From Nitrospinales bacterium (GTDB lineage: Bacteria; Nitrospinota; Nitrospinia; Nitrospinales; VA-1): a DNA stretch of 64,000 bases. The DNA lies in the NCBI GenBank assembly GCA_965262115.1, contig OZ253496.1, forward strand, positions 928,001 through 992,000, in the 5' to 3' direction. How positions within the stretch are numbered: the stretch's first letter is position 1; each line of letters starts with the position of its first letter. The translations under genes and the position numbers were made by a program. The notes below the pieces were generated by a model. It was not told the DNA's origin, did not search any database, and saw nothing but the letters and a program-made list of their open reading frames with translations. Positions 1 through 64,000 of the stretch are shown piece by piece.

Positions 1-105
1 AGAAAAAGCTTTATTTCATTGCCGATCAATATAATAATCAGACTTAAACTAAAATTTTAATTGGGATGCCTTTTTATTGCACCTCAAGCCTGATTGGAGT
101 CAGCC

Positions 106-1611
106 ATGACCACTGCAACCGCACCGCTTTCAGCGGTACAAGAATTCCTCGCCTCACCACAAAAACTATTGATCGATGGCAAGCGCGTCGACGCCGCCAA
201 CGGAGAAACTTTTGAAGTTCTGGACCCTTCTGACAACTCTGTCCTGACCCGCGTTCCCAAAGGTGAAAAGGAGGATATTGACCGGGCCGTTAAAGCGGCG
301 CGAAACGCCTTTGATAACGGACCCTGGAGGAAAATAACCGTTTCGGAACGGGGCAAGCTAATCTGGAAACTGGCCGACCTGATCGAACAGCGGAGCGAAG
401 AATTCGCGCAACTGGAAACTCTCGATAATGGAAAACCGCTTTCCATCGCCCGTGCCGCCGATGTGCCTCTTACTGTAGATCACTTCCGCTATTACGCCGG
501 AATGACGACCAAAATACATGGCGAAACGATTGACATCTCCGTTCCCTATGCGCCGGGTGCCGAGTTTCTCGATTTCACTTTACGCGAACCTATGGGCGTG
601 GTCGGACAGATCATCCCCTGGAACTTCCCCCTGCTCATGGCCACCTGGAAACTGGGCGTGGCTCTGGCAGCAGGCAATTGTGTGATCTTGAAACCGGCGG
701 AACAGACACCCCTATCCGCCTTGTATCTCGCTGGCCTGTTTGCCGAAGCGGGTTTCCCCGATGGAGTGGTCAATATCATCACTGGATTCGGCGATGCGGG
801 AGAAGCCCTCGCCAGCCATGAAAATGTCGACAAGGTCGCCTTCACCGGAAGCACCGAGGTAGGACATGAAATTGTCAAAGCCTCTGCCGGAAATTTAAAA
901 CGGGTTTCGCTGGAGTTGGGCGGCAAGTCGCCCAGCATTGTGTTCCCCGATGCCGACCTGGAAATGGCCGTCCAGGGAGTAGCGGACGCCATCTTTTTCA
1001 ACCATGGACAATGTTGCGCCGCGGGTTCACGCCTCCTGGTGCATGAAAATATTTATGAGGATCTAATCGGACGCGTTGCCGAGCTGGCAAATAACATCAA
1101 AGTCGGGCCGGGCATGTGCTCCGACACCGATATGGGCCCGCTGGTTTCACGGGAGCAACAGGAACGGGTATTGGACTACATCCGCTCCGGAGAGCAGCAA
1201 GGCGCCAAAACCCGTGCCGGTGGCAACGCTCTAAAGGGAATGGAATCGGGATGCTATGTTCAACCCACAGTTTTTGAAAATGTGAAACCGGAAATGAAAA
1301 TCGTGGCGGAAGAAATCTTCGGACCTGTCGTGGTGGCGGCACCCTTTGAAGACCTCGATGCTGTCATCGCTCGCGGCAACGATACACCTTATGGCCTCGC
1401 CGCCAGTGTGTGGACTAAAGACATCAACAAGGCACACAAAGTCGCAAAGGGACTTAAGGCCGGCACTGTGTGGGTGAACTGCCACAATATTTTTGACGCG
1501 GCAGCACCTTTCGGAGGCTACAAACATAGTGGGTTCGGAAGAGAAATGGGTATACACGCTCTGGAAAACTACACCCAAGTCAAAAACGTCATCCTCCAAC
1601 TCCACCACTAA
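106..1611 (+). CDS. NAD(P)-dependent aldehyde dehydrogenase
   Basis: IIPWNFP, FTGSTEVG, LELGGK, NHGQCCAAGSR and EEIFGPV motifs; ATG at 106 preceded by GGAG. Confidence 0.95.
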   Translation: MTTATAPLSAVQEFLASPQKLLIDGKRVDAANGETFEVLDPSDNSVLTRVPKGEKEDIDRAVKAARNAFDNGPWRKITVSERGKLIWKLADLIEQRSEEFAQLETLDNGKPLSIARAADVPLTVDHFRYYAGMTTKIHGETIDISVPYAPGAEFLDFTLREPMGVVGQIIPWNFPLLMATWKLGVALAAGNCVILKPAEQTPLSALYLAGLFAEAGFPDGVVNIITGFGDAGEALASHENVDKVAFTGSTEVGHEIVKASAGNLKRVSLELGGKSPSIVFPDADLEMAVQGVADAIFFNHGQCCAAGSRLLVHENIYEDLIGRVAELANNIKVGPGMCSDTDMGPLVSREQQERVLDYIRSGEQQGAKTRAGGNALKGMESGCYVQPTVFENVKPEMKIVAEEIFGPVVVAAPFEDLDAVIARGNDTPYGLAASVWTKDINKAHKVAKGLKAGTVWVNCHNIFDAAAPFGGYKHSGFGREMGIHALENYTQVKNVILQLHH

Positions 1612-1793
1612 GCCCGGCCAGCGGCCGGTAGGCGTAATATTCTTCCTCATCTGTGATGTTCTCTCTTCCTTGAACTTCATGCACGGCACGGGTACTTCGT
1701 GCCCTGAAAGGGTAAACTGGCAATACCCCGTTAAGCCGAGATAAGATTTGCTCGCCAAATAAAGTTATTGCTAGTTGGCCTCACGCCCAGTGG
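1605..1793. repeat. Modular palindromic repeat copy between convergent ALDH and histidine kinase
   Basis: CCACTAAG start, CTGTGA..TTCATGC..GGGTA module, GCAATA..GCCGAGATAA..TTATTGC, and minus-strand CCACTGGGCGTGAGGCCAACTAG; similar to loci at 4135, 35536 and 54558. Confidence 0.8.
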
Positions 1794-3192
1794 CGGGGAT
1801 GCGGATTTTGAAGCGGCTGCCCACACCCAGTTTGCTCTCGACTTCGATTGTTCCTTTATGAGCTTCGACAATATGCCTGCAGATGCTGAGCCCCAAGCCA
1901 CTGCCCCCTTCATCGCGTGACCGGGCTTTATCCACCCGGTAGAACCTATCAAAGATGGATGGCAGGTTTTTTTCTGGTATTCCGATGCCAGTATCTTGTA
2001 TCGACAACAAGGCAAACCCTGCTCCCTCCTGCAGAGAAACTTTCAACTCGCCGCCCGGTTGCGTGTATTTAATCCCATTGTGCAGAACATTCCAAACCAT
2101 TTGCCGGAGCCGCACCTCATCCCCATTGATTTTCACCGGCTCCAGAAACGCAATGACGATGGAGATATCTTTTTCACCGGCCAACACTTCGGCATGTTTG
2201 CATACTTCCTCTACCAGATCTCTCAAGTCCATCGCCTTGCAGTTGAGGAGAATATGGTTTTCGTCGGACTTGGAGAGGACAAACAAGTCTTCCAGCACTT
2301 TGGACATATAGTTGATCTCTTCTAGGTTACTGGCGATCACCTCCTGGTACTCTTTCGGTTCACGAGGTTTACTCAGCACCCATTCATTTTGCCCCTGTAA
2401 AACCGTCAACGGAGTCCTCAACTCATGCGAAGCATCACTGCTGAATTGCCGCATCTGAGCGAAAGAGTTTTCCAGCCGATCCATCATTTCATTAAAGGTC
2501 AGGGCCAGCTGGCCCAACTCATCCTTGACTTTTAGCACGGGAATGCGCTGGCTCAACTCCTGCCCCTGCCCGATATACCGGGCGGTCTGAATGATTTTGG
2601 ATATAGGTTTCAAAGCACGCCGGGCCAGAAATCGAGCGAACAGCGTAGCCAGAACAAGTACCGAGGGAACGGCGGTGAACAAGAATATTCTCAGGTTCTT
2701 CAGAGTCTCCCGCACCGCCTCCAATGAAGTCCCTACCTGAACCAGGTTGACCAGTTTTTTTTCCCGAATGATAGGCATGGTGATCACCCTAATGGGGTGA
2801 TTGCCATCCACAAGAAATGTTTCGTAGGAATTTTTACCCTCAAGGGCATCGGCATAGGCAGTTTGTGATAATGAGAACTTGGAGGCATCAATATTGTTAG
2901 ATCGCGACCCAACATTGCCGGAGCCATCATAGATTCTGTAAAACTTGTTGAGATTACTAGTTCCCATGAATCGCTCGAAAAGCTGGTCAAGTCCGGGCAA
3001 TGGTGAACGGTTGAATTTCATCACTGCCGAGGTAGCAACAACGGTGGCCGAAACCGTCAAGGAATTATCGACACTTTCATAAAGACGTTTAGAAAGAAAA
3101 TAATTTAGAAAAACACTGAATAGGATGAGGATGATGCCCAGTAACAGGATATACCAGGCCGTCAACCTGGACCGAATGGATTTGAAAGCCAT
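1771..3192 (-). CDS. Sensor histidine kinase, CusS/CzcS-like (2 TM, HAMP, HisKA, HATPase)
   Basis: DASHELRTPL H-box; N, G1, F and G2 boxes (NVLHNGIKY, DTGIGI, IFDRFYR, GSGLGL). Confidence 0.93.
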   Translation of the reverse strand: MAFKSIRSRLTAWYILLLGIILILFSVFLNYFLSKRLYESVDNSLTVSATVVATSAVMKFNRSPLPGLDQLFERFMGTSNLNKFYRIYDGSGNVGSRSNNIDASKFSLSQTAYADALEGKNSYETFLVDGNHPIRVITMPIIREKKLVNLVQVGTSLEAVRETLKNLRIFLFTAVPSVLVLATLFARFLARRALKPISKIIQTARYIGQGQELSQRIPVLKVKDELGQLALTFNEMMDRLENSFAQMRQFSSDASHELRTPLTVLQGQNEWVLSKPREPKEYQEVIASNLEEINYMSKVLEDLFVLSKSDENHILLNCKAMDLRDLVEEVCKHAEVLAGEKDISIVIAFLEPVKINGDEVRLRQMVWNVLHNGIKYTQPGGELKVSLQEGAGFALLSIQDTGIGIPEKNLPSIFDRFYRVDKARSRDEGGSGLGLSICRHIVEAHKGTIEVESKLGVGSRFKIRIPATGREAN

Positions 3193-3194
3193 AG

Positions 3195-3863
3195 CTATTC
3201 TTTCATAATGTATCCAACGCCCCGGAGGGTATGCAAAAGCTTTTGGGAATAGTTTTTATCGATTTTCTTTCTTAAATGATTGACGTAAACATCGATCACG
3301 TTGGTGAAGGTATCAAAATTATAATCCCAGACATGCTCGGCGATCATTGTTCTCGTCAGCACCTTGCCCTGATTCCGCAAGCAATATTCAAGCAAGCTGT
3401 ATTCTTTCCCGGTAAGTTCAATTTCCTGCTTTTCACGTTTCACTTTGTGACTGACCATATCCAGTGTCAGGTCGGCGATCTCCAGTGTCGTCCGGGCTTC
3501 GGCTTTTCCTCTGCGGAGCAGGACGCGTATCCTGGCCAAAAGTTCCGAAAATGCGAAAGGCTTGGTCAGATAATCATCGGCCCCTTTATTAAGGCCGGTC
3601 ACTTTGTCTTCTACGGAATCTTTAGCGGTGAGAAGAAGAATGGGGGTTTCGATCTTTCGGTCTCTCAAGGTGGATAAAACTTCCAGCCCGTCAATTTTTG
3701 GGAGCATGAGGTCCAGAATAATCAGGTCATACTGATTCTGCTCTCCGAGAAGCAGGCCCTCTTCCCCATCGGGCGCGACATCTACAGCGTATGTTTCCTC
3801 TTCAAGGCCTTTTTTAATGAAACCGGAAACTTTTTTCTCGTCTTCTACAATCAATATACGCAT
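3195..3863 (-). CDS. OmpR-family response regulator, CusR/CopR-like
   Basis: VEDE, ILDLMLP and GADDYLTKPF receiver motifs; winged-helix VWDYNFD..NVIDVYV..LRGVGY. Confidence 0.95.
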   Translation of the reverse strand: MRILIVEDEKKVSGFIKKGLEEETYAVDVAPDGEEGLLLGEQNQYDLIILDLMLPKIDGLEVLSTLRDRKIETPILLLTAKDSVEDKVTGLNKGADDYLTKPFAFSELLARIRVLLRRGKAEARTTLEIADLTLDMVSHKVKREKQEIELTGKEYSLLEYCLRNQGKVLTRTMIAEHVWDYNFDTFTNVIDVYVNHLRKKIDKNYSQKLLHTLRGVGYIMKE

Positions 3864-4070
3864 TTAGCCATCCCATTTTTTTTGCACTTTATGAAGCTCT
3901 ATCTCTCCTTTCAACATTTCAACATGTTTTTCACAATCTTTTTGGATCGCAGAATACATGGCCCGGCAACTTTCATCATTGGCATCAATCATGGCCTGCT
4001 TGCATATTTTCACCGCCTCATGGGAGGCTTCCAAGGCTTTTAAAATATTGTCGTTGAACTTTTTACTCAT
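3864..4070 (-). CDS. Small two-helix half-ferritin-like hypothetical protein with three Cys
   Basis: 68-aa ORF whose stop abuts the regulator ATG; pattern A..SHEA..IC...D..CR..Y..I.KDCEKH..ML. Confidence 0.7.
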   Translation of the reverse strand: MSKKFNDNILKALEASHEAVKICKQAMIDANDESCRAMYSAIQKDCEKHVEMLKGEIELHKVQKKWDG

Positions 4071-4134
4071 TTTTGACCCTTAATTATTCCGATCCCCATT
4101 CTATCATTAATTCTCTGCTGTTAAAGGGCTAATC

Positions 4135-4330
4135 CCACTAGCCGTGGGCCTGTGAAACCCCTTCCACAAATTTCATGCCCCGGGGGGTACAATGTGCAAT
4201 GACATTTATGAACAAGCAAAAAGTTGTCTCGGCTTAATGGGGTCTTATCCCATCCCCATAAGCCGAGAAAAAATTTGTCGACAATAAACAGCTATTGCTC
4301 ATTACCACCGGGCGTTGCCCGGTTCCTAGC
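4135..4330. repeat. Modular palindromic repeat, head-to-head double copy
   Basis: CCACTAGCCGTGGGCC, AAATTTCATG..GGGGTACAATG module, GCAAT..TCTCGGCTTAATGGGG / CCCCATAAGCCGAGA..CTATTGC. Confidence 0.8.
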
Positions 4331-4565
4331 GGTCGGCCAGTTCCCGCTCGAAAAGAAGCTTTACTAAAATGATTCCCAACGCCGCCCCGATAACAGGTAG
4401 AGCGTTGATCAATTCAAGCAGGTATTTTCCCATAAATCCGAAGTTCTCGATCAGGTAATGGGCAAACTTCACACCGGACTGATCCAGCCAGTAAAAAATA
4501 AGGTTGATGCCCATCCCGCAGACAAACCCGATAAAAGCCCCAAAACCATAATATGCGTATTTCAT
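4326..4565 (-). CDS. Small hypothetical membrane protein (2 TM)
   Basis: 79-aa ORF with two hydrophobic Gly-rich segments. Confidence 0.65.
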   Translation of the reverse strand: MKYAYYGFGAFIGFVCGMGINLIFYWLDQSGVKFAHYLIENFGFMGKYLLELINALPVIGAALGIILVKLLFERELADR

Positions 4566-4693
4566 GATTGATTTCCACCGATGGAACGCATTGATTCAAC
4601 TGGAAAAGTCTGCAAGACTTGGATTATGATGTTAAAAACACTATGCCATATTATACATACCTTGGTTCCATTTTATAATCATTAGGAAATGAA

Positions 4694-5434
4694 ATGCGGC
4701 TCGCAAACAAAACGGCCATCATCACCGGCGGTGGATCGGGAATAGGCCAAGCCTGTGCATGGGCTTTCTACCAGGAAGGCGCTAATGTGGTTTTATTTGG
4801 TCGAAGAGAAGACAAACTAAAAGAAACAGCCCAGGAACTAGGTTCCCGGGCCATGACGGTCCAGGGAGATATGACCCAAAGCAAAGACCTCGACCGGCTG
4901 GTCCAGGAAACCCAAAGCAAGTTCCATCGCATCGACATACTGGTCAACAATGCCGGTCTTTTCAAAGGTGCTCCTCTGCACGAAATTTCTGATGAACAGT
5001 ACGATGAAATGATGGACATCAATATGAGAGCGGTGTTCCAATTGACCCGCAAGGTGCTCCCAGTGATGATGGAACAAAAAGGTGGGAGCATCATCCATAT
5101 CAGTTCCATCCTCGGCATCATCGCCGTGCCTCAGGTGGCGGCTTATAATATTTCCAAAGGAGCCCTGATTCAACTGAGCCGGTCCATCGCTGTGGAATAC
5201 GGCAGTTATGGCATCCGCTCCAACGCCATTTGTCCCGGCCTGATAGAAACCGACATGACCGCCGACCTTATGAAGGACGAGGCGTTGATGCAGGAATGGA
5301 GTAAGGATTACCCGATAGGTCGGTTCGGAAAACCTGAGGATGTGGCCGATGCCTGCCTTTTTTTAGCCAGCGATGAATCCTCCTTTATAACCGGCACGGT
5401 TCTTCCGGTGGATGGCGGTTTCACAGCCCACTAG
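4694..5434 (+). CDS. Short-chain dehydrogenase/reductase (SDR)
   Basis: TGGGSGIG, NNAG, YNISK and DGG motifs. Confidence 0.95.
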   Translation: MRLANKTAIITGGGSGIGQACAWAFYQEGANVVLFGRREDKLKETAQELGSRAMTVQGDMTQSKDLDRLVQETQSKFHRIDILVNNAGLFKGAPLHEISDEQYDEMMDINMRAVFQLTRKVLPVMMEQKGGSIIHISSILGIIAVPQVAAYNISKGALIQLSRSIAVEYGSYGIRSNAICPGLIETDMTADLMKDEALMQEWSKDYPIGRFGKPEDVADACLFLASDESSFITGTVLPVDGGFTAH

Positions 5435-5533
5435 CCCCTTCGCAGGGGAGGCGACTAGCAATAATGTATGAGCAAGCAAAAATCTTTCTCGGCCCAATAA
5501 AACCATTAGTCATGTCCTGTGGCGGTTCGCCAC

Positions 5534-5829
5534 CCACTCGCCGTGGGGGCAAATAGCAATGGCTCATAGAGCCGAGATATAATTGATACCAGAAAACAGC
5601 CATTGCAAGTCACCGGCGGAGGTTCTCCGTCCACTCGCCGTGGGGGCAAATAGCAATGGCTCATAGAGCCGGGAGCATAATTGATACCAGAAAACAGCCA
5701 TTGCAAGTCACCGACTGAGGTTCTCCGCCCACTCGCCGTGGGGGCAAATAGCAATGGCTCATAGAGCCGGGAGCATAATTGATACCAGAAAACAGCCATT
5801 GCAAGTCACCGACTGAGGTTCTCCGCCCA
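5534..5829. repeat. Tandem array of three 97-98 bp units of the repeat family
   Basis: Units start CCACTCGCCGTGGGGGC at 5534, 5631 and 5729; units 2 and 3 are identical; a related degenerate segment lies at 5428-5533. Confidence 0.95.
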
Positions 5830-5842
5830 TTGAGGACAGTGC

Positions 5843-5871
5843 TTGACGGAACCCCTGCAGATGATTAAAAT
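5843..5871 (+). promoter_or_regulatory. Putative sigma70 promoter for gatB
   Basis: TTGACG-N17-TAAAAT. Confidence 0.6.
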
Positions 5872-5942
5872 CAGAGCCACTTGAAAAATCTCAACATACA
5901 CCGACCTTGTCACGCGAAAGGCTTGAGGATACGGATTCATTT

Positions 5943-7379
5943 ATGAAGTACGAGACTGTTATTGGGCTGGAAGTTCACGTCCAAATTAAAACCAAAACGA
6001 AAATATTCTGTTCCTGCTCCACCGAATTCGGCAAACCCCCGAACGCGAATACCTGTCCGATTTGTCTGGGAATGCCCGGAGTTCTTCCCGTTTTGAATAA
6101 ACGTTTTCTAGATGCCGCCATGAAGGCCTGCCTGGCGACTCATTGCACAATTGAACCAATGAACCGTTTTGCAAGGAAAAACTATTTTTATCCCGACCTT
6201 CCCAAAGGCTACCAGATCTCCCAATTCGAACTCCCTTTGGGAACGAACGGATTCATCAACATCAATGTAAACGGCACTAAGAAAAGGATCGGATTGACCC
6301 GCATTCATATGGAAGAAGATGCGGGAAAACTGATCCATGGGGAAAATCTGGGAAGTCCGGGGAAAAGCTATGTCGACTTTAATCGAACCGGGGTCCCACT
6401 ATGTGAAGTGGTCAGCGAGCCCGACCTGCGCTCGCCGGAAGAAGCCCGGGCCTACCTCACCGAGTTGAAAGCCATTCTGGAATACACCGAAGTCAGCGAT
6501 TGTAATATGGAAGAAGGAAGCCTGCGCTGTGACGCCAACGTCTCCATTCGTCCCGTTGGGCAAAAAGAGTTAGGAACCCGTGCAGAGTTGAAAAACCTCA
6601 ACTCCTTCAAATTCGTTCAGAAGGCTATTGAGTATGAAGTGGAACGGCAAACGAAGATTTTGGATCAGGGAGAGAGTGTAAAACAGGAAACCCGGCTTTA
6701 TGATTCGGACCGGGGCGAGACCTTCTCCATGCGAAGCAAAGAAGAAGCGCACGATTATCGTTATTTTCCCGAGCCGGACCTGGTTCCCATAGTTATCGAT
6801 GACGCATGGGTGGAAAAAATTCGCAAAACAATTCCCGAACTCCCCGAACAGAAACGCAAGCGTTTTACCAGCAGTTATAAAATCCCCGAATACGACGCCG
6901 GGGTTTTGACCTCCTCGAAGCCTCTGGCAGATTATTTCGAGCAGTGTGCAGCCCAGTTTCCGCAACCTAAAATTATCAGCAACTGGGTAATGGGAGACTT
7001 GTTGCGGGAATTGAAAAAGGATGGCAGGAGCATTAAAGAGTGCCCAGTTTCGCCCTCCGCACTGGTGAACCTGCTCAAACTGATCGATTCTGGAACGATC
7101 AGCGGTAATATCGCCAAAGGGGTTTTTGAAGAAATGTATCAAACGCAAAAACCGGCCGACCGTATCGTTGAGGAAAAGGGACTGAAACAAATCACCGATA
7201 GTTCTGCCATAGAAAAAATTGTCGATGAAATAATTCAAGCCAACCCCAGCCAGGTGGAGGAGTTCAAGGGCGGCAAAGAAAAAGTACTCGGTTTTCTGGT
7301 CGGTCAAATCATGAAGGCGAGCAAAGGCAAAGCCAACCCGGGCATGGTCAACAAATTACTGAAAGAAAAAATAGGGTGA
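5943..7379 (+). CDS. gatB: Asp-tRNA(Asn)/Glu-tRNA(Gln) amidotransferase subunit B
   Basis: [32 protein letters not shown] and [13 protein letters not shown] at 5943. Confidence 0.97.
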
Positions 7380-7927
7380 TGGCACAATCAATCTTCTACC
7401 CATCCAAAATTCTAAATTTGAAACCCGTTTCCTTTGTTGCGTTATTTCTTTTATTGGGAATTCTAAGTTCGAGCGCTCTTGTGGGCCCTGTAGAATCCGA
7501 TGACAAGCGTTATCTGGATCATGGCGACGGCACAATCACCGACACAAAAACCGGACTGATGTGGATGAAAAAAGATTCCTATCTTCATTCCGGCCACTGG
7601 CTCAACTGGCTTGAGGCTCACGAATATATCCGGAAACTCAATGATGAGGGATTTGCCCAATACATTGACTGGCAGTTGCCTTCCACTGAAGAACTGAAAA
7701 CCCTTTACGAACCGGAAAAGGTCAACAGTTCCCAGGCAGGAAAAGAAATGAAAATCCACGCGGACCCAATATTTGAAAAAAATGGGAGCGGCTCCCTGTG
7801 GTCGGCAGAGGAAAATGGGCGCTACAACGCATTTGGAGTGGTCTTCAATACCGGCGCGGTGTTTAACAGCAATAAAAGATCCCGATCTCGAAAGGCCACT
7901 CGGGCCGTTCGAATCAATACGGACTGA
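7376..7927 (+). CDS. Exported DUF1566 (Lcl C-terminal) domain protein
   Basis: Signal-like N-terminus; [16 protein letters not shown] and [10 protein letters not shown] motifs. Confidence 0.85.
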
Positions 7928-7959
7928 CACAGCTACTTTCTTAAGGCAGAAATTAAAAA

Positions 7960-9576
7960 ATGACATCTCTTAAAAAGGCAATATTAGTAACCGTTCTGCT
8001 CCTTGCAACCGTTGCTCCCGCAAACGCGACCTACCCTTTGCCGGATGTTGCGCACTGGGATCTTTCGGTCTCCAATGAAAGAAATGATCCAGACTACCAG
8101 AAGGTCCGGGATCTGGTTGCGCAAAAACAATTTGACGAAGCACTTGCAATTCTTGGCAGGAAAATCACCGAACAACCTAAAGAAGCCACTCCTGATATTC
8201 TGAAAGCAGTGATTTTAAATGAAAAGGATGAGCCCAAGAAAGCTCTGGAAGTTCTGCTGACCGGATTTAAAAAGGAACGCCAGCACCCTGCCCTGCATTT
8301 TGCTTTCTGCCAGATCCACCGCAAACTGGGCAACGGCCTGATCTCGGAAAAGGCCTGTATCATCGCCGCCCAGCAACACCATCAAGATCCTCTAGCACAT
8401 TATGAGTTTGCTTTAACTTTGATGGCTCGAGGCAAGGCAAAAGAAGCTAATAAGGAGTTGGCGGAGAGCACCAGGCTGGACCCAAAAAATTCAACCTACC
8501 CTTACGAAAGGGGGATGATTTTTAATTATCTGAATCAGAATAATGAGGCCGAAAAATCTTTCAAGCGCGCGTTTTCACTCGACAAGAGCAATGTTGAAGC
8601 GGCTTACCAGCTCGCTTATCTTTATGCCACACGGAGCGACAAAGAACAGGCGGAATCCTATATCAACCACATTCTGGACAACCATCGGGATCAACCCAAG
8701 GCGGAGTCGGCTAAACTGCTCAAAGAATATATTTATAAAAATGAAACCGACAAATTGCCCTTGAAAGTTGTCCCGGGACAATATCATTTGAGCCGGTCAA
8801 AAACCCTTTACCAGTCCAAACAATTCGGTTTATGCATCATTGAGGCGGAAACCGCCGCACGACTGAGCCCCGATGACCTGGCAGTCCAGGAGATTCTTGT
8901 TGGACTCCACAGTATGTTTCTGCGGTTGGACATGGCGGAAAAATCTGTCGAGCAGTTTATTGAATACGCCAAAGACGACAACAAATTCAAGAGCCGAGGA
9001 CACCAGGAATTGGCAGACATAAAGGTTCTTCGAGGTCACTTGAGTAAAGCCAAAGAACACTATGAAAAGGCCAAGAGTCTGGGGGATCCTAACGGAATAG
9101 CCAAGGCCTCTCTGGATGAATTTCCAGAGAACATTAATTCAATAGAACGGCAACCTTTGAACCCAAATATTTTGTTAATTAATCCTACCGAAGCGTTGAA
9201 CAGAAAGGGGGAGATTTTTGCTCATTTTGGAATGTACCAACGAGCTCTGGGTATCTATTCCATGGTTTTAAGAATGGACCCCACCAATCTCACCACTTTG
9301 CTCAATACCGCCACCGCCAATTATAAAAACGAAAAATACACCCGAGCTATCTCTATTCTCGAAAGATTGTTTGTGATTCATCCCAACCACGAACATATCA
9401 TCGCCCACCGGTTACTACTGGCCCGGTCTTACGTCATGAACGGGGATCTTGGAGACGGAATCAAAAATCTTGAAATAGTTATGAAACTGCGCCCAAACAT
9501 GAAAAAAGTCATCGCCTCAGACCCGACTTTTGAGAAGTTAAGGGCTCTCGAATCTTTCAGAATTTTAGTTCAGTAA
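7960..9576 (+). CDS. Exported tetratricopeptide repeat protein
   Basis: Signal peptide and many TPR-like helix pairs (e.g. A..L..LDP.N). Confidence 0.85.
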   Translation: MTSLKKAILVTVLLLATVAPANATYPLPDVAHWDLSVSNERNDPDYQKVRDLVAQKQFDEALAILGRKITEQPKEATPDILKAVILNEKDEPKKALEVLLTGFKKERQHPALHFAFCQIHRKLGNGLISEKACIIAAQQHHQDPLAHYEFALTLMARGKAKEANKELAESTRLDPKNSTYPYERGMIFNYLNQNNEAEKSFKRAFSLDKSNVEAAYQLAYLYATRSDKEQAESYINHILDNHRDQPKAESAKLLKEYIYKNETDKLPLKVVPGQYHLSRSKTLYQSKQFGLCIIEAETAARLSPDDLAVQEILVGLHSMFLRLDMAEKSVEQFIEYAKDDNKFKSRGHQELADIKVLRGHLSKAKEHYEKAKSLGDPNGIAKASLDEFPENINSIERQPLNPNILLINPTEALNRKGEIFAHFGMYQRALGIYSMVLRMDPTNLTTLLNTATANYKNEKYTRAISILERLFVIHPNHEHIIAHRLLLARSYVMNGDLGDGIKNLEIVMKLRPNMKKVIASDPTFEKLRALESFRILVQ

Positions 9577-9701
9577 TCCCCATGTCTCAACAAAAAGTTA
9601 AGTTTGACTTTAAATTTACGTTCCTGTCTAATGCAGCACAATGTCACTGCTTTATTTTTTTCGTAAAGACCCCATGAACCCAAGGCACGGGGAGATAACA
9701 C

Positions 9702-10157
9702 ATGACTACACTCCAATATCCAACTAAGGGTTGGAAGTTTTTTCCAGTTTTCACATCTTTTCTCTCATTATTTTTTCTCCTGATTCAAACTCCAGCAACG
9801 TTTGCCCAAGGTATTTGTACGGATGGGTTGCAGGAATTACAAAAAAGCCAGGGAATTATTCAGACTAAGGGAGGGATTTGGGGGTATCTTGAACAATCTT
9901 CCGCTCTGAAAGACAAATCCATATTAGGACTGCAAATTGACGGCAAACTGCAACGCCTGATCGTTTCCTTTGAAAGCCTTTGTCAAGAAGGCAAAACCCC
10001 TACTCCAAAGCTTTATAATTTAATTTTAAACCTGATTGGGGATGCCAGAATGATTTTCAATAGACCTGCTGATCGGCAACCCAAAGAAAAGGTGTTGGAA
10101 AAATTGAACGGTCTAAACAAAAACATTGATGAACTGCTGGCCCAACTGCCCAGTTAA
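9702..10157 (+). CDS. Exported hypothetical helical protein
   Basis: GGAG RBS, signal peptide ending ..TFA, two Cys. Confidence 0.7.
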   Translation: MTTLQYPTKGWKFFPVFTSFLSLFFLLIQTPATFAQGICTDGLQELQKSQGIIQTKGGIWGYLEQSSALKDKSILGLQIDGKLQRLIVSFESLCQEGKTPTPKLYNLILNLIGDARMIFNRPADRQPKEKVLEKLNGLNKNIDELLAQLPS

Positions 10158-10163
10158 GCAACC

Positions 10164-10636
10164 ATGGCTGAATTGAAAGAAGGAAAAAAGGCGCCGGACT
10201 TTACGGCGATTGATCAGAACGGAAAAAAATCAAACTCAGTTCTTTTAAAGGTAAGAAGCATGTCGTGCTTTATTTTTACCCTAAAGACATGACTCCCGGA
10301 TGCACCACGCAAGCCTGCGACTTCCGCGACCAGCACAAAAAATTTAAAAATACTGTCGTCCTCGGCGTTAGCATTGATTCAACCGAAAGGCACCAGAAGT
10401 TTATTGAAAAATACGACCTTCCTTTTACTCTCCTTGCTGACACCGATAAAAAAGTGGTGCAAAAATACGGAGTCTGGCAGGAAAAGAAACTCTATGGGAA
10501 AACCTTTATGGGAATTGTTCGAACAACCTTCATCATCGACAAGACAGGCACGATCCAAAAAATATTCCCCAAGGTCAAAGTAAAAACCCACATCGAAGAA
10601 GTCCTTTCCGTATTGAAGGAAATCTACAAGGCGTAG
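10164..10636 (+). pseudogene. bcp: Peroxiredoxin Bcp/PrxQ with a 1-nt frameshift in an A7 run (pseudogene, slippage or sequencing error)
   Basis: MAELKEGKKAPDFTAIDQNGKK from 10164 joins IKLSSFKGKKHVVLYFYPKDMTPGCTTQAC only if one A is added at 10223-10229. Confidence 0.85.
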
Positions 10637-10641
10637 CCTTG

Positions 10642-10742
10642 CCACTCGGCGTAGGGCCAATGAACAATAACTTTCGCTGGCAAACAATAGATTAAATCGG
10701 CTTGATGATCCGTACTACCTGCCCCCGGCGGCTCGCCGGGCC
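10642..10742. repeat. Modular palindromic repeat copy between bcp and pepP
   Basis: CCACTCGGCGTAGGGCCAATGAACAATAAC, and minus-strand GCCCGGCGAGCCGCCGG as at 41525. Confidence 0.7.
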
Positions 10743-12133
10743 ATTAATTTCTCAATCTGTTTTACAGTTCTGGGAATCTTGCTGGAAAGATTCAAACAGC
10801 CGGTTGCTGTCATCACAAGATTGTCCTCAATGCGAATGCCTATCTTTTCATCATAGTTTTTTCCGTTCAGGCGCAGACGAAACTCCCCATACAACCCGGG
10901 TTCATTGCTGATCATCCAGCCCGGCTTCATGGGGTGCTTGGCGTAATTACGAAAAGGATCCCCATCATGCTCCTGTTCCCCCATCAAGTGGCTCACCCCG
11001 TGCGGTCTTCCTTTATATTGCAACTTAACCTTTCCCCCAATCGCCTTGAAATCGCGTTCCAGCCCCTCATTGACCTTATCCCAGCATACGGTGTTCAACT
11101 CTTCAATCGTTAGCCCAGCCCGCGCCTTTTTCTCTACCGCAATATGGGCTTTAAGAACGATTTCATAAAGTATTTTCTGCATGGGGTTGAACCGCCCCGA
11201 CACAGGAAAAGTCCTAGTGATATCGGCATGCATGGTCATCCAGCGTATTCCAAAATCGATCAGCATCATTTCGCTTTTTGAAAAATTATCATCATTCTTT
11301 GTATAGTGGAGAATGGTTGCGTTAGCTCCTGATGCCACGATGGAAGGATAGCTAAGGCCAAAAGGGGTATTCATCAGCATCTGGCCTTCGAGAAACCCCT
11401 GCACCTGACATTCATTTTTAAAGTTACTGAAGTTTTTCAGCATCACCTTATATCCGCCGTTAGTTATATCTTGAGCTTTCCGGGCATTGGCAATATCATA
11501 TTTATCCAGCGGCAGGCGCAGTTCAAAATGACTCTTCATAATATTTTTCAAAGCCGCTTTTGGAGCTTTCCAAGACCGCAACCACCCCTCAAGTTTCCTT
11601 TTGAAATCAAAATTATGATCCGTGGTGATGCTAGAGACTTTGCCCCCTCGGGTGCCTTCCAGCCAAAACATTCCCAGAGTTTTTTTCTTCTGCTTCATGA
11701 ACCGCTCTTTCAGGACATCCTTAAATTCACGGATATCGCGAACATCCTGGATTCCCGTAACCGACCGCACTTCCCTCAAGCTTTGCTCATCCCCGACCCC
11801 AAAACGGACCCCCTCCAAAAACTCAAGGATTCGATCCTTGTTATCCACAAATAAAATTTCATCCGATACTTTTGAACCCGGGTCCAGCAACAGGATGACG
11901 TTATTCTGGTTAATGCCGGTTAAATACATCATTGCCGGCTCCTGATAAGTGGGGCAATAGGCATAGGACCAGGTCGTCTTTCCACCCGGACCATAAGGGA
12001 CCCCGGCAACGGCCATGAGTCGGCCTTCCTTCCCCATCAACTTCTTTCTTCTTTCGCGAAACCTCCGTTTAGCAAAGACCCCCGCCCCGCCATCCCGGAA
12101 TATTCCTGTATAAATTTTTTTCGATATCTTCAT
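10715..12133 (-). CDS. pepP: Xaa-Pro aminopeptidase (M24B)
   Basis: LHY, LIDFG, ADITRT, HGVSH..G..EHD, NEPGLY and GIRIED metal-ligand motifs. Confidence 0.88.
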   Translation of the reverse strand: MKISKKIYTGIFRDGGAGVFAKRRFRERRKKLMGKEGRLMAVAGVPYGPGGKTTWSYAYCPTYQEPAMMYLTGINQNNVILLLDPGSKVSDEILFVDNKDRILEFLEGVRFGVGDEQSLREVRSVTGIQDVRDIREFKDVLKERFMKQKKKTLGMFWLEGTRGGKVSSITTDHNFDFKRKLEGWLRSWKAPKAALKNIMKSHFELRLPLDKYDIANARKAQDITNGGYKVMLKNFSNFKNECQVQGFLEGQMLMNTPFGLSYPSIVASGANATILHYTKNDDNFSKSEMMLIDFGIRWMTMHADITRTFPVSGRFNPMQKILYEIVLKAHIAVEKKARAGLTIEELNTVCWDKVNEGLERDFKAIGGKVKLQYKGRPHGVSHLMGEQEHDGDPFRNYAKHPMKPGWMISNEPGLYGEFRLRLNGKNYDEKIGIRIEDNLVMTATGCLNLSSKIPRTVKQIEKLMARRAAGGR

Positions 12134-12239
12134 TTTTTTTTAAGCGTCCCTAAATCATATTTTTATTCACAGGGTTTAATAGTACACTAAACGGAAACGT
12201 GGCCCAACCCCGGTTTATTAAAGAACAAATTCTCTCTTT

Positions 12240-12890
12240 ATGTGCGGACGATATACCCTGGCTAAACCTTTAAAGACCATCGAGTCTCATTTTGGCCCCA
12301 TCCATATCGATCTGGAATATCGACTGAGCTACAACATCGCTCCCAGCCAATTGTCTCCGGTCGTCATCAACCGTTCCGGACAAAGAGAATTGACAGAAAT
12401 GAAATGGGGCCTGGTACCGTCCTGGGCAAAGGATGAAAAAATGAAATTCATCAACGCCCGGTCAGAAACCGTCCGCGAAAAACCCAGTTTTAAAAACTCA
12501 TTGAAAAGCCAGCGTTGCCTGATTCCTGCGGATGGTTTTTTGGAATGGCAAGGAACTGAAAAACAGCCTTACCATATATTTTTAAAGACCCAGGCTCTCT
12601 TCGCCTTTGCCGGACTTTGGTCCATTTGGAACAGCCCAGAGGGAAAGAGTTTGAGCACCTATACTATTCTAACGACTGAAGCCAACAAAAAGCTAACTCT
12701 GATCCACCCACGAATGCCGATCATATTACCTGCAGAACAATACGAAACCTGGCTATCGCCCGACTCCGGCTTGGATCCCCTACATGAACTTTTAACAGCC
12801 TTCTCCTCGGAGGAGTTCGACTTTCACCCGGTGTCCAAAGAGGTCAATTCACCGAAAAACAACCACCCGGAAATTCTACAAAATATTTAA
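12240..12890 (+). CDS. SOS response-associated peptidase (SRAP/YedK, abasic-site crosslinking)
   Basis: MCGRY start, YNIAP, WGLVP, INARSET and IHPRMP. Confidence 0.93.
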   Translation: MCGRYTLAKPLKTIESHFGPIHIDLEYRLSYNIAPSQLSPVVINRSGQRELTEMKWGLVPSWAKDEKMKFINARSETVREKPSFKNSLKSQRCLIPADGFLEWQGTEKQPYHIFLKTQALFAFAGLWSIWNSPEGKSLSTYTILTTEANKKLTLIHPRMPIILPAEQYETWLSPDSGLDPLHELLTAFSSEEFDFHPVSKEVNSPKNNHPEILQNI

Positions 12891-13495
12891 TCTTTCTTTT
12901 TAAAAATTCCCAGCCATTCCTTGTCTTTTCTCTGTTCAGCAGACAAGGATGTTTTATCGAGCTCCTGAATTTCAAAATTCTTTGAAAAATTTGTTTCAAT
13001 ATCTTCACGGGTGGTGTTGTAGGGAGGTCCACCCTCCTTATCCGTATGATAAAACAATCCCACCAGCATTCCCCCCGGCCGCAATATTCTTGCAACGTTC
13101 AGGACATAGTCCATTCTTTGCCAGGGAGAGATGGCGCAAAAAAATGTCTGCTCGAGCACCAGGTCATAAACGCCATCGTGGGAGTCATCAAGACTGAAAA
13201 AGTCCTGATGCAAAACCCGGCCTTTAAGGTTACGTTTGTTCAAAGCGTTTTCTAAATAAGTGACGGCTCCTTCAGAAAAATCAATGGCCGTAACCTCAAA
13301 CCCGTTTTCCGCCAGGAATACCACTTCGTGCCCTCTTCCGCATCCAGGAACCAGCACTTTGCCCACAGGCAATTTTTCCTCCTGCCACAACTTGACAAAG
13401 GGAGGAGCCACCTGGCCCAGGTCCCAACCCAGGTCATTGGATTCATAATGGCCTTGCCAGTCTTCCCGGCTGTATCCTTTTGATTCCTGATTCAT
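12887..13495 (-). CDS. Thiopurine S-methyltransferase-family SAM methyltransferase
   Basis: WDLG, VLVPGCGRGHE, EQTFFCAI and GPPY. Confidence 0.9.
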   Translation of the reverse strand: MNQESKGYSREDWQGHYESNDLGWDLGQVAPPFVKLWQEEKLPVGKVLVPGCGRGHEVVFLAENGFEVTAIDFSEGAVTYLENALNKRNLKGRVLHQDFFSLDDSHDGVYDLVLEQTFFCAISPWQRMDYVLNVARILRPGGMLVGLFYHTDKEGGPPYNTTREDIETNFSKNFEIQELDKTSLSAEQRKDKEWLGIFKKKD

Positions 13496-14418
13496 GACAA
13501 AGCAAAATACTCAACAAGGTTCTGAATAGCCACCTTACCCATTGCCTCAACTGCTTCGCGGGCATTGCCTCCAATATGCGGAGTCACCATCAAATTAGGA
13601 AGCTGAAGAAATTCGGTATCTGTTGGGGGTTCCTCCCAGAACACATCCAATCCCGCACCGGCAATTGCTCCCGACACCAAAGCCTGATGCAGGTCTCCCT
13701 GATGAACCACCTGACCTCTGCTGGTATTAACCAGAAACGCTGACGCTTTCATTTTCGCGAACACCGCTTTGTCGATAAGGTTTTCGGTATATTCGGTCAA
13801 GGGCACATGAAGGGTCACAATATCGGCCTCTTCGATGAGTGCATCGAATCCTGCTTTCATAGCGCTGAACTGGCGGCAAAATTCGCTACGGTCTGCAATA
13901 TCCCGCACCTGGATCCGGCATTGAAACGGTTGAAGCAGGCGCACCAGTTCCTGCCCGACATTACCGCAACCAATGATGCCTACGGTTTTTCCGCTGAGCT
14001 CCTGTCCCCCATCGCGTTTCCAACCCCCTCTTTTTAATTCTTCGGATAACATATTATGGCAGAGCCCAATCATGAACCCCAGTGTCAGTTCGGCCACAGA
14101 CCTTCTGTTAGTGCCAGAGGTCACTCGCAGTTCAATATTGGCATGGCTTAACGCTTCCTGATCCAGATTGTCCAGTCCCACTCCATATTTTGCAATCATC
14201 CTCAGTTTAGGCAAGGAACGAATCAGTTCGGCATTGACAGGATCCCTTCCTATCAAAGTGGCATCGGCATCCGCCAGAAAATCGACCAGTTCGGTGACTG
14301 AAAGGTACCTGTCTTTTTCGTTGAAGATCGCGTTAGGAAAGTGACGCAATAATTCTGTTCGCAGTGAGAATGATTTGCAGAAGGCCGGAGGGGTGACCGC
14401 CACTCGTGGAGCATCCAT
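13492..14418 (-). CDS. D-isomer 2-hydroxyacid dehydrogenase (phosphoglycerate dehydrogenase-like, no ACT domain)
   Basis: GVGLDN, GIIGCGNVG, LHVPLT, NTSRG and TPHIGG. Confidence 0.9.
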   Translation of the reverse strand: MDAPRVAVTPPAFCKSFSLRTELLRHFPNAIFNEKDRYLSVTELVDFLADADATLIGRDPVNAELIRSLPKLRMIAKYGVGLDNLDQEALSHANIELRVTSGTNRRSVAELTLGFMIGLCHNMLSEELKRGGWKRDGGQELSGKTVGIIGCGNVGQELVRLLQPFQCRIQVRDIADRSEFCRQFSAMKAGFDALIEEADIVTLHVPLTEYTENLIDKAVFAKMKASAFLVNTSRGQVVHQGDLHQALVSGAIAGAGLDVFWEEPPTDTEFLQLPNLMVTPHIGGNAREAVEAMGKVAIQNLVEYFALS

Positions 14419-14421
14419 TGT

Positions 14422-15612
14422 TCAGTCCAAAATCTGGGTCACAATGGAAGCACCGGCGGTATAGGTACCGATCATGGAACCCATACTGGAAAAAAAGAAA
14501 ATTAGAAACAACCGGGCAACACGGTTTTTCCACCACATGGAATAGACGGCAATATCTTCGCGCAGGGTTTCAAAGTCACTCACTTTAGGTTTACGCATAT
14601 AAGATTCCACCAAACCCACAACCATTCCCGCCCCAATAGTGGGATTCAAAGATGTTAAAGGGGCGGCGAAAAAGCCGGTGATGATAGAGACAGGGTGCCC
14701 AAAGGCAATCAAAGTTCCCAGCGCGCAGAAACCCCCGTTGAACAAAATCCAGGTTATCACCAACTGTTCTCCCAGTTCGGGAGACTGGCGAAAACCAACC
14801 ACAAACATGGCCATAATAAATACGCAAATGCCCCAACCTATAAAGTAGCCGACCCGGCTTGGAGGCGGTTTTTGGTCCAGCATTTTCAGATGATCCGAAT
14901 CAGGAGGAGACTCCATGGCTGGGAGCATGCCGATTAAATGTCCGGCGCCGACCAGTGCCAAAATTCTTTTTGGAGCATCTGGTTCATGGGCAATCTGCGC
15001 CAAACGCCCCACCATATACTGATCCCTCTCATCGATCAGAACTCTTTTGATTTCCGGCAACTCCTCACCAAACTCACTGACCACTGAATGTAATAAGTCT
15101 CCTTGCTTAAGGTCTTCAATTTGCTCTTGGCTGATCTCTTCGCCAACAAACACTCCAGCAATCATGCCCCCGACAATTTTAAGTTTTTGCCAGAACGACA
15201 CTTCGGTGACCAGCCGGTGCAGGGTGGTCGATATATTCCGGTCAATGACTTCCAGCCTGATATTTTTTTCATGCGCCAGTTCAACGGCTCGAATCATTTC
15301 CTGTCCGGCCTCAACGCCAATTCGTTCAGCCAGGCGTTTTTGATAGGCGGTCAAAGCAAGGTTGATCAGCAGGAGCCCGGCTTTCTTTTTGCGGAAAACC
15401 TGATAGATGTCGAGATTCTTCCACCAGGTCTGGTTGGTGAGGTTTTCCAGGCGCGGAGGACATAATTCCACCGCAACACAGTCGTAGTTGCCGTTTTGAA
15501 TATGTTCCTCGACCATTTGCACGCTCAATTTGGAGACATGAGCCGTTCCCACCAAGGTCACTTCTGATTCACCGAGATGAACAGTTTTAACAACATCTTC
15601 TTGCTTTTCCAC
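14422..15612 (-). CDS. TraB/PrgY/GumN family membrane protein
   Basis: VGTAHVS, VAVELC, IDERDQYM, VGAGH and APLTSLNP; GTG at 15612 with AAGGA RBS preferred as start. Confidence 0.88.
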   Translation of the reverse strand: MEKQEDVVKTVHLGESEVTLVGTAHVSKLSVQMVEEHIQNGNYDCVAVELCPPRLENLTNQTWWKNLDIYQVFRKKKAGLLLINLALTAYQKRLAERIGVEAGQEMIRAVELAHEKNIRLEVIDRNISTTLHRLVTEVSFWQKLKIVGGMIAGVFVGEEISQEQIEDLKQGDLLHSVVSEFGEELPEIKRVLIDERDQYMVGRLAQIAHEPDAPKRILALVGAGHLIGMLPAMESPPDSDHLKMLDQKPPPSRVGYFIGWGICVFIMAMFVVGFRQSPELGEQLVITWILFNGGFCALGTLIAFGHPVSIITGFFAAPLTSLNPTIGAGMVVGLVESYMRKPKVSDFETLREDIAVYSMWWKNRVARLFLIFFFSSMGSMIGTYTAGASIVTQILD

Positions 15613-15776
15613 AGTATCCTTTCCCGAATAGTAGAGAACGACCAAACCGCCAAACAAGCAACAAAAAATTAATTGGGTTAAAATGAGGGAGACTGCATCG
15701 GTGAACAGGATTACCCTTTAATTCATGAGACCCCTAATTTAACATAAACCCCTTTAGTATTGAATCGGTCTTTTCC

Positions 15777-17768
15777 ATGCAACCGTTTAAACTTCAAGCC
15801 GACTACAAACCTGCCGGGGACCAGCCCCAGGCCATAGAAAAACTGGTTCAGGGCCTGGATTCCAACCCAAGCTCACAGACCCTTCTCGGGGTGACAGGCT
15901 CTGGAAAAACCTATGCCATTGCCAATGTCATCGAGCGAGTGCAAAAACCGACCTTGGTGCTCGCCCATAATAAAACCCTCGCGGCTCAACTTTACAATGA
16001 GTTTAAAACGTTTTTCCCGGATAACGCGGTGGGATATTTTGTCAGCTATTACGATTACTACCAGCCTGAAGCTTACCTGGCCCAAACCGATACCTATATT
16101 GAAAAAGACGCCTCCATCAATGACGAGATCGATAAAATGCGCCATTCGGCCACCCATGCTTTATTTGAACGCCGGGATGTCATCATCGTCGCCAGCGTTT
16201 CCTGCATTTATGGCCTGGGTTCGCCGGAAGCTTACCACGGCATGCTGCTGTTTTTGGAAAGAGGCAAAACTCTTGAGAGGGATCAAGCCCTGCAGAAACT
16301 CGTGGAAATCCAATACAAAAGAAACGATGTGGATTTTCAACGCGGCACCTTCCGGGTGCGGGGAGACGTCTTGGAAATCCTACCGGTTTACGAAAGAAAC
16401 GAAGCCCTCAGGATCGAATTTTTCGGCGACCAGATAGACCGGATTTCCGCTTTTGATCCACTCACCCGCCAATCAATCCGAGAGTTGGACCGCATCGCCA
16501 TTTACCCGGCCAGTCATTATGCCACTCCGAAAGAACTCCTGGAAAAGGCCATGGAAGACATCCGAGAAGAACTGATTGAACGGGTGGCTTATTTTGAAAG
16601 CCAGAATCTTCTTATCGAAGCCCAGAGAATTGATCAGAGAACCCTGTTTGATCTGGAAATGATCAAGGAAGTCGGTTACTGCCAAGGCATCGAAAACTAT
16701 TCACGCCACCTCATGGCCAGACCTGCAGGCGAGCCGCCACCGACTTTGCTGGATTATTTTCCCAATGATTCGCTTTTTATTATTGATGAGAGCCATGTGA
16801 CCCTGCCGCAGCTGCAAGGCATGTACAAGGGCGACAGCTCCCGCAAAGAGACCTTGATCCGGTATGGTTTCCGGCTGCCCTCGGCCTTTGACAACCGGCC
16901 TCTGACCTTTGAGGAATTTGACCAGCATGTCCGGAATATTATTTATGTTTCCGCCACCCCCAGTTCCTATGAATTGGAAAAATCCGGAAATCCTCCGGTG
17001 GAACTGATCGCGAGACCCACGGGATTGGTGGATCCGAAAATTGAAATTAAACCCGTGTCCAGTCAGGTGGACGATTTATATAACCAAATCCGTTCACGGG
17101 CGGAAAAAAACCAGCGCTGTTTGATCACGACGCTAACCAAAAAATTTTCTGAGGACCTGGCAGAACATTATTCCGAACTCGGATTGAAGGTCAAATACCT
17201 GCATTCCGACATCGTGACTCTGGAACGAACCCAGATCATCCGGGAACTCCGGCTGGGCGAATTCGACGCGCTAATAGGTATCAATTTACTGCGAGAAGGA
17301 CTTGATATCCCTGAGGTTTCTTTAGTGGCAATTCTGGATGCGGATAAAGAAGGTTTTCTGCGATCCACCACGTCCCTTATTCAGACCTCGGGCAGGGCCG
17401 CAAGAAACATTTCAGGAAAAGTTATCTTTTATGCCGATCAGGTGACCCGATCCATGCAAGCCGCAATCGATGAAATGAGTCGCAGAAGGGAAATCCAGCT
17501 TGCTTATAACCGGGAACACCACATAACCCCGCGCTCCATTCAAAGAGCCATTGAATTCTCCATGGAATATTCTGAGAATACGGAACCTGCGTTCGGGGTC
17601 ATGGAGGAAGAGGAAACCTATGAATCAGGAAAACCAGTTCTGCAGTTGATCGCGGAACTGGAAAAGCAAATGCTCTCTGTGGCAAAAGATCTGGAGTTTG
17701 AAAAAGCCGCCGAGCTCCGGGACCGAATCAAACGCCTGCGGGAAAAGGATCTGGAAATTATTCTATAA
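15777..17768 (+). CDS. uvrB: Excinuclease ABC subunit B
   Basis: [22 protein letters not shown] and C-terminal UVR domain. Confidence 0.98.
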
Positions 17769-17772
17769 AATA

Positions 17773-18318
17773 CTATCTTGGGGTTTCCCGGTTGTCCTTC
17801 GTTCTTTGAGCAATGAGTCTGGCAATCCCCGCTTCCGACTCCGGGAGAAGGTCTTGCCATTTAACTCCAGTTACATAAGGAGCAGAGTCACTTTTCAGGT
17901 TCTTTCTTAAGTTTTTCACATCCGCTTTTTGTAAGGTAATACTCCCGCCAGTAGGAATCTCTGCAGTTATATATAGCATTTTTTTTTGGTCACTTGGCTG
18001 CTATGACTGATCAATGCCCCTCCTGAACTGATATCTCTTATAATTCCAGAATCTTCATATTTTTTATCGCCTTCTTCATAGAAAAATGTAACGGGAATAT
18101 TGGCTTTGAAACATTCAAATTTCCTAAGGTTATGCATATCGAAGATGCGAGGATATTCAATGACCAGAAGTGAAATCGCCTGAGCCAGAGCATAGCTGGG
18201 TGATCACATATTGCCCCTTCATCCATCCCCTGATACAAACGGAAAAAACCTCACCGCGAAGGGTGGCGGTCACTTTCTGTCCCATCACAAAAGGGATTTC
18301 ATCACTTTTTATAGGCAT
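17773..18318 (-). pseudogene. YcgR-like PilZ-domain (c-di-GMP receptor) pseudogene
   Basis: Three frames join: MPIKSDEIPFVMGQKV..RGWMKGQYVIT / LLVIEYPRIFDMHNLRKFECFK..IIRDISSGGAL / MLYIT..PYVTGVKWQDL. Confidence 0.8.
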
Positions 18319-18469
18319 AATAACCTCTAATAAATCACAACCCGCCAGAATCATAGCAACTGCACCTTATTTGTATCGGCAAGAAAACAAATTAAACAAC
18401 CTCATACAGATATACAAGAAAAAAAACATTTACATTGAATACAGGCTCAATGCGGCGTTTTCTCAAAGG

Positions 18470-20329
18470 TTATGAGGATTGGGCGGAAGGCCGGGGAGGA
18501 TAGAGCTTAAAGTACTTCTTGAAGATTTTCCTGGCAATCGGTGCGGCGGTGGCCCCGCCATGACCTCCATGTTCAATGATAATGGCCACAGCGATCTCGG
18601 GTTTTTCATAGGGCGCAAAAGCTACGAACCATGCATGATCCCGATACCTGACAGGTATGACTTCACCCTTCTCCAGCTCCTCATTGGATTTCATCCGGAC
18701 AACCTGGGCCGTTCCGGTTTTCCCAGAAACAATTATGTTTTTCAAGCGGGATCTTTTTCCTGTTCCTCGCGTACCGTTCACCACATCGCGCAGGGCCTTC
18801 CTGACCTGTTCTAAATGGTCTGGATCCACCCCTAATTGGCCGACTATATTCGGGAAAAATTCTTTCCGAGTTTTTCCATCGGGCCCTTCAATACGCTTTA
18901 CTAGATAAGGTTTGAGCAGAATGCCTCCATTAGCCACGGAGGCCATCATACTTGCCTGCTGTATGGGAGTCACCAGATTATAACCCTGACCAATGGACGC
19001 GGAAATGGTTTCGCCCAACAGCCAGGGCTCCTTCTTGTTTAACAATTTCCACTGGGTAGTAGGAACCAATCCCCTTTTTTCCTGGCTCAAGCCCAGATGG
19101 GTAGAACTGCCCAGCCCAAAACGTTTTGCGTATTTCGCAATCGTATTGATGCCCAAACGATGACCGATGGTATAAAAATAAACATCACAAGATTGCACCA
19201 TCGCGTCATGCAAATTCATCGGACCATGCCCGGATTTTTTCCAGCACCGATACCGACCTCTGCCCAACCTGAAATGCCCCGGACAAAAGATAGATGTATC
19301 CGGTTTAATCACGCCCTCTTCAAGGCCTGCAAGCGCTGTTATAATTTTGTAGGTAGAGCCAGGGGGATATTGGCCATGAATAGACCTGTTCTGTAACGGG
19401 TGCCACTCGTCAGTCACCAACGCATTCCAGTTCTGAGGACTGATTCCCGCCGCAAACTTATTGGGATCGAAGGAGGGACTGCTGGTCATTGCAATGATCT
19501 CACCCGTCTGCGCCTTCATCACCACCACGGAACCATTCATATTCTGATCCACAGTTCCAACCATTAATTTTTCCAATTCCTGTTGTATCCTTACATCCAA
19601 GGTAAGAATCAGATTGTTCCCACTTTCTGGAGGTAGTTTGCGTAATGATTTCAACTCCCTGCCAGAAACATCCACTTCAACTTCTTTGTAGCCCTTTTCG
19701 CCTCGCAAAATAGACTCATATATATTTTCCAGGCCGTTTTTTCCGACAAAATCCCCCTGCTTATACTTGGGGTCTTTAAGGCTTTCCAAGCTTGCTTTGG
19801 AAATCTCTCCAAGATAGCCCAGCGTGTGGGATGCCAGATTATTGAACACATAATTCCTTAAAGGTTCAGCCCTGATGTGTATTCCAGGAAGGCTCATATT
19901 GTTCTCTTCTATAAAAGCCACTTCCTCCCGAGAAATATCTCCCTTTATTAAAACTTCTTTGAAGGATTTGCTCCGCGCCATTGCCTTTTTCAATTTTTCC
20001 CGGTCAAAGGAAATTTTTGGGGACATTTTGTCCAGAGAGTGGTCCAGATCTCCGGCATCTTCAGGAGTTAAATACAGATTGAAAGCAGGGCGAATGCTGA
20101 CTAAAGTCTCACCGTTCCGATCTTTAATCATTCCCCGGTTTGCAGGCAGGGTTACCATTCGAACCCGGTTGTTCTCTGAAAGCCCCGTCAGGTATTGCCA
20201 TTTCAAAATCTGCAAATACCAGACACGCATCCACAAGCACAGAAATGAAACCACAACAAGGATGGCGAAGACACGTATCTTCTTTTTAATCACATCATTG
20301 GTTTCGGTGCCATGACGAAACAGGCTCAT
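18470..20329 (-). CDS. mrdA: Penicillin-binding protein 2
   Basis: PGSTYK, QSCD and KTGT motifs; ATG at 20329 overlaps the mreD stop (ATGA). Confidence 0.96.
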   Translation of the reverse strand: MSLFRHGTETNDVIKKKIRVFAILVVVSFLCLWMRVWYLQILKWQYLTGLSENNRVRMVTLPANRGMIKDRNGETLVSIRPAFNLYLTPEDAGDLDHSLDKMSPKISFDREKLKKAMARSKSFKEVLIKGDISREEVAFIEENNMSLPGIHIRAEPLRNYVFNNLASHTLGYLGEISKASLESLKDPKYKQGDFVGKNGLENIYESILRGEKGYKEVEVDVSGRELKSLRKLPPESGNNLILTLDVRIQQELEKLMVGTVDQNMNGSVVVMKAQTGEIIAMTSSPSFDPNKFAAGISPQNWNALVTDEWHPLQNRSIHGQYPPGSTYKIITALAGLEEGVIKPDTSIFCPGHFRLGRGRYRCWKKSGHGPMNLHDAMVQSCDVYFYTIGHRLGINTIAKYAKRFGLGSSTHLGLSQEKRGLVPTTQWKLLNKKEPWLLGETISASIGQGYNLVTPIQQASMMASVANGGILLKPYLVKRIEGPDGKTRKEFFPNIVGQLGVDPDHLEQVRKALRDVVNGTRGTGKRSRLKNIIVSGKTGTAQVVRMKSNEELEKGEVIPVRYRDHAWFVAFAPYEKPEIAVAIIIEHGGHGGATAAPIARKIFKKYFKLYPPRPSAQSS

Positions 20330-20844
20330 CTTCTCATTCCCATATAAGGATTGGACATTTTCGGTTGCAACCAACCATCAATTTTATCCAATACCACAAA
20401 CATAAAGGGCCCTATTAATGCATTATAAATACTGTAAATGGGTAACGACTGATACAAAAAGCTGGAAGCGACCTCTCCCTTCAGAATAGTTCCCATGGAG
20501 AAATAAAACACCAGACCGTCAAAAATCGAAGAAACAATAAGAAATATCCCTATCGGTATCATGCCTTCAACATAAAACTTATCCTTAAGCGTGGAAAAAA
20601 AATAAGCGATCAGACTTTTCGAGAGCGTGTTCACTCCCAACAGTCCCCCTGAAAGGCTGTCCTGAGCAAGCCCCAAAGCAATCCCGGCTCCAATCCCGTT
20701 CGACCGGGAATATCGAACTCCACAATAGGCCACCCACACCAGAATCAGGTCCGGGGTAACACCGCCAAAGGAAAAAATTTCCAACCAGGTCGTCTGGGCA
20801 GAAAACAAAAAAACGGCAATCAGTGCCTGCGAAAAATAATACAT
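20326..20844 (-). CDS. mreD: Rod shape-determining protein MreD
   Basis: Hydrophobic protein with TPDL and GLAQD..SGG.LG; lies between mreC and mrdA. Confidence 0.9.
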   Translation of the reverse strand: MYYFSQALIAVFLFSAQTTWLEIFSFGGVTPDLILVWVAYCGVRYSRSNGIGAGIALGLAQDSLSGGLLGVNTLSKSLIAYFFSTLKDKFYVEGMIPIGIFLIVSSIFDGLVFYFSMGTILKGEVASSFLYQSLPIYSIYNALIGPFMFVVLDKIDGWLQPKMSNPYMGMRR

Positions 20845-20850
20845 AAAAAC

Positions 20851-21666
20851 CTAAGGCAAAAGGACAAGCACCTCTTCCAGGCGCGACAAATCTGAGCTGG
20901 GAGTTAAGGTAATCTCCTGAAACAACCCTTGTTTCTTCCTGGATACCTGGGAGACTTTTCCGATGACCAAGCCCTTCGGGAAAATTCCACCCAGCCCCGA
21001 GGAAAGCATCGTGTCTCCCACTTTGACATCTGCAGTGTTCGGAACAAATTTCAATTTACACTCATCTTCCCCCATGCCAACAACGACTCCCGATACTCGG
21101 TTATCCTGAAACAAGGCATCCACCGCGCTACGACCGTCAATAATCAAAAGCACCTTCGAGGTGTTGGCACCAGCATGAATCACCTGGCCGATCACTCCGG
21201 CCTCAGTAACCACGGCCAAGTGATTCCTAATCCCGTTTTGCGTTCCCTTATTAACAACCACCACCTTTGACCACTGGGTGGCATCCCTGCCAATGACCGA
21301 AGCCACCAAAATTTTCTTATCCCAATCGTCTTCATAAGCCATGAGTTTAGCAAGACGCTTTTGGCTGGCGAGACGTTCAATGAGTTGGTTTTTTTCGCTT
21401 ATGAGGCGCTGAATTTCCAGCTTTAGCTGGTCATTTTCCCTCGCCACATCGACAAGGAAAAAATAATGATTGATGCTATCGGAGACAGACTGAATGGTTT
21501 GGGTAAAAAAATTCTGGAACGGGGAAAGGATGAAGCCCGCTACGGAGTCGAGAAAACCGGCACCTTTTTCCTGCTTGACGTTCAAAGTCATCAACGCCAA
21601 AGAGAACAGGAGAATTGCAGAAACAAGCACAATATTTTTTTTGCTTTTATTTCCTTTTCTGAGCAC
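20851..21666 (-). CDS. mreC: Rod shape-determining protein MreC
   Basis: TM plus coiled coil, NKG..GI and SSGLGGIFPKGL. Confidence 0.95.
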   Translation of the reverse strand: MLRKGNKSKKNIVLVSAILLFSLALMTLNVKQEKGAGFLDSVAGFILSPFQNFFTQTIQSVSDSINHYFFLVDVARENDQLKLEIQRLISEKNQLIERLASQKRLAKLMAYEDDWDKKILVASVIGRDATQWSKVVVVNKGTQNGIRNHLAVVTEAGVIGQVIHAGANTSKVLLIIDGRSAVDALFQDNRVSGVVVGMGEDECKLKFVPNTADVKVGDTMLSSGLGGIFPKGLVIGKVSQVSRKKQGLFQEITLTPSSDLSRLEEVLVLLP

Positions 21667-21668
21667 CG

Positions 21669-22691
<1,023 letters not shown>

Positions 22692-22953
22692 TCATATCCC
22701 TTATTGCGGGTTTCATAAATTTGCGTAACTTCTTGTTTTTCCTCAGGTTCATTTATAGCAAGGGGCCGTATAAAATGCAAGATAAATCCCGGCGCGCGCT
22801 CGCTATACCACTACCGTTTGGGCCAGATGCAGCCAAGGATAACCAGCACTCTCCATAAAACCCCGTTACTCACTCACTAATAATGGCTTGCGATTCTCTT
22901 GCGTGTTTTATAGTATAGGTTCCTTCTTTAACCGAGAACCGAGAGTAACATCT

Positions 22954-24885
22954 ATGCTGAGCACGATTCGAGAACATGCTGATTCCTGGCTGATTAAATC
23001 CATTCTATGGATGATCATCCTGGCTTTTGTAGGAACTATTTTCTATTCATGGGGAATGGGGGGTGCTTCCAACTCCGGGGGCGGAGTCATAGCAACCGTT
23101 GAAGGAGAAAATATTTACCAGGGCGAATATGATCGCACTTTTAATAACCTTGTGAATTTTTACCGACAACAATTCAGGAACCAGTTTTCTGACGAGATGA
23201 TCAAAAAGCTCGATCTGAAAACTCAGGCTTTGGAGGCTTTAATCCAAAAAAAATTATTATTGCAGAAAGCCGAAAAACAAAACTTGAGAGTCAGCAATGC
23301 AGAACTGATATCCCATATCCAGGGTTTGCAGGTATTCCAAAATGATAAAAATTTCAGCGAAAAATCTTATCGAAATTATCTTCAGTTTCAACGGGTCACT
23401 CCCGGCGAGTTTGAAGACAACCAGCGCGAGAACCTGGTTTTAAACAAGCTGGAGAAACTGTTCGGAACCAGCTCCAAAGTTTCACAAAGTGAAATCCGTG
23501 AAGCCTTCATAAACGAAGAAGAAAAAGCCAAGCTGGACTATGTGCGATTTAACGACGATCACTTTCAGGTCGAAAAAACTTTTACCGATCAGGAACTCAA
23601 TGATTTTTTTCAAGCCAACAAAAAACAGTTTGAGATACCGCCGCAAATCAAGGTTGTATATGTAAAAATTGAGCCCCAGACCTATCTTGCAGAAATCAAA
23701 CCTCGGGATGAAGACATTGAATACTATTACCAGACCAAGATTGCTGATTTTCGCGTTAAGAAAATGTACCGGGCCAGCCACATACTCGTCCATATAAAAT
23801 CATCGGAAATTGAGGGAGATGCTTCTCCTGAAGAAAAACAGAAACAAGCGGAAGATAAAGCGAAAGCCCGGGCCACTGAACTTCTGGAAAAAGTTAAAAC
23901 CGGTGCCGACTTCGGAGAAATTGCAAAAAAACATTCCGATGACCCCGGCTCAGGATCCCAGGGAGGAAGCCTGGGAGAGTTTCCCAAAGGAACCATGGTC
24001 TCCGTTTTTGAGTCGGCTTTGGAAAAGTTGAAGGTTGGAGAAATTAGTGAACCTGTTCTAACCCCTTTTGGCTACCATATTATCAAACTGGAAGGCTTTG
24101 AGGAGGAACGGTTCAAACCGCTGAAGGAGGTCCGCGAAGAAGTCATTCAGTCCCTGAAGAATATCAAGGCCCGGCAAAGGGTTAGAAGAACGGCAAAACA
24201 TATTCATCGGGAAGCGGAAAAAGATGGCAATCTGCAATCAGCCGCTGAAAAGAATCAGGCTCAGACAACCACCACGGAATTTTTCTCCAGAGAAAAGCAT
24301 AATCCCCTGGAAATAGGCAACAATCCCCAGTTCTACAACACAGCCTTCACCTTGGGGGAAAACAGGGTCAGCCAACCTGTGCACACTCAGGAAGCGTCTT
24401 TCGTTTTAAAACTCGCTGGCAGCAAAGAAGCCTATATCCCAAAGTTGAAGGAAGTCAGAAAACCTGTTGAACAAGCTTTAACCGAACGCGTCAATGAAGA
24501 GCAAACCTCCTCCAAGTTCAGGGAACTGGAACAAAAGCTGGCGCAGGAAAAGGATCTGGAAAAAGTCATCAAAGGGCTGGATTTGAGCGTCCGGCACACG
24601 CCGTTCTTCAGCATGGCAGACTCCATTCCCGGGATTGGTAATATCAAAGAAATCAAGGAAAAAACTTTAGCAATGAAGGTGGGAGATACTTCCTCCGCGA
24701 AAATAAGAAACCGTTTTTACCTGTTTAAACGGGTGGATAAAGAAGCCGCCGGAGAACCCGACAGAGAACAAACCAAAAAAATAATCCAACGCATCAATCA
24801 GGAAAAAAGTAGCCAAATGTTTCAGGAGTGGGTGGAAAACTTGAAAGCCCGGGCAGAAATTATGATCGACAAATCCTTGATGTGA
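22954..24885 (+). CDS. ppiD: PpiD-like peptidyl-prolyl isomerase (SurA N-domain plus parvulin)
   Basis: N-terminal TM, RASHIL, SDDPGS..GG.LG and FGYHIIK; ATG at 22954. Confidence 0.88.
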   Translation: MLSTIREHADSWLIKSILWMIILAFVGTIFYSWGMGGASNSGGGVIATVEGENIYQGEYDRTFNNLVNFYRQQFRNQFSDEMIKKLDLKTQALEALIQKKLLLQKAEKQNLRVSNAELISHIQGLQVFQNDKNFSEKSYRNYLQFQRVTPGEFEDNQRENLVLNKLEKLFGTSSKVSQSEIREAFINEEEKAKLDYVRFNDDHFQVEKTFTDQELNDFFQANKKQFEIPPQIKVVYVKIEPQTYLAEIKPRDEDIEYYYQTKIADFRVKKMYRASHILVHIKSSEIEGDASPEEKQKQAEDKAKARATELLEKVKTGADFGEIAKKHSDDPGSGSQGGSLGEFPKGTMVSVFESALEKLKVGEISEPVLTPFGYHIIKLEGFEEERFKPLKEVREEVIQSLKNIKARQRVRRTAKHIHREAEKDGNLQSAAEKNQAQTTTTEFFSREKHNPLEIGNNPQFYNTAFTLGENRVSQPVHTQEASFVLKLAGSKEAYIPKLKEVRKPVEQALTERVNEEQTSSKFRELEQKLAQEKDLEKVIKGLDLSVRHTPFFSMADSIPGIGNIKEIKEKTLAMKVGDTSSAKIRNRFYLFKRVDKEAAGEPDREQTKKIIQRINQEKSSQMFQEWVENLKARAEIMIDKSLM

Positions 24886-24931
24886 TTTTCATAGCCCGGT
24901 GAATTGGCAAAGTCTTGATTTGATTTTGCGT

Positions 24932-26290
24932 TTAGACCGTTTTTTTATACAGCCGGTGAATTTTTAGAATTTTGTTTGTCAATGATTCGATGTCCTCAGC
25001 AATAACCCGAATCATCTCTTCCTTTCTTATCCCGCCCAGATCATAAATGATATCTGGCACCGAGCCGAAATCCATAAGCGCTTTTTGGGTGCCCCATTCC
25101 AGGGAAGACCCTTCCCGAACTCTTATATTTTTAGGTTCCTCCGCCCTGTCAAACGAAGCAATCTTAAACCGGAGGCGTTGACATATTTTTAACAGCGCGT
25201 CCGTATATTTAATATTCATGACAGCGCGTTTTTCTGGATCAAAACGCATGACCGTCAAAACAATATTGGCGACATGCCGGGAACCGCCAAACTCAGGTTC
25301 GGCACCCGTGAAAATATCTTCCCCATTTTTGATAAGGCGCCCTGGGATGGCGAGAACATCCTCATGATTTTTGGCATTTTTTAGCGCCAACCCGATATTG
25401 GTTTGAACCTCAGGAACCAATGACCCAATTCTTTCTTCCCGGAATACCCGGATGGCCCGATTCATTCCTTCTAAAGCCTGGGCTTTTTCATTTTCCCTGT
25501 ACAGTGCGGATAGCGGCTCCACACTGGCCTTGCCGTTTCCAGAAATCACTTCTCCAAGAATAGCCCGTCCAATAAAATCCTTGGCTTCTATTACCGTCGG
25601 CAAGATTTGTCTGCCCAAAGCCAGTCCAGCGGTAATTGCTGATGAAAAAACACAACCTGTTCCATGGGGATCCGATTCCGACAATCGCTCTGAGCTTAAA
25701 ATCTCTATACCATTGTTATCCAGAAACAGATCTTCCGGTTTTCCTTTCAAGTGGCCACCCGTGAGCACCACCGCCCGTACTCCCGATTTAAGAATTTTTC
25801 GTGCCGCACGCTTTCTGTCCGCAGTTCGGCGGATTTTTATTCCGGATAATATTTCAGCTTCCCTGATATTTGGGGTCACAAGACGCGCCAGAGGGAACAA
25901 GCGCTTCATCATCATCTCCACCCCGGATGGGGCGAGCAGTTTTTTCCCTGAAGAAGAAAAAATGACGGGATCGACAACCAGGTTTTTAACCCGATAACAT
26001 TTGAGCAGGGAGGCAACCCGATCGACAATCTGCTCATTGCCCAGCATTCCTGTTTTTACGGCCTGGCATTTATTATCCTCAAAAATGGATTTAAGCTGGC
26101 TTTCAACAACACCAACTGGCAAATCATTCACAGCCTGGACTCCCAAAGTATTCTGGGAAGTGATGGAGGTGATCACTGTTTTGCCAAATACCCCAAGAGC
26201 AGAAAATGTTTTAAGATCGGCTTGAATGCCAGCGCCGCCTCCGGAATCCGAACCGGCTATTGTCAAGGCTACTGCAATTTTGTCAGACAT
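24932..26290 (-). CDS. thiD: Bifunctional HMP(P) kinase ThiD / ThiN-type thiamine-phosphate synthase
   Basis: AGSDSGGGAGIQAD and HGTGC, plus a C-terminal PEVQTNI..PGR..FGGSRHVA..D.GG..KE domain. Confidence 0.9.
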   Translation of the reverse strand: MSDKIAVALTIAGSDSGGGAGIQADLKTFSALGVFGKTVITSITSQNTLGVQAVNDLPVGVVESQLKSIFEDNKCQAVKTGMLGNEQIVDRVASLLKCYRVKNLVVDPVIFSSSGKKLLAPSGVEMMMKRLFPLARLVTPNIREAEILSGIKIRRTADRKRAARKILKSGVRAVVLTGGHLKGKPEDLFLDNNGIEILSSERLSESDPHGTGCVFSSAITAGLALGRQILPTVIEAKDFIGRAILGEVISGNGKASVEPLSALYRENEKAQALEGMNRAIRVFREERIGSLVPEVQTNIGLALKNAKNHEDVLAIPGRLIKNGEDIFTGAEPEFGGSRHVANIVLTVMRFDPEKRAVMNIKYTDALLKICQRLRFKIASFDRAEEPKNIRVREGSSLEWGTQKALMDFGSVPDIIYDLGGIRKEEMIRVIAEDIESLTNKILKIHRLYKKTV

Positions 26291-26377
26291 AAATCAATCT
26301 CTTCAATATAGGAAAATAAGGAAGGTTTAATGTAACAGACCGTCTTGAAACCTGGTAATAAAATATTGGGGTTTTAT

Positions 26378-28198
26378 TCAGGCAACGGTAACGGATTTGG
26401 CAAGAGATCGGGGTTTGTCGATATTGCGCTTCAGAGAGGTGGCGGTAAAATATGCAAACAACTGGCCAATGACCAACTGAATAAGAGGCGCCGTCAAAGG
26501 AGGTACTTTGGGAAGGATCAATTCTTCACTGTATAAATCCTGGTTTTTCCCCTGCTCGCTGAAATGAATTCCCAGAACAAAACCTGACCGGGCGCGAATT
26601 TCCTCTATACAATGCATCGTGGATTCATAGAGTACTTTATCTTCAGGAGGCGGAACGAACACGATTGAAAACACATCGTCATCAATCATAGCCAGTGTTC
26701 CGTGCTTTAAAAATCCACCGGGCATTCCTTCTGCATGAACGTAGGCAACCTCTTTCATTTTTAAAGCTGCTTCCAAGGCAATAGGATAATAAACCCCCCG
26801 CCCTAAATAGAGCCAGTTGAGGCTCCCGGAATATTTATGGGCAAGGCGATGAATAAAACCGGATCGCTCGTTTAAAATTCCCTGGATAATTTCAGGGAGC
26901 TCCTGCAAAGCCTGCAGGTGCTGGTTATAGGTTTTTCGGGTGATCACTTTCTTTTTTAAGGCAAGCTTCATAGCCATCACCGTAAAAATTACCATTTGCG
27001 ATAACGCGGCCTTGGTACTGATCACACAGATTTCAGGTCCCGATCCTTGGAGAACTACTTTGTCAACCAGCCTGGCAATGGAGGAACCCATGACATTGAC
27101 AACTGCTGCTGTCCGGGCTCCACTGGATTTGGCATACTTCAACGCCGACAAGGTGTCAAAGGTTTCACCGGATTGCGAAGCGGCAAAAACCAGAGACTGC
27201 TTGTTCACATTGGCCAATGCCATGAACTCATCAGAACTGATGGAAGGAAAAAACTCCTGCACCAACTGCGAAAAAATATATTTGGCATATTTAGCAACGT
27301 AAAAAGTAGTTCCCACACCCAGCAAATAAGAGTTCTTAGATTTTGCAAATAAATCAACAACCTCATCCAGCCCTGAGGCCTCCAGATCCAACGCATTAGA
27401 AATGGTTTGAGGCTGTTCATAAATTTCCTTGAGCATATAATGAGGATAGCCCCCCTTTTTGGAAGTCTCACTGTCCCATTCAATTTTAGTGATGGCTTTC
27501 GTGACTTCGTCCTTGCTCAAAATGCTTTTCACGACATAGGTATCCCGGGAAAGAATGGCATATTCTCCATCATCCAGAATCACAGCATTTTTGGTATGGT
27601 CGATGAAAGCGTTGAAATCGGAACCAATAAATTTAATCTCATCACCGATACCGAGCATCAGTGGTGATTCCTTTTTCGCGCAAAAAATCTGATCGGGAAG
27701 ATAGGAGGAAATAAATGCTATCGCATAGGTTCCTTCAATGAGGCCCAGCATCTTCAAAAAAGCTTTTTCCACGTTACGACTGCGCTTGTAAAACTTCTCT
27801 AAAAGGTGGGCGAGAATTTCAGTATCGGTTTCCGAAGAAAACTTGAAGCCTTCTTTTTTTAGCTGGTCTCTCAAAGGACGGTAATTGGAAATGATTCCAT
27901 TGTGAACCACAGCAAAATTACCATCGCGGGAGGTGAGCGGGTGGGTGTTCTTCTGCGTCACTTTTCCGTGCGTGGCCCAGCGGGTATGGGCAATGCCTAT
28001 CTTGCTTTTCTGATCAAGGACATTGTGTTTGCGATAAAACTCTTCCACACCTCCAATGTCTTTTTTAATGATGAGGCGTGTTTTGTTCATCAAAGCAACG
28101 CCGCAAGAGTCATAGCCTCTGTACTCCAGGTTCCTGATCCCCTCAAAAAGAAGTTCGGATATATTTTTTAATCCGACAGCACCACTAATTCCACACAT
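26378..28198 (-). CDS. glmS: Glutamine-fructose-6-phosphate aminotransferase
   Basis: MCGI, HTRWATHG, SQSGET, LKHG and PRSLAKSVTV. Confidence 0.97.
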   Translation of the reverse strand: MCGISGAVGLKNISELLFEGIRNLEYRGYDSCGVALMNKTRLIIKKDIGGVEEFYRKHNVLDQKSKIGIAHTRWATHGKVTQKNTHPLTSRDGNFAVVHNGIISNYRPLRDQLKKEGFKFSSETDTEILAHLLEKFYKRSRNVEKAFLKMLGLIEGTYAIAFISSYLPDQIFCAKKESPLMLGIGDEIKFIGSDFNAFIDHTKNAVILDDGEYAILSRDTYVVKSILSKDEVTKAITKIEWDSETSKKGGYPHYMLKEIYEQPQTISNALDLEASGLDEVVDLFAKSKNSYLLGVGTTFYVAKYAKYIFSQLVQEFFPSISSDEFMALANVNKQSLVFAASQSGETFDTLSALKYAKSSGARTAAVVNVMGSSIARLVDKVVLQGSGPEICVISTKAALSQMVIFTVMAMKLALKKKVITRKTYNQHLQALQELPEIIQGILNERSGFIHRLAHKYSGSLNWLYLGRGVYYPIALEAALKMKEVAYVHAEGMPGGFLKHGTLAMIDDDVFSIVFVPPPEDKVLYESTMHCIEEIRARSGFVLGIHFSEQGKNQDLYSEELILPKVPPLTAPLIQLVIGQLFAYFTATSLKRNIDKPRSLAKSVTVA

Positions 28199-28214
28199 AC
28201 TTATTTTCGACCTG

Positions 28215-29420
28215 TTATTTATGTTTTACGGAGTAGCATGCGGGAAGGGTAATCCCGGGGGCAACAATCGTTCCGGGCTGCAGGGTATTTCCGGCCCCAA
28301 CAACAACTCCATCACCGAGAAAAGCACCCAATTTTTTCATTCCCGTCGGCATAGGCCGCTTGCAGTTTTTCACAAAAATCGGTTTCCAGTCTATGTCTCG
28401 ATTCACAGTCATGCACCCTGCTCCCATATCCACATTTTCACCCAACACACTGTCTCCGACAAAAGAAAGACGGCCTATCTGGGAATTTTCCATCACCACG
28501 CAGTTTTTTAATTCCACACCGCTACCTACCGAACAATTTTTTCCAACAGAGGTGTAGCTTCTGACAAGAGAGTTATTACCGATATAGCTTCCTTTCCCAA
28601 TGCAACAAGGCCCTTCCAGTACGGCGCCAGATTTAATCACCGCTCCCGCCTCGACCCGGACGACTCCCTGCAGGGTCACATTAGCTTCCAGTGTTGCGTC
28701 TTTGGCGACAGAAGTCTCCTGCCACGAATCCATGATTATCTTGTTCGCCGTCAGAATTTCCCAGGGATAAACCACATCCAGCCATTCATCTTCCCACATG
28801 GAGGCACGTAGTCCTTCTCCCGCCACCACTTTCTTCAACGCCTTCTCCATGGAATTCCCTGAAGATTCCAGCAACTGAAAAAAATAGGCTGGCAATATAA
28901 ACACTCCGGCCAGAACATAATTGCCGAGCTTGTTGCCTTTGGGTTTCTCGATGATTTTTGTGATTTCCATACGCGCATTCAGGAAAACGTTTCCAAACAT
29001 CTGATTGGAAGGCGGCAGGCATATGGAGGCCACCGGACATTTGAATGAATGAAAGGATTGCTGAATTTTGCTGAAGATATTATTCGCCGTCAGGATATCT
29101 CCATACGCAAGCAGGAAATATTCACCCGGGAGTATTTTATTTTTGACCTGCATCACCGCATGACCGATTCCCAGCTTGCGTTTTTGCTCCACGTGATGCA
29201 GATTCAATCCATTGTGACCCTGCTGCTGAATCCGTTCGATTAACTTTTCTTTCTTATGTCCAGCCACCACAAAGATGTCGTTGATTCCTGCACTTTTAAG
29301 CAAACCGATGGTATTATCCAGCAGAGTGCGCCCCGCAACTCCAATCATGGAGATGGGCCGGGTTTCTGAAAATGGGCTGAGATGGGTGCCTTCACCCGCA
29401 ACTAGGATTATGGCTTTCAT
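28215..29420 (-). CDS. Archaeal-GlmU-like sugar-1-P nucleotidyltransferase/acetyltransferase homologue with degenerate motifs
   Basis: NTase fold (LVAGEGTH, YGD, EKP) plus left-handed beta-helix (VELKNC, GRLSFVGDS, KKLGA). Confidence 0.8.
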   Translation of the reverse strand: MKAIILVAGEGTHLSPFSETRPISMIGVAGRTLLDNTIGLLKSAGINDIFVVAGHKKEKLIERIQQQGHNGLNLHHVEQKRKLGIGHAVMQVKNKILPGEYFLLAYGDILTANNIFSKIQQSFHSFKCPVASICLPPSNQMFGNVFLNARMEITKIIEKPKGNKLGNYVLAGVFILPAYFFQLLESSGNSMEKALKKVVAGEGLRASMWEDEWLDVVYPWEILTANKIIMDSWQETSVAKDATLEANVTLQGVVRVEAGAVIKSGAVLEGPCCIGKGSYIGNNSLVRSYTSVGKNCSVGSGVELKNCVVMENSQIGRLSFVGDSVLGENVDMGAGCMTVNRDIDWKPIFVKNCKRPMPTGMKKLGAFLGDGVVVGAGNTLQPGTIVAPGITLPACYSVKHK

Positions 29421-29454
29421 TTGAAAAAATCCTGATTGGGAAGGATAAAGTTAG

Positions 29455-30207
29455 TTACGAAGGCTGACGATGATCGACCAACAGTCGTTCCGCCCGGTTT
29501 AAATCATCTGGAGAATTAATTCCCAGTACCTCGTTCGCATCCTGGGTCTGAATCGCCTGAACGGGATACCCCTTTCGTACCAGATATTCTATTGTATCGG
29601 TCAAATAGTATTCTTTCTGAATATTTTTGGGGCTAACTTGCTCTAAGACCTTGAAAAACAACCTATTGTCAAAACAATATACTCCGGAATTGAATTCGTC
29701 AACTTTTTTCTCAATTTCCGAAGCGTCCTTGAGCTCCACGATCTTTAATATTGAACCATTTCCATCACGAATGATCCGGCCAAAATCATGGCACCCACTA
29801 CTTTTAAGGGTCAGCACCGTGCACTTGGCTTCGATCCTTTTATGCCCTTGAACCATTTGCAACAGGGTATTAGGCCGGATCAAAGGCATGTCCCCACATA
29901 ACACTAAAACCAACCCGTCAAAGTTCTCCAATTTCGCCTTGGCTTGTTGCGCGGCATGGCCCGTACCCAACTGTTCTTCTTGGACCACGAACTCAACCTC
30001 ACGGTCAGCAAAGGCTTCTCGCACCTGATCAGCCTGATGTCCCACCACTACTATTGTCCGAGTGGGATTCAATCGAGAAGAAAGATCAAGTACATAGTGA
30101 AGAAGAGGATGACCAGCAACGGGAAGAAGAACTTTGGCAAGAGAAGATCGCATGCGGGTGCCTTTACCCGCCGCTAAAATGATGACCGCTAGGTCCTGCT
30201 GCTGCAT
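29455..30207 (-). CDS. glmU: Stand-alone GlmU N-terminal (GlcNAc-1-P uridyltransferase) domain
   Basis: LAAGKGTRM..S..KVL, QLGTGHA, GDMP, EYYLTD and GIN; ends at 250 aa with no beta-helix. Confidence 0.85.
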   Translation of the reverse strand: MQQQDLAVIILAAGKGTRMRSSLAKVLLPVAGHPLLHYVLDLSSRLNPTRTIVVVGHQADQVREAFADREVEFVVQEEQLGTGHAAQQAKAKLENFDGLVLVLCGDMPLIRPNTLLQMVQGHKRIEAKCTVLTLKSSGCHDFGRIIRDGNGSILKIVELKDASEIEKKVDEFNSGVYCFDNRLFFKVLEQVSPKNIQKEYYLTDTIEYLVRKGYPVQAIQTQDANEVLGINSPDDLNRAERLLVDHRQPS

Positions 30208-30479
30208 TTAATCTTATATTCGGCGATTTTTTTTCTTAACGTGTTGCGGTTGATTCCCAAAATATTCGCGGCCTTAGTCTGATTGCCGCTGGTTTCCTTC
30301 AGAACGATTTCAACCAGCGGTTTTTCAATGCCTCCCATGATCAACTCATGCAGATGCCCATTGTTTTTTTCATCCATCGAGCCGACATATTTCCGGATGG
30401 ATTTGTCCAGCCATTTTTCAAGAAAAATGGTAACTTCTTTATGGGGTTTTTTCATAGCAGGAGGATTCATTAAAGCCAC
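30189..30479 (-). CDS. fis: Fis-family HTH protein
   Basis: IEKPL..VL....GNQTKAA.ILGINRNTLRKK. Confidence 0.88.
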   Translation of the reverse strand: MALMNPPAMKKPHKEVTIFLEKWLDKSIRKYVGSMDEKNNGHLHELIMGGIEKPLVEIVLKETSGNQTKAANILGINRNTLRKKIAEYKIKCSSRT

Positions 30480-30675
30480 GGATCATAAAACATTGACGTC
30501 CTCCCCAGGGTCACAGATAGCTTGAATGCGGGGATAGTAGCAGACTCACCCCATGCGGTCAAGCATGGACTTGCAGACTTTTTAAAACCCTGCAATTACA
30601 AGTTGATTCCTCTCCAACGCATGGTCTAAGATGAAGTGAAAATTATCTGAAAACTTTTTAACACGCTTTAACTCC

Positions 30676-31995
30676 ATGAAAATCGCCTGCGTTACATTGG
30701 GATGCAGAACCAACCAGCACGACACTGCAGAAATGCAGACCCTGCTTGAGCAGGAAGGTTTCTCTATCGTCAATGGTAAAGAAAAGGCCGATGCCTATGT
30801 CATCAATACTTGTACAGTGACGCAACGGAGCGATTACAGTTCCCGTCTTGCGGTTAAAAAATCTCTGGCGATCAACCCTGAAGCTCTGGTCGTGTTCACC
30901 GGATGCTACGCACAGTTGAATTCGGAAGAAGCTTCCAAAATACACGGCCTCGACATCGTTCTGGGCAATGCCGACAAGCTGGAAATCGCTAACATTTTAA
31001 AAAAGAAACTTTTAAATCCCGGCCTGTCATGGAAAAAAAACTCTGACTCCGAGATCATCATGTCCGACATCCATAAAAAACGGATATTCAGAACCATCCC
31101 GGTGCGAAATTTTCAGGGCATGACCAAAGCCTTCATCAAAGTCCAAACCGGCTGTGATGAGAGGTGCTCATTCTGCACCGTTGTTAAAGCACGAGGCAAG
31201 TCAGTCAGCGATGCGCGGGAAAATATTATCTATAATGTGCAACAGGCCGTCGCATCCGGGTTTAAGGAAATCACTCTCACCGGCATTAACCTTGGCATTT
31301 GGGGCATGGATCGAAACGAAACCCTTTCTTCCCTGGTTCGCGATATCATTAAGCTTTCGGGAGATTTTCGAGTTCGGTTGAGTTCGATCAATCCCATGGA
31401 AATCGACAACGACCTCATACGACTCATTGCAGAAACCGAAAAGCTCTGTTCGCACCTGCATATTCCTTTACAAAGTGGTGATGAGATAATCTTGAAATCC
31501 ATGCGTAGAAATTATACCCGTCATCAATATCTCGAAGTCGTTCAACGCGCAGTCACCGCTATTCCCGGACTTGGACTGGGGGCGGATGTTATCGTCGGCT
31601 TTCCGGGAGAAACTGAAGAAGAGTTTGAAAACACCCGCAAACTGATAGAACAATTGCCTTTCTCCTATCTGCATGTGTTTTCCTACTCACCGCGCCGAGG
31701 CACCGAGGCCCACCAGTTCAAAGACGATGTTCCCGGAAATATAAAGAAACAAAGAAATAAGAACCTGACCCAATTGGCCAGTCAAAAGGCCTTGAAATAT
31801 CGCGAGAAATTTTTAGGGCAACAGGAAACTGTTCTGCTTGAAAACCAACGGGACACAAAATCAGGATGGCTCAAAGGCCATACCGGCAACTATATTCCAG
31901 TTATTCTGGAAGGCGCTGACGCATTGAAAAACAGCCTGGTTCCCGTCACCTTGCAGAAGGTTTCCGAACATCAGGTCACAGGATGCGTCCAGTAA
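30676..31995 (+). CDS. mtaB: tRNA methylthiotransferase MtaB (radical SAM)
   Basis: [29 protein letters not shown] and [12 protein letters not shown]. Confidence 0.92.
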
Positions 31996-32824
31996 TCACC
32001 CTCACTACAGACTTCGGCCTTGATGATCCTTTTGTCGGCATCATGAAAGGAGTCATTCTTAATATTGTGCCAGATGCCCAGATCGTTGACATCACCCACA
32101 ATATCGAACCACAAAATATCACCTAGGCCGCATTGATCCTCAACGCTACCTATCCTTGGTTTCCCAGAAAAACTATTCATTGGTGGTGGTTGATCCCGGT
32201 GTCGGGGGTGGAGAAAAAAGCACCGGCAAAGCTCCCTCAAAAAATGCAGGAGGCCCTGGCCCGGTAATCCGAAGGGCCATGGTAGTGCAGTCCAAATTCC
32301 AGACCTTTGTCGGACCCGACAACGGGGTGCTTACCCCTGCCCTCCACAGCGATAGCCGGGTTTACGAGATCACCAATAAAAAATATTTTCTTAAAAACGT
32401 CTCCAACACCTTTCACGGGCGCGATGTATTCGCTCCCTGCGCAGGGTGGATTGCCATCGGCGTTCAACATTCCAAAATGGGGCCGAGGGTGTTGAAACCT
32501 GTCCGCCAGGGCTTTTCCCAGCCCCAGTTGAAAGGAGCAACCTTGCACGGGGAAATCATTCATATCGACCACTTCGGCAACCTCACCACTAATATTTCTG
32601 CAGAATTAATCCACGAAACCTTTATTTCTTCAGATACAATAAAGGTGCCGATTGGAAAGCATCGAATCAATGGACTGGTAAGCGGTTATTACCAGATGAA
32701 ATCCGGTCAGCCCGGAGCCGTCATCAATAGCTGGAACCATCTGGAAATTTTCTACCGTGAAGACAGCGCCAAAAAAAAACTGAAAGCCAGGATCGGACAA
32801 TCCGTGACCCTGAAAGCCAACTAG
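31983..32824 (+). pseudogene. SAM hydroxide adenosyltransferase (DUF62) pseudogene
   Basis: [17 protein letters not shown]-terminus; in-frame TAG at 32124; frameshift near 32180 before VVVDPGVG; GPDNG, TFHGRD and DHFGN downstream. Confidence 0.88.
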
Positions 32825-32886
32825 ACCATCTATGAATGGACTATTAAAGAAGAGTCCGTCCACCCCCATTTAGCCGGTTATTAATC

Positions 32887-33345
32887 GTGAGTGACATCAA
32901 AATTGTCTGCCAGAATAAAAAGGCGCGGCACGAATATTCCATCGAAGACACTATGGAGGCCGGACTGGTGCTGAAAGGTACGGAAGTCAAATCCTTGAGA
33001 AATGGAAAAGCCAACCTGGTCGACAGCTACGCCACCATTGATGGCGAGGAAGCATGGCTCAACCATTTCCATATTGATGCCTACACCCCGGCCACGCAGT
33101 TCAACCATCACCCCATGCGAAAGCGCAAACTGCTTTTACATAAAAAAGAAATCAGTAAACTCATCGGGAAAACTCAGGAAAAGGGCTGCACTCTGATTCC
33201 CTTAAAAGTTTATTTCAAGAACGGGGTTGCAAAAGTCGATCTCGGCATTGCCAAAGCGAAAAAACTCTACGACAAACGCGCTGCACTTAAGAAACGCGAG
33301 TCTGAGCGCGAAATCGACCGAGCTATGAAATCCAGAAACCGCTGA
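32887..33345 (+). CDS. smpB: SsrA-binding protein
   Basis: NKKARHEY, EAGLVLKGTEVKSLR and RKLLLHK. Confidence 0.97.
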   Translation: MSDIKIVCQNKKARHEYSIEDTMEAGLVLKGTEVKSLRNGKANLVDSYATIDGEEAWLNHFHIDAYTPATQFNHHPMRKRKLLLHKKEISKLIGKTQEKGCTLIPLKVYFKNGVAKVDLGIAKAKKLYDKRAALKKRESEREIDRAMKSRNR

Positions 33346-33420
33346 CCCGATAAAAGAAATTGGATAACAGCGCTTATTTGTTTTATCCTGCTTGCCCTAT
33401 TAAATAAAAAGGTGTACGGA

Positions 33421-34419
33421 ATGGAACTGGACAAGGTGATCGGGAAAATACTGGAGGGTTATCAACCGGCATGCGTGATCATGACGGCGAATGAGTTAAA
33501 ACTGTTCGACCAGCTCAAACAACCGACAGCAGCAGCACAAGTCGCAAAGACCTTGAATCTGGACCCGGAAGCCACCGAACGCCTGCTCAACGCCCTCACT
33601 TCGCTGGAAATTGTTACCAAGGAAAACCAGACCTATCACCTGCCAGAAGCCGCTCACGAATATCTCATAACAGGCGGGAGCCATTCTCTTCAGCAGTGGA
33701 TTCAGCTCTCGGCCGACCTTTATCCGGTTTGGGGCCAGCTCTCCTCTTTTATAAAATCCGGTATTCTTATTAAAAGTATCATGGAGATGCTAGGCGGTGA
33801 TCCGCATAAAATGAGGGCGTTTACCGATGCCATGCACGACAAGGCTCTCAAAGCCACCTGGCTGATCGCCCGCGAAATTCCTGTTGGGGACGCAAAAACC
33901 CTGCTGGATGTCGGCGGAGGACCAGGAACCTATTCGCTGGAATGGTGCAAACTGCACAACCATCTTAAAGCCACTGTTTTCGATATTGCACCGGTTCTGG
34001 AAGTCACAAAAACTTATATCGAATCCTATGAATTGCAGGGTCGGGTTGATGCCAAACCGGGTGATTTCCATAAAGATGATTTGGGAGACAGTCAATACGA
34101 TCTGGTGCTCATGGCTAATATCCTGCACATGTACGACGCTGATATGAGTCGAGCCCTGGTCACCAAAGCCGTGAAAGCCGTGAAACCGGGTGGCCGCATT
34201 ATCATCCACGGTTTCTGCACCAATGAAAACCAGACCGGCCCTTTGGGTGACACGCTGTTCAGCCTCAATATTGGCATGCTGACCGAAGGTGGACGGGCAC
34301 ACCCTGTTCAGGAAAAAATCGACTGGCTTAAGGGAACTGGAGTTTCCGATATTCGCCATTTCCGTATCGATGCCATCCCCACCGGAGTCGTAACCGCCAC
34401 TAGGCGTGGAGCCAACTAG
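33421..34419 (+). CDS. O-methyltransferase family 2 (dimerisation domain plus Methyltransf_2)
   Basis: FTDAMH, LLDVGGGPG, GDF and NILH; ATG at 33421. Confidence 0.88.
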   Translation: MELDKVIGKILEGYQPACVIMTANELKLFDQLKQPTAAAQVAKTLNLDPEATERLLNALTSLEIVTKENQTYHLPEAAHEYLITGGSHSLQQWIQLSADLYPVWGQLSSFIKSGILIKSIMEMLGGDPHKMRAFTDAMHDKALKATWLIAREIPVGDAKTLLDVGGGPGTYSLEWCKLHNHLKATVFDIAPVLEVTKTYIESYELQGRVDAKPGDFHKDDLGDSQYDLVLMANILHMYDADMSRALVTKAVKAVKPGGRIIIHGFCTNENQTGPLGDTLFSLNIGMLTEGGRAHPVQEKIDWLKGTGVSDIRHFRIDAIPTGVVTATRRGAN

Positions 34420-34560
34420 CAATAGCATTTACTGCAATCAAACCGTGTTGGCGGCTTAACAAGCTCTTGCTATACGCATGGGAGAAGCAGACTTTTTCTC
34501 AGACCGAGACAACCCTTGCCAGCCGATAAAACTCTTGCTAGTTGGCCCCACGCCTAGTGG
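34397..34560. repeat. Inverted pair of repeat elements overlapping both convergent stop codons
   Basis: CCACTAGGCGTGGAGCCAACTAGCAATAG at 34397 and a near-perfect reverse complement ending at 34560. Confidence 0.9.
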
Positions 34561-35452
34561 GGCAGTAGACGACTAGCACCACTCCGGTGACGGCGACCAC
34601 ACCGCCGAAATATCCCAGTGACCCGACCGGGTCGGCTTGCAGTCCGGCAAAACCGATGTCGGGAAGAATCTTCATACCCCAAAGGGTTATCAATGGATTT
34701 AAGGAAATGATGACGCTGATCAGGGCCAGGGGAATATATTTCACAGCTTCGGCGAGAGTGCCATAAGCGAGCAGCGTGTTGAACCCGCAAAAGATCAGCG
34801 ACAACCAAGCCGTGAGTCCTGCCCGGGTAAAGTCGGCCCACTCAACGCCACCTATCAACGTAAATGTGGCCACGGCGTAAACGAGCAGGTTTAAAGACTG
34901 GGCTCCATATTGCCGACTGAGGAATTTTTGTGAGACCATATATCCCACCCACACCAGACCAGCAAGAACAATTAAAAAGTCCGCGTAGTAATAAGCTCCC
35001 GGATCCTGAATTAGGCTTTGTTGGTCATGAAAAAACAGGAACAAGCCGCTTGCCGCAATCACCATTCCCAGAACCTGCCTTAAAGCCAGACGTTCATGAA
35101 AAACAAAAACTCCAGCCAACACCAGAAACACCGAAGCGGTCTGTATCAGAACCGCCATATTGGAGGGTCCGCTCAAGTCCACCCCCAAGGTCACCCAATA
35201 ATAATTTGCTGCAAGACAGGCCCCTCCCAGAATTCCCATCCACGGGGGTTTGCGAAGGATGTTCAGAGGTTGATGCGCTTTCAATTGCAGGATGACGGTC
35301 AGGATCAAAAATGCAAACAGGAAGCGGAACCAGGAAATCGTTCCGGCATGAAAACCCTGCAGGGCGATTTTCAAAAAAATGGGTAATACACCCCAAAGCA
35401 GTGCGGTGGCAAGGGACAACAAAATGCCACGAAAGTAATGGACAAGAGCCAC
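34538..35452 (-). CDS. EamA/DMT family transporter
   Basis: About 10 TM; LLWG, RF, ERL and NPL motifs. Confidence 0.9.
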   Translation of the reverse strand: MALVHYFRGILLSLATALLWGVLPIFLKIALQGFHAGTISWFRFLFAFLILTVILQLKAHQPLNILRKPPWMGILGGACLAANYYWVTLGVDLSGPSNMAVLIQTASVFLVLAGVFVFHERLALRQVLGMVIAASGLFLFFHDQQSLIQDPGAYYYADFLIVLAGLVWVGYMVSQKFLSRQYGAQSLNLLVYAVATFTLIGGVEWADFTRAGLTAWLSLIFCGFNTLLAYGTLAEAVKYIPLALISVIISLNPLITLWGMKILPDIGFAGLQADPVGSLGYFGGVVAVTGVVLVVYCPTRRGAN

Positions 35453-35535
35453 TAAGCACCCCTTGACAGAGGAGTCAGATAGCCGTGATATTCTTCCTTA
35501 GCCTCCGTGCCCCAAATGGGTAAATGGCGGGTTAG

Positions 35536-35636
35536 GCCGAGATAGATCGTTGCTCGCCGCACCAGGCTATTGCTCATTATACCCCTTCGGAGCATGAAAT
35601 TTGCGGAGGGAGAATATCACAGCCTCACGCTTAGTG
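35536..35636 (-). repeat. Modular palindromic repeat copy downstream of hisH
   Basis: Minus strand reads CACTAAGCGTGAGGCTGTG..AAATTTCATGCTCCGAAGGGGTATAATGAGCAATAG..TCTCGGC. Confidence 0.85.
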
Positions 35637-36254
35637 AAGGTTGGAAAAGTTTTTCAGCATGGTGAGTCCCAGGCGCTGGCTTTTTTCGGGATGAAACTGG
35701 AACGCATGGATATTTTCGTGATGGATTCCTGAGGCAAAATCGGTTCCATAACAGGTGGTGGTGGCAATGATCGCCGGGTCCTGCGGCACAATATAATAAG
35801 AATGCACAAAATAAAAGTAGGACTCATCGGCCACCGAGTCAAACAACGGGTTGCCCGGAACCACTCGCACCGTATTCCAGCCCATATGGGGGATTTTTAT
35901 CGGCTCACCAGAGTCGGACTTTGCATCTTTGAATCCCACCACTTTTCCGGGAAGGATACCCAGTCCATCTACATGACCGAATTCTTCAGCCTGATTAAAC
36001 AGAAGCTGCAGCCCAAGACAGATCCCCAGAAAGGGTTTACCGCTTTTGGCAGACTGGTGCACGGTGTCAATAAGATCCAGCTTCTCCAGATTCGCCATAC
36101 ACTCCTTGAAAGCCCCGACACCGGGAAGCACCACAGATTTTGCTGAAAGAATTTTCTTGGAGTCACTGGTAACAATCGCCTCGGCACCCACCGCTTCAAA
36201 ACCTTTTTGCACGGAACGGAGATTGCCCATTCCGTAGTCAATGATAGCGATCAA
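35631..36254 (-). CDS. hisH: Imidazole glycerol phosphate synthase glutaminase subunit
   Basis: DYGMGNL, PGVGAF, GICLG, PHMGWN and QFHPEKS. Confidence 0.97.
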   Translation of the reverse strand: MIAIIDYGMGNLRSVQKGFEAVGAEAIVTSDSKKILSAKSVVLPGVGAFKECMANLEKLDLIDTVHQSAKSGKPFLGICLGLQLLFNQAEEFGHVDGLGILPGKVVGFKDAKSDSGEPIKIPHMGWNTVRVVPGNPLFDSVADESYFYFVHSYYIVPQDPAIIATTTCYGTDFASGIHHENIHAFQFHPEKSQRLGLTMLKNFSNLH

Positions 36255-36842
36255 CTACAGGGTCCCTTTGGTTGAAGGAATGGTTCCTGAGCGGGAATCC
36301 AGCGTGCAGGCAGAGTCTAAAGCGCGGGCAAAAGATTTGAACAACGCTTCGGTTATGTGGTGAAGATTATTCCAGTAAGGAGAATTGAAATGCAGGGTCA
36401 GGCCGCTGTTAGCGGCAAAAGCCTGAAAAAACTCCGGCACAAGCTCGACATCAAACTCGCCAAGTTTGGCCTTGGGAAGTTCCAGATTGAATACAAAGAA
36501 AGCCCGACCGCTGATATCAATAATACATTGGGCCAAAGCCTCATTAAGAGGTACGCTGGCTTCCGCGAACCGGCGAATGCCCTTTTTATCCCCTAATGCC
36601 TCCTTGAAAGACTGCCCAACAGCTATGCCAACATCTTCCACCGTGTGGTGAAAGTCTATATGGGTGTCACCCTGGGCTTTAACCGTGAGGTCGAAATAAC
36701 CATGCTTCGACAATTGTGACAGCATATGATCCAAAAATGGGACAGGAGTCTTTATATCCTGGACCCCGGTTCCATCCAGATTCAAGCTGATCTCAATTTG
36801 TGTCTCGCTGGTGGAGCGCTTTACGTGGGAAGTTCTAGCCAT
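36255..36842 (-). CDS. hisB: Imidazoleglycerol-phosphate dehydratase
   Basis: DHML, HHTVED, HHITE and PSTKG. Confidence 0.97.
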   Translation of the reverse strand: MARTSHVKRSTSETQIEISLNLDGTGVQDIKTPVPFLDHMLSQLSKHGYFDLTVKAQGDTHIDFHHTVEDVGIAVGQSFKEALGDKKGIRRFAEASVPLNEALAQCIIDISGRAFFVFNLELPKAKLGEFDVELVPEFFQAFAANSGLTLHFNSPYWNNLHHITEALFKSFARALDSACTLDSRSGTIPSTKGTL

Positions 36843-38862
36843 TCAGAGGTTGTTTAACCTTGGTCTCTTCTTTTTTGCCATTCTTGCCATTACTGGAATA
36901 GGCGGCTTTTTTTCCATTGGCAGAGTGAGGATTTTTGCCGTTACCGGCCACCCATTCTTTGCCGTTGCCGTAGGCCGCCATTTCGGCAACCGTCGCATAA
37001 AAAGTCATGATGGTTTCAAACATGCCATCCGGGTCCAGCTTAAGAATTTTACGCTGTATCGTGGGCGAACCGTGCTCCAGAACAATGTCGCCGAGCCCGA
37101 TACATTTAACCGGAATATGCACTATCTGCTCTTCCTGCAAGGCTTCCAGAACAGCAGATCCAAAACCACCTTTGAGAGAATGTTCTTCCGTGGTGACCAG
37201 ACACCGTGCTTGATGGGCGTATTTGGCAATCAATTCCTTATCCACCGGTTTGGCAAACCGAGCATTGATAACAGCAACGCTCACGCCTTCTTCCTCAAAC
37301 TTGTCAGCAACCTGTTTCGCCGATTCCACCGTATGCCCATAGGCAAATATGGCGATATCCGTTCCATCCCGAATCACTTCTCCCTTGCCTATCTCAAGTT
37401 GTTTCATCTCGGGGTCCAAGGGTACACCCAAACCGGCGCCTCTGGGATAGCGGAGAGCCGCCGGGCCAGGATGGTAAACCGCCGTTTTCAACATATGCCG
37501 CAATTCATTTTCATCTTTCGGAGCCATGACCACCATGTTCGGCAAGGTGCGAAGAAACGCAATATCATACAAGCCCTGATGCGTCGCGCCATCTTCCCCG
37601 ACTATTCCCGCCCGATCCATGGCAAACGTCACCGACAAGTTCATCAAACAGATGTCATGAACAACCTGATCATACGCCCTTTGCAGAAAGGTGGAATAAA
37701 TGGCAGCAACCGGACGAAAACCTTCTATCGATAGCGCCCCGGCGAATGCAACTCCGTGTTGTTCCGCCATGCCCACATCAAAGGTCCGGTCAGGAAACTC
37801 CTTACCAAACTTACTGATTCCCGTCCCATCCGGCATCGCCGCGGTAATGCCAATAACTTTTTCATCCTCTCTAGCCAACTGAATCAGGGCATCCGCAAAC
37901 ACAGCGGTATAAGCCGGGTTGGCTTTCTTCTTATGAAATTCGCCAGTAGAAATATTGAAAGGCTTGGCACCATGCCAGACATCGGCTTTCTCTTCTGCCT
38001 GTTCGTAACCTTTTCCCTTGCGGGTGATGACATGCATCAAGGTCGGACCTTCAAGATCTTTCACGCTGTTAAACGAATCGATCAACTCCTGGACATTATG
38101 GCCATCTATCGGCCCCACATAACGAAACCCCAGGTCTTCGAATAAACGTCCGGGAATAAACACTCCCTTTATAGCCTCGTCTATCTTATGTGCATATCGG
38201 GTGATTTCCTTACCGATACCGGGAACAGACAACAAAAGCTGACCGATTTCCTGTTTGATTTTCAACATCACTTGCCCGGTCATGATCTTACTGAGATGTG
38301 CAGACATGCCGCCTACATTGGCAGAGATAGACCATTCATTATCGTTGAGCACAACAATCATGTCATTCTGAATATGTCCGGTATGGTTGAGCCCTTCAAA
38401 AGCCATTCCCGCAGTCAGTGAGCCATCCCCAATGATCGCAATGACATCATTGTCTGCTTTTTTCAGATCCCGCGCTTTGGCAAAAGCCAGTGCAGCGGAA
38501 ATGGAAGTACCGCCGTGCCCACAGTTCCAATGATCGTGTTCGCTCTCTTCGCGCTTGGTGAAACCGCATAACCCTTCATGCTGGCGAAGAGTACCGAACC
38601 GGTCTTTCCTTCCTGTCAGCAATTTATGGACGTAAGACTGATGGCCCACATCCCAGACAAACTTATCCTTCGGGCTATCGAAGACATAATGCATCGCCAG
38701 GGTCAATTCCACGACACCCAGGTTGGAGGACAGATGCCCACCGGTTTCGGAAATGGTTTCCAGAAGCATGTCGCGAATTTCCCGGGCGAGAAGCGGTAAC
38801 TCTTCGACTGAAAGTTTTTTTAAATCCGTGGGACTATCGATTCCACTTAAGAACTTACTCAT
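36835..38862 (-). CDS. dxs: 1-deoxy-D-xylulose-5-phosphate synthase
   Basis: GGHLSSNLG, WDVGHQ, GDGSLT..NDN, AEQH and DGATHQG. Confidence 0.97.
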   Translation of the reverse strand: MSKFLSGIDSPTDLKKLSVEELPLLAREIRDMLLETISETGGHLSSNLGVVELTLAMHYVFDSPKDKFVWDVGHQSYVHKLLTGRKDRFGTLRQHEGLCGFTKREESEHDHWNCGHGGTSISAALAFAKARDLKKADNDVIAIIGDGSLTAGMAFEGLNHTGHIQNDMIVVLNDNEWSISANVGGMSAHLSKIMTGQVMLKIKQEIGQLLLSVPGIGKEITRYAHKIDEAIKGVFIPGRLFEDLGFRYVGPIDGHNVQELIDSFNSVKDLEGPTLMHVITRKGKGYEQAEEKADVWHGAKPFNISTGEFHKKKANPAYTAVFADALIQLAREDEKVIGITAAMPDGTGISKFGKEFPDRTFDVGMAEQHGVAFAGALSIEGFRPVAAIYSTFLQRAYDQVVHDICLMNLSVTFAMDRAGIVGEDGATHQGLYDIAFLRTLPNMVVMAPKDENELRHMLKTAVYHPGPAALRYPRGAGLGVPLDPEMKQLEIGKGEVIRDGTDIAIFAYGHTVESAKQVADKFEEEGVSVAVINARFAKPVDKELIAKYAHQARCLVTTEEHSLKGGFGSAVLEALQEEQIVHIPVKCIGLGDIVLEHGSPTIQRKILKLDPDGMFETIMTFYATVAEMAAYGNGKEWVAGNGKNPHSANGKKAAYSSNGKNGKKEETKVKQPLNG

Positions 38863-38879
38863 ACGGGGGTCCCAGCCAA

Positions 38880-39836
38880 TTAAAATGTTCGTTGCACAAA
38901 GAACCGGGCAATCTCTCGGAGAGGGTCTGCCCGATCATCAAATTCTTCAAGACAAGCTAAACTTTCTTTGACCAACTCTTCAGCTTTCCGGCGAGATTTT
39001 TCCAACCCATAAAGGGCCGGATAAGTCGCCTTATCTTTAGTCAGGTCACTGCCAATATCCTTACCCAACTGTTTTTCATCACCCGTGATATCGAGAATGT
39101 CATCGATAATCTGAAAGGCAAGTCCAATATGGGCCCCAAACCGGGACAATGAATTCAACTGACGGGGAGTGGCTTGGCTAAGTATGCCGCCACACCGAAT
39201 ACAAGCTCGAATCAGAAACCCTGTTTTGTAAATGTGAATATATTCCAGAGTTTCCGCGTCAATCGGTTTACCCTCTGACTCGAGGTCAACCACTTGACCG
39301 CCAATCATACCTGTAGACCCCAGTGCCGTTGCCATCTCATGAGTGGCATTGAGAATGCACTCAGGTGGAATAGTTTCCATTCCTGCTGACCGGGTCATCA
39401 GGATAAACGCCTGAGTCAGCAGAGCGTCGCCCACTAAAATAGCGACGGCTTCTCCAAAAACTTTATGGTTTGCAGGTTTTCCCCGTCGCAGGTCATCGTT
39501 ATCCAAAGCAGGGAGATCGTCGTGAACCAGGGTATACGTATGTATCAACTCGGCGGCCACCGCAAATGGCAGAACCGCTTTCCGGTCTCCCCCTACCGCT
39601 TCCGTGGCGGCAATAACCAAAACGGGACGTAACCTCTTCCCTCCGGCGAGAAGACTGTAATGCATCGCTTTATGGATGATTTCAGGATAGGCCTTCTCCT
39701 CCGGCAAAAGATTCAGTACCCCTTCATCAATTAGCTTTTTACCTTCAGAAAGGTACTGAGATGCAGACAAACCGTTCAATAAATCAATCAATTGATAATT
39801 ATTATCGAGGGTAATACTTAACCACCTATCGCCCAA
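38880..39836 (-). CDS. ispA: Polyprenyl (farnesyl) diphosphate synthase; start uncertain
   Basis: GGKRLRP, HDDLPALDNDDLRRG, FQIIDDILD and KATYP. Confidence 0.93.
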   Translation of the reverse strand: MGDRWLSITLDNNYQLIDLLNGLSASQYLSEGKKLIDEGVLNLLPEEKAYPEIIHKAMHYSLLAGGKRLRPVLVIAATEAVGGDRKAVLPFAVAAELIHTYTLVHDDLPALDNDDLRRGKPANHKVFGEAVAILVGDALLTQAFILMTRSAGMETIPPECILNATHEMATALGSTGMIGGQVVDLESEGKPIDAETLEYIHIYKTGFLIRACIRCGGILSQATPRQLNSLSRFGAHIGLAFQIIDDILDITGDEKQLGKDIGSDLTKDKATYPALYGLEKSRRKAEELVKESLACLEEFDDRADPLREIARFFVQRTF

Positions 39837-40188
39837 AATATTAACACATAATCCCGCACAGTCAACTTTATTGTTGGGCTTCCGACCCTTTGTAAATCCT
39901 TAATTTATAAGTTGTTGGCGCTAAAATCCTGGACTGGTAACCCGGCGGAGAAAAGGTTATCGGGACAACCCAATTTTATTCCAACACACCGGCGCCGATC
40001 TGGCAAACCGAGTCCATTTTTCACTTATGTGTCAAAGTTGACAAACGCTTGTTTTTCTCAGAATGCTGATTTATCATGACAAATTAGTATCTTTAAATAA
40101 ATCGGGTTGTTGAGTTCGTCTTGAGGCCAAAGCGATTCCAACTATCCCGCTCCGGCCAGCTTTTCACCTTTCTCAATAGGAACGAAGA

Positions 40189-41514
40189 ATGCATAGTCTC
40201 ACTGATACCTGGGTCGGTTATGCCTCTATCATCTGTTTTTGTATGGCCTATTCCCTGGTCATATTCGAAGAACAGATCCATATGCGGAAATCCAAACCGG
40301 TCATTTTGATCGGTTGTTTTATGTGGGCTCTCATTGGCCTCTACGAAGCCATGCAGGGGGGCGATGGAAACGCGCATCACTTCGTCAAAGAGTTGATCGG
40401 CGAAATCGGTGAGCTATTTTTCTTTCTCCTGGTAGCAATGACCTACATCAATACCCTTGATGAAAGGAATGTCTTTAAAGCGTTAAGGTCCTGGTTGCTC
40501 AAAAAGGGCCTGGGGTTTAAAAAATTATTCTGGGCGACAGGAGGAATCACGTTCCTGCTTTCACCCATTGCGGACAACCTGACCAGCGCCCTATTGATGT
40601 CCACCGTAGCGCTAGCAGTGAGTAATGGCAATGGGCGTTTCATTGTTCCTGCATTCGTCAATATTGTGGTCGCGGCCAACGCAGGAGGAGTATGGAGTCC
40701 CTTCGGAGATATCACCACCCTGATGGTCTGGACTTCGGGAAAAGTTGCTACCATGGATTTCTCCTATCTGTTACTGCCTTCCCTCGTCAACTGGATCGTT
40801 CCTGCAAGCATCATATATTTCGCCGTTCCAGATGAGTATCCTGAAGTGGGAGAAGAGGAAGTAAAGCTCAAACCGGGAGCCAGGGTCATCATTGGACTGG
40901 GCATATTCACTGTTGCCACTGCAGTATCTTTTCATCAATTCCTCCACCTTCCCCCTTTCCTGGGAATGATGTTCGGGCTAGGCTTATTGATGGTAAAAGG
41001 ATGGTATTTAAAACGCTGGGGAGAGAAAAAATATCTTGAGACAATGGGCATTTCTGACGATCGAAGGAACCAACCCCGCCGCTTTGATATTTTCACCAAA
41101 GTGGAAGGAGTGGAGTTTGATACCCTGCTTTTCTTTTTCGGCGTTCTCACCGCCGTAGGGGCGTTGCAGTACATTGGCTATCTGGCACTGGCCAGTGAAA
41201 ACATGTATGGAACCCTAGGGCCAACAACCTCCAATATAATTATTGGTGTCCTTTCCGCTATTGTTGACAACATCCCTGTCATGTACGCGGTTCTAAAAAT
41301 GAGCCCGGAAATGGGTCTTGATCAATGGCTATTGATCACCCTGACCTGCGGGGTTGGAGGCAGTCTACTCTCCGTGGGGTCTGCAGCAGGGGTTGCAGTA
41401 ATGGGCGTTGACCGAAAATATTATACGTTCATGTCGCATTTGAAATGGGCTCCCGTCATCGCGCTGGGTTATATAGCCAGCATTGTTTGCTGGTACTTTG
41501 TAACACCGCACTAG
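40189..41514 (+). CDS. nhaD: NhaD-type Na+/H+ antiporter
   Basis: KSKP, ADNLT, AANAGG.WSPFGDITT, VDNIP and GSAAGV. Confidence 0.92.
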   Translation: MHSLTDTWVGYASIICFCMAYSLVIFEEQIHMRKSKPVILIGCFMWALIGLYEAMQGGDGNAHHFVKELIGEIGELFFFLLVAMTYINTLDERNVFKALRSWLLKKGLGFKKLFWATGGITFLLSPIADNLTSALLMSTVALAVSNGNGRFIVPAFVNIVVAANAGGVWSPFGDITTLMVWTSGKVATMDFSYLLLPSLVNWIVPASIIYFAVPDEYPEVGEEEVKLKPGARVIIGLGIFTVATAVSFHQFLHLPPFLGMMFGLGLLMVKGWYLKRWGEKKYLETMGISDDRRNQPRRFDIFTKVEGVEFDTLLFFFGVLTAVGALQYIGYLALASENMYGTLGPTTSNIIIGVLSAIVDNIPVMYAVLKMSPEMGLDQWLLITLTCGVGGSLLSVGSAAGVAVMGVDRKYYTFMSHLKWAPVIALGYIASIVCWYFVTPH

Positions 41515-41635
41515 CCCACTCGGCGCCCGGCGAGCCGCCGGAGGGAGGGGAGAACTAGCAACGACTTCATTGAACCGAGATAACCCTTTGTTAGCATGAT
41601 AAAGCTATTGCCAACTCGCCCCACGCAGAGGGGCC
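41509..41635. repeat. Modular palindromic repeat between convergent nhaD and comF
   Basis: CACTAG-CCCACTCGGCG-CCCGGCGAGCCGCCGG..CTAGCAA..CCGAGATAA..CTATTGC..GCCCCACGCAGAGGGG. Confidence 0.8.
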
Positions 41636-42399
41636 CCTTTCCCCACCACCACTCTTCCCAGAGTGAACACATAAACCTTCCCGGCTCCATTTTTCTTTAA
41701 TATCTTTGCGGCCTCATCAACCGTTGCTCCAGTTGTGAACACGTCGTCCACCAACAGAATATTTTTTTTCACGACCAGTTCGGGACGATTGATCTCAAAG
41801 GCTCCTTTAATGTTATGAGCTCTTTCTACACGGGTCATGGTCGCTTGCGGATTGGTGGCCTTGACCCGCCGCAACAATCCACCTTCAAGAGGTAGTTTTA
41901 AAATCCTCGCAACTTGCCGGGCAATAAGAAAAGCCTGGTCAAACCCCCTCTCCTTCATTTTGTTGAAATGTAACAGCACCGGAGAAACGGTAAAATCCTG
42001 ACAAAAACCCGGGTTCTCCTCAAAATATTTTTCCAGAAGGCGGTCTATTTCTGGGAGCACCCCCATCTGCCTGCGATATTTGAAATGGTGAATGGTTGTT
42101 CTTAAAACCGTGTCATAAAATCCCATGCTTCTGGCCTGATCAAATTGATAAGGGCTTTGTCGGCAAACCCCGCACACAAACTCTTCATGCGGATAGGCAT
42201 AAGACAGGTCCGCCGACACCCCGCACTGAAAACAATACGGCTGTCGAATAAACCCGATATCATTCCTACAGCTGGGACAGAGGAAATACTCCTGGATTTT
42301 GCCATCACAGGAAATACAGTTCTGCGGAAACACAAAATCCAAAACCTTTCTGAACCCGCGCAAAACCCCAGCGACAATTTTTTCCGATCCAACCTGCAT
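41605..42399 (-). CDS. comF: ComF family protein (double Zn ribbon plus PRTase)
   Basis: Four CxxC motifs, ERGFDQA and LLVDDVFTTGAT. Confidence 0.88.
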   Translation of the reverse strand: MQVGSEKIVAGVLRGFRKVLDFVFPQNCISCDGKIQEYFLCPSCRNDIGFIRQPYCFQCGVSADLSYAYPHEEFVCGVCRQSPYQFDQARSMGFYDTVLRTTIHHFKYRRQMGVLPEIDRLLEKYFEENPGFCQDFTVSPVLLHFNKMKERGFDQAFLIARQVARILKLPLEGGLLRRVKATNPQATMTRVERAHNIKGAFEINRPELVVKKNILLVDDVFTTGATVDEAAKILKKNGAGKVYVFTLGRVVVGKGAPLRGASWQ

Positions 42400-42592
42400 A
42401 ATTCCTCACTGGTCTTCTTAAAGAACCGTGGGCGGCCATGCCCTCAAATATGTTGATCAAACTTTCACGAACCCCCTTGCTTTTTTAGACCTATCAACCT
42501 GAAAAACAAGGCGTTAAATACCAAGGTTTTTATATTTTTCTGGAAATTTTTATGCTAAAGTTCCTTCCTCAATCACTCTCACAAAAAATCTG

Positions 42593-43789
42593 ATGAACAA
42601 GAGCATCATCCAGCTTACGGAAAAACACGTCGCCGGGACTTACGGACGTTACCCGATTGCCCTGGTCAAAGGAAAAGGTTCCAAGGTCTGGGACAAGTCG
42701 GGAAAACAATACATCGACTTTGTCAGCGGACTTGCCGTTGACAACCTCGGACATTGTCATCCCTCGGTGGTCTCGGCCATAAAAAAGCAGGCCGAAACAC
42801 TGATCCACGTTTCCAACTTATATCATATCGAACCGCAATCCCAATTGGCGGAAAAACTAACGTCCTTGAGTTTTTCCGACAAAGTATTTTTCTGCAATAG
42901 CGGAACAGAAGCCAATGAAGGCGCGATCAAACTCGCCCGAAAGTATTTTTTCGATCAGGGGCAGTCCAAGCGAACCGAAATCATCACCATGCACAACTCG
43001 TTTCATGGCCGCACCCTGGGTTCACTCTCGGCAACAGCGCAGATGAAATTTCACACCGGGTTCAAACCGCTTCTTCCAGGCTTCAAATATATTCCATTTA
43101 ATGATTTGCCATCGGCCCGGAAAGCAATAACGCAAAAGACCTGCGCCATTCTGGTTGAGCCCCTGCAGGGGGAAGGCGGACTGAACATCCCCGATCCTTC
43201 CTACCTGAAAGGACTGAAAAAGCTCTGCCAGGAACATGGCATTCTTCTAATTTTTGATGAGGTGCAAACAGGCTTCGGGCGCACGGGAAAAATGTTCGCC
43301 TATGAACTCTATAAAACAAAACCGGATATCATAACGCTGGCCAAAGCTTTGGGAGGCGGCGTTGCAATAGGAGCTCTGGCGGCCACCAATCGGGTTATGA
43401 AATCTTTTGTCCCCGGCACCCATGCCGCAACCTTTGGCGGCAACCCCCTAGCCTGTGCCGCCGCCTTGGCATCCTTAAAAGTGCTGACCGGAAAAAACTT
43501 TTTGGACAAAGCCAACGCCACAGGAACATATTTTTTAAAACGCCTGAAAGAAATCGCCAAAAATAACCCTATCGTCAAAGAAGCCCGTGGCATGGGAATG
43601 TTTCTCGCACTGGAGTTGAACAAACCGGGTGGTGACGTGGTCATCGACTGCATGGACCGTGGTTATTTGATCAACTGCATCCAGCTGAACGTATTGCGGT
43701 TTATCCCGCCGCTAAATATTTCCCGAAAAGACATCGACAGTCTGATTCCTGTGCTATCCGATAGCCTTACAAAGCTGATCGATAAATAA
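42593..43789 (+). CDS. argD: Acetylornithine aminotransferase
   Basis: NSGTEANE, FHGRT, EPLQGEGG, DEVQTG and LAKALGGG. Confidence 0.95.
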   Translation: MNKSIIQLTEKHVAGTYGRYPIALVKGKGSKVWDKSGKQYIDFVSGLAVDNLGHCHPSVVSAIKKQAETLIHVSNLYHIEPQSQLAEKLTSLSFSDKVFFCNSGTEANEGAIKLARKYFFDQGQSKRTEIITMHNSFHGRTLGSLSATAQMKFHTGFKPLLPGFKYIPFNDLPSARKAITQKTCAILVEPLQGEGGLNIPDPSYLKGLKKLCQEHGILLIFDEVQTGFGRTGKMFAYELYKTKPDIITLAKALGGGVAIGALAATNRVMKSFVPGTHAATFGGNPLACAAALASLKVLTGKNFLDKANATGTYFLKRLKEIAKNNPIVKEARGMGMFLALELNKPGGDVVIDCMDRGYLINCIQLNVLRFIPPLNISRKDIDSLIPVLSDSLTKLIDK

Positions 43790-43819
43790 CAAACCTTTAA
43801 GTTTTAACAGAACCTGAAA

Positions 43820-44716
43820 ATGAATAAAGATCTACTAACCATCAGCGATTTCAGCCAAGAAGAAATTCTTGACCTGTTTAAAAAGTCCGCCGACCTCAAG
43901 GAAAAGCGCCAAAAAGGAATCGAGCATTTTCCTTTAAAAGGCAAGACCCTAGGGATGATATTCAACAAACATTCCACCCGAACCCGCATATCGTTTGAAG
44001 TGGGCATGTTTGAACTTGGCGGTCATGCGCTGTTTATGACCGGCGACCAACTTCAGTTGAAACGCGGTGAAACTCTTAGGGATTCAGCCCATGTCCTCTC
44101 CCGCTACCTGAATGGTATTCTGATAAGGACTTACGATCACGATGAAGTCATCGCTCTTGCCGAGCATGCTACGATACCGGTGATCAACGGACTTACCGAT
44201 CTAAATCATCCCGTGCAGATTCTTTCAGATATTTTTACCATCCAAGAAAAACTCGGTGGCATCGAAGGGGTGAAAGTGGCTTATGTTGGCGACGTAAATA
44301 ATGTCGCCTATTCATGGATGATGGGAGCTTCATTAATGGGCATGCACTTGGTGATCGCCTGCCCTAAAAGCTGCCAACCCAATCCGGCTCCCCAACTGAG
44401 CGGGAATGGCAAGGTCGAAATTATTGAGGACCCTTTTGAAGCAGTCAAAAATGCGGATATCATTTATACCGATGTATGGATAAGCATGGGACACGAAGAA
44501 GATACGGAAAACAAAAAAAAGCTTCTTCTCCCCTACCAGATAAACCAGAAATTGGTCGATGCCGCGAAAAAGGATGCTATGGTGATGCACTGCCTTCCCG
44601 CGCACCGGGAATTGGAAATCACATCGGAAGTTCTGGATGGCAAACATTCCATTGTTTTTGACCAGGCTGAGAACCGGCTCCATGTTCAAAAAGCTATCCT
44701 TGAAACATTGTTATAA
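43820..44716 (+). CDS. argF: Ornithine carbamoyltransferase
   Basis: STRTR, HPVQ, WISMG and HCLP. Confidence 0.96.
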   Translation: MNKDLLTISDFSQEEILDLFKKSADLKEKRQKGIEHFPLKGKTLGMIFNKHSTRTRISFEVGMFELGGHALFMTGDQLQLKRGETLRDSAHVLSRYLNGILIRTYDHDEVIALAEHATIPVINGLTDLNHPVQILSDIFTIQEKLGGIEGVKVAYVGDVNNVAYSWMMGASLMGMHLVIACPKSCQPNPAPQLSGNGKVEIIEDPFEAVKNADIIYTDVWISMGHEEDTENKKKLLLPYQINQKLVDAAKKDAMVMHCLPAHRELEITSEVLDGKHSIVFDQAENRLHVQKAILETLL

Positions 44717-44794
44717 AAACCCAATCAAATGATACAGTTGTGATCATCAAAACAGGTTTCAAAAAATAAAATTCCAACCAACACAAAGACTGCA

Positions 44795-47594
<2,800 letters not shown>

Positions 47595-47677
47595 ACGCTA
47601 CAGAGTCAGATTCCTTCTATGATTCCAAGAATCTTGAATTCGTGAATATCATAGCCGGAACGCCGAGGCAGGGAAGA

Positions 47678-47962
47678 TTACACCACCGCCTTGAGAAGTT
47701 CCAACTTTTGAGAATCTAACTCATTGATGAAGTGTTCGAAAATGCGTTCGGGAAAGTAAAGTGTCAGGTTGAGTTTCATCAGCTGGTAAATAAACTGACT
47801 GCCTGACCGCATCGGGTTCGCTCTCAGAGGTTTGTATTCCACATGGCCTTCCAGCATGAAGTCCGCCATCTCCTTCCAATCTTCCCCGACTTTGTTCAGG
47901 TTCTCGCGGATGAGAGACAAGAGTCGCCCCTGTTCAGGAAGTTCGTAGCTATAGCTGGGCAT
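47678..47962 (-). CDS. Hypothetical protein
   Basis: 94-aa ORF starting 4 nt after the upstream stop, same strand. Confidence 0.6.
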   Translation of the reverse strand: MPSYSYELPEQGRLLSLIRENLNKVGEDWKEMADFMLEGHVEYKPLRANPMRSGSQFIYQLMKLNLTLYFPERIFEHFINELDSQKLELLKAVV

Positions 47963-47966
47963 TTTA

Positions 47967-48818
47967 TTAAGTGTTCTCCGCGATCAACCGGGCTCTTAAA
48001 GCCAGAAACAATGGAATTTCTTTTCGAGCCCGGTTTTCAGCCTTGGACCGCTTGCCTGGCAGACTGTTCTTGTTGGAAATCCATTCCTCCATCGCATCAA
48101 CACAGAACCCGGCTTTGACCAACGCGGAAACATAACTCTGCATCGGACGATGGTAGGTGAGCGTGAACGATTTGGAATCGGCAAAGGGAGGAGTCAGAAT
48201 AGGAACGTTGGTCTCCGTCATATAGTGGTCCACACGCCGGTATTCCAGTTTCTTTTCTTCATCCCACCCCCAATGAGTTTGGCGGGGAATACGAAAACAC
48301 GGGTGCGTCATCACCACCACAAAACATTTGCGCGGTTTCAACCAGCAGGCCGCGCTTTTAAATAGCAGGTCCATCTTTTCGATATTTTGTATCGCCATCA
48401 GGCAGGCAATGCCATCGAAGCGGTCTTCTTCAAAATTTTTGGTATCGCTGGCGTCTCCCACATGATAGCGGACAGATGGACCCGAACGCGTCCGGGCGAA
48501 CTTCAACAGTTCCGCCGAGGAATCCAGCCCCTCAACTTGAATACCCTTGCGCGACAAATAGCGGGAAAAAACTCCCTGACCGCAAGCCAGATCGAGAACG
48601 CGGTCTTTTTTAGTGACTGCCAGTAAACGGAATACGCCGGGCATAATAATGTCTTTTTGAAAATCGGTGCCCTGACCGCCGACCAGTGAGTCATACCACC
48701 GGGACGCCTGATCCCAAAGCGTCAGCTCTTTCTTTACTAATTTCTTTGTCGATTTCTTTCCCGAAGACGTTACTTTTAATTTTCTGTTCTTGTCTCGGGA
48801 GTATTTTTTATTTTTCAC
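47967..48818 (-). CDS. Class I SAM-dependent methyltransferase
   Basis: VLDLACGQG, LKP, THPCF and YHRP. Confidence 0.88.
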   Translation of the reverse strand: MKNKKYSRDKNRKLKVTSSGKKSTKKLVKKELTLWDQASRWYDSLVGGQGTDFQKDIIMPGVFRLLAVTKKDRVLDLACGQGVFSRYLSRKGIQVEGLDSSAELLKFARTRSGPSVRYHVGDASDTKNFEEDRFDGIACLMAIQNIEKMDLLFKSAACWLKPRKCFVVVMTHPCFRIPRQTHWGWDEEKKLEYRRVDHYMTETNVPILTPPFADSKSFTLTYHRPMQSYVSALVKAGFCVDAMEEWISNKNSLPGKRSKAENRARKEIPLFLALRARLIAENT

Positions 48819-48904
48819 CGGTATTAATCCGTTTCGTTTTCATCTATAATAATAAGCGAGTGATTATTCACCCCTCAAGTCATTTCACCAACACATCCAA
48901 CCTT

Positions 48905-49363
48905 ATGCGGAAACCAAACCATTTACGAACAGTCATAGCAATTCTTTTGCTTCTTCTTGTTGCTTCCGTCTCCTGTAAAACGCTGGGCGGCTTCCATAAA
49001 AACCAGGAAGACCTGGACTTAAGCATCAAGGCGTATAACCATGAGTTTGAAAGCAAAATGATCGACAGGAGTGCCCGTTTCATCCACCCGACTTACCGCT
49101 CGGAATATATGGCTAAATCTCCGGAGATAGCCAAACGCATCACTATCTTTGAAGCAGCCGTTTTAGACATCAAACTTTTTAATAACGGGGTACCGCTCGC
49201 CATTGGATCCGAAAAAGATTTTAACCGGGCCATTGTCGTCATCCGCTACCAAATGGCCCTATTGCCCAGCACCAAATTACAAACCCTTAACATCGAGCAG
49301 GAATGGCTGCTCTATCAGGGGCAATGGGTTATCATCCCCGACCTGAAAGCGTTTCTTGGATAA
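48905..49363 (+). CDS. Putative lipoprotein
   Basis: ATG at 48905; basic plus hydrophobic signal ending ASVSC. Confidence 0.7.
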   Translation: MRKPNHLRTVIAILLLLLVASVSCKTLGGFHKNQEDLDLSIKAYNHEFESKMIDRSARFIHPTYRSEYMAKSPEIAKRITIFEAAVLDIKLFNNGVPLAIGSEKDFNRAIVVIRYQMALLPSTKLQTLNIEQEWLLYQGQWVIIPDLKAFLG

Positions 49364-49379
49364 CAGGCCATGGCAATGG

Positions 49380-50081
49380 TCACGCTGGCAAAACTACCTC
49401 AACGGCTTTGTTCAAAGAAATCGTGGTCGGGGTGACCTTGCAATTCATCCCATAAAGTTCCACCCCTTTATCACGCGCCTTTCGCAACCAACCCCCAAAC
49501 ACCGGGTCAATATCATCATTACAGGTGATGGATCGTGTATCGGATCTTTGCGAAACAAACACCACGGCACCCCGGTAGCCTTTTGCGCAAAACTCCATTA
49601 ACTCCTTAACATGTTTGACCCCTCTCTCTGTCGGTGCATCGGGAAACCTGCCCAGCCCTTTTTCGACCAGACTCACCGATTTCACCTCAACATAAGCGGG
49701 GCTTAGCGGAAACGTCAACCGGAAATCGAAGCGGCTATTTTTCACTTTCACTTCGCCGACAAAGTCGGAATAACCCTTGAGAAAAGGAAGTGTCCGTTCC
49801 ATCAATGCATCTTTGATGAGGGCATTGGCAAACACCGGGAATGTCGACACCCATATAGAACCGTGCCGCACCAAAACCAGTGTGTATTCCGTTTTACGTT
49901 TTGGTCCGGGTTGGTGGACCAGCCGCACTTTTCTGCCAGCCAGCAATAACCCAGGCAGCCGTCCGGGATCGGGAACATGGGCTAGAACCTCCTTCCCCTC
50001 ACCCCCCACTTCGACACGCGCCAAATATCGGTTCGGCCGCTCCAGAAAAATACCATCAACAATGTTCTCGCCGAATCTCAA
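49380..50081 (-). CDS. sfsA: Sugar fermentation stimulation protein SfsA (PD-(D/E)xK nuclease)
   Basis: RPNRY, SRFDF, VEVKS and FPDAPTERG.KH; TTG at 50081 with GGAAAGG preferred as start. Confidence 0.92.
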   Translation of the reverse strand: MRFGENIVDGIFLERPNRYLARVEVGGEGKEVLAHVPDPGRLPGLLLAGRKVRLVHQPGPKRKTEYTLVLVRHGSIWVSTFPVFANALIKDALMERTLPFLKGYSDFVGEVKVKNSRFDFRLTFPLSPAYVEVKSVSLVEKGLGRFPDAPTERGVKHVKELMEFCAKGYRGAVVFVSQRSDTRSITCNDDIDPVFGGWLRKARDKGVELYGMNCKVTPTTISLNKAVEVVLPA

Positions 50082-50094
50082 AACCTGAGCCTTT

Positions 50095-50285
50095 CCATTG
50101 GGCGTGGGACCAATGAGCAATCTCTTTTTCTGGATAACGAATGGTCTAGACGGCTAAACAAACTATTGTCCTTTGCCATCACGGCACAAAGCTTTCGAAG
50201 GATACATCGACTACCCACCTCTGGGTCAATCGGCGGTCACATATGCGTTACCGCCGCATTGCCACCGGCGAATCGCCGGTTAGTG
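50095..50285. repeat. Degenerate repeat-family copies between nuoM and sfsA
   Basis: CCATTGGGCGTGGGACCAATGAGCAAT at 50095; minus-strand CCACTAA followed by a CCGGCGA-T-TCGCCGG hairpin and GCAAT at the nuoM stop. Confidence 0.65.
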
Positions 50286-51794
50286 GGAGGTTTCTTCTCC
50301 GGCATGGAGGTTGACCGTTTTTTCCAGATGCAGTAATGAGTCTACCGATGGGGTAATCCGGTCAATGAAAGGTTTGGGATAAAGGCCTATAAATATAATG
50401 AGCAGGCAGGCGGGCAAAATAAGTTTGAACTCACGCTGATCAATATCGGTCAATCCGTCGGGCAGGTTTTCCGACGTTTCCTGCATCGAGCCCTGAAACA
50501 TATACAGCATATATATGGAAGCGAAGACAATCGACAATCCACCCATCAAAACCAGAATACCCGATAACCCCGAAAACATGCTGGATGTCCAGACTCCCGC
50601 CAGAATCATAAATTCGCCGACAAAGCCGTTCAACCCGGGGAGTCCCAGGGCCGCCAGCATGATCAGCATGAAACTTCCATACAGAACAGGCATGGCCTTG
50701 CTCAAGCCGCGCAGTTCGTTCAAGTTGCGGGTTCCCATTCGCATCTCAATAAATGCGACGATCAAAAACAACGCCGATGCGATGATGCCGTGATTGACCA
50801 TCTGGAGCACACTGCCTTCGATGCCTGTTTCATTATGAGCAAAGATACCAATAACAATAAATCCCAAGTGACTGATACTGGAATAAGCCACCAGGGCTTT
50901 CAAATCTTTTTGCGCAATAGCGATCCAGGCTCCATAAACCATGCCAGTGGCGGCCAGAATCCCGATCACAACGGCAAAACTCTCCACCGCTTCGGGAAAT
51001 AACGGCAGGCAAAAACGTAGAAAACCATAAGCACCGGTTTTGGACATGGCTCCTGTCAACAGAATTAAAGCCGGAATGGGACACGCCACATAAGCGTGGG
51101 GCAACCAACTGTGCAGGGGAAAAACCGGAACCTTGATGGCAAAAGCCAGAAAAAAGAAGAAAAACATCCACATCTGCGTGGCCGGGTCAATATGCGTATG
51201 AGTCAGCACGCGCAAATCAAATGTCACGTCATGCGTGGCGCCATAATGTATCATTGTCAGGGAAAGAATCGCGACCAGCATCAGCAGACTTCCCACCAAG
51301 GTATAGATCACGAACTTCATCGTGGCATAGACCCGTCGGCCCTCTCCCCAAATGCCAATGAGAAAATAAGTCGGCACCAGCATCAGTTCCCAGAATACAT
51401 AAAATAAAATAGTATCGAGCGCCAGAAAGACTCCAAGCGTCCCCGCCTCAAGAGCCAGCATCAAGGCGACAAAGTTTCTGAGTCCTTCCTTCTGGGTGAA
51501 GGAAAACGAAATGGCAATGAATCCCAAAAACGCAGTCAGCACCACCATCCACAGGCTAATGCCATCTACCCCCACCAAATAATTGATATGCAGGGCAGGC
51601 ACCCAGTGGAACATCTGAACAAACTGCATTTCAGCATTGGCGGTATCAAACGAAAACAGTAACCACAAAGAAAGGGCAAAGCTTGCCCCTGCTGCACCCA
51701 CCCCAACCACCTTAACTGCAGCAGCATTTTCTCTGGAGACCATGAGAAGTCCGAATGCCGCGACAAGGGGTACGAATATAATGAGAGATAGCAT
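50280..51794 (-). CDS. nuoM: NADH-quinone oxidoreductase subunit M
   Basis: GVDGIS, FYVFWE, KVP.FPLH.WLP, SSISHLG and GFVGEF. Confidence 0.93.
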   Translation of the reverse strand: MLSLIIFVPLVAAFGLLMVSRENAAAVKVVGVGAAGASFALSLWLLFSFDTANAEMQFVQMFHWVPALHINYLVGVDGISLWMVVLTAFLGFIAISFSFTQKEGLRNFVALMLALEAGTLGVFLALDTILFYVFWELMLVPTYFLIGIWGEGRRVYATMKFVIYTLVGSLLMLVAILSLTMIHYGATHDVTFDLRVLTHTHIDPATQMWMFFFFFLAFAIKVPVFPLHSWLPHAYVACPIPALILLTGAMSKTGAYGFLRFCLPLFPEAVESFAVVIGILAATGMVYGAWIAIAQKDLKALVAYSSISHLGFIVIGIFAHNETGIEGSVLQMVNHGIIASALFLIVAFIEMRMGTRNLNELRGLSKAMPVLYGSFMLIMLAALGLPGLNGFVGEFMILAGVWTSSMFSGLSGILVLMGGLSIVFASIYMLYMFQGSMQETSENLPDGLTDIDQREFKLILPACLLIIFIGLYPKPFIDRITPSVDSLLHLEKTVNLHAGEETSH

Positions 51795-51805
51795 AGTTTT
51801 TCCGG

Positions 51806-53674
51806 TTACATGAATACGACAAACAATAAAATGGTCACCATGCCGACAACCATATTTAAAGCATAGGCGCGCACTTTCCCCGATTGCCAGAGACTGATGC
51901 CATGGCTCACCTCTTTAACCTGAAGGCCAACCTGATCAACAGTGAAGTCTATGCCTTCGCGTTCCCCTTTTTGCTCCATAAAAACACCTATGGCTTTTGT
52001 CGGGCGCACAATCAAAAAATCATAAATCTCATCCACATAATATTTGTGGAACAAGAGGTCATAAAGTGGAGCCATCGCTTCCTTAAGAAGGTCCATACGA
52101 TCCTTGCTCACCATATACAACAAGCCTGCAGCCGCAATCCCGCCAATACCTGCTGTTAGAGCTATGGCCTCCAACACGCTATCATGATGGTGCTCGACAA
52201 CACGACCAAACACCGGCGCCAGAAAGCTGTCAACCCAAGGCCCCAACAATCCGCCCAGCAAGGACAAACCAGCCAGAACTAGCAAAGGTATGACAATAAT
52301 CCCAGGCGATTCATGTGGGTGCGCCCCCGGACTGCGGAGCCTGCCCACAAAAGTGTACAAATAAACCCGGAAGATATAAAATGCCGTCATACCCGCCGTC
52401 AGCACCGCGATCGCCCAGAAAACAATGTTCCCCATCTCGGCATGGTAAGAACTTAGGATGATCGCTTCTTTACTGAAATAACCGCTGGTCAACGGAAACC
52501 CGGCCAACGCCAGAGCTCCGATTAAAAAAGTCGCATGGGTCAACGGCATGACATTTTGTAGGCCTCCCATTTTGCGGATATCCTGTTCGCCATCCAGCGA
52601 ATGAATCACGCTTCCCGCCGCGAGAAAGAGCAGAGCCTTGAAAAAAGCATGCGTCATCAAATGAAACATGCCCAGGCTGTAAACGCCAATGCCAACAGCC
52701 ATGAACATATAACCCAACTGGCTCATGGTGGAATAAGCAATCACGCGCTTGATATCATATTGAACCAATGCCATCGACCCGGCAAAGACAGCTGTAATGA
52801 TTCCTACCCCGGCAATAAAATACATGGTATAGGGAGCCAACTCATACAGCACATGGCAACGAGCGATTAAATAAACTCCTGCCGTAACCATCGTCGCGGC
52901 GTGAATCAATGCACTGACCGGGGTCGGACCTTCCATCGCGTCCGGCAACCAGGTGTGTAGCGGCAGTTGTGCAGATTTCGCAAACGCGCCCACCAGCAAC
53001 AACAAGGTGATCAAAAGCATGGTGTCATCATTGGGGCGGAACATGCCTGGCGCGGCCGCAAACACATCTATAAAGCTCAGCGTTCCAAACGACTCAAGAA
53101 TAACAAAGGCGGCGATAACCATTCCCACATCGCCAATCACGTTCATGACAAAGGCTTTGCGGGCTGCAAGTACAGCACTGGTTTTTTCGCGCCAGAACCC
53201 GATCAGCAAATAAGACGCAAGACCGACTAGCGCCCAGCCGACGATCAGGAAAAAGAAGTCGGCGGCCGCAACCAGCACCAGCATGGAAAAAATAAACAAG
53301 TTTAAATAGGCGAAAAACCGCGAGTACTCCGGATCATCATGCATATAGCCAACAGAGTAAACATGAATCACAAACCCAACACCGGTCACGATTAGAAACA
53401 TGAACACCGATAGCGGATCCACAAGAATCGCCAGATCCAACTTGAGCGATCCCGCCGACACCCACTGGTAAAGAGTCTGAACATGCCCGACCCGTTCTTC
53501 AGGCGGCAAAAACAAAAGATTGCTTAACGTCACCAGCGTCATGAAAAACGACGCGCCCACGGTTCCGCAACCAACGAGCCCAGCCAGTTTCTCGGAAATG
53601 CAGTTCCCGTACCAGCTCAGGCCAATAAACCCAAGAAGAGGAAACAAAAGTATGAGCCAGCTACTTGCGAACAA
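51806..53674 (-). CDS. nuoL: NADH-quinone oxidoreductase subunit L
   Basis: KSAQLPLHTWLPDAMEGPTPVSALIHAATMV and HAFFKALLF. Confidence 0.96.
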   Translation of the reverse strand: MFASSWLILLFPLLGFIGLSWYGNCISEKLAGLVGCGTVGASFFMTLVTLSNLLFLPPEERVGHVQTLYQWVSAGSLKLDLAILVDPLSVFMFLIVTGVGFVIHVYSVGYMHDDPEYSRFFAYLNLFIFSMLVLVAAADFFFLIVGWALVGLASYLLIGFWREKTSAVLAARKAFVMNVIGDVGMVIAAFVILESFGTLSFIDVFAAAPGMFRPNDDTMLLITLLLLVGAFAKSAQLPLHTWLPDAMEGPTPVSALIHAATMVTAGVYLIARCHVLYELAPYTMYFIAGVGIITAVFAGSMALVQYDIKRVIAYSTMSQLGYMFMAVGIGVYSLGMFHLMTHAFFKALLFLAAGSVIHSLDGEQDIRKMGGLQNVMPLTHATFLIGALALAGFPLTSGYFSKEAIILSSYHAEMGNIVFWAIAVLTAGMTAFYIFRVYLYTFVGRLRSPGAHPHESPGIIVIPLLVLAGLSLLGGLLGPWVDSFLAPVFGRVVEHHHDSVLEAIALTAGIGGIAAAGLLYMVSKDRMDLLKEAMAPLYDLLFHKYYVDEIYDFLIVRPTKAIGVFMEQKGEREGIDFTVDQVGLQVKEVSHGISLWQSGKVRAYALNMVVGMVTILLFVVFM

Positions 53675-53678
53675 AAGA

Positions 53679-53978
53679 TTATCCTTTCAATACATCAATA
53701 TGGTCCACATCCATATCGTGCCGGGTGCGGAAAATGGTCAGAATGATCGCCAGCCCCACCACCACTTCCGCTGCCGCAACGGTCATGATCATCAGGGCAA
53801 ATATCTGACCATCCAGCGAATTCAGGAAACTGGAATAAGAGACCAGAAGAAAGTTAACCGAATTGAGCATCAATTCGACAGACATGAACATGATGAGAGG
53901 ATTCTTGCGAATGACAAACCCCGCTGTCCCTACACAGAAAATAGAAGCGCTGATAAGTAAAACAAATTGTTCACCCAT
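53679..53978 (-). CDS. nuoK: NADH-quinone oxidoreductase subunit K
   Basis: SVELMLN, GQIF and AAAEVVVGLA; ATG at 53978. Confidence 0.95.
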   Translation of the reverse strand: MGEQFVLLISASIFCVGTAGFVIRKNPLIMFMSVELMLNSVNFLLVSYSSFLNSLDGQIFALMIMTVAAAEVVVGLAIILTIFRTRHDMDVDHIDVLKG

Positions 53979-53980
53979 AA

Positions 53981-54526
53981 TTACCTCACGCGCCTCCTCA
54001 AAGGAGCAAAAGAAAATTTTGCCAGACAAATCACACCCACCGCCGCGACTAAAAGGAGGCACGAAGCCATCTCAAACGCCACAATATGTTTTGAAAATAA
54101 TTCGAGACCAATGGCTTTCGCAGACCCAAACATTTCGGCAGGAATTTCACCTTGAACCTGCTTAGTCGGCCCCACAGTGGCTGACAAATACAATTCCCCC
54201 AGCAAGGTGAACACGAAAGCGAGAGCCATCGACCGGTGCAACGAGTTTTCCTGAATTTCTTTTTTCCCGCCGAGAAGCGCAATGATAAACAAAAACAGGA
54301 TCATCACCGCTCCGGCGTAAACAATGATCTGGACTACAGCCAGAAACTCTGCATTATAAAGGAGGAACAAAAGGGCCAAACAAATCATGTGGCCAATCAG
54401 GTACAAGGCGCTGTAGATCGGTGAGGAGCATAGAATGACCCCCAGGCTGGCAAGAACAGCCGTCACCCCAACCACGAAAATTACCGCATCACGCGTGAAG
54501 TCAAATACCGTAGCGATTTCCAACAC
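53981..54526 (-). CDS. nuoJ: NADH-quinone oxidoreductase subunit J
   Basis: AEFLAVVQIIVYAGAVMILFLF. Confidence 0.95.
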   Translation of the reverse strand: MLEIATVFDFTRDAVIFVVGVTAVLASLGVILCSSPIYSALYLIGHMICLALLFLLYNAEFLAVVQIIVYAGAVMILFLFIIALLGGKKEIQENSLHRSMALAFVFTLLGELYLSATVGPTKQVQGEIPAEMFGSAKAIGLELFSKHIVAFEMASCLLLVAAVGVICLAKFSFAPLRRRVR

Positions 54527-54557
54527 TCATCCACTCCTGAAAATAGAACAACCTCTA

Positions 54558-54690
54558 CCACTCGGCGTGGGGCTGTAAAACCCTTTCCATAAATTTCATG
54601 CCACGGAGGGGTACAATGAGCAATAGCCCCTTAGTCCAAAATAAACTCTTTATGCGCTGAAAATACTATTTAAGCCGCAAGCGGCTGTAT
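54558..54690 (+). repeat. Modular palindromic repeat copy between nuoI and nuoJ
   Basis: CCACTCGGCGTGGGGCTGTAAAACCCTTTCCATAAATTTCATGCCACGGAGGGGTACAATGAGCAATAG closely matches 4135-4200. Confidence 0.85.
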
Positions 54691-54701
54691 CGGCGCCATT
54701 T

Positions 54702-55190
54702 TTAGATACGCTCCGTATTGCCCAGAATGTTGACACGGAACTGGTTCGGCTCGGGGTACACCAATAGATCCTGTTTCTCCGCAATATAATTATCGCGGTC
54801 ATAATCCGCCAGCTCATAATGCTCACGCAATACCACAGCATCTACCGGACAGGCCTCCTCACAGTACCCGCAGTAGATACAACGCAGGAGATTGATCTCA
54901 TAAACCTCTGCGTAGCGCTCGCCCTTGGAAACTGGATTATCCGGATCGTTCTCCGCCGAAACCACATGAATGCACCCCACCGGGCAATTGATAGAGCACA
55001 AAGAGCATCCTATACACTTTTCCAGCCCGTCTTCATCGCGGTTCAGGAAATGTCTCCCCCGATAACGCTTGGGCATGGTTCGCTTGACTTCAGGATACTG
55101 CAGGGTGACCGGCGTGGTCAGCATATTCCGGAACGTGACCCCCATTCCGATCAATAGATTTTTTATTCCATCAAAAGTTGCTTGCAACAT
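54702..55190 (-). CDS. nuoI: NADH-quinone oxidoreductase subunit I
   Basis: Two CxxCxxCxxxCP motifs; YRGRH. Confidence 0.96.
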   Translation of the reverse strand: MLQATFDGIKNLLIGMGVTFRNMLTTPVTLQYPEVKRTMPKRYRGRHFLNRDEDGLEKCIGCSLCSINCPVGCIHVVSAENDPDNPVSKGERYAEVYEINLLRCIYCGYCEEACPVDAVVLREHYELADYDRDNYIAEKQDLLVYPEPNQFRVNILGNTERI

Positions 55191-55201
55191 AGCTCATCCC
55201 C

Positions 55202-56254
55202 TCAGGGAAACCAGATCACCTTCACCGTGCTGGTGACCATAAGATTCAACAAACATAATGGCAGTAAAATTTTCCAACCAAACGTCATCAACCGGTCATA
55301 ACGAATACGGGGAAACGTCGACCGCAACCAGATGAACACACACAGCAGAAAAAATACTTTAGCGGCAAATGACACAATCGGCCAAACAGGCAGGCCATAA
55401 GCGTTCCATCCACCGAGAAACAAAAGCGTCACCAACGCGCTCATGGTCACCATATTGATGTACTCGCCCATGAAGAACATGGCAAACTTCATGCCTGTAT
55501 ATTCCGTATGAAAACCGGCCACCAGTTCCTGCTCGGCTTCAGGCAAGTCAAAAGGAGCCCGGTTGGTCTCCGCAATACCGGCAATAAAAAATAATAAAAA
55601 GGCCAACGGCTGAACAAGAATAAATGGATAAGTTTCCTGAGCCCGGACCATATCCACCAGACTCAGAGAACCGGTGAGCATGATGATACTCAACGCCGAA
55701 AGCCCCAGCGTCAACTCATAACTGATCATCTGGGCAGAAGAACGCAGGCCGCCCATCAACGAATATTTATTATTCGATGATAATCCGGCAAGAACCATTC
55801 CATAAATACCCATGCCTGAAATCGCGAACACGAATAAAATTCCGCTGTTCACATTGGCTCCCCACATATCGATGGTCTGGCCGAACACCTCGAAAGGCTC
55901 GCCAAAAGGAATCACCGCAAACGCAGCAATCGCAGTGATCACAACCACAGCCGGAGCGAGGTGAAACAAAAACTTATCCGCCGAAGATTGAATGATGGAT
56001 TCCTTGAACAACAACTTCACCGTATCCGCCATCGGCTGGCCAAGACCAAAAGGCCCGACCCGATTCGGACCCAGGCGCACCTGAAACCGGCCCATCAAAC
56101 GTCGTTCCAGCCAAACTAATGCGGGGACTACAGACATAATAGCTACCGCAATGACCACGGCCTTGACACTGCCCACGATCAGGGGAATATTCTCGTTCAG
56201 AAATAGAACAATGAAATCCCAGGTATTATTTAAAATTTCAGTGCTCCAGTCCAA
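55202..56254 (-). CDS. nuoH: NADH-quinone oxidoreductase subunit H
   Basis: ERR..G..Q.R.GPN and AETNRAPFDLPEAEQELVAG. Confidence 0.96.
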   Translation of the reverse strand: MDWSTEILNNTWDFIVLFLNENIPLIVGSVKAVVIAVAIMSVVPALVWLERRLMGRFQVRLGPNRVGPFGLGQPMADTVKLLFKESIIQSSADKFLFHLAPAVVVITAIAAFAVIPFGEPFEVFGQTIDMWGANVNSGILFVFAISGMGIYGMVLAGLSSNNKYSLMGGLRSSAQMISYELTLGLSALSIIMLTGSLSLVDMVRAQETYPFILVQPLAFLLFFIAGIAETNRAPFDLPEAEQELVAGFHTEYTGMKFAMFFMGEYINMVTMSALVTLLFLGGWNAYGLPVWPIVSFAAKVFFLLCVFIWLRSTFPRIRYDRLMTFGWKILLPLCLLNLMVTSTVKVIWFP

Positions 56255-56295
56255 ACTCCAACCACTCCAAAAATATTTACCGTTTTAAAATAAAT

Positions 56296-58797
56296 TTAAA
56301 CTTTTCTAACTTCCACCCATGCCGGGCCGCCATCTGCACCGATCAAGCCATTCACTCCCTGCCAATCTGAAGCCATGGGCACCACCACACCGCCGGATTG
56401 GCAACGATTGTTGACACTCGCAGTGGCTTCCAGCATGACATCTTGAGCGGAAAGCAGAACCGTGTCGCCATCCCGAATACCGAGTTTCCTGGCGTCTTTC
56501 TCATTCAAATGCGCGGTGGAAGGCAAAAAGTGATGTGCCAGTTTCGAGGAGGCATCAAGAATTTTGTCATGCGAAAAGAGGAACGTGGCCACACGAAGCC
56601 GGAGGTTTCCGTTTTTTCCTGAACCAGCCGACTGTTCAGCAACCGCTTCATCGACCGAAGTGACAGGTTCCCGGTCACACCCGGTTTTGCCCAACGACCT
56701 TCTGCTGATCTCCTGATAGCCCAGAACTTTTTGGGCAATCTCATCGGTCACATCCAAAACCTTTTGGTAGTCGGTTTCATCTCCCAGAGCATTGAGCATC
56801 AGGTTGATGATTTTCCAGTCCGGAGCCTGGGCCGTTTCCAACGCTTTTTTTCTAGCTTGCACCCTGCCGCCAATATTAGTGGTGGTACCTTCATCATAAC
56901 CAGGACCGTTTGAAGGCAGAACGAGATGCGCAAGTTCAGTCGTTTCAGTTTCCAGCATGTCATGCACCACCAGAAGATCCAGCTTTCTCAAGGCATCCGC
57001 AACCCGCGGCCTTCCGGGAAAATCAATCACTGGATTAGAACGGTGAACTAGCAGAGCTTTCAATTCTCCCGCCTCGGCACGAGCAATCATTTCCAACGCA
57101 GAAAAGCCTTTGGTGGTCGGGGCATTTTCTCCCCATTGTTTTTTTATTTCGTCCTGGTTGGTCACTGGCACTCCACCCGGATAAAAATCGGGAAGCAGTC
57201 CCATATCCATGGCCCCTACTGCATTGGTCATCGGAGCCACAGGAATGGCACCGCATTCCATGGTCGGAACTTTGGCGATCAATTTCAGCAGACGCTTGAC
57301 CCGCGAAACCCCATCTCCGGAAAGAGCCGATGGATTGTACACCACGCAGATTTTCATGCTGGAGCGCACTGTCTCGACCAACGTCTTCATATCTTCCGCA
57401 GAAATTCCAGTTTGACCGGCATCTTTAGCTGGCGCGGGTTCTCCCAACTCCCGAGCCAGGCCATTGGCCAAAGCATCGATGGCCAAAGCTTCAGAACCCA
57501 CCTTGTATTGCACCGATTGAGAAGAGTACCTGTCCAGCGCAATTTTTTGATCATTCAGACTCACCAGCCTCGTACCACAATTGGTCACCGCTTTTTTGAT
57601 GCGCAAATCGAGAACAGGCAATTCTTCCGTTGGGTCACTGGCGATCAACAACACCACGTTAGCGGTTTCAATCTGCTCGACCCCGTAATGGTCGACCGGA
57701 AGACCCGGTGTATCCTGATAAGACTTATGGTCTATATTGTTTGAACCCAGGCTCTGGCGGAATAATTTCTGGTAAAGATAATTTTCCTCGTTGGTGGTGT
57801 AAGGAGACCCGATGAACCCAACGCTTTCGGGTCCGTGCTCTTCGGCGATTTTTTTAAAGGCTTCGGCCACCTTACCAGCCGCATCCTGAATGGTGCAGTC
57901 ATGAGGAAAAACCGGAAAGGAAGTCGGCTTGCCACCGCCCACACTGTTTTCCCGGACAGTGGTGATTTTATTTTTACTGTGCACAAACTGGTGGCCCCAT
58001 CGGCCCTTATCGCAAATCCAGCCATCGTCCACCGCGTCATTGGGACGCGCCTCAATACGCATGAGTTCATTCAGCCTGGTGCCCATCGTGATATTGCAGT
58101 TGCAACCGCAATGGGCACAAAGCGTTTCCGTGTTGGTCAAATCCCAGGTCCTGGCCTTAAAACGAAAGTCCGTGTTGGTCAACGCACCAACCGGACAAAT
58201 ATCTATGACATTCCCGGAGAAGCGGTTGTTGTAAGGTTCATTATTAAATGTGCCGACCTCGTTATAAAAACCACGGTTCAGCATGACCAGTCCCTGGTCT
58301 TGTTCAATTCGCTCGCTATAAGCGGTGCACCGCTGGCAGGCAATACAACGCTCCCGGTCAATGGTGATAACCGGGCTGAGCGGAGTCGCCTTGGCGTTGT
58401 TAGCCCGGTGAAACTCCATGCGGGTATCCGGCGGACCGTACTTGAAGGTGTTGTCCTGCAAAGGACACTCGCCGCCCTTATCACAAACCGGGCAATCGAG
58501 GGGATGATTGAGCAACGTAAACTCCAGAACGCCCTTCTGTGCTTTTTCCACCTTGTCGGTGGTGGTCTTGACCACCATATCCGGCATCACATCCATCGTA
58601 CAGGCAGTCATCAGTTTCGGCATCTTCTCGACTTCCACCAGACACATCCGGCAACAGCCGAGCGGGCCGATCTTCTCGTGATAGCAGAAAACAGGGATGT
58701 CTACATCAACCTCTCTGGCCGCATCCACCACCTTGGTGCCCTTGGGAACCGTCACCGATTTCCCATCAATCGTTAAAGTTACTTCATTGTCAGACAT
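56296..58797 (-). CDS. nuoG: NADH-quinone oxidoreductase subunit G (includes N7-type Cys motif)
   Basis: CRMCLVE, HPLDCPVCDKGGEC, CIACQRC and CAHCGCNC..ICDKGR. Confidence 0.95.
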   Translation of the reverse strand: MSDNEVTLTIDGKSVTVPKGTKVVDAAREVDVDIPVFCYHEKIGPLGCCRMCLVEVEKMPKLMTACTMDVMPDMVVKTTTDKVEKAQKGVLEFTLLNHPLDCPVCDKGGECPLQDNTFKYGPPDTRMEFHRANNAKATPLSPVITIDRERCIACQRCTAYSERIEQDQGLVMLNRGFYNEVGTFNNEPYNNRFSGNVIDICPVGALTNTDFRFKARTWDLTNTETLCAHCGCNCNITMGTRLNELMRIEARPNDAVDDGWICDKGRWGHQFVHSKNKITTVRENSVGGGKPTSFPVFPHDCTIQDAAGKVAEAFKKIAEEHGPESVGFIGSPYTTNEENYLYQKLFRQSLGSNNIDHKSYQDTPGLPVDHYGVEQIETANVVLLIASDPTEELPVLDLRIKKAVTNCGTRLVSLNDQKIALDRYSSQSVQYKVGSEALAIDALANGLARELGEPAPAKDAGQTGISAEDMKTLVETVRSSMKICVVYNPSALSGDGVSRVKRLLKLIAKVPTMECGAIPVAPMTNAVGAMDMGLLPDFYPGGVPVTNQDEIKKQWGENAPTTKGFSALEMIARAEAGELKALLVHRSNPVIDFPGRPRVADALRKLDLLVVHDMLETETTELAHLVLPSNGPGYDEGTTTNIGGRVQARKKALETAQAPDWKIINLMLNALGDETDYQKVLDVTDEIAQKVLGYQEISRRSLGKTGCDREPVTSVDEAVAEQSAGSGKNGNLRLRVATFLFSHDKILDASSKLAHHFLPSTAHLNEKDARKLGIRDGDTVLLSAQDVMLEATASVNNRCQSGGVVVPMASDWQGVNGLIGADGGPAWVEVRKV

Positions 58798-58804
58798 AAT
58801 TGCC

Positions 58805-60061
58805 TCAAACCGAACCTACCGGTGTGTTCTTAAAATATGCTTCATAATCAGAGCGGAAATATTTGATGCTACTCACAACAGGAGAGACACAAGCATCGGC
58901 CAGCGGACAAAACGTTTTCATTGCCATGTTGTCGCAAATATCTTCCATCTTTTCGATGTAATCCAGTTGCCCCTTGTTCTGCATGATCCGCTCAACGATC
59001 TGGTAGAGCCAGCGGGTGCCTTCCCGACATGGCGTACATTTGCCACACGACTCATGCATATAAAAGCTGATCAACCGCAACGTGGATTCAACAATATTGA
59101 CGCTATCATCAATAACGATCATAGCACCTGAACCCAGCATGGTGCCTGCCGCCGCCAGCGATTCATAATCGTATAAGACGTCTACCTGGTCGGCAGGAAG
59201 CATGGGGACCGATGAGCCGCCGGGTATAAATGCTTTCAGATTGTTATCATCACGGATTCCGCCAGCAAGATCATAAATGATTTCCCTGATCGGAGTGCCC
59301 AGCACCACTTCATAGTTTCCGGGTTTTTTCACATGCCCGGAAACACTGACCAACTTGGTGCCCTTGCTTTTTTCAGTTCCCATTGAGGCATATTTTTCAG
59401 CGCCTTCGTTGACAATATAAGGAATCACGCACAGGGTTTCGACATTGTTGATAACTGTTGGCTTGGCATACAAACCTTCTACAGCTGGAAAAGGAGGTTT
59501 CATTCTCGGTTCACCGCGCTCTCCTTCAAGGGAATTCAGGAGGGCCGATTCCTCACCACAGATATAGGCCCCGGCACCAAGATGGGTATAAATATCTAAA
59601 TTGAACCCGGTTCCTTGAATATTTTTACCCAAATACCTTTTGGCGTAAGCGTCTTCTATGGCTTTTCCCATGTTGAAGATCAAATCATGGAATTCCCCAC
59701 GCATATAAATGTATCCAATTTCGACCCGGCAGGCATAGGAGCAGAGGATCATGCCTTCAATTAAACTATGCGGATTTTTAAGCATGAGTTCCCGGTCTTT
59801 ACAGGTTCCCGGTTCCGACTCATCGGCGTTGCAACAGAGATAACGGGGAAACACATCCTTGGCGAGAAAACTCCATTTTAATCCTGTCGGGAAACCCGCA
59901 CCGCCGCGCCCACGCAACCCAGAAGCTTTGACCGCCTCAACAATCTCTTCCGGTTTCTGGGCGAAGGCTTTCTTTAAGGCCTGGTAACCACCCTGCTCTT
60001 CGTAGACCTTCATAGTATGAAGGTCTTTCATATTTATATTTTTAAAAAGAATCTGTGTCAT
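58805..60061 (-). CDS. nuoF: NADH-quinone oxidoreductase subunit F
   Basis: GRGGAGFPTG, ADESEPG, GAYICGEE and SCGKCTPCREG; ATG at 60061. Confidence 0.96.
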   Translation of the reverse strand: MTQILFKNINMKDLHTMKVYEEQGGYQALKKAFAQKPEEIVEAVKASGLRGRGGAGFPTGLKWSFLAKDVFPRYLCCNADESEPGTCKDRELMLKNPHSLIEGMILCSYACRVEIGYIYMRGEFHDLIFNMGKAIEDAYAKRYLGKNIQGTGFNLDIYTHLGAGAYICGEESALLNSLEGERGEPRMKPPFPAVEGLYAKPTVINNVETLCVIPYIVNEGAEKYASMGTEKSKGTKLVSVSGHVKKPGNYEVVLGTPIREIIYDLAGGIRDDNNLKAFIPGGSSVPMLPADQVDVLYDYESLAAAGTMLGSGAMIVIDDSVNIVESTLRLISFYMHESCGKCTPCREGTRWLYQIVERIMQNKGQLDYIEKMEDICDNMAMKTFCPLADACVSPVVSSIKYFRSDYEAYFKNTPVGSV

Positions 60062-60063
60062 CG

Positions 60064-60540
60064 TCAGTCCAAAGAATCGAGAATTTGGTCGATGCGCTGC
60101 TCGGTCAAATCCCCATAATAAGTGTCGTTGATCCGCATCATCGGCGCGTTCGTACAATCTGCTAGGCATTCTTCTCGATGCAGGGTGAACTTTTCATCCG
60201 ATGTGGTTTCGCCCACCTTGATATTAAGTTTCTTGGCCGTGTGCTCAAGCAGTTTGTCGCAACCGTTCAACTGGCAACTGATGTTGATGCAGAAAAGAAT
60301 CATGTATTTCCCGACCTTCTCGGCGTGATACATCGTGTAAAACGACATGACCGACTGCACATAGGCCGGCGAGCAATCCAGCTTTTCACTGATCGCCACC
60401 ATGGCCTCCGGCGAGATCGCTCTCTCAGCCCGCTGGACCAGAGTCAGCAAAGGCAACATCGCCGACTTCTTAAAAGGATATTTGGATAAAATACCCGTAA
60501 TTTCCTTTTCCTGCTTTTCAGAAAACGTGAATCCAGACAT
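60064..60540 (-). CDS. nuoE: NADH-quinone oxidoreductase subunit E
   Basis: SFYTMY, CxxxxC and ECLADC..AP. Confidence 0.95.
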   Translation of the reverse strand: MSGFTFSEKQEKEITGILSKYPFKKSAMLPLLTLVQRAERAISPEAMVAISEKLDCSPAYVQSVMSFYTMYHAEKVGKYMILFCINISCQLNGCDKLLEHTAKKLNIKVGETTSDEKFTLHREECLADCTNAPMMRINDTYYGDLTEQRIDQILDSLD

Positions 60541-60565
60541 TAACAAATTTTCCCTATAAAATTCT

Positions 60566-60719
60566 ACGGAGAACCTCCGCTGGCAAGTGCAATATCCTTA
60601 CCCTGCGAACAAACATTCTCTCGGCTCAATGAGCCATTGAATGAGCAAAGCCTTTTAAAGCTGAGATAAACTTTTGCCAGCCCAATAAAACTATTGCATG
60701 CTGGCCCCACGCCTAGTGG
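60566..60719 (-). repeat. Modular palindromic repeat between nuoD and nuoE
   Basis: Minus strand reads CCACTAGGCGTGGGGC..GCAATAG..TCTCAGC, then CAATGGCTCATTGAGCCGAGA..TTGC..GCGGAGGTTCTCCGT, matching the tandem unit at 5534. Confidence 0.85.
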
Positions 60720-61919
60720 TTAGCGGTCGACTTCACCCATAACAATATCGATGCTGCCAATGATACTCACCACATCGGCGATATAACAACCTTCCATCAC
60801 TTTACACATGCCGGGTATCGCCATGAACGAAGGCGCTCGCAGCTTGACCCGGTAAGGAACATTGGTACCGTCACTGACGATATAAAACCCCACTTCACCT
60901 CTTGCTCCTTCGATGGGCACATAGGTTTCGCCTTTCGGGACGCTGATCCCCTCGGACACCAGCTTGAAATGATGGATCAATGCTTCCATACTGGTATGTA
61001 AGGTTTCCCGATCAGGTAAAGAGACTTTGTTGTCCGGCGTTTTATAATCGCCGCCCGGCAGTCTTTCCATAGCTTGCTTGATGATGGCCCGGCTCTGACG
61101 CATTTCTTCAACCCGCACGCGGTAGCGATCGTAAATATCCCCGTTGGTTTGTATGGGGACATCGAAACTATAATTGTCGTAACCGCTGTAGGGTTGGGAT
61201 TTGCGAATATCCCAGTTCACTCCGGAGGCTCTCAATGCTGGCCCGCTCAAACTCCAGTTGATCGCTTCTTCCCGGGTGAACACACCGATTCCCTCAGTTC
61301 GATCCAGCCAGATCGGGTTTCTCGTCAGCAACCTTTCATACTCATCCACCTTGGCGGGGAAATAATCGAGGAAATCGCGGATGCCATCCAGCCAGGGTCG
61401 GGTCGCATCTTTCGCCACGCCACCAACACGAATATAACTGGTCATCATGCGTACGCCGGAAACCTCTTCATTCAGATCGAGGATCATCTCGCGCTCGCGC
61501 CAGCAATAGAGGAAAACTGTCATGGCCCCAATGTCCAAGGCATGCGTGCCCAGCCAAACCAGATGGCTGGCGATGCGGGACAACTCGCACATGATGACCC
61601 TGAGTGCGTTAGCCCGTTCAGGGATCTCAATGCCCAATAGTTTTTCCGTCGACAGGCAGAAGGCCAGATTGTTTCCCGGCGGATTGAGGTAGTCCAATCG
61701 GTCGGTCATTGGGATGACGTGAACGTATCTTTTATTTTCGCAGTTTTTTTCGATGCCCGTGTGCAGATAGCCGATTTCCGGCTCGGCAGTCTTTACCACC
61801 TCACCATCCATTTCAAGGATGACGCGGAAGACCCCGTGGGTGCTCGGGTGCTGGGGACCCATGTTCAGGGTCATCGTATCTTTATCGCGCTCCAGCAGTC
61901 CTTGTTCAGTTACGCTCAC
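60720..61919 (-). CDS. nuoD: NADH-quinone oxidoreductase subunit D
   Basis: NMGPQHPSTHGV, DRLDY and C-terminal GEVDR. Confidence 0.97.
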   Translation of the reverse strand: MSVTEQGLLERDKDTMTLNMGPQHPSTHGVFRVILEMDGEVVKTAEPEIGYLHTGIEKNCENKRYVHVIPMTDRLDYLNPPGNNLAFCLSTEKLLGIEIPERANALRVIMCELSRIASHLVWLGTHALDIGAMTVFLYCWREREMILDLNEEVSGVRMMTSYIRVGGVAKDATRPWLDGIRDFLDYFPAKVDEYERLLTRNPIWLDRTEGIGVFTREEAINWSLSGPALRASGVNWDIRKSQPYSGYDNYSFDVPIQTNGDIYDRYRVRVEEMRQSRAIIKQAMERLPGGDYKTPDNKVSLPDRETLHTSMEALIHHFKLVSEGISVPKGETYVPIEGARGEVGFYIVSDGTNVPYRVKLRAPSFMAIPGMCKVMEGCYIADVVSIIGSIDIVMGEVDR

Positions 61920-61927
61920 GGGTCGCC

Positions 61928-62454
61928 CTAACGAGTCGGTGGTTTCGATTTGACCAGATCACTTTTAAAATCCCGGTTATACGAGAAAGTGACGGTCTCT
62001 GTGGTCAACGGATAATCTTTTCTAAGCGGGTAGCCAGCCCACTCTTTCGGCATGATCAGCCGTTCATTTTTAGGATGCCCTTCGATGTGGATTCCAAACA
62101 TATCAAACAGTTCCTGCTCCGGGTATAACGCTCCCTTCCACAATTCTGAAACGGTGGGCACAGAAGGATTCTCTTCATCTATGCCGACACGGACACGAAT
62201 GGAATGCTGATGGTCGATGGAATAAAGCTGGTAAACCGCTTCGAAGCGAGGATCACGTTCTTCATTGAGATAATCCACCCCGCGCACGTCAGAAAGGTAA
62301 TCGAATTTCAGGGATGGGTCGTCCTTGAGGAAAGCCGCCACCTTTTGCAGGCAGTCGGGAGCCAGGAATATCACTGCATCGCCCTCAGGCAGAGCGGTAT
62401 CCTGGATGACATCGGCAAGGCCGGCTTTCACTTTCTCGACGATTTCCTCACTCG

Positions 62455-62458
<4 letters not shown>
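61928..62458 (-). CDS. nuoC: NADH-quinone oxidoreductase subunit C
   Basis: GVDY, FDMFGI..EGHP and PLRKDYP. Confidence 0.95.
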
Positions 62459-63029
<571 letters not shown>

Positions 63030-63039
<10 letters not shown>

Positions 63040-63383
63040 TCCAAACCTCCCCGTCCCCAAATATAGACGTATGCGATTCCCAGAATGATTATGAAAATGG
63101 CCATTTCCACCAATCCGAACAGTTTGAGTTCGCCGAGAGCTACCGCCCATGGATACATAAACACGACTTCCACATCAAAGATGATGAAAAGCATGGCGAT
63201 GGTGGCAAACCGCACTGGATAACGGCCTTTGGCCTCTTCGGTCGGGATTATACCACACTCATAGGGAAGCATTTTTTGCGGGCTGGGATTGCGCGGACCC
63301 AGCACCGTAGACAATGCCAGCAAGGCTCCCACCACTACAATGGCGACCACTGCGAATAAAGAAATGTAGAAATACTCGGTCAT
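63030..63383 (-). CDS. nuoA: NADH-quinone oxidoreductase subunit A
   Basis: PYECG, FIIFDVE..F.YPWA and GGLEW; ATG at 63383 with GAGG. Confidence 0.96.
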
Positions 63384-63774
63384 TAAGTACCTCAATATTG
63401 GCCTCGGCCAAAAAACCGGGGCCGTTCCTCTGTTAATACCAATCCAGAACACTTGCTGGAAAAACAGAAATCTCGTTTAACAATAATATGTTAGCACTAC
63501 CCTTAAAGATTGGGGAAGCAAACCACTGGAATCGGGATTATATCAGTCTGCCCTACCCTGTCAATAATTGATTTACCGGGAGATACCGGCATTATCCGGG
63601 CCACAATAAAATCCGCAAAACCTTTAATTAAAAGGGCTAACGAGGCTGAAAAACAGGGGCTTGTGATAGTGGAGAGGGGTAGTTGACAAGAGCGGGACAC
63701 ATTGCCTGCAAGGTCATCTGCTAAGTGCGCATTAGGAATGACTCCCCCCAGAAGTGGACAAGGTTGCCGGAAGC

Positions 63775-63954
63775 GCGGCTACGTCTTGCCTCCTCTCCCT
63801 TCATGAGACCTTTGCATAAAGTCATCATTGCGGAAACAGAAATCCCCCCTCCCTTCATAGGGAGGGGTTAGGGGAGGGTTGGATTATGAATTCCGTAAAA
63901 ATAATCCACACCCCTCTGCGGCTACGCCTTGCCTCCCCTCATGAAAGGGGAGGA
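63775..63954. repeat. Second REP-like family (CCCCTC..GAGGGG hairpins)
   Basis: Direct repeat GCGGCTACGYCTTGCCTCC at 63775 and 63918; hairpins CCCCTCCCT-TCAT-AGGGAGGGG and CCTCCCCT-CATGAA-AGGGGAGG. Confidence 0.7.
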
Positions 63955-64000
63955 TCAATCTTTAAAAAAGAATATCGCCTTTCAGCATGATGGCGTGGTC

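Follow-up and report, generated by a model that had tools for sequence, protein, structure and literature searches.

We lean towards the view that the intergenic repeats of this Nitrospinaceae genome are nested selfish elements: units about 100 bp long, together with a 40-bp module (B) independent of them, would be gained, lost and overwritten between close relatives, likely as folded single-stranded DNA with joined ends that a putative nicking-joining enzyme pastes into hairpins. The system bears on how tiny bacterial repeats spread without a RAYT. It is active now, with dispersed copies at 100% identity and about four-fifths of the core-bearing spacers rebuilt between strains that are 95% alike. 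It works like the mosaics of REP and BIME elements, but fails the tests of a GTAG/CGTC tag, an SRM pattern, a RAYT and a target-site duplication (TSD). Its three layers are cleanly nested (the unit around core C, B inside the unit, and an IS110 element, predicted to be RNA-guided, inside B). It also offers unusually sharp handles: the ends are fixed, one pair of bases covaries between end and hairpin foot, a scar of two bases often remains, and for each module there are clades that have it and clades that lack it. With these, the search for an enzyme is directly testable by phylogenetic profiling and pull-down.

Layout in the window and across the genome

The window, a 64-kb stretch of a genome that is 94% complete (G000), had been described in a first-pass annotation as carrying one dispersed, REP- or MITE-like repeat family at ten intergenic loci. 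All ten loci bear the modules assigned to them (Table 1), and the existence of repeats there is confirmed; the interpretation as a whole is partly supported. A profile of core C gave 14 matches at a score of at least 14 in the window against none in 20 shuffled windows, and 270 matches genome-wide against none in the reversed genome. In total, about 520 repeat clusters occupy 42 kb, or ~1.6% of the genome.

The unit consists of a 65-bp core C and, at a fixed distance on either side of it, a GC hairpin as a cap. What had been called module C "or its complement" is this one core, read on either strand. The hairpin modules A and D are likewise real, but are two of about eight interchangeable end types (A, A2, D, D2, E, F, F2/F3 and G; the eight patterns have 305 matches, and none in the reversed genome) rather than fixed modules. 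Module B, put earlier at about 45 bp and four copies, measures 39–41 bp (TACCC...ATCAC[A/G]) and occurs six times at four loci, since 1633–1714 is a B within a B and a further copy lies at 35485–35522. The latter falls just beyond the coordinates first drawn for its locus.

Table 1. Repeat features of the 64-kb window, in whole-window numbering; the strand of module B is the one that reads TACCC first.
Feature	Position	Strand	Composition
Locus 1, mosaic	1605–1793		Hairpin stub with aldehyde dehydrogenase stop (gene end 1611); D-like hairpin 1614–1628; B in B; core C; hairpin A 1781–1793
Module B, outer, split	1633–1714	-	Nested second B at 1652–1694
Core C of locus 1	1711–1779	+	Profile match, E 1.9e-17
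Locus 2, mosaic	4135–4330		A2 4135–4147; B 4151–4189; C(-) 4190–4257; C(+) 4256–4305; D2 hairpin 4308–4322
Module B of locus 2	4151–4189	-	At hairpin/core junction
Locus 3, mosaic	5428–5829		A2 stub giving TAG stop (gene end 5434); F2 5435–5448; C(-) 5450–5503; E 5519–5533; three tandem A2-C-E units
Locus 4	10642–10742		A 10642–10654; C(-) 10656–10713; D 10725–10739; conserved in G013
Locus 5, inverted doublet	34397–34560		A 34397–34409; C(-) 34411–34475; C(+) 34493–34546; A 34548–34560
Locus 6 (extended)	35485–35636		B(-) 35485–35522; C(+) 35518–35579; B(+) 35580–35621; A 35625–35636 with TAA stop; conserved in G013
Locus 7	41509–41635		Two hairpin stubs 41509–41526 (TAG stop 41514); D 41527–41541; C(+) 41549–41616; end hairpin 41619–41633
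Locus 8	50095–50285		A 50095–50107; diverged C(-) 50110–50177; short second core ~50222–50264; D 50265–50279
Locus 9, within nuo operon	54558–54690		A 54558–54570; B(-) 54574–54613; core remnant from 54614; conserved in G013
Locus 10, within nuo operon	60566–60719		E 60566–60580; C(-) 60585–60639; C(+) 60640–60705; A 60707–60719 abutting nuoD stop

As stated before, the window holds no transposase: among 55 scanned ORFs (chosen from 108 listed at ≥100 aa), 52 belong to housekeeping Pfam families and three match neither Pfam nor NCBIfam. The repeats also matched none of the REP-type families tested, again as first noted, and Rfam returned no match on the window at gathering score among 4227 families. 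Positions 34390–34570 had no match in plasmid or phage collections, and in viral contigs the core pattern gave 0 matches and the B pattern one.

Core C is confined to one of 12 Nitrospinaceae genera (18 of 70 family genomes), and two genomes of that same genus, 97% and 83% complete, yielded no core. Its clusters are mostly intergenic (216/240), with convergent gene pairs enriched (58 of the 216 intergenic clusters, against 209 of 1179 gaps). Of the hairpins other than B, 52 of 254 have a same-strand stop codon no more than 13 nt away, compared with 2.5% of random intergenic positions, and in 187 of 2096 genes the stop codon is touched by a repeat.

The end hairpins keep their structure while their sequence varies freely. 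Stems of at least 4 bp are present at 142 of 190 right ends (45.6 in shuffles); they comprise 68 different stems, 100 of the 142 begin 8–9 nt after TTGC, and 68% of the loops begin with G, 45% being G..A. Left ends have a stem in 97 of 144 cases, against 33 in shuffles. Within the core, self-comparison of the profile is strongest at a direct offset of 20 bp and where 46–65 match 11–30 in inverted orientation. A degenerate motif is common to the core arms, yet the arms do not covary; there is no consensus fold either, and a model of the core as a folded hairpin was rejected. Recent dispersed copies, mostly bounded by hairpin ends, include 106 bp at 100% identity (1686257 and 2164390 in G000), 95 bp at 97% and 131 bp at 98%. 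Stubs of older hairpins precede 39 of 358 B and 15 of 376 other hairpins, where chance would give 0.2%.

Module B and its IS110 passenger

With 369 matches genome-wide, module B is an element in its own right. Its range is wider than that of C (five of 12 genera, 30 of 70 family genomes) and it enters many unrelated repeats, which does not fit the single family first proposed. Its loops read G-N-A in 184 of 204 cases, and its stem holds a conserved G-T pair. Insertions are exact and lack a target duplication; a clean empty allele was recovered for six of the 108 B copies in anchored spacers, a set that replaces a smaller comparison (16 + 11 anchored sites, two clean empty alleles). Comparison of orthologous loci, a check proposed at the outset, yielded empty alleles and no duplication of fixed length. 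Targets include IS3, a MITE, and SRM-type and DUF559-type hairpins, with no homology at the B ends, and no more than a weak consensus, not a fixed target word, emerges from 121 distinct B junctions. A GG-to-CT change often lies 3–4 bases from the insertion and is seen with several B subtypes in two different targets. Guide-like complementarity between the variable middle of B and its target fitted some sites by eye and not others, and was dropped.

The last base of B and position 16 form T-A, C-G or A-T in 144 of 161 distinct sequences from G000 and 146 of 163 from its relative G013 (2×2 table, p about 1e-23 and 1e-27; the counts are not phylogenetically independent). Mutual information for this pair is the second-highest among all position pairs, and the joint change of both bases is seen again on several middle sequences. 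Only with the two ends joined would this pair lengthen the terminal stem, and B covaries as if they were; head-to-tail B-B junctions number 69.

The abundant IS110 of G000, IS621-like with DEDD and Transposase_20 domains and a CT core, sits in the loop of B and is a passenger, or parasite, of the module. Its left non-coding end carries segments that match both sides of the target and of its own junction; the predicted guide matches the B loop at 26 of 26 right junctions, and guides assigned by eye fit the left target at 9/9, the right target at 8/9, the left donor at 8/9 and the right donor at 4 bases. An IS-type mobiliser of this kind, as the first-pass annotation allowed, is not borne out: IS110 is too patchy (5 of 23 genus genomes), and B lacks CT on both sides.

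Turnover and what may drive it

The repeats are rewritten far faster than their surroundings. G013 is a single-contig genome whose flanking genes are 95% identical, and it was compared over 2.4 of 2.86 Mb; 63 of the 77 C-bearing spacers were restructured, versus 55 of the 324 free of repeats in both (size-matched, 40/53 versus 33/206, odds ratio 16, p 4e-16). In the window, seven of ten loci differ structurally, loci 4, 6 and 9 being the exceptions. Here the initial description as BIME-like, non-coding mosaics, mobile or at least rapidly rewritten, holds well. At the site of locus 1, G013 has a wholly different unit, and in run X5 (read contigs of X5 and X8 were compared over window positions 1–12000) 1746–1805 is exchanged for 67 other letters. 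In G013 the left part of locus 2 is far more diverged than its flanks. Locus 3, with its three tandem units of 97–98 bp each, is a single unit in G013, and run X8 omits 5531–5727. In G019, compared at a few loci, the distal half of the second core and the hairpin of locus 5 are replaced. G013 further has another unit in place of locus 7, an oppositely oriented C unit at locus 8, and no second core at locus 10 (59 bp shorter).

Whole units are present versus absent at orthologous sites (G000 296100, 2045123 and 2444142, with 0–5 bp of microhomology), although no outgroup sets the polarity and several may be deletions between short repeats. In a set of 33 orthologous core pairs, differences lie on both sides in 15, on only one side in 7 (some through B insertions) and on neither in 11, which establishes no single breakpoint. 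Nor was GCCGAG established as a fixed crossover point, and breakpoints are not concentrated at the core.

How might such turnover come about? Under the reading we favour, the active strand would be the one with the G-N-A loop at its 3′ end; GNA and GNNA mini-hairpins are reported to be unusually stable in DNA (PMC13037366). B would pass through an end-joined (circular or tandem) intermediate with a stem spanning the junction, and the joined module would be pasted into other hairpins by a putative hairpin-recognising enzyme. New units may enter the loops and arms of older hairpins, leaving stubs; repeated local replacement could ratchet units against stop codons, and host recombination might afterwards swap halves and amplify tandem arrays. 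The enzyme would act like TnpA-REP or the TnpA of IS608, yet not be a detectable Y1_Tnp. Speaking against this reading, no candidate enzyme was found and no circle was observed, B has no fixed target, HUH chemistry does not predict the GG-to-CT change, and the indels are of uncertain polarity.

The RAYT/HUH or IS enzyme first suggested as mobiliser did not materialise, nor did any other for the C unit or B among the families searched, which are named below. Y1_Tnp was not found in G000 or G013; where it occurs in the genus (7/23 genomes) it is not flanked by repeats, eight loci yielding one weak core match (score 14). Y2_Tnp, with none in G000, gave one fragment in the 23 genus genomes and no match in 14 control genomes, the sensitivity of this search being unproven. 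G000 likewise has no TnpB and no resolvase match (resolvase is found in 2/23 genus genomes), and three IS1595 and three HNH matches have no modules within 1.2 kb. DUF559 proteins (26 of 70 family genomes) have their own hairpins and are missing from several C- or B-rich genomes; small GIY-YIG proteins (20/70) are flanked at 20 of 20 loci by a different repeat of their own, with core matches at two. By eye, none of 26 listed strain-specific genes flanked by modules is nuclease- or transposase-like.

An unlikely alternative does without a dedicated enzyme: the repeats would be old relics kept in flux by host hairpin nicking, gene conversion of homeologous copies, slippage and microhomology indels. 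Besides the missing cognate enzyme, it draws on the patchwork-like replacement seen in many orthologous pairs, on tandem arrays that vary in copy number and on several unit indels that lie between 2–9 bp repeats; the CT change, too, might stem from the flank of a founder allele by co-conversion. Its difficulty is module B, which has fixed ends, enters unrelated targets without end homology and shows the CT change with several subtypes in two targets. MutS is present in G000 and would be expected to limit conversion between copies 65–80% alike. Moreover, loops are strand-biased at fixed spacing, which implies selection by a folding-specific factor.

Spread through RNA, in which transcripts trimmed to the 3′ hairpin base would serve as templates for target-primed reverse transcription at nicked sites and leave one exact and one homologous junction, is improbable. 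Every module does end flush with a hairpin, the G-T pair of the B stem suits RNA, non-B hairpins crowd at same-strand stop codons, and some replacements run from the hairpin end into the core. Set against this, the reverse transcriptase match in G000 is broken, the gene occurs in 8 of 23 genus genomes, and the core is near none of the ten reverse transcriptase loci examined. The G-N-A triloop is characteristic of DNA, not of RNA, and B shows no stop-codon coupling (6/217).

The core, with its 20-bp repeats (two direct, one inverted), might instead serve site-specific recombination or protein binding, and a tyrosine recombinase-like protein might there exchange halves and cut out small circles; this we consider decidedly improbable. 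The self-comparison peaks and the non-covarying arms, as expected of duplex binding sites, are in keeping with it, as are two joints in run X5 within or 6 nt past GCCGAG and an Xer-like gene flanked by units. That protein is truncated and lacks the catalytic C-terminal His/Tyr, its range does not match (10 of 12 genera versus one for C) and it was not found in G013; breakpoints are not concentrated at the core, and module B is left unexplained. Conserved terminators or structural RNAs kept by the host, to which the enrichment between convergent genes and at stop codons might point, are largely refuted and barely credible, with units replaced or missing at most orthologous sites, a core without consensus fold or arm covariation and absent from two same-genus genomes, and no Rfam match.

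Relation to known systems

Excerpts of PMC3333891, PMC6006769 and PMC3116915 show how much is shared with REP/BIME/REPIN elements and TnpA-REP: short GC hairpins, inverted doublets around a linker, extragenic position mostly downstream of genes, strain-variable mosaic or tandem arrays, no fixed target duplication and targeting by IS110. The BIME excision-circle and rolling amplification models predict the same features, as far as the excerpted PMC3333891 goes. In contrast to REPs, only 6 of 513 hairpins here have GTAG, GTGG, CGTC or TGTC (feet read GGCC, GCCC, GCCA, ACCA, GAGT, GCCT or CTTC), the linker is the conserved part while the hairpins are interchangeable, and no RAYT exists in the genome or is repeat-flanked in the genus. 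With IS200/IS605 ends and their gene-less derivatives, the described parts of PMC6006769 and PMC3333891 point to common end hairpins, strand-specific folding, absence of duplication and a short motif at the 5′ hairpin foot; here the hairpins are terminal, not subterminal, there is no fixed 4–5-base target, and TnpA and TnpB are lacking in G000.

CGTC-tagged REPs or SRMs with Ssn GIY-YIG nucleases are likewise tagged hairpin repeats without a transposase, in the portions of PMC3733652 and PMC11893778 drawn on. G000 has SRM-type repeats and their nuclease genes, and B inserts into such repeats; the repeats that flank the nuclease genes are a kind of their own, and A–G, C and (except as an insert) B do not flank them. 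None of the 240 C clusters and none of the 10 window loci matched the published SRM pattern, a weak test because the pattern also misses the nuclease-flanking repeats of G000 (5 matches, 7 in the control). In the literature searched, we found no description of REP repeats in Nitrospina, MITEs in Nitrospinaceae or palindromic repeats with DUF559.

The label "MITE-like" did not hold up: these modules have no fixed TSD and no covarying terminal repeats. Like MITEs of DDE insertion sequences, the unit is ~100 bp, non-coding and bears a degenerate inverted motif at both core ends, but its ends are variable. A true MITE with 8–10-bp duplications coexists in G000 and looks quite different. As to ends shared with an insertion sequence, the comparison covered IS3, IS110 and one IS1595 copy, and none of these matched.

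Nostoc SDRs are reportedly 21–27 bp long (work attributed to Elhai et al., 2008). B differs in its 39–41 bp, its terminal G-N-A hairpin, its end-foot covariation and its two-base scar, a separation drawn from the SDR description rather than from sequence. B and the reported SDR1–8 (PMC4390886) have in common that the modules are tiny, that they enter both like modules and other repeats exactly and with no duplication, and that no enzyme is known for them. A bolder and rather doubtful reading is that Nitrospinaceae carry an undescribed mobile-DNA chemistry, in which a self-closing 40-base dumbbell enters nearly every kind of DNA hairpin with exact ends and makes the two-base CT edit in its target, the core unit being moved by the same non-Y1 enzyme. 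If true, that enzyme would explain orphan tiny repeats such as SDRs and tag-less REP types, and would be a minimal structure-guided DNA writer.

As for the passenger, IS621 and REP-targeting IS110 elements also sit in repeat hairpins, share its domains and CT core and have left-end guides like those predicted for it, as excerpted from PMC11208160; the target of the G000 element differs in being module B, which is itself mobile.

Composition and host range of the repeats

On inspection of the window sequence, the ten intergenic repeat loci and the modules described in the first-pass annotation were borne out, and the repeats are enriched over control sequence. A profile of the 65-bp linker, core C, seeded from 82 copies, matched 270 times in the 2.68-Mb source genome (G000, of which the window is C1:928001-992000) and 14 times in the window, against none in the reversed genome or in 20 shuffled windows. 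Module B gave 369 matches and the eight end-hairpin patterns 305 (controls, 0 for each); merged with core C, they form 520 clusters occupying 41.6 kb of G000. Core C is confined to a single genus: BLAST found it in 20 of 22 genomes of that genus and in none of the 18 outside it, a pattern search in 17 of 22 and in 0 of 47 genomes of 11 other genera, and all 50 loci retrieved with a 25-base core pattern from 185,579 species genomes were titled Nitrospina, Nitrospinaceae, Nitrospinales or Nitrospinota. By eye, single hairpins without the core are present in other genera. An Rfam search of the window gave no match, and a literature search (Nitrospina, Nitrospinaceae; REP, MITE) returned no description of such repeats in this lineage.

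Core C (~65 bp) has GCAA on its left, a central AGCCGAGA that hardly varies, and ATTGC on its right. Its arms are alike yet do not covary, observed pairing equalling the column expectation at every position; no consensus fold was predicted, and the profile is more aptly described as a pair of direct 20-bp repeats plus one inverted copy. Both ends carry short GC hairpin caps, with a stem of at least 4 bp at 142 of 190 right ends (45.6 in shuffles) and a stem at 97 of 144 left ends (33 in shuffles). Because the right-end stems comprise 68 different sequences at a fixed register (100 stems begin 8-9 nt after TTGC), shape and spacing persist while the sequence itself varies freely. Read outward, right-end loops begin with G in 68% and have the form G..A in 45%. 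The four bases preceding the stems are not REP tags, which were matched in 6 of 513 hairpins. A second, shorter core, GGCRGTCGCG...CCGCRTTGCC, likewise joins hairpins.

Module B and its IS110 passenger

Module B (39-41 bp; loop G-N-A in 184/204) has a wider range than core C, occurring in 30 of 70 family genomes and 5 of 12 genera; a genome with B yields between 1 and 234 pattern matches. Copies occupy core-hairpin junctions and the arms of hairpins; 27 lie within the B loop and 8 in hairpin A, and others in a MITE and in hairpins flanking DUF559 and GIY-YIG genes. Every IS3 copy that spans the site contains B, which we infer from the reading frame to be an insertion, no empty IS3 allele having been seen. 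A clean empty allele was found for 6 of 108 B copies in anchored spacers, one of the six being a tandem copy.

How might B move? Among 161 distinct B sequences from G000, 144 combine the last base with position 16 as T-A, C-G or A-T; the same holds for 146 of 163 from the same-genus relative G013. These counts overstate independence since the copies are related. The two positions form the second-strongest covarying pair, behind a stem pair, and the end-foot switch recurs across several middle sequences. Such a pair would prolong the terminal stem only with the ends together, and hence points to passage of B through an end-joined single strand. Where B is inserted in a B loop, positions +3/+4 read CT in 15 of 21 cases (G000) and 4 of 5 (G013), a reading shown by 0 of 105 and 0 of 248 empty loops. 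For insertions in the A arm the change occurs in 4 of 5, compared with 0 of 88 empty arms. Empty orthologous alleles are GG, and beside B in other target types the change is absent. It may reflect a four-base heteroduplex resolved toward the donor, or may be founder flank that was co-converted. G000 encodes MutS.

Repeat targeting by IS110 elements is already known. In G000, which has 26 left and 26 right ends of an IS110 element, 24 of the 26 left junctions finish in TACCCC(C)T(T) (18 distinct flanks) and all 26 right junctions begin with (T/G)CGGGGC (12 distinct flanks), both being B-loop sequence; remnants in two same-genus relatives, G013 and G019, target the B loop too. The left non-coding end contains segments matching the target and the element's own junction, like the guide-segment layout of IS621 (PMC11208160). 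As only 5 of 23 genus genomes have this IS110, it exploits B rather than mobilising it, and was rejected as the mobiliser. Nests of IS3, B and IS110 have been copied as one composite, in some copies of which an internal piece of the IS110 gene is deleted.

Turnover and possible mechanisms

G000 was compared with G013 over 2.4 of the latter's 2.86 Mb (genes 95% identical), and a spacer was called restructured if its worst 40-column window fell below 60% identity (507 anchored spacers). This held for 63 of 77 C-bearing spacers against 55 of 324 repeat-free in both genomes. With size-matched spacers the counts are 40 of 53 for C-bearing and 33 of 206 for repeat-free ones (odds ratio 16, p 4e-16). 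A further 24 spacers, free of repeats in G000 only, were kept apart (22 restructured). Spacers with other repeats were restructured too (57/82). Whole units are present or absent with 0-5 bp microhomology, the indels being unpolarised as to gain or loss. Elsewhere the distal core half and hairpin are replaced (including in contigs of read run X5), a unit lies in reverse orientation at the orthologous site, or tandem arrays change; near-identical copies are dispersed inside G000.

The best fit, held with modest confidence, is BIME-like single-strand mobility of modules. The strand whose 3' end carries the G-N-A loop would fold, be cut and have its ends joined, and would then be pasted into another hairpin, host recombination contributing swaps and arrays. 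Published BIME models (PMC3333891) invoke excised ssDNA circles and rolling amplification, and predict a mosaic of this kind. Of the earlier 'REP/MITE-like' label, the BIME-like mosaic stands and the MITE-like part does not: the C/hairpin repeats work similarly to REP/BIME but do not belong to that class by tag or enzyme, and the module repeats are neither MITE nor SRM. The proposed HUH/RAYT-type mobiliser found no counterpart, G000 giving no match to Y1_Tnp, Y2_Tnp or TnpB; nor was Y1_Tnp found in G013 (single contig, 98%). As noted at first pass, the window encodes no transposase (0 among 55 ORFs scanned); its genes are housekeeping, most of the nuo operon included.

Conversion by the host alone, which patchwork replacement at orthologous sites would suit, is a possible but less probable account; the end-foot covariation of B speaks for single-strand mobility. 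Among 33 orthologous core pairs both sides differ in 15, neither in 11 and one in 7, which goes against a neat model. A same-strand stop is no more than 13 nt away from 52 of 254 non-B hairpins, against 2.5% of random intergenic positions, at few registers (+1, +4, -6), and 187 of 2096 G000 genes terminate 30 nt or less from a non-B cluster; B lacks this coupling (6/217). From this placement we infer repeated local replacement halting at the gene end or using the hairpin's own TAG/TAA.

RNA-templated spread is improbable; G000 has no intact reverse transcriptase. Site-specific recombination at core C is more doubtful still; a search of G000 gave no resolvase match. Conserved terminators would suit C clusters that are intergenic in 216 of 240 cases with convergent gaps over-represented, but are very improbable, as 7 of the ten window loci differ structurally from relatives (3 conserved, 0 wholly empty).

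Neighbouring systems and further observations

DUF559 genes and small GIY-YIG genes were rejected as mobilisers, having their own flanking repeats instead. Unit hairpin F resembles one DUF559-bracketing type. CGTC-type hairpins lie on both sides of 20/20 small GIY-YIG genes (0/2000 random pairs), the Ssn/SRM arrangement (PMC11893778), whose published pattern mostly misses these variants. A single-copy Xer/integron-integrase-like gene flanked by units was dismissed as truncated and of the wrong range: its product stops just past the HxLR motif, without catalytic His and Tyr, is kept in 42 of 61 family genomes (10/12 genera), and is likely a domesticated DNA-binding protein. A separate, true MITE (200-260 bp, ends GAGA(C/G)CTTTGCATAA, 8-10-bp duplications) often lands in F-type hairpins and contains B copies and CGTC-type hairpins.

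Locations of individual features (C1, contig of G000; L, loci fetched from outside the window)
Feature	Location	Remark
C units in both rRNA spacers	G000:C1:780698-780767, 794067-794136	between tRNA-Ile and tRNA-Ala
Units in nuo operon	window 54558-54690; 60566-60719	nuoI/nuoJ gap; nuoD/nuoE gap
Half-core replacement	window 1746-1805	run X5
Second, shorter core	window 50222-50264; G000:C1:375440, 2384322 flank	
IS3 > B > IS110 composite	G000:C1:656654-659143	2.5 kb; about ten other places
Seven DUF559 genes	G000:C1:377385, 660936, 735444, 1034378, 1582297, 1589978, 2140509	within inverted purine/pyrimidine hairpins
Small GIY-YIG genes	L258-L277	
Xer-like gene	L175:1501-2283 = G000:C1:2164612-2165394	
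True MITE	G000:C1:2270253, 2309830, 2525914; G013 alleles	polymorphic vs G013
ORFs	window 44795-46504, 9702-10157, 48686-49363	569, 151, 225 aa; no Pfam or NCBIfam match
Module-free segment	G000:C1:1-100000	40% GC
B on viral contig	L278:3001-3041	50-kb contig

The units within the nuo operon could affect transcript stability. The module-free first 100 kb of the contig, which contains a broken reverse transcriptase and long repeats of simple and tandem type, is possibly foreign DNA joined onto it. In the viral contig, the single B copy lies close to where a short hydrophobic reading frame ends.

Follow-up and report, generated by a model that had tools for sequence, protein, structure and literature searches.

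The window, which is the whole stretch of 64,000 nucleotides analysed here from contig OZ253496.1 of a Nitrospinales bacterium, carries on its minus strand the gene order fis, half glmU, a gene for a 401-aa protein, and glmS. An earlier note, made from the sequence alone, had described this order as fis, a 250-aa half GlmU, a 401-aa archaeal-type GlmU and glmS, and all four open reading frames were confirmed at the positions it gave. The features are as follows.

30189..30479, minus strand: gene for a fis-family regulator, with which the likely operon opens (NF001659, 72.5 bits, below the cut-off of 99; PF02954).
29455..30207, minus strand: half glmU, encoding a stand-alone GlmU N-domain of 250 aa, a predicted GlcNAc-1-P uridylyltransferase with intact motifs.
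28215..29420, minus strand: gene for the 401-aa archaeal-type GlmU homologue ("RLSF" protein), with substitutions at the standard catalytic residues in each of its two domains.
29352..29384, minus strand: RLSF nucleotidyltransferase signature, with His13 and Ile23 instead of Arg and Lys in the alignment.
28401..28472, minus strand: RLSF acetyltransferase site, where Arg317, Phe320 and Asp331 replace His, Tyr and Asn, and Asn340 is retained.
26378..28198, minus strand: glmS, belonging to a separate clade found together with the RLSF gene; its product has Cys2, KMKE, KHG and KSVTV.
26711..26713, minus strand: codon of GlmS Phe496, within the clade signature GF[LM]KHG (usually GE[LM]KHG).

The 3' end of fis overlaps the start of half glmU, and gaps of 34 nt and 16 nt separate the RLSF gene from half glmU and from glmS, respectively. 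Promoter and terminator scans returned numbers close to those expected by chance.

In a profile search, the half GlmU (P0002) aligned with positions 2 to 237 only of the 452-position GlmU model, in agreement with the earlier description of intact uridyltransferase motifs without a beta-helix. Its reading frame closes at a genuine stop codon, and LAAGKGTRM..K, GD, VE and YLTD are all retained. The GlmU N-half is present in 109 of 120 Nitrospinota genomes, and the search for a canonical full-length glmU that the note had proposed found none over the cut-off in any of the 120, this genome (93.9% complete, one contig) included. A stand-alone acetyltransferase gene lies in the same genome, away from the window locus, at G000:C1:1815341-1816132, adjoining a glmM-like gene. 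Its motif, HFNYIGD..N..ANL, has His/Tyr/Asn/Asn intact, as do all 38 parsed loci (55 loci in total), and the gene was found in 107 of the 120 genomes. Judged by their motifs, intact stand-alone uridylyltransferase and acetyltransferase genes are thus both present without a full glmU, the N-half being of bacterial type and the C-half of archaeal type, and it is likely that GlmS, a GlmM-like mutase, the stand-alone acetyltransferase and the GlmU N-half together make UDP-GlcNAc. The split pathway with an archaeal-type protein that had been proposed is therefore supported; the accompanying statement, that GlcN-1-P acetylation has no conventional explanation, does not hold for this genome, because the stand-alone acetyltransferase gene exists. 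Separate N-half and C-half GlmU genes without a full GlmU are known in other bacteria (bioRxiv 10.64898/2026.06.23.733835; Capnocytophaga, PMC4358021), but the accessible portions of these papers on split or truncated GlmU describe no third, disarmed copy such as the one found here, and the text of the bioRxiv paper contains no term beginning with Nitrospin- or archae-.

The RLSF protein (P0001) passes the archaeal-GlmU cut-off (TIGR03992, 298.7 versus 292.1 bits). For residue mapping it was aligned to ST0452 of Sulfolobus tokodaii, the archaeal bifunctional GlmU of TIGR03992, and to a 456-aa enterobacterial GlmU; we take the roles of the active-site residues of E. coli GlmU and ST0452 as established. 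RLSF resembles ST0452 in length, two-domain fold and HMM cut-off, and shares with it Arg287/Glu303/Lys305/Asn340/Lys363 and Gln79/Asp108/Glu158, but Arg13, Lys23, His308, Tyr311, Asn322, the NLRxD Arg and the SxRGExE hairpin of ST0452 are replaced or absent, with a fixed Arg at the His position. At the uridylyltransferase site Arg13 is His and Lys23 is Ile, so that both signature residues are missing. At the acetyltransferase site His363 and Tyr366 of the bacterial enzyme correspond to Arg317 and Phe320, and Asn386 is kept as Asn340. The alignment bears out the altered motifs and retained Asn reported earlier, and adds losses that had been overlooked, namely Asp331 at the Asn377 equivalent, the NLRxD Arg and the SxRGExE hairpin. 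K26A and H374A abolish the two activities of a bacterial GlmU (PMC4619583); that H374 aligns with Arg317 of RLSF.

Across the family, the His, the Tyr, the Asn377 and Ala380 equivalents and the NLRxD Arg are lost, the Asn377-equivalent position varying among D, H, K, Q and N, and phosphate- and nucleotide-pocket residues are retained together with an invariant Arg that has been gained. The N-domain keeps Gln79, Asp108, Gly143, Glu158, Lys159, Asn167 and Asp215; the C-domain keeps Arg287, Glu303, Lys305, Asn340 and Lys363 and gains Arg317, and Arg287/Lys305/Arg317/Asn340/Lys363 are near-invariant. All 49 loci found by similarity have Arg317 and Phe320. Among 41 Nitrospinales loci Arg13 remains in one, and position 23 is mostly Ile, Gln, Asn or Leu. 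The structure predicted from 50 diverse sequences (pLDDT 92.7; 63.7 for an earlier model from 29 close sequences) suggests that the two-domain fold is intact (TM 0.86 to ST0452), and structure comparison gives the same fold as GMPPA/GMPPB and VTC1-KJC2. The gene has an orthologue-level match in 108 of the 120 Nitrospinota genomes, and close Nitrospinota copies alone were among the best 120 matches of a word-index homologue search. In eight congener pairs dN/dS was 0.05 to 0.20 for RLSF, 0.06 to 0.08 for GlmS and 0.08 to 0.60 for the half GlmU. RLSF is under purifying selection and is not decaying; its substitutions are conserved throughout the phylum, as had been supposed, and not unique to this genome. 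The annotation "bifunctional GlmU" is probably wrong for this gene in Nitrospinales. Which ligand RLSF would bind is made uncertain by a Thr-to-Ile change and by the lost sugar-lobe hairpin.

At 128 of 133 bacterial loci (a partly redundant set) glmS is immediately preceded by the RLSF gene; two of the five exceptions are contig ends and three are genuine. In the GlmS tree, the 30 rows of linked GlmS all fall on one side of a single branch (SH-aLRT 100), and GF[LM]KHG is present in 21 of 21 parsed RLSF-linked GlmS as well as in two genomes in which RLSF and glmS are unlinked. Besides Phe496, GVGTT and SSDEF are clade-specific positions of GlmS. In the reverse test, GlmS of the GF[LM]KHG type was found in 4 of 401 genomes of another phylum, and an Arg-type RLSF gene was upstream of glmS in all three newly found genomes. 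No RLSF gene was upstream of glmS at 80 outgroup loci, many of them with short flanks; a metagenome scan gave outgroup GlmS alone and served as a control. The RLSF and GlmS trees have 25 of 29 supported splits in common and no conflicts (66 pairs), an agreement that may reflect common descent only, and linkage to glmS is equally expected for a pathway enzyme. The earlier note had suggested profiling the co-occurrence of truncated GlmU with RLSF proteins; RLSF instead follows GlmS. It stays with glmS at six loci with half glmU elsewhere (L044, L045, L047, L048, L050 and L051) and in the 17 of 22 further bacterial carriers in which no half glmU was found. Some operons have the order RLSF-glmS-glmM-like, and glmS is the sole pathway gene that RLSF neighbourhoods have in common. 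None of 24 archaeal RLSF loci is beside glmS. Neighbours of the Asgard copies included lysS, radA, cdc6, PPDK, fibrillarin and others with none in common, and an eIF2B-like or other pathway link was rejected for them.

This raises the possibility, to which we give about an even chance from sequence and gene context, that RLSF is a ligand-binding regulator or subunit of the GlmS encoded beside it and not the enzyme named in its label. Among the functions suggested earlier, a pseudoenzyme regulator of GlmS is the one that context supports best. RLSF, having lost the standard catalytic residues of both GlmU reactions, would tune GlmS. Its beta-helix would mediate trimerisation; the kept pocket residues suggest that the N-domain binds UDP-GlcNAc or a related nucleotide, and the kept residues of the C-domain with the gained Arg317 point to a phospho-amino sugar there. 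Ligand occupancy would alter the contact between RLSF and GlmS, and the committed first step would thereby come under feedback control, much as with GlmR (YvcK) in Bacillus subtilis. GlmR binds UDP-GlcNAc; it stimulates GlmS directly, and UDP-GlcNAc releases it (PMC7525490). GlmR may serve as a working model of how RLSF acts on GlmS, in that RLSF would work like GlmR without being GlmR: the GlmR family PF01933 (CofD/YvcK) is unrelated, RLSF has no match to it, and the family was not found in this genome. Neither GlmR nor RapZ was found anywhere in this genome, nor an Rfam RNA near glmS.

More tentatively, RLSF and GlmS may form a hexosamine module spanning several phyla, in which GlmS of the GF[LM]KHG type needs or is governed by an RLSF that senses an amino-sugar phosphate through the His-to-Arg pocket; the Nitrospinales RLSF would be a pure sensor, and that of SAR324 the missing UDP-GlcNAc enzyme, a uridylyltransferase and perhaps a His-free acetyltransferase. 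In none of 81 SAR324 genomes was a GlmU or GlmU N-half found; a full-length archaeal-type GlmU gene was found in 70 and a stand-alone acetyltransferase in 22. Of 30 fetched SAR324 loci, 26 retain Arg13 and 2 have Lys at that position, and all 30 retain Lys23. Because GlmU and its N-half were not found there, the acetyltransferase was found in a minority and Arg13/Lys23 are mostly kept, some members of the family may be catalytic, perhaps by way of the invariant Arg317 too. The family likely arose from an acetyl-dead GlmU that still uridylylated, and uridylylation seems to have disappeared solely from genomes that, like this one, have a half GlmU. Arg13 is lost in 18 of 19 cases with half GlmU and in 7 of 33 without; once phylogenetic independence is required, this link does not hold up (2 pairs, p = 1). 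PF01704 proteins were not counted as a NagU/UAP1-type uridylyl source, since all 11 seen carry KLNGG(L/M)GTSMG, which we take to be a UGPase-type motif. Among open-access papers we found none on a SAR324 GlmU or on a GlmU pseudoenzyme with glmS, and searches for Nitrospina with GlmU gave off-topic results alone.

The C-domain might instead be a working non-canonical N-acetyltransferase, possibly acting on GlcN-6-P direct from GlmS. In the His-to-Arg, Tyr-to-Phe pocket phosphate binding would be shifted, and the role of a base would fall to the Arg, which would act by lowering the pKa of the amine. An Arg-based acetyltransferase, proposed earlier, is not needed in this genome, since an intact stand-alone enzyme gene is present here as in most Nitrospinota, but it stays alive because in 53 of the 70 SAR324 genomes that carry the full-length gene no match to the stand-alone acetyltransferase was found. 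The latter is also absent from the beta-helix protein lists of genomes G189, G192 and G204. RLSF is the sole GlmU-like beta-helix protein found in the single-contig G189 and G192, and G192 has LpxA, LpxD and one GNAT match. Candidate matches to the stand-alone enzyme exist in G241, G259 and G275. The five near-invariant C-domain residues and the operons that continue into a glmM-like gene also fit such an enzyme; the family-wide loss of the His, Tyr, Asn377 and Ala380 equivalents and of the NLRxD Arg does not. Moreover, G189 reads GLSFVED, having lost the Arg without a stand-alone enzyme (possibly an assembly error), and arguments from missing genes can fail, because no half GlmU was found in G054 (97% complete) although its RLSF has neither Arg nor Lys. 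On balance we regard this acetyltransferase as unlikely. A catalytic His that had migrated to position 331 in SAR324 was rejected, the top residues there being H (10), K (9), Q (6) and R (2).

An enzyme of changed specificity in amino-sugar metabolism, using another sugar-phosphate or nucleotide or having a phosphatase or pyrophosphatase side reaction, appears improbable. In all groups the metal- and nucleotide-pocket residues are kept and the sugar lobe is remodelled, as such an enzyme would predict, but the residues at positions 13 and 23 in Nitrospinales point to relaxed, not redirected, catalysis, and no pathway gene besides glmS is common to the neighbourhoods. Still more doubtful is the reading that RLSF serves the split GlmU halves, and not GlmS, as a non-catalytic subunit or scaffold, forming a hetero-oligomer of the GMPPA kind with either the half GlmU or the acetyltransferase. 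RLSF adjoins half glmU throughout Nitrospinales, and it shares the nucleotidyltransferase plus beta-helix architecture of human GMPPA, which is non-catalytic, binds the end product and inhibits its own paralogue by feedback (PMC11228364). RLSF, in contrast, tracks an unrelated upstream enzyme, and the scaffold for the half GlmU suggested earlier is argued against by its staying with glmS where half glmU is elsewhere or not found, all 81 SAR324 genomes included, and by the stand-alone acetyltransferase not being found in most SAR324. A decaying relic, to which one interrupted congener locus (L008) might point, is refuted by the orthologue matches, the dN/dS values and the conserved Arg317 and Phe320, and its probability is practically nil.

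GlmS commits the pathway to the precursors of peptidoglycan and lipid A, and few controls of it are known to us, namely the ribozyme, RapZ with its sRNAs, and GlmR. If our preferred reading of RLSF as a partner of GlmS is true, they would be joined by a disarmed GlmU that has been passed on together with a single clade of GlmS in Nitrospinota, in SAR324 and in several candidate phyla. By what route SAR324 arrives at UDP-GlcNAc, given that no GlmU is recognisable there, is now a direct, testable question, and, if the reading as a multi-phylum module is true, the transition from enzyme to regulator would be traceable in abundant marine bacteria.

The four genes lie where the earlier note placed them, tightly packed on the minus strand of the window, and a fifth follows them:

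30189-30479, minus strand, fis
29455-30207, minus strand, half glmU, encoding a stand-alone 250-aa GlmU N-domain
28215-29420, minus strand, the gene of a 401-aa archaeal-type GlmU homologue (TIGR03992) with the motif RLSFVGD, the RLSF protein
26378-28198, minus strand, glmS
24932-26290, minus strand, a ThiD-ThiN fusion (best match NF006346, score under cut-off) 87 nt past glmS, a position conserved across Nitrospinales

Of the 452 positions in the GlmU model, the 250-aa protein, its motifs intact, covers the N-terminal 237 alone, and the RLSF protein scores above the archaeal GlmU cut-off. The closest solved relative of the latter is ST0452, the bifunctional GlmU of Sulfolobus tokodaii, with which a structure model built from 50 homologues (pLDDT 92.7) gave a TM of 0.86. 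In E. coli GlmU, the His is the base, and Arg, Lys, Tyr, and Asn are phosphate and amine ligands. Alignment with ST0452 and a 456-aa enterobacterial GlmU showed that His and Ile replace Arg13 and Lys23 in the RLSF N-domain and that His363, Tyr366, and Asn377 have become Arg317, Phe320, and Asp331 in the C-domain, with Arg333 (Arg287), Glu349 (Glu303), Lys351 (Lys305), and Asn386 (Asn340) retained. The Lys and the His are required for the two activities of a bacterial GlmU, according to PMC4619583. Relative to 75 canonical archaeal-type proteins, a dereplicated set of 75 bacterial RLSF proteins had lost the His, the Tyr, the Asn377 and Ala380 equivalents, the NLRxD Arg, the LGT-motif Thr, and the SxRGExE hairpin, and had retained Gln79, Asp108, Gly143, Glu158, Lys159, Arg287, Glu303, Lys305, Asn340, and Lys363. 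This pattern fits ligand binding without standard catalysis.

The earlier note saw no conventional route for GlcN-1-P acetylation, a gap that did not hold up. No full glmU was found in the window's genome (G000; one contig, C1; 93.9% complete), which the names of its homologues assign to Nitrospinota. It does carry a stand-alone acetyltransferase: a large glmM-like gene is directly followed by a 263-aa beta-helix gene (C1:1815341-1816132) with the motif HFNYIGD..N..ANL. None of 120 Nitrospinota genomes passed the GlmU cut-off. The N-half occurs in 109 of them and the stand-alone acetyltransferase in 107; the latter adjoins the glmM-like gene in 30/30 fetched loci, each belonging to the window's family, and has its His/Tyr/Asn/Asn intact in the 38/38 loci parsed by motif pattern, out of 55. 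GlmU halves on separate genes are known from other bacteria (bioRxiv 10.64898/2026.06.23.733835 and PMC4358021), so the Nitrospinota split pathway, with predicted substrates, adds one more case to a known arrangement. The glmM-like ORF (L001:8206-10653; G000:C1:1816205-1818652) is 815 aa as called (relatives, 660 to 720 aa), and its first mutase domain alone is recognised, far below the GlmM cut-off; GlcN-P or GlcNAc-P are candidate substrates, and in other phyla it lies next to the stand-alone acetyltransferase or downstream of glmS. By eye, two ORFs a few kb from the acetyltransferase (G000:C1:1810398-1812459) resemble transposases, one IS3-like and the other IS110-like. The genome also encodes a PF01704 protein of the eukaryote-type UDP-glucose pyrophosphorylase family (L224; G000:C1:628976-630343), a family found in 0/14 control genomes and 10/25 other genomes searched.

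With this acetyltransferase in the genome, it is unlikely that the RLSF protein is itself a His-free acetyltransferase coupled to GlmS; in its favor, the genes found leave the acetyl step of SAR324 unexplained. GlmU and the N-half were found in 0/81 SAR324 genomes at a threshold of E 1e-30; 22/81 have the stand-alone acetyltransferase, and 70/81 have a full-length archaeal-type GlmU gene, 17 of the 70 alongside that acetyltransferase. The SAR324 RLSF gene precedes glmS in all 30 fetched loci, with Arg317 in 29, Arg13 in 26 (Lys in 2), and Lys23 in 30. Since GlmU and the N-half were not found and Arg13/Lys23 are kept, the N-domain there is probably an active uridylyltransferase. Among 52 RLSF proteins, a basic residue 13 is missing from 18/19 with half GlmU versus 7/33 without, an association that is suggestive only, because just 2 pairs are independent. 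In the single-contig genomes G189 and G192 (no completeness figure), the remaining beta-helix proteins comprise LpxA, LpxD, and DapD-like or carbonic-anhydrase-like members, and every other nucleotidyltransferase resembles GalU, ManC, or MurU. The G189 RLSF protein (L440:10649-11854) reads GGLSFVED, with the invariant Arg317 and a Gly changed, a real change or an assembly error in a genome without GlmU or stand-alone acetyltransferase. In G192 (1.6 Mb), the surroundings of a murA-like gene (L463:6769-12342) include a MurU-like nucleotidyltransferase and a short ORF that by eye resembles the RapZ C-terminal region, a possible salvage route. G054, a 97% complete congener of the window's genome in which fis directly precedes the RLSF gene (L021:1501-3048), gave no half GlmU match, its RLSF protein lacks Arg13/Lys23, and the genes found leave its uridylyl step unexplained; G054 and G189 counsel caution in inferring RLSF activity from missing genes. 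That the protein is an enzyme with altered specificity, a reading with the retained residues on its side, is quite improbable.

Species-representative genomes scanned for GRLSF[IV]GDS yielded 299 relatives, of which the 80 kept came from Nitrospinota, SAR324, CSSED10-310, Schekmanbacteria, Acidobacteriota, Gemmatimonadota, Cloacimonetes, and Asgard archaea. In bacteria, glmS lies directly downstream of the full-length RLSF gene in 128/133 loci (some genomes counted twice); two of the rest stop at a contig edge and three are true exceptions (L049, L106, and L142). The RLSF gene tracks GlmS and does not require half glmU, which is located elsewhere for 6 RLSF loci. Another 22 bacterial genomes, all lacking a full GlmU, gave half glmU in just 5 cases. 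A scaffold for the split GlmU halves, as the operon might suggest, is thus improbable, marginally more so than altered specificity.

All 22 genomes have a GlmS 44 to 56% identical to the window's. In a quick, midpoint-rooted tree, a long branch (SH-aLRT 100) separated the 30 RLSF-linked GlmS rows from the rest; they read GF[LM]KHG (21/21 parsed) and mostly GVGTT, versus GE[LM]KHG and ACGTS in the outgroup, where 0/80 glmS loci, many with short flanks, had the RLSF gene upstream. Conversely, the linked GlmS type occurred in 4/401 genomes of another phylum, and all 3 new carriers, probably one clade, have an Arg-type gene upstream of glmS. The RLSF and GlmS trees (66 pairs) share 25/29 supported splits with 0 conflicts, which shows joint inheritance, not physical contact. 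Archaeal RLSF loci adjoin glmS in 0/24 cases, and the 12 archaeal genomes searched have a GlmS outside the clade's identity range plus a second archaeal-type GlmU gene. The Asgard genes away from glmS (L082-L099, L104, L113, L114, L126, L129, L139, and L154) retain Arg13/Lys23 in some cases, and Hodarchaeota-type loci lie between class I lysyl-tRNA synthetase and radA/cdc6. Degenerate archaeal-type GlmU homologues (motifs SFSFIGD; PASVVQD) also lie directly beside ordinary glmS (L369:4855-6081, L398:1792-2997, L383, and L391), hinting that disarmed GlmU copies beside glmS have more than one origin.

Decay has a negligible chance: the substitutions are not unique to this genome, as 108/120 Nitrospinota genomes have an orthologue-level match (best E <= 1e-59), Arg317 and Phe320 are invariant across 49 full-length similarity-found loci (interrupted L008 excluded), and dN/dS over 8 congener pairs (RLSF, 0.05 to 0.20; GlmS, 0.06 to 0.08; half GlmU, 0.08 to 0.60) resembles that of GlmS and is below that of half GlmU, as for a gene under selection.

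Neither GlmR nor RapZ was found in the window's genome, and no Rfam RNA matched across 24-33 kb of the window. Outside subscription journals, our literature search found no paper that connects GlmU with both pseudoenzyme and glmS, none that pairs SAR324 with GlmU, and nothing relevant on Nitrospina and GlmU. The RLSF/GlmS arrangement is real and conserved. In our favored reading for the window's genome, GlmS, the GlmM-like mutase, the stand-alone acetyltransferase, and half GlmU, all encoded there, would carry the flux. We give an even chance that an RLSF trimer uses its N-domain to bind a UDP-sugar and its Arg-enriched C-pocket to bind an amino-sugar phosphate, and that it relays this signal to the cognate GlmS through direct contact. 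The protein would thus act as does GlmR, the Bacillus subtilis GlmS regulator (PMC7525490), and resemble in build GMPPA, the human non-catalytic NDP-sugar pyrophosphorylase paralogue (PMC11228364), although it belongs to neither family.

Follow-up and report, generated by a model that had tools for sequence, protein, structure and literature searches.

Genes that end within a repeat

Within the 64-kb window (the whole stretch of DNA analysed), a convergent pair of genes encoding an O-methyltransferase and an EamA transporter end inside inverted copies of one 23-nucleotide sequence (Table 1). Both copies [34397–34419 (+) and 34538–34560 (−)] are exact, and the reading frames end TATRRGAN* and CPTRRGAN*, in agreement with the original prediction. 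Two inexact copies lie at 1771–1793 (−; 2 mismatches), where a histidine kinase ends PATGREAN* as predicted, and at 60697–60719 (−; 3 mismatches); none was expected from 100 shuffles of the sequence. ComF (PLRGASWQ*) and PepP (MARRAAGGR*), also predicted to terminate within repeat modules, do so, with PepP ending in another hairpin variant of the repeat unit. Pfam and NCBIfam matches back the O-methyltransferase, EamA, histidine kinase, ComF-like and Xaa-Pro aminopeptidase-like (PepP) assignments, the NCBIfam matches of ComF and PepP lying under the curated cut-offs. The aldehyde dehydrogenase gene at 94–1611 likewise ends at a hairpin end. The window gave no Rfam match at gathering score.

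A contig from another study is identical to window positions 34436–34596, and a contig from a related organism aligns to the window as far as 34396 and is dissimilar beyond; the repeat junction between the O-methyltransferase and EamA genes is therefore both real and variable. As single-stranded DNA, 34405–34552 folds with a z-score of −4.8. The related genome G013 departs from the window inside this repeat (match to window 34517) and has EamA located elsewhere, which marks the repeat as a rearrangement breakpoint. The same break is present in a sequencing-run contig.

Table 1. Repeat units, repeat ends and the genes they close. Positions are those of the window, except in the last two rows (source genome, G000:C1).
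Feature	Position	Strand	Remarks
Unit writing the histidine-kinase tail TGREAN*	1700..1793	−	Kinase gene 1771–3192 (−), ends PATGREAN*; empty site in G004 and G018
Repeat end, then tandem array of the unit (97–98 bp)	5435..5826	.	End flush with the stop of gene 4694–5434
Complete 98-bp unit between peroxiredoxin and PepP	10642..10739	.	Peroxiredoxin stop 5 nt off
PepP gene	10715–12133	−	Tail RRAAGGR* from the 98-bp unit 10642..10739
O-methyltransferase gene	33412..34419	+	Last 6 codons and TAG inside repeat end
Type A repeat end	34397..34426	+	13-nt hairpin 34397–34409 and 17-nt arm; TAG 34417–34419
First unit of the O-methyltransferase/EamA pair, end and core	34397..34480	+	Far hairpin missing; boundary approximate (sequence versus unit profile)
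Second unit, tail to tail with the first	34481..34560	−	Hairpin 34548–34560, TAG 34538–34540; inner boundary approximate
EamA transporter gene	34538..35452	−	Last 6 codons and TAG inside repeat end
Repeat occupying the entire NhaD–ComF gap	41515..41633	.	ComF gene 41605–42399 (−), tail APLRGASWQ*
Type A end at the complex I 49-kDa subunit gene	60690..60719	−	Begins at the base after that gene's TAA
tRNA genes with a flush end	780607, 793976, 1393187, 1476005, 1476219, 1478029, 1480128, 1508383, 1812614
tmRNA gene with a flush end	1401955

Anatomy and distribution of the unit

The 23-mer belongs to a 95–102 bp unit capped by a hairpin on both sides, of which it forms one end. A profile search of the 2.68-Mb genome found 284 such ends (type A; score at least 16), compared with 2 matches at a score of at least 14 in the reversed genome. 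Three more hairpin types have the 17-nt arm in common with type A, and all end types combined give 612 ends. A structure-based end detector returned 176 and 157 ends on the two strands and 11 on the reversed control. Each end consists of a 13–15 nt hairpin followed by an arm with stops ~23–25 and ~29–31 nt from the outer edge, and one frame of the arm reads TRRGAN or TRRGANEQ (stops at +23 and +29). Inward-facing pairs of ends show a sharp spacing peak at 98 bp (92–104 bp in 85 of 139 pairs), and the unit also forms tandem arrays whose period equals the pair spacing.

Compensated changes were found at stem positions 2 and 3 (52 of 66 and 54 of 73 copies, respectively) and less often at positions 1 and 4 (6 of 18 and 3 of 15). 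The stem thus covaries, which indicates that structure, not peptide, is conserved. RNAalifold recovered the terminal hairpin alone from unit alignments, and folding of 60 of the 85 units gave a median z-score of −1.5 for whole units and −0.5 without the terminal hairpins.

Of 120 genomes of the phylum, 54 contain exact type A matches; all 54 belong to the order and carry 1 to 211 copies each, and inside one genus the count runs from 0 to about 200. For a 27-nt form of the end in a named genome collection, 79 of 80 loci were Nitrospina-type among the matches listed (80 of 94). The repeat pattern was not found in viral contigs. Unit orientation showed no replichore bias (60 of 114 leading, p = 0.64). 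Repeat density in the source genome (G000) is greater from 0.8 to 2.6 Mb, and in two genomes of other families the listed type A copies concentrate in one chromosome part (G025:C1, 1.41–2.23 Mb; G040:C13, 2.08–2.83 Mb).

Junctions with stop codons and tRNA ends

Genes were called with a custom dicodon model (2570 calls), and the 2104 calls with a score of at least 20 and a length of at least 240 nt were used for counts. An end of some type lies at the stop of 178 of the 2104 genes (8.5%), a lower bound since some end variants are missed, and in 101 the repeat furnishes the stop. Same-strand stops peak at discrete positions relative to the type A end: −3 (11 genes), −1 (7), 0 (17), +7 (31), +23 (9) and +29 (10); no opposite-strand stop falls between −34 and +36. 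Forty-one of the 284 type A ends begin 0–5 nt past a same-strand stop, where random placement in non-coding DNA gives 2.3 (maximum 6 in 300 runs). Among the 247 ends that have a stop as neighbour, 178 overlap it or come within 6 nt, and a further 20 are 7–60 nt away; ends that neighbour gene starts do so at spread-out distances. A junction set from other genomes (80 loci, of which 76 were left after short flanks and duplicates had been dropped) shows identical peaks, with 46 of the 76 distinct copies at −6 to +29 and 4 matches in the reversed control.

Overlaps between repeat and gene use the immediate-stop frame in 33 cases, the TRRGAN frame in 21 and a long frame in 5. The stop variant is present in 31 of the 33 immediate-stop copies versus 82 of 182 copies distant from gene ends, and this bias in frame and stop variant is what selection for short tails would produce. 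Genes that the repeat abuts end in CTAA or CTAG in 24 of 43 cases versus 322 of 2104 overall, some of these CTAG stops deriving from older nested copies, and their stops are biased against TGA. The G006 orthologues of abutted genes end in CTAA or CTAG in 24 of 51 cases versus 119 of 929. Copies distant from gene ends show a weak upstream preference and no CTAR excess; the target rule is therefore loose. No U-tract follows the hairpin in any of the 178 cases, so the repeat hairpin is not an intrinsic terminator.

Repeat ends also adjoin stable RNA genes. In 10 of 47 tRNA/tmRNA genes an end begins at the base after CCA (offset 0; Table 1), and in 2 at offsets 1–15. Because no peptide is made at tRNA CCA ends, a peptide cannot be the reason for flush junctions there. 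A tRNA-Glu gene without an encoded CCA in G013 and G006 gained none at the junction. Like junctions, one base earlier, were seen at tRNA-Glu and tRNA-Met.

Origin and turnover of the tails

Alignment of orthologues showed that the tails are derived, not ancestral, and that they differ between species. As proposed, the repeat runs into the 3' ends of coding sequences and provides their final codons and stop, mostly by replacing ancestral residues and not by appending alone. Among 14 genus relatives of the O-methyltransferase, two end in TRRGAN, two in TRRGAS forms and ten in other tails, many of which come from other end types joined near the same base; five outgroup proteins end 4–5 residues past a conserved VVT-like motif. 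For EamA, exact TRRGAN was found in 1 of 10 genus relatives and related tails in 3. None of 23 relatives of the histidine kinase ends in TGREAN: in G004 and G018, which have no repeat there, the gene overlaps its convergent neighbour, and other relatives carry about one or two units at the site. The ComF tail is likewise found in 0 of 25 relatives; among genus relatives 15 of 16 have a GKGSGL-like tail and 12 of 16 a terminator-like hairpin (judged by eye), and in G000 the repeat substitutes for three codons and the spacer. The PepP tail is common to 2 of 16 genus relatives, and in G006 the peroxiredoxin and PepP stops overlap by 4 nt. Of 42 long-tail proteins set against their G006 counterparts, 28 are longer, 12 shorter and 2 equal in length.

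No end was detected in G006 at 76 + 24 of 120 G000 junctions, G006 being an imperfect ancestor since it bears copies itself. The relatives' DNA compared comprised 0.8 Mb of G013, 1.6 Mb of G006 and small loci, and empty sites are few because of this restricted coverage. They include near-clean gains of 93–101 bp with 0–5 nt ambiguity, one clean gain five codons ahead of a stop with the old end kept, and a 150-bp gain immediately after a TAA. Other sites have lost 20–50 bp, and one convergent pair lost ~50 bp including both old stops. With clean insertions and losses both seen, the data do not cleanly distinguish targeted insertion from insertion with later deletion.

The original prediction also held that unrelated proteins share a C-terminal peptide tag. 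This was not supported by a search of the proteome: T(R/G)R(G/E)AN ends 3 of 2570 called proteins, all of them in the window, and the 58 genes with at least five repeat-encoded codons, a few of which may have false ends, spell 51 different peptides.

Comparison with known repeat systems

By the REPIN definition of three sources (PMC3116915; PMC2817692; 10.1101/2021.07.10.451892), two inverted hairpin-bearing ends lie ~100 bp apart, as do those of the 85 pairs described above. The likeness to RAYT-mobilised REPINs, REP doublets and BIMEs, as described there (PMC3116915; 10.1101/2021.07.10.451892), includes a length of ~100 bp, a less conserved spacer, tandem arrays, extragenic location and hundreds of diverged copies. 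Unlike REPINs, the Nitrospina-type repeat has no RAYT in the genome or beside the ends in the phylum loci examined, uses at least four interchangeable hairpin types, and forms base-exact junctions with stops and tRNA CCA ends. GTAG/CGTC-tagged REPs lie near ORF 3' ends, and their termini often give a TAG stop (PMC3733652). The Nitrospina-type repeat also adjoins ORF 3' ends and furnishes stops, but its hairpin foot carries neither tag (0 of 284) and the stop comes from the loop or arm.

Enterobacterial RU-1/ERIC-type MITEs are described as removing the normal stop and lengthening the C-terminus with residues missing from orthologues (PMC2759123; review, PMC3184786). The Nitrospina-type repeat similarly removes stops and adds C-terminal residues, and it has the terminal inverted repeats of a MITE; these are imperfect 30–33 bp ends with a common arm, hairpin-capped in contrast to the plain terminal inverted repeats of RU-1/ERIC-type elements. 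No target-site duplication was found in 77 of 85 units, and the 0–5 nt ambiguity of empty sites compares with 9–13 nt for a separate MITE (see below). Rickettsia palindromic elements, to which the repeat had been likened, are also palindromic repeats that add protein sequence; they insert in frame inside genes (PMC3733652), whereas the Nitrospina-type repeat overlaps genes at their last codons and has 9 of its 284 copies deep within called genes, so the likeness is not borne out. The repeat works like a REPIN or a small MITE, yet it departs from the known systems with respect to RAYT, the GTAG/CGTC tags, target duplication, attC cores and insertion within genes. A listing-level search of papers available without subscription found no published work that deals with Nitrospina repeats, this repeat family or repeats directly adjoining tRNA CCA. 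Hundreds of copies have exact gene-end junctions, and no RAYT was found.

Candidate mobilisers

No Y1/RAYT gene (PF01797) was found in the source genome (93.9% complete). Y1 genes are present in 37 of 120 phylum genomes, and repeat ends lie beside 0 of the 20 Y1 loci examined. The Y1 HUH proteins at L232, L235 and L236 (~325 aa) are patchy in the phylum and have none of these ends nearby. No integron integrase scored over the TIGR02249 cut-off (best, 100.7 bits versus 265). A 261-aa tyrosine recombinase (G000:C1 2164612–2165397) gives a partial, below-cut-off integron-integrase match. Tyrosine recombinases (three intact ORFs and one fragment) were set aside, their link to the unit consisting of ordinary ends at two of their stops, as was a single weak reverse transcriptase match interrupted by stops. 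The inspected GIY-YIG (2 of 7) and DUF559 (5 of 9) matches are flanked by other palindromes. DUF559 nuclease genes with their own purine-pyrimidine palindromes lie at G000:C1 2140509, 1034378, 377385, 735444 and 660936. IS110 elements (32 matches) have a different 40-bp repeat as their insertion target. Contigs from four sequencing runs contained no excision joint, a result that is not diagnostic.

Interpretation and alternatives

We consider it probable that the 23-mer is the end of a dispersed, hairpin-capped 95–102 bp repeat flush with stops and tRNA CCA ends, that this repeat is a non-autonomous mobile element, and that the tails result from neutral read-through into its arm. On this view TRRGAN is likely to be no functional tag but a neutral side effect of a mobile repeat. 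Some enzyme would act on the hairpin ends of the unit, and joining would favour short sequences (CTAA/CTAG, CCA/CCG) similar to the end itself; CTAA/CTAG and CCA resemble its first bases. Joining may be clean at some sites and accompanied by loss of the old spacer at others, and selection would retain just those overlaps whose frame reaches a stop within ~10 codons. A mobiliser that is not a RAYT, a DDE transposase or an integron integrase, joining a 98-bp element base-exactly to the boundaries of functional RNA ends and continually rewriting the C-termini of ~5% of host proteins, is a speculative idea to which we give little credence. The repeat offers a measurable case of a small element rewriting protein C-termini species by species, and it carries a warning that shared tails in these proteomes derive from the repeat.

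The repeat might instead be retained at gene ends for a job at the RNA level, such as protecting the 3' ends of mRNAs or slowing ribosomes at termination, as E. coli REPs close to stops reportedly do, with the tails incidental. The hairpin is always on the sense strand at the stop, its stem covaries, and ribosome stalling is reported for REPs that lie no more than 15 nt from a stop (PMC12306157, citing Liang 2015). Retention of this kind, although compatible with a mobile repeat, is unlikely given how often an end is missing at the orthologous gene in G006, the range of type A counts within one genus, the lack of a U-tract and hence of an intrinsic terminator, and the position of the hairpin upstream of the stop in tail cases. 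Pure erosion, whereby units land anywhere between genes and hairpin-stimulated deletions trim the spacer to a functional boundary with no target preference, would account for the convergent pair short of ~50 bp and for the absence from G000 of the terminator-like hairpin of ComF relatives, and stops and CCA ends are both boundaries under selection. We regard it as quite unlikely: it does not predict clean insertions in last codons with the old end retained, the bias to CTAA/CTAG and against TGA, or tRNA junctions that fall exactly after CCA even though genes without encoded CCA exist in the genome.

Tails acting as degrons would amount to a novel regulatory device, but the evidence speaks against this. 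In the source genome 19 type A genes with stops at +23/+29 have tails related to TRRGAN, as do 14 of 76 copies elsewhere, and the tails are exposed at the C-terminus. None of the 58 long tails ends in Ala-Ala, unlike the host tmRNA tag (ANDYDVAVAA), they spell 51 peptides, tails turn over between species, and tail copies show no codon-position signature (mismatches 8/105, 7/84 and 7/63, a small sample). In E. coli only some 1% of random pentapeptides behave as degrons, the strong ones being ssrA-like (10.1101/2024.01.29.576913). A degron role of the tail is therefore unlikely, and addition of a functional C-terminal tag of any kind is very improbable. Base-exact junctions at mature tRNA ends would be explained by joining at the RNA level, through ligation or template switching onto RNA 3' ends, with subsequent copying back into the chromosome. 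The tRNA-Glu gene that gained no CCA and the interrupted reverse transcriptase make this highly unlikely. It is also at odds with mRNAs, which normally do not end at the stop codon. A further proposal, that the units are attC-like integron recombination sites, fits their ~100 bp size, imperfect palindromy and stop overlap. It is largely refuted: attC sites have the cores RYYYAAC and GTTRRRY, which occur together in 0 of 85 units, no integrase exceeds the cut-off, the median fold z-score is −0.5 once the terminal hairpins are removed, and the units are flanked by housekeeping genes whose order is conserved.

Other repeats

The source genome contains a separate MITE-like family (97–177 bp) with terminal inverted repeats and 8–13 bp target duplications; it is present near G000:C1 254325 and 503339 and at L103, L112 and L129 (G013), and comparison of G000 with G013 shows clean empty sites. 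The highest 14-mer counts of G000:C1 belong to long CA-dinucleotide and poly-C runs, possibly assembly artefacts. A 40-bp mini-repeat has copies at window positions 1612–1700 and 35482–35610, and some copies are nested within the 98-bp unit. About 15 near-identical IS110-family copies lie in the hairpin of this mini-repeat (G000:C1 120523, 132195, 189861, 658371 and others) and represent a repeat-targeting IS110.
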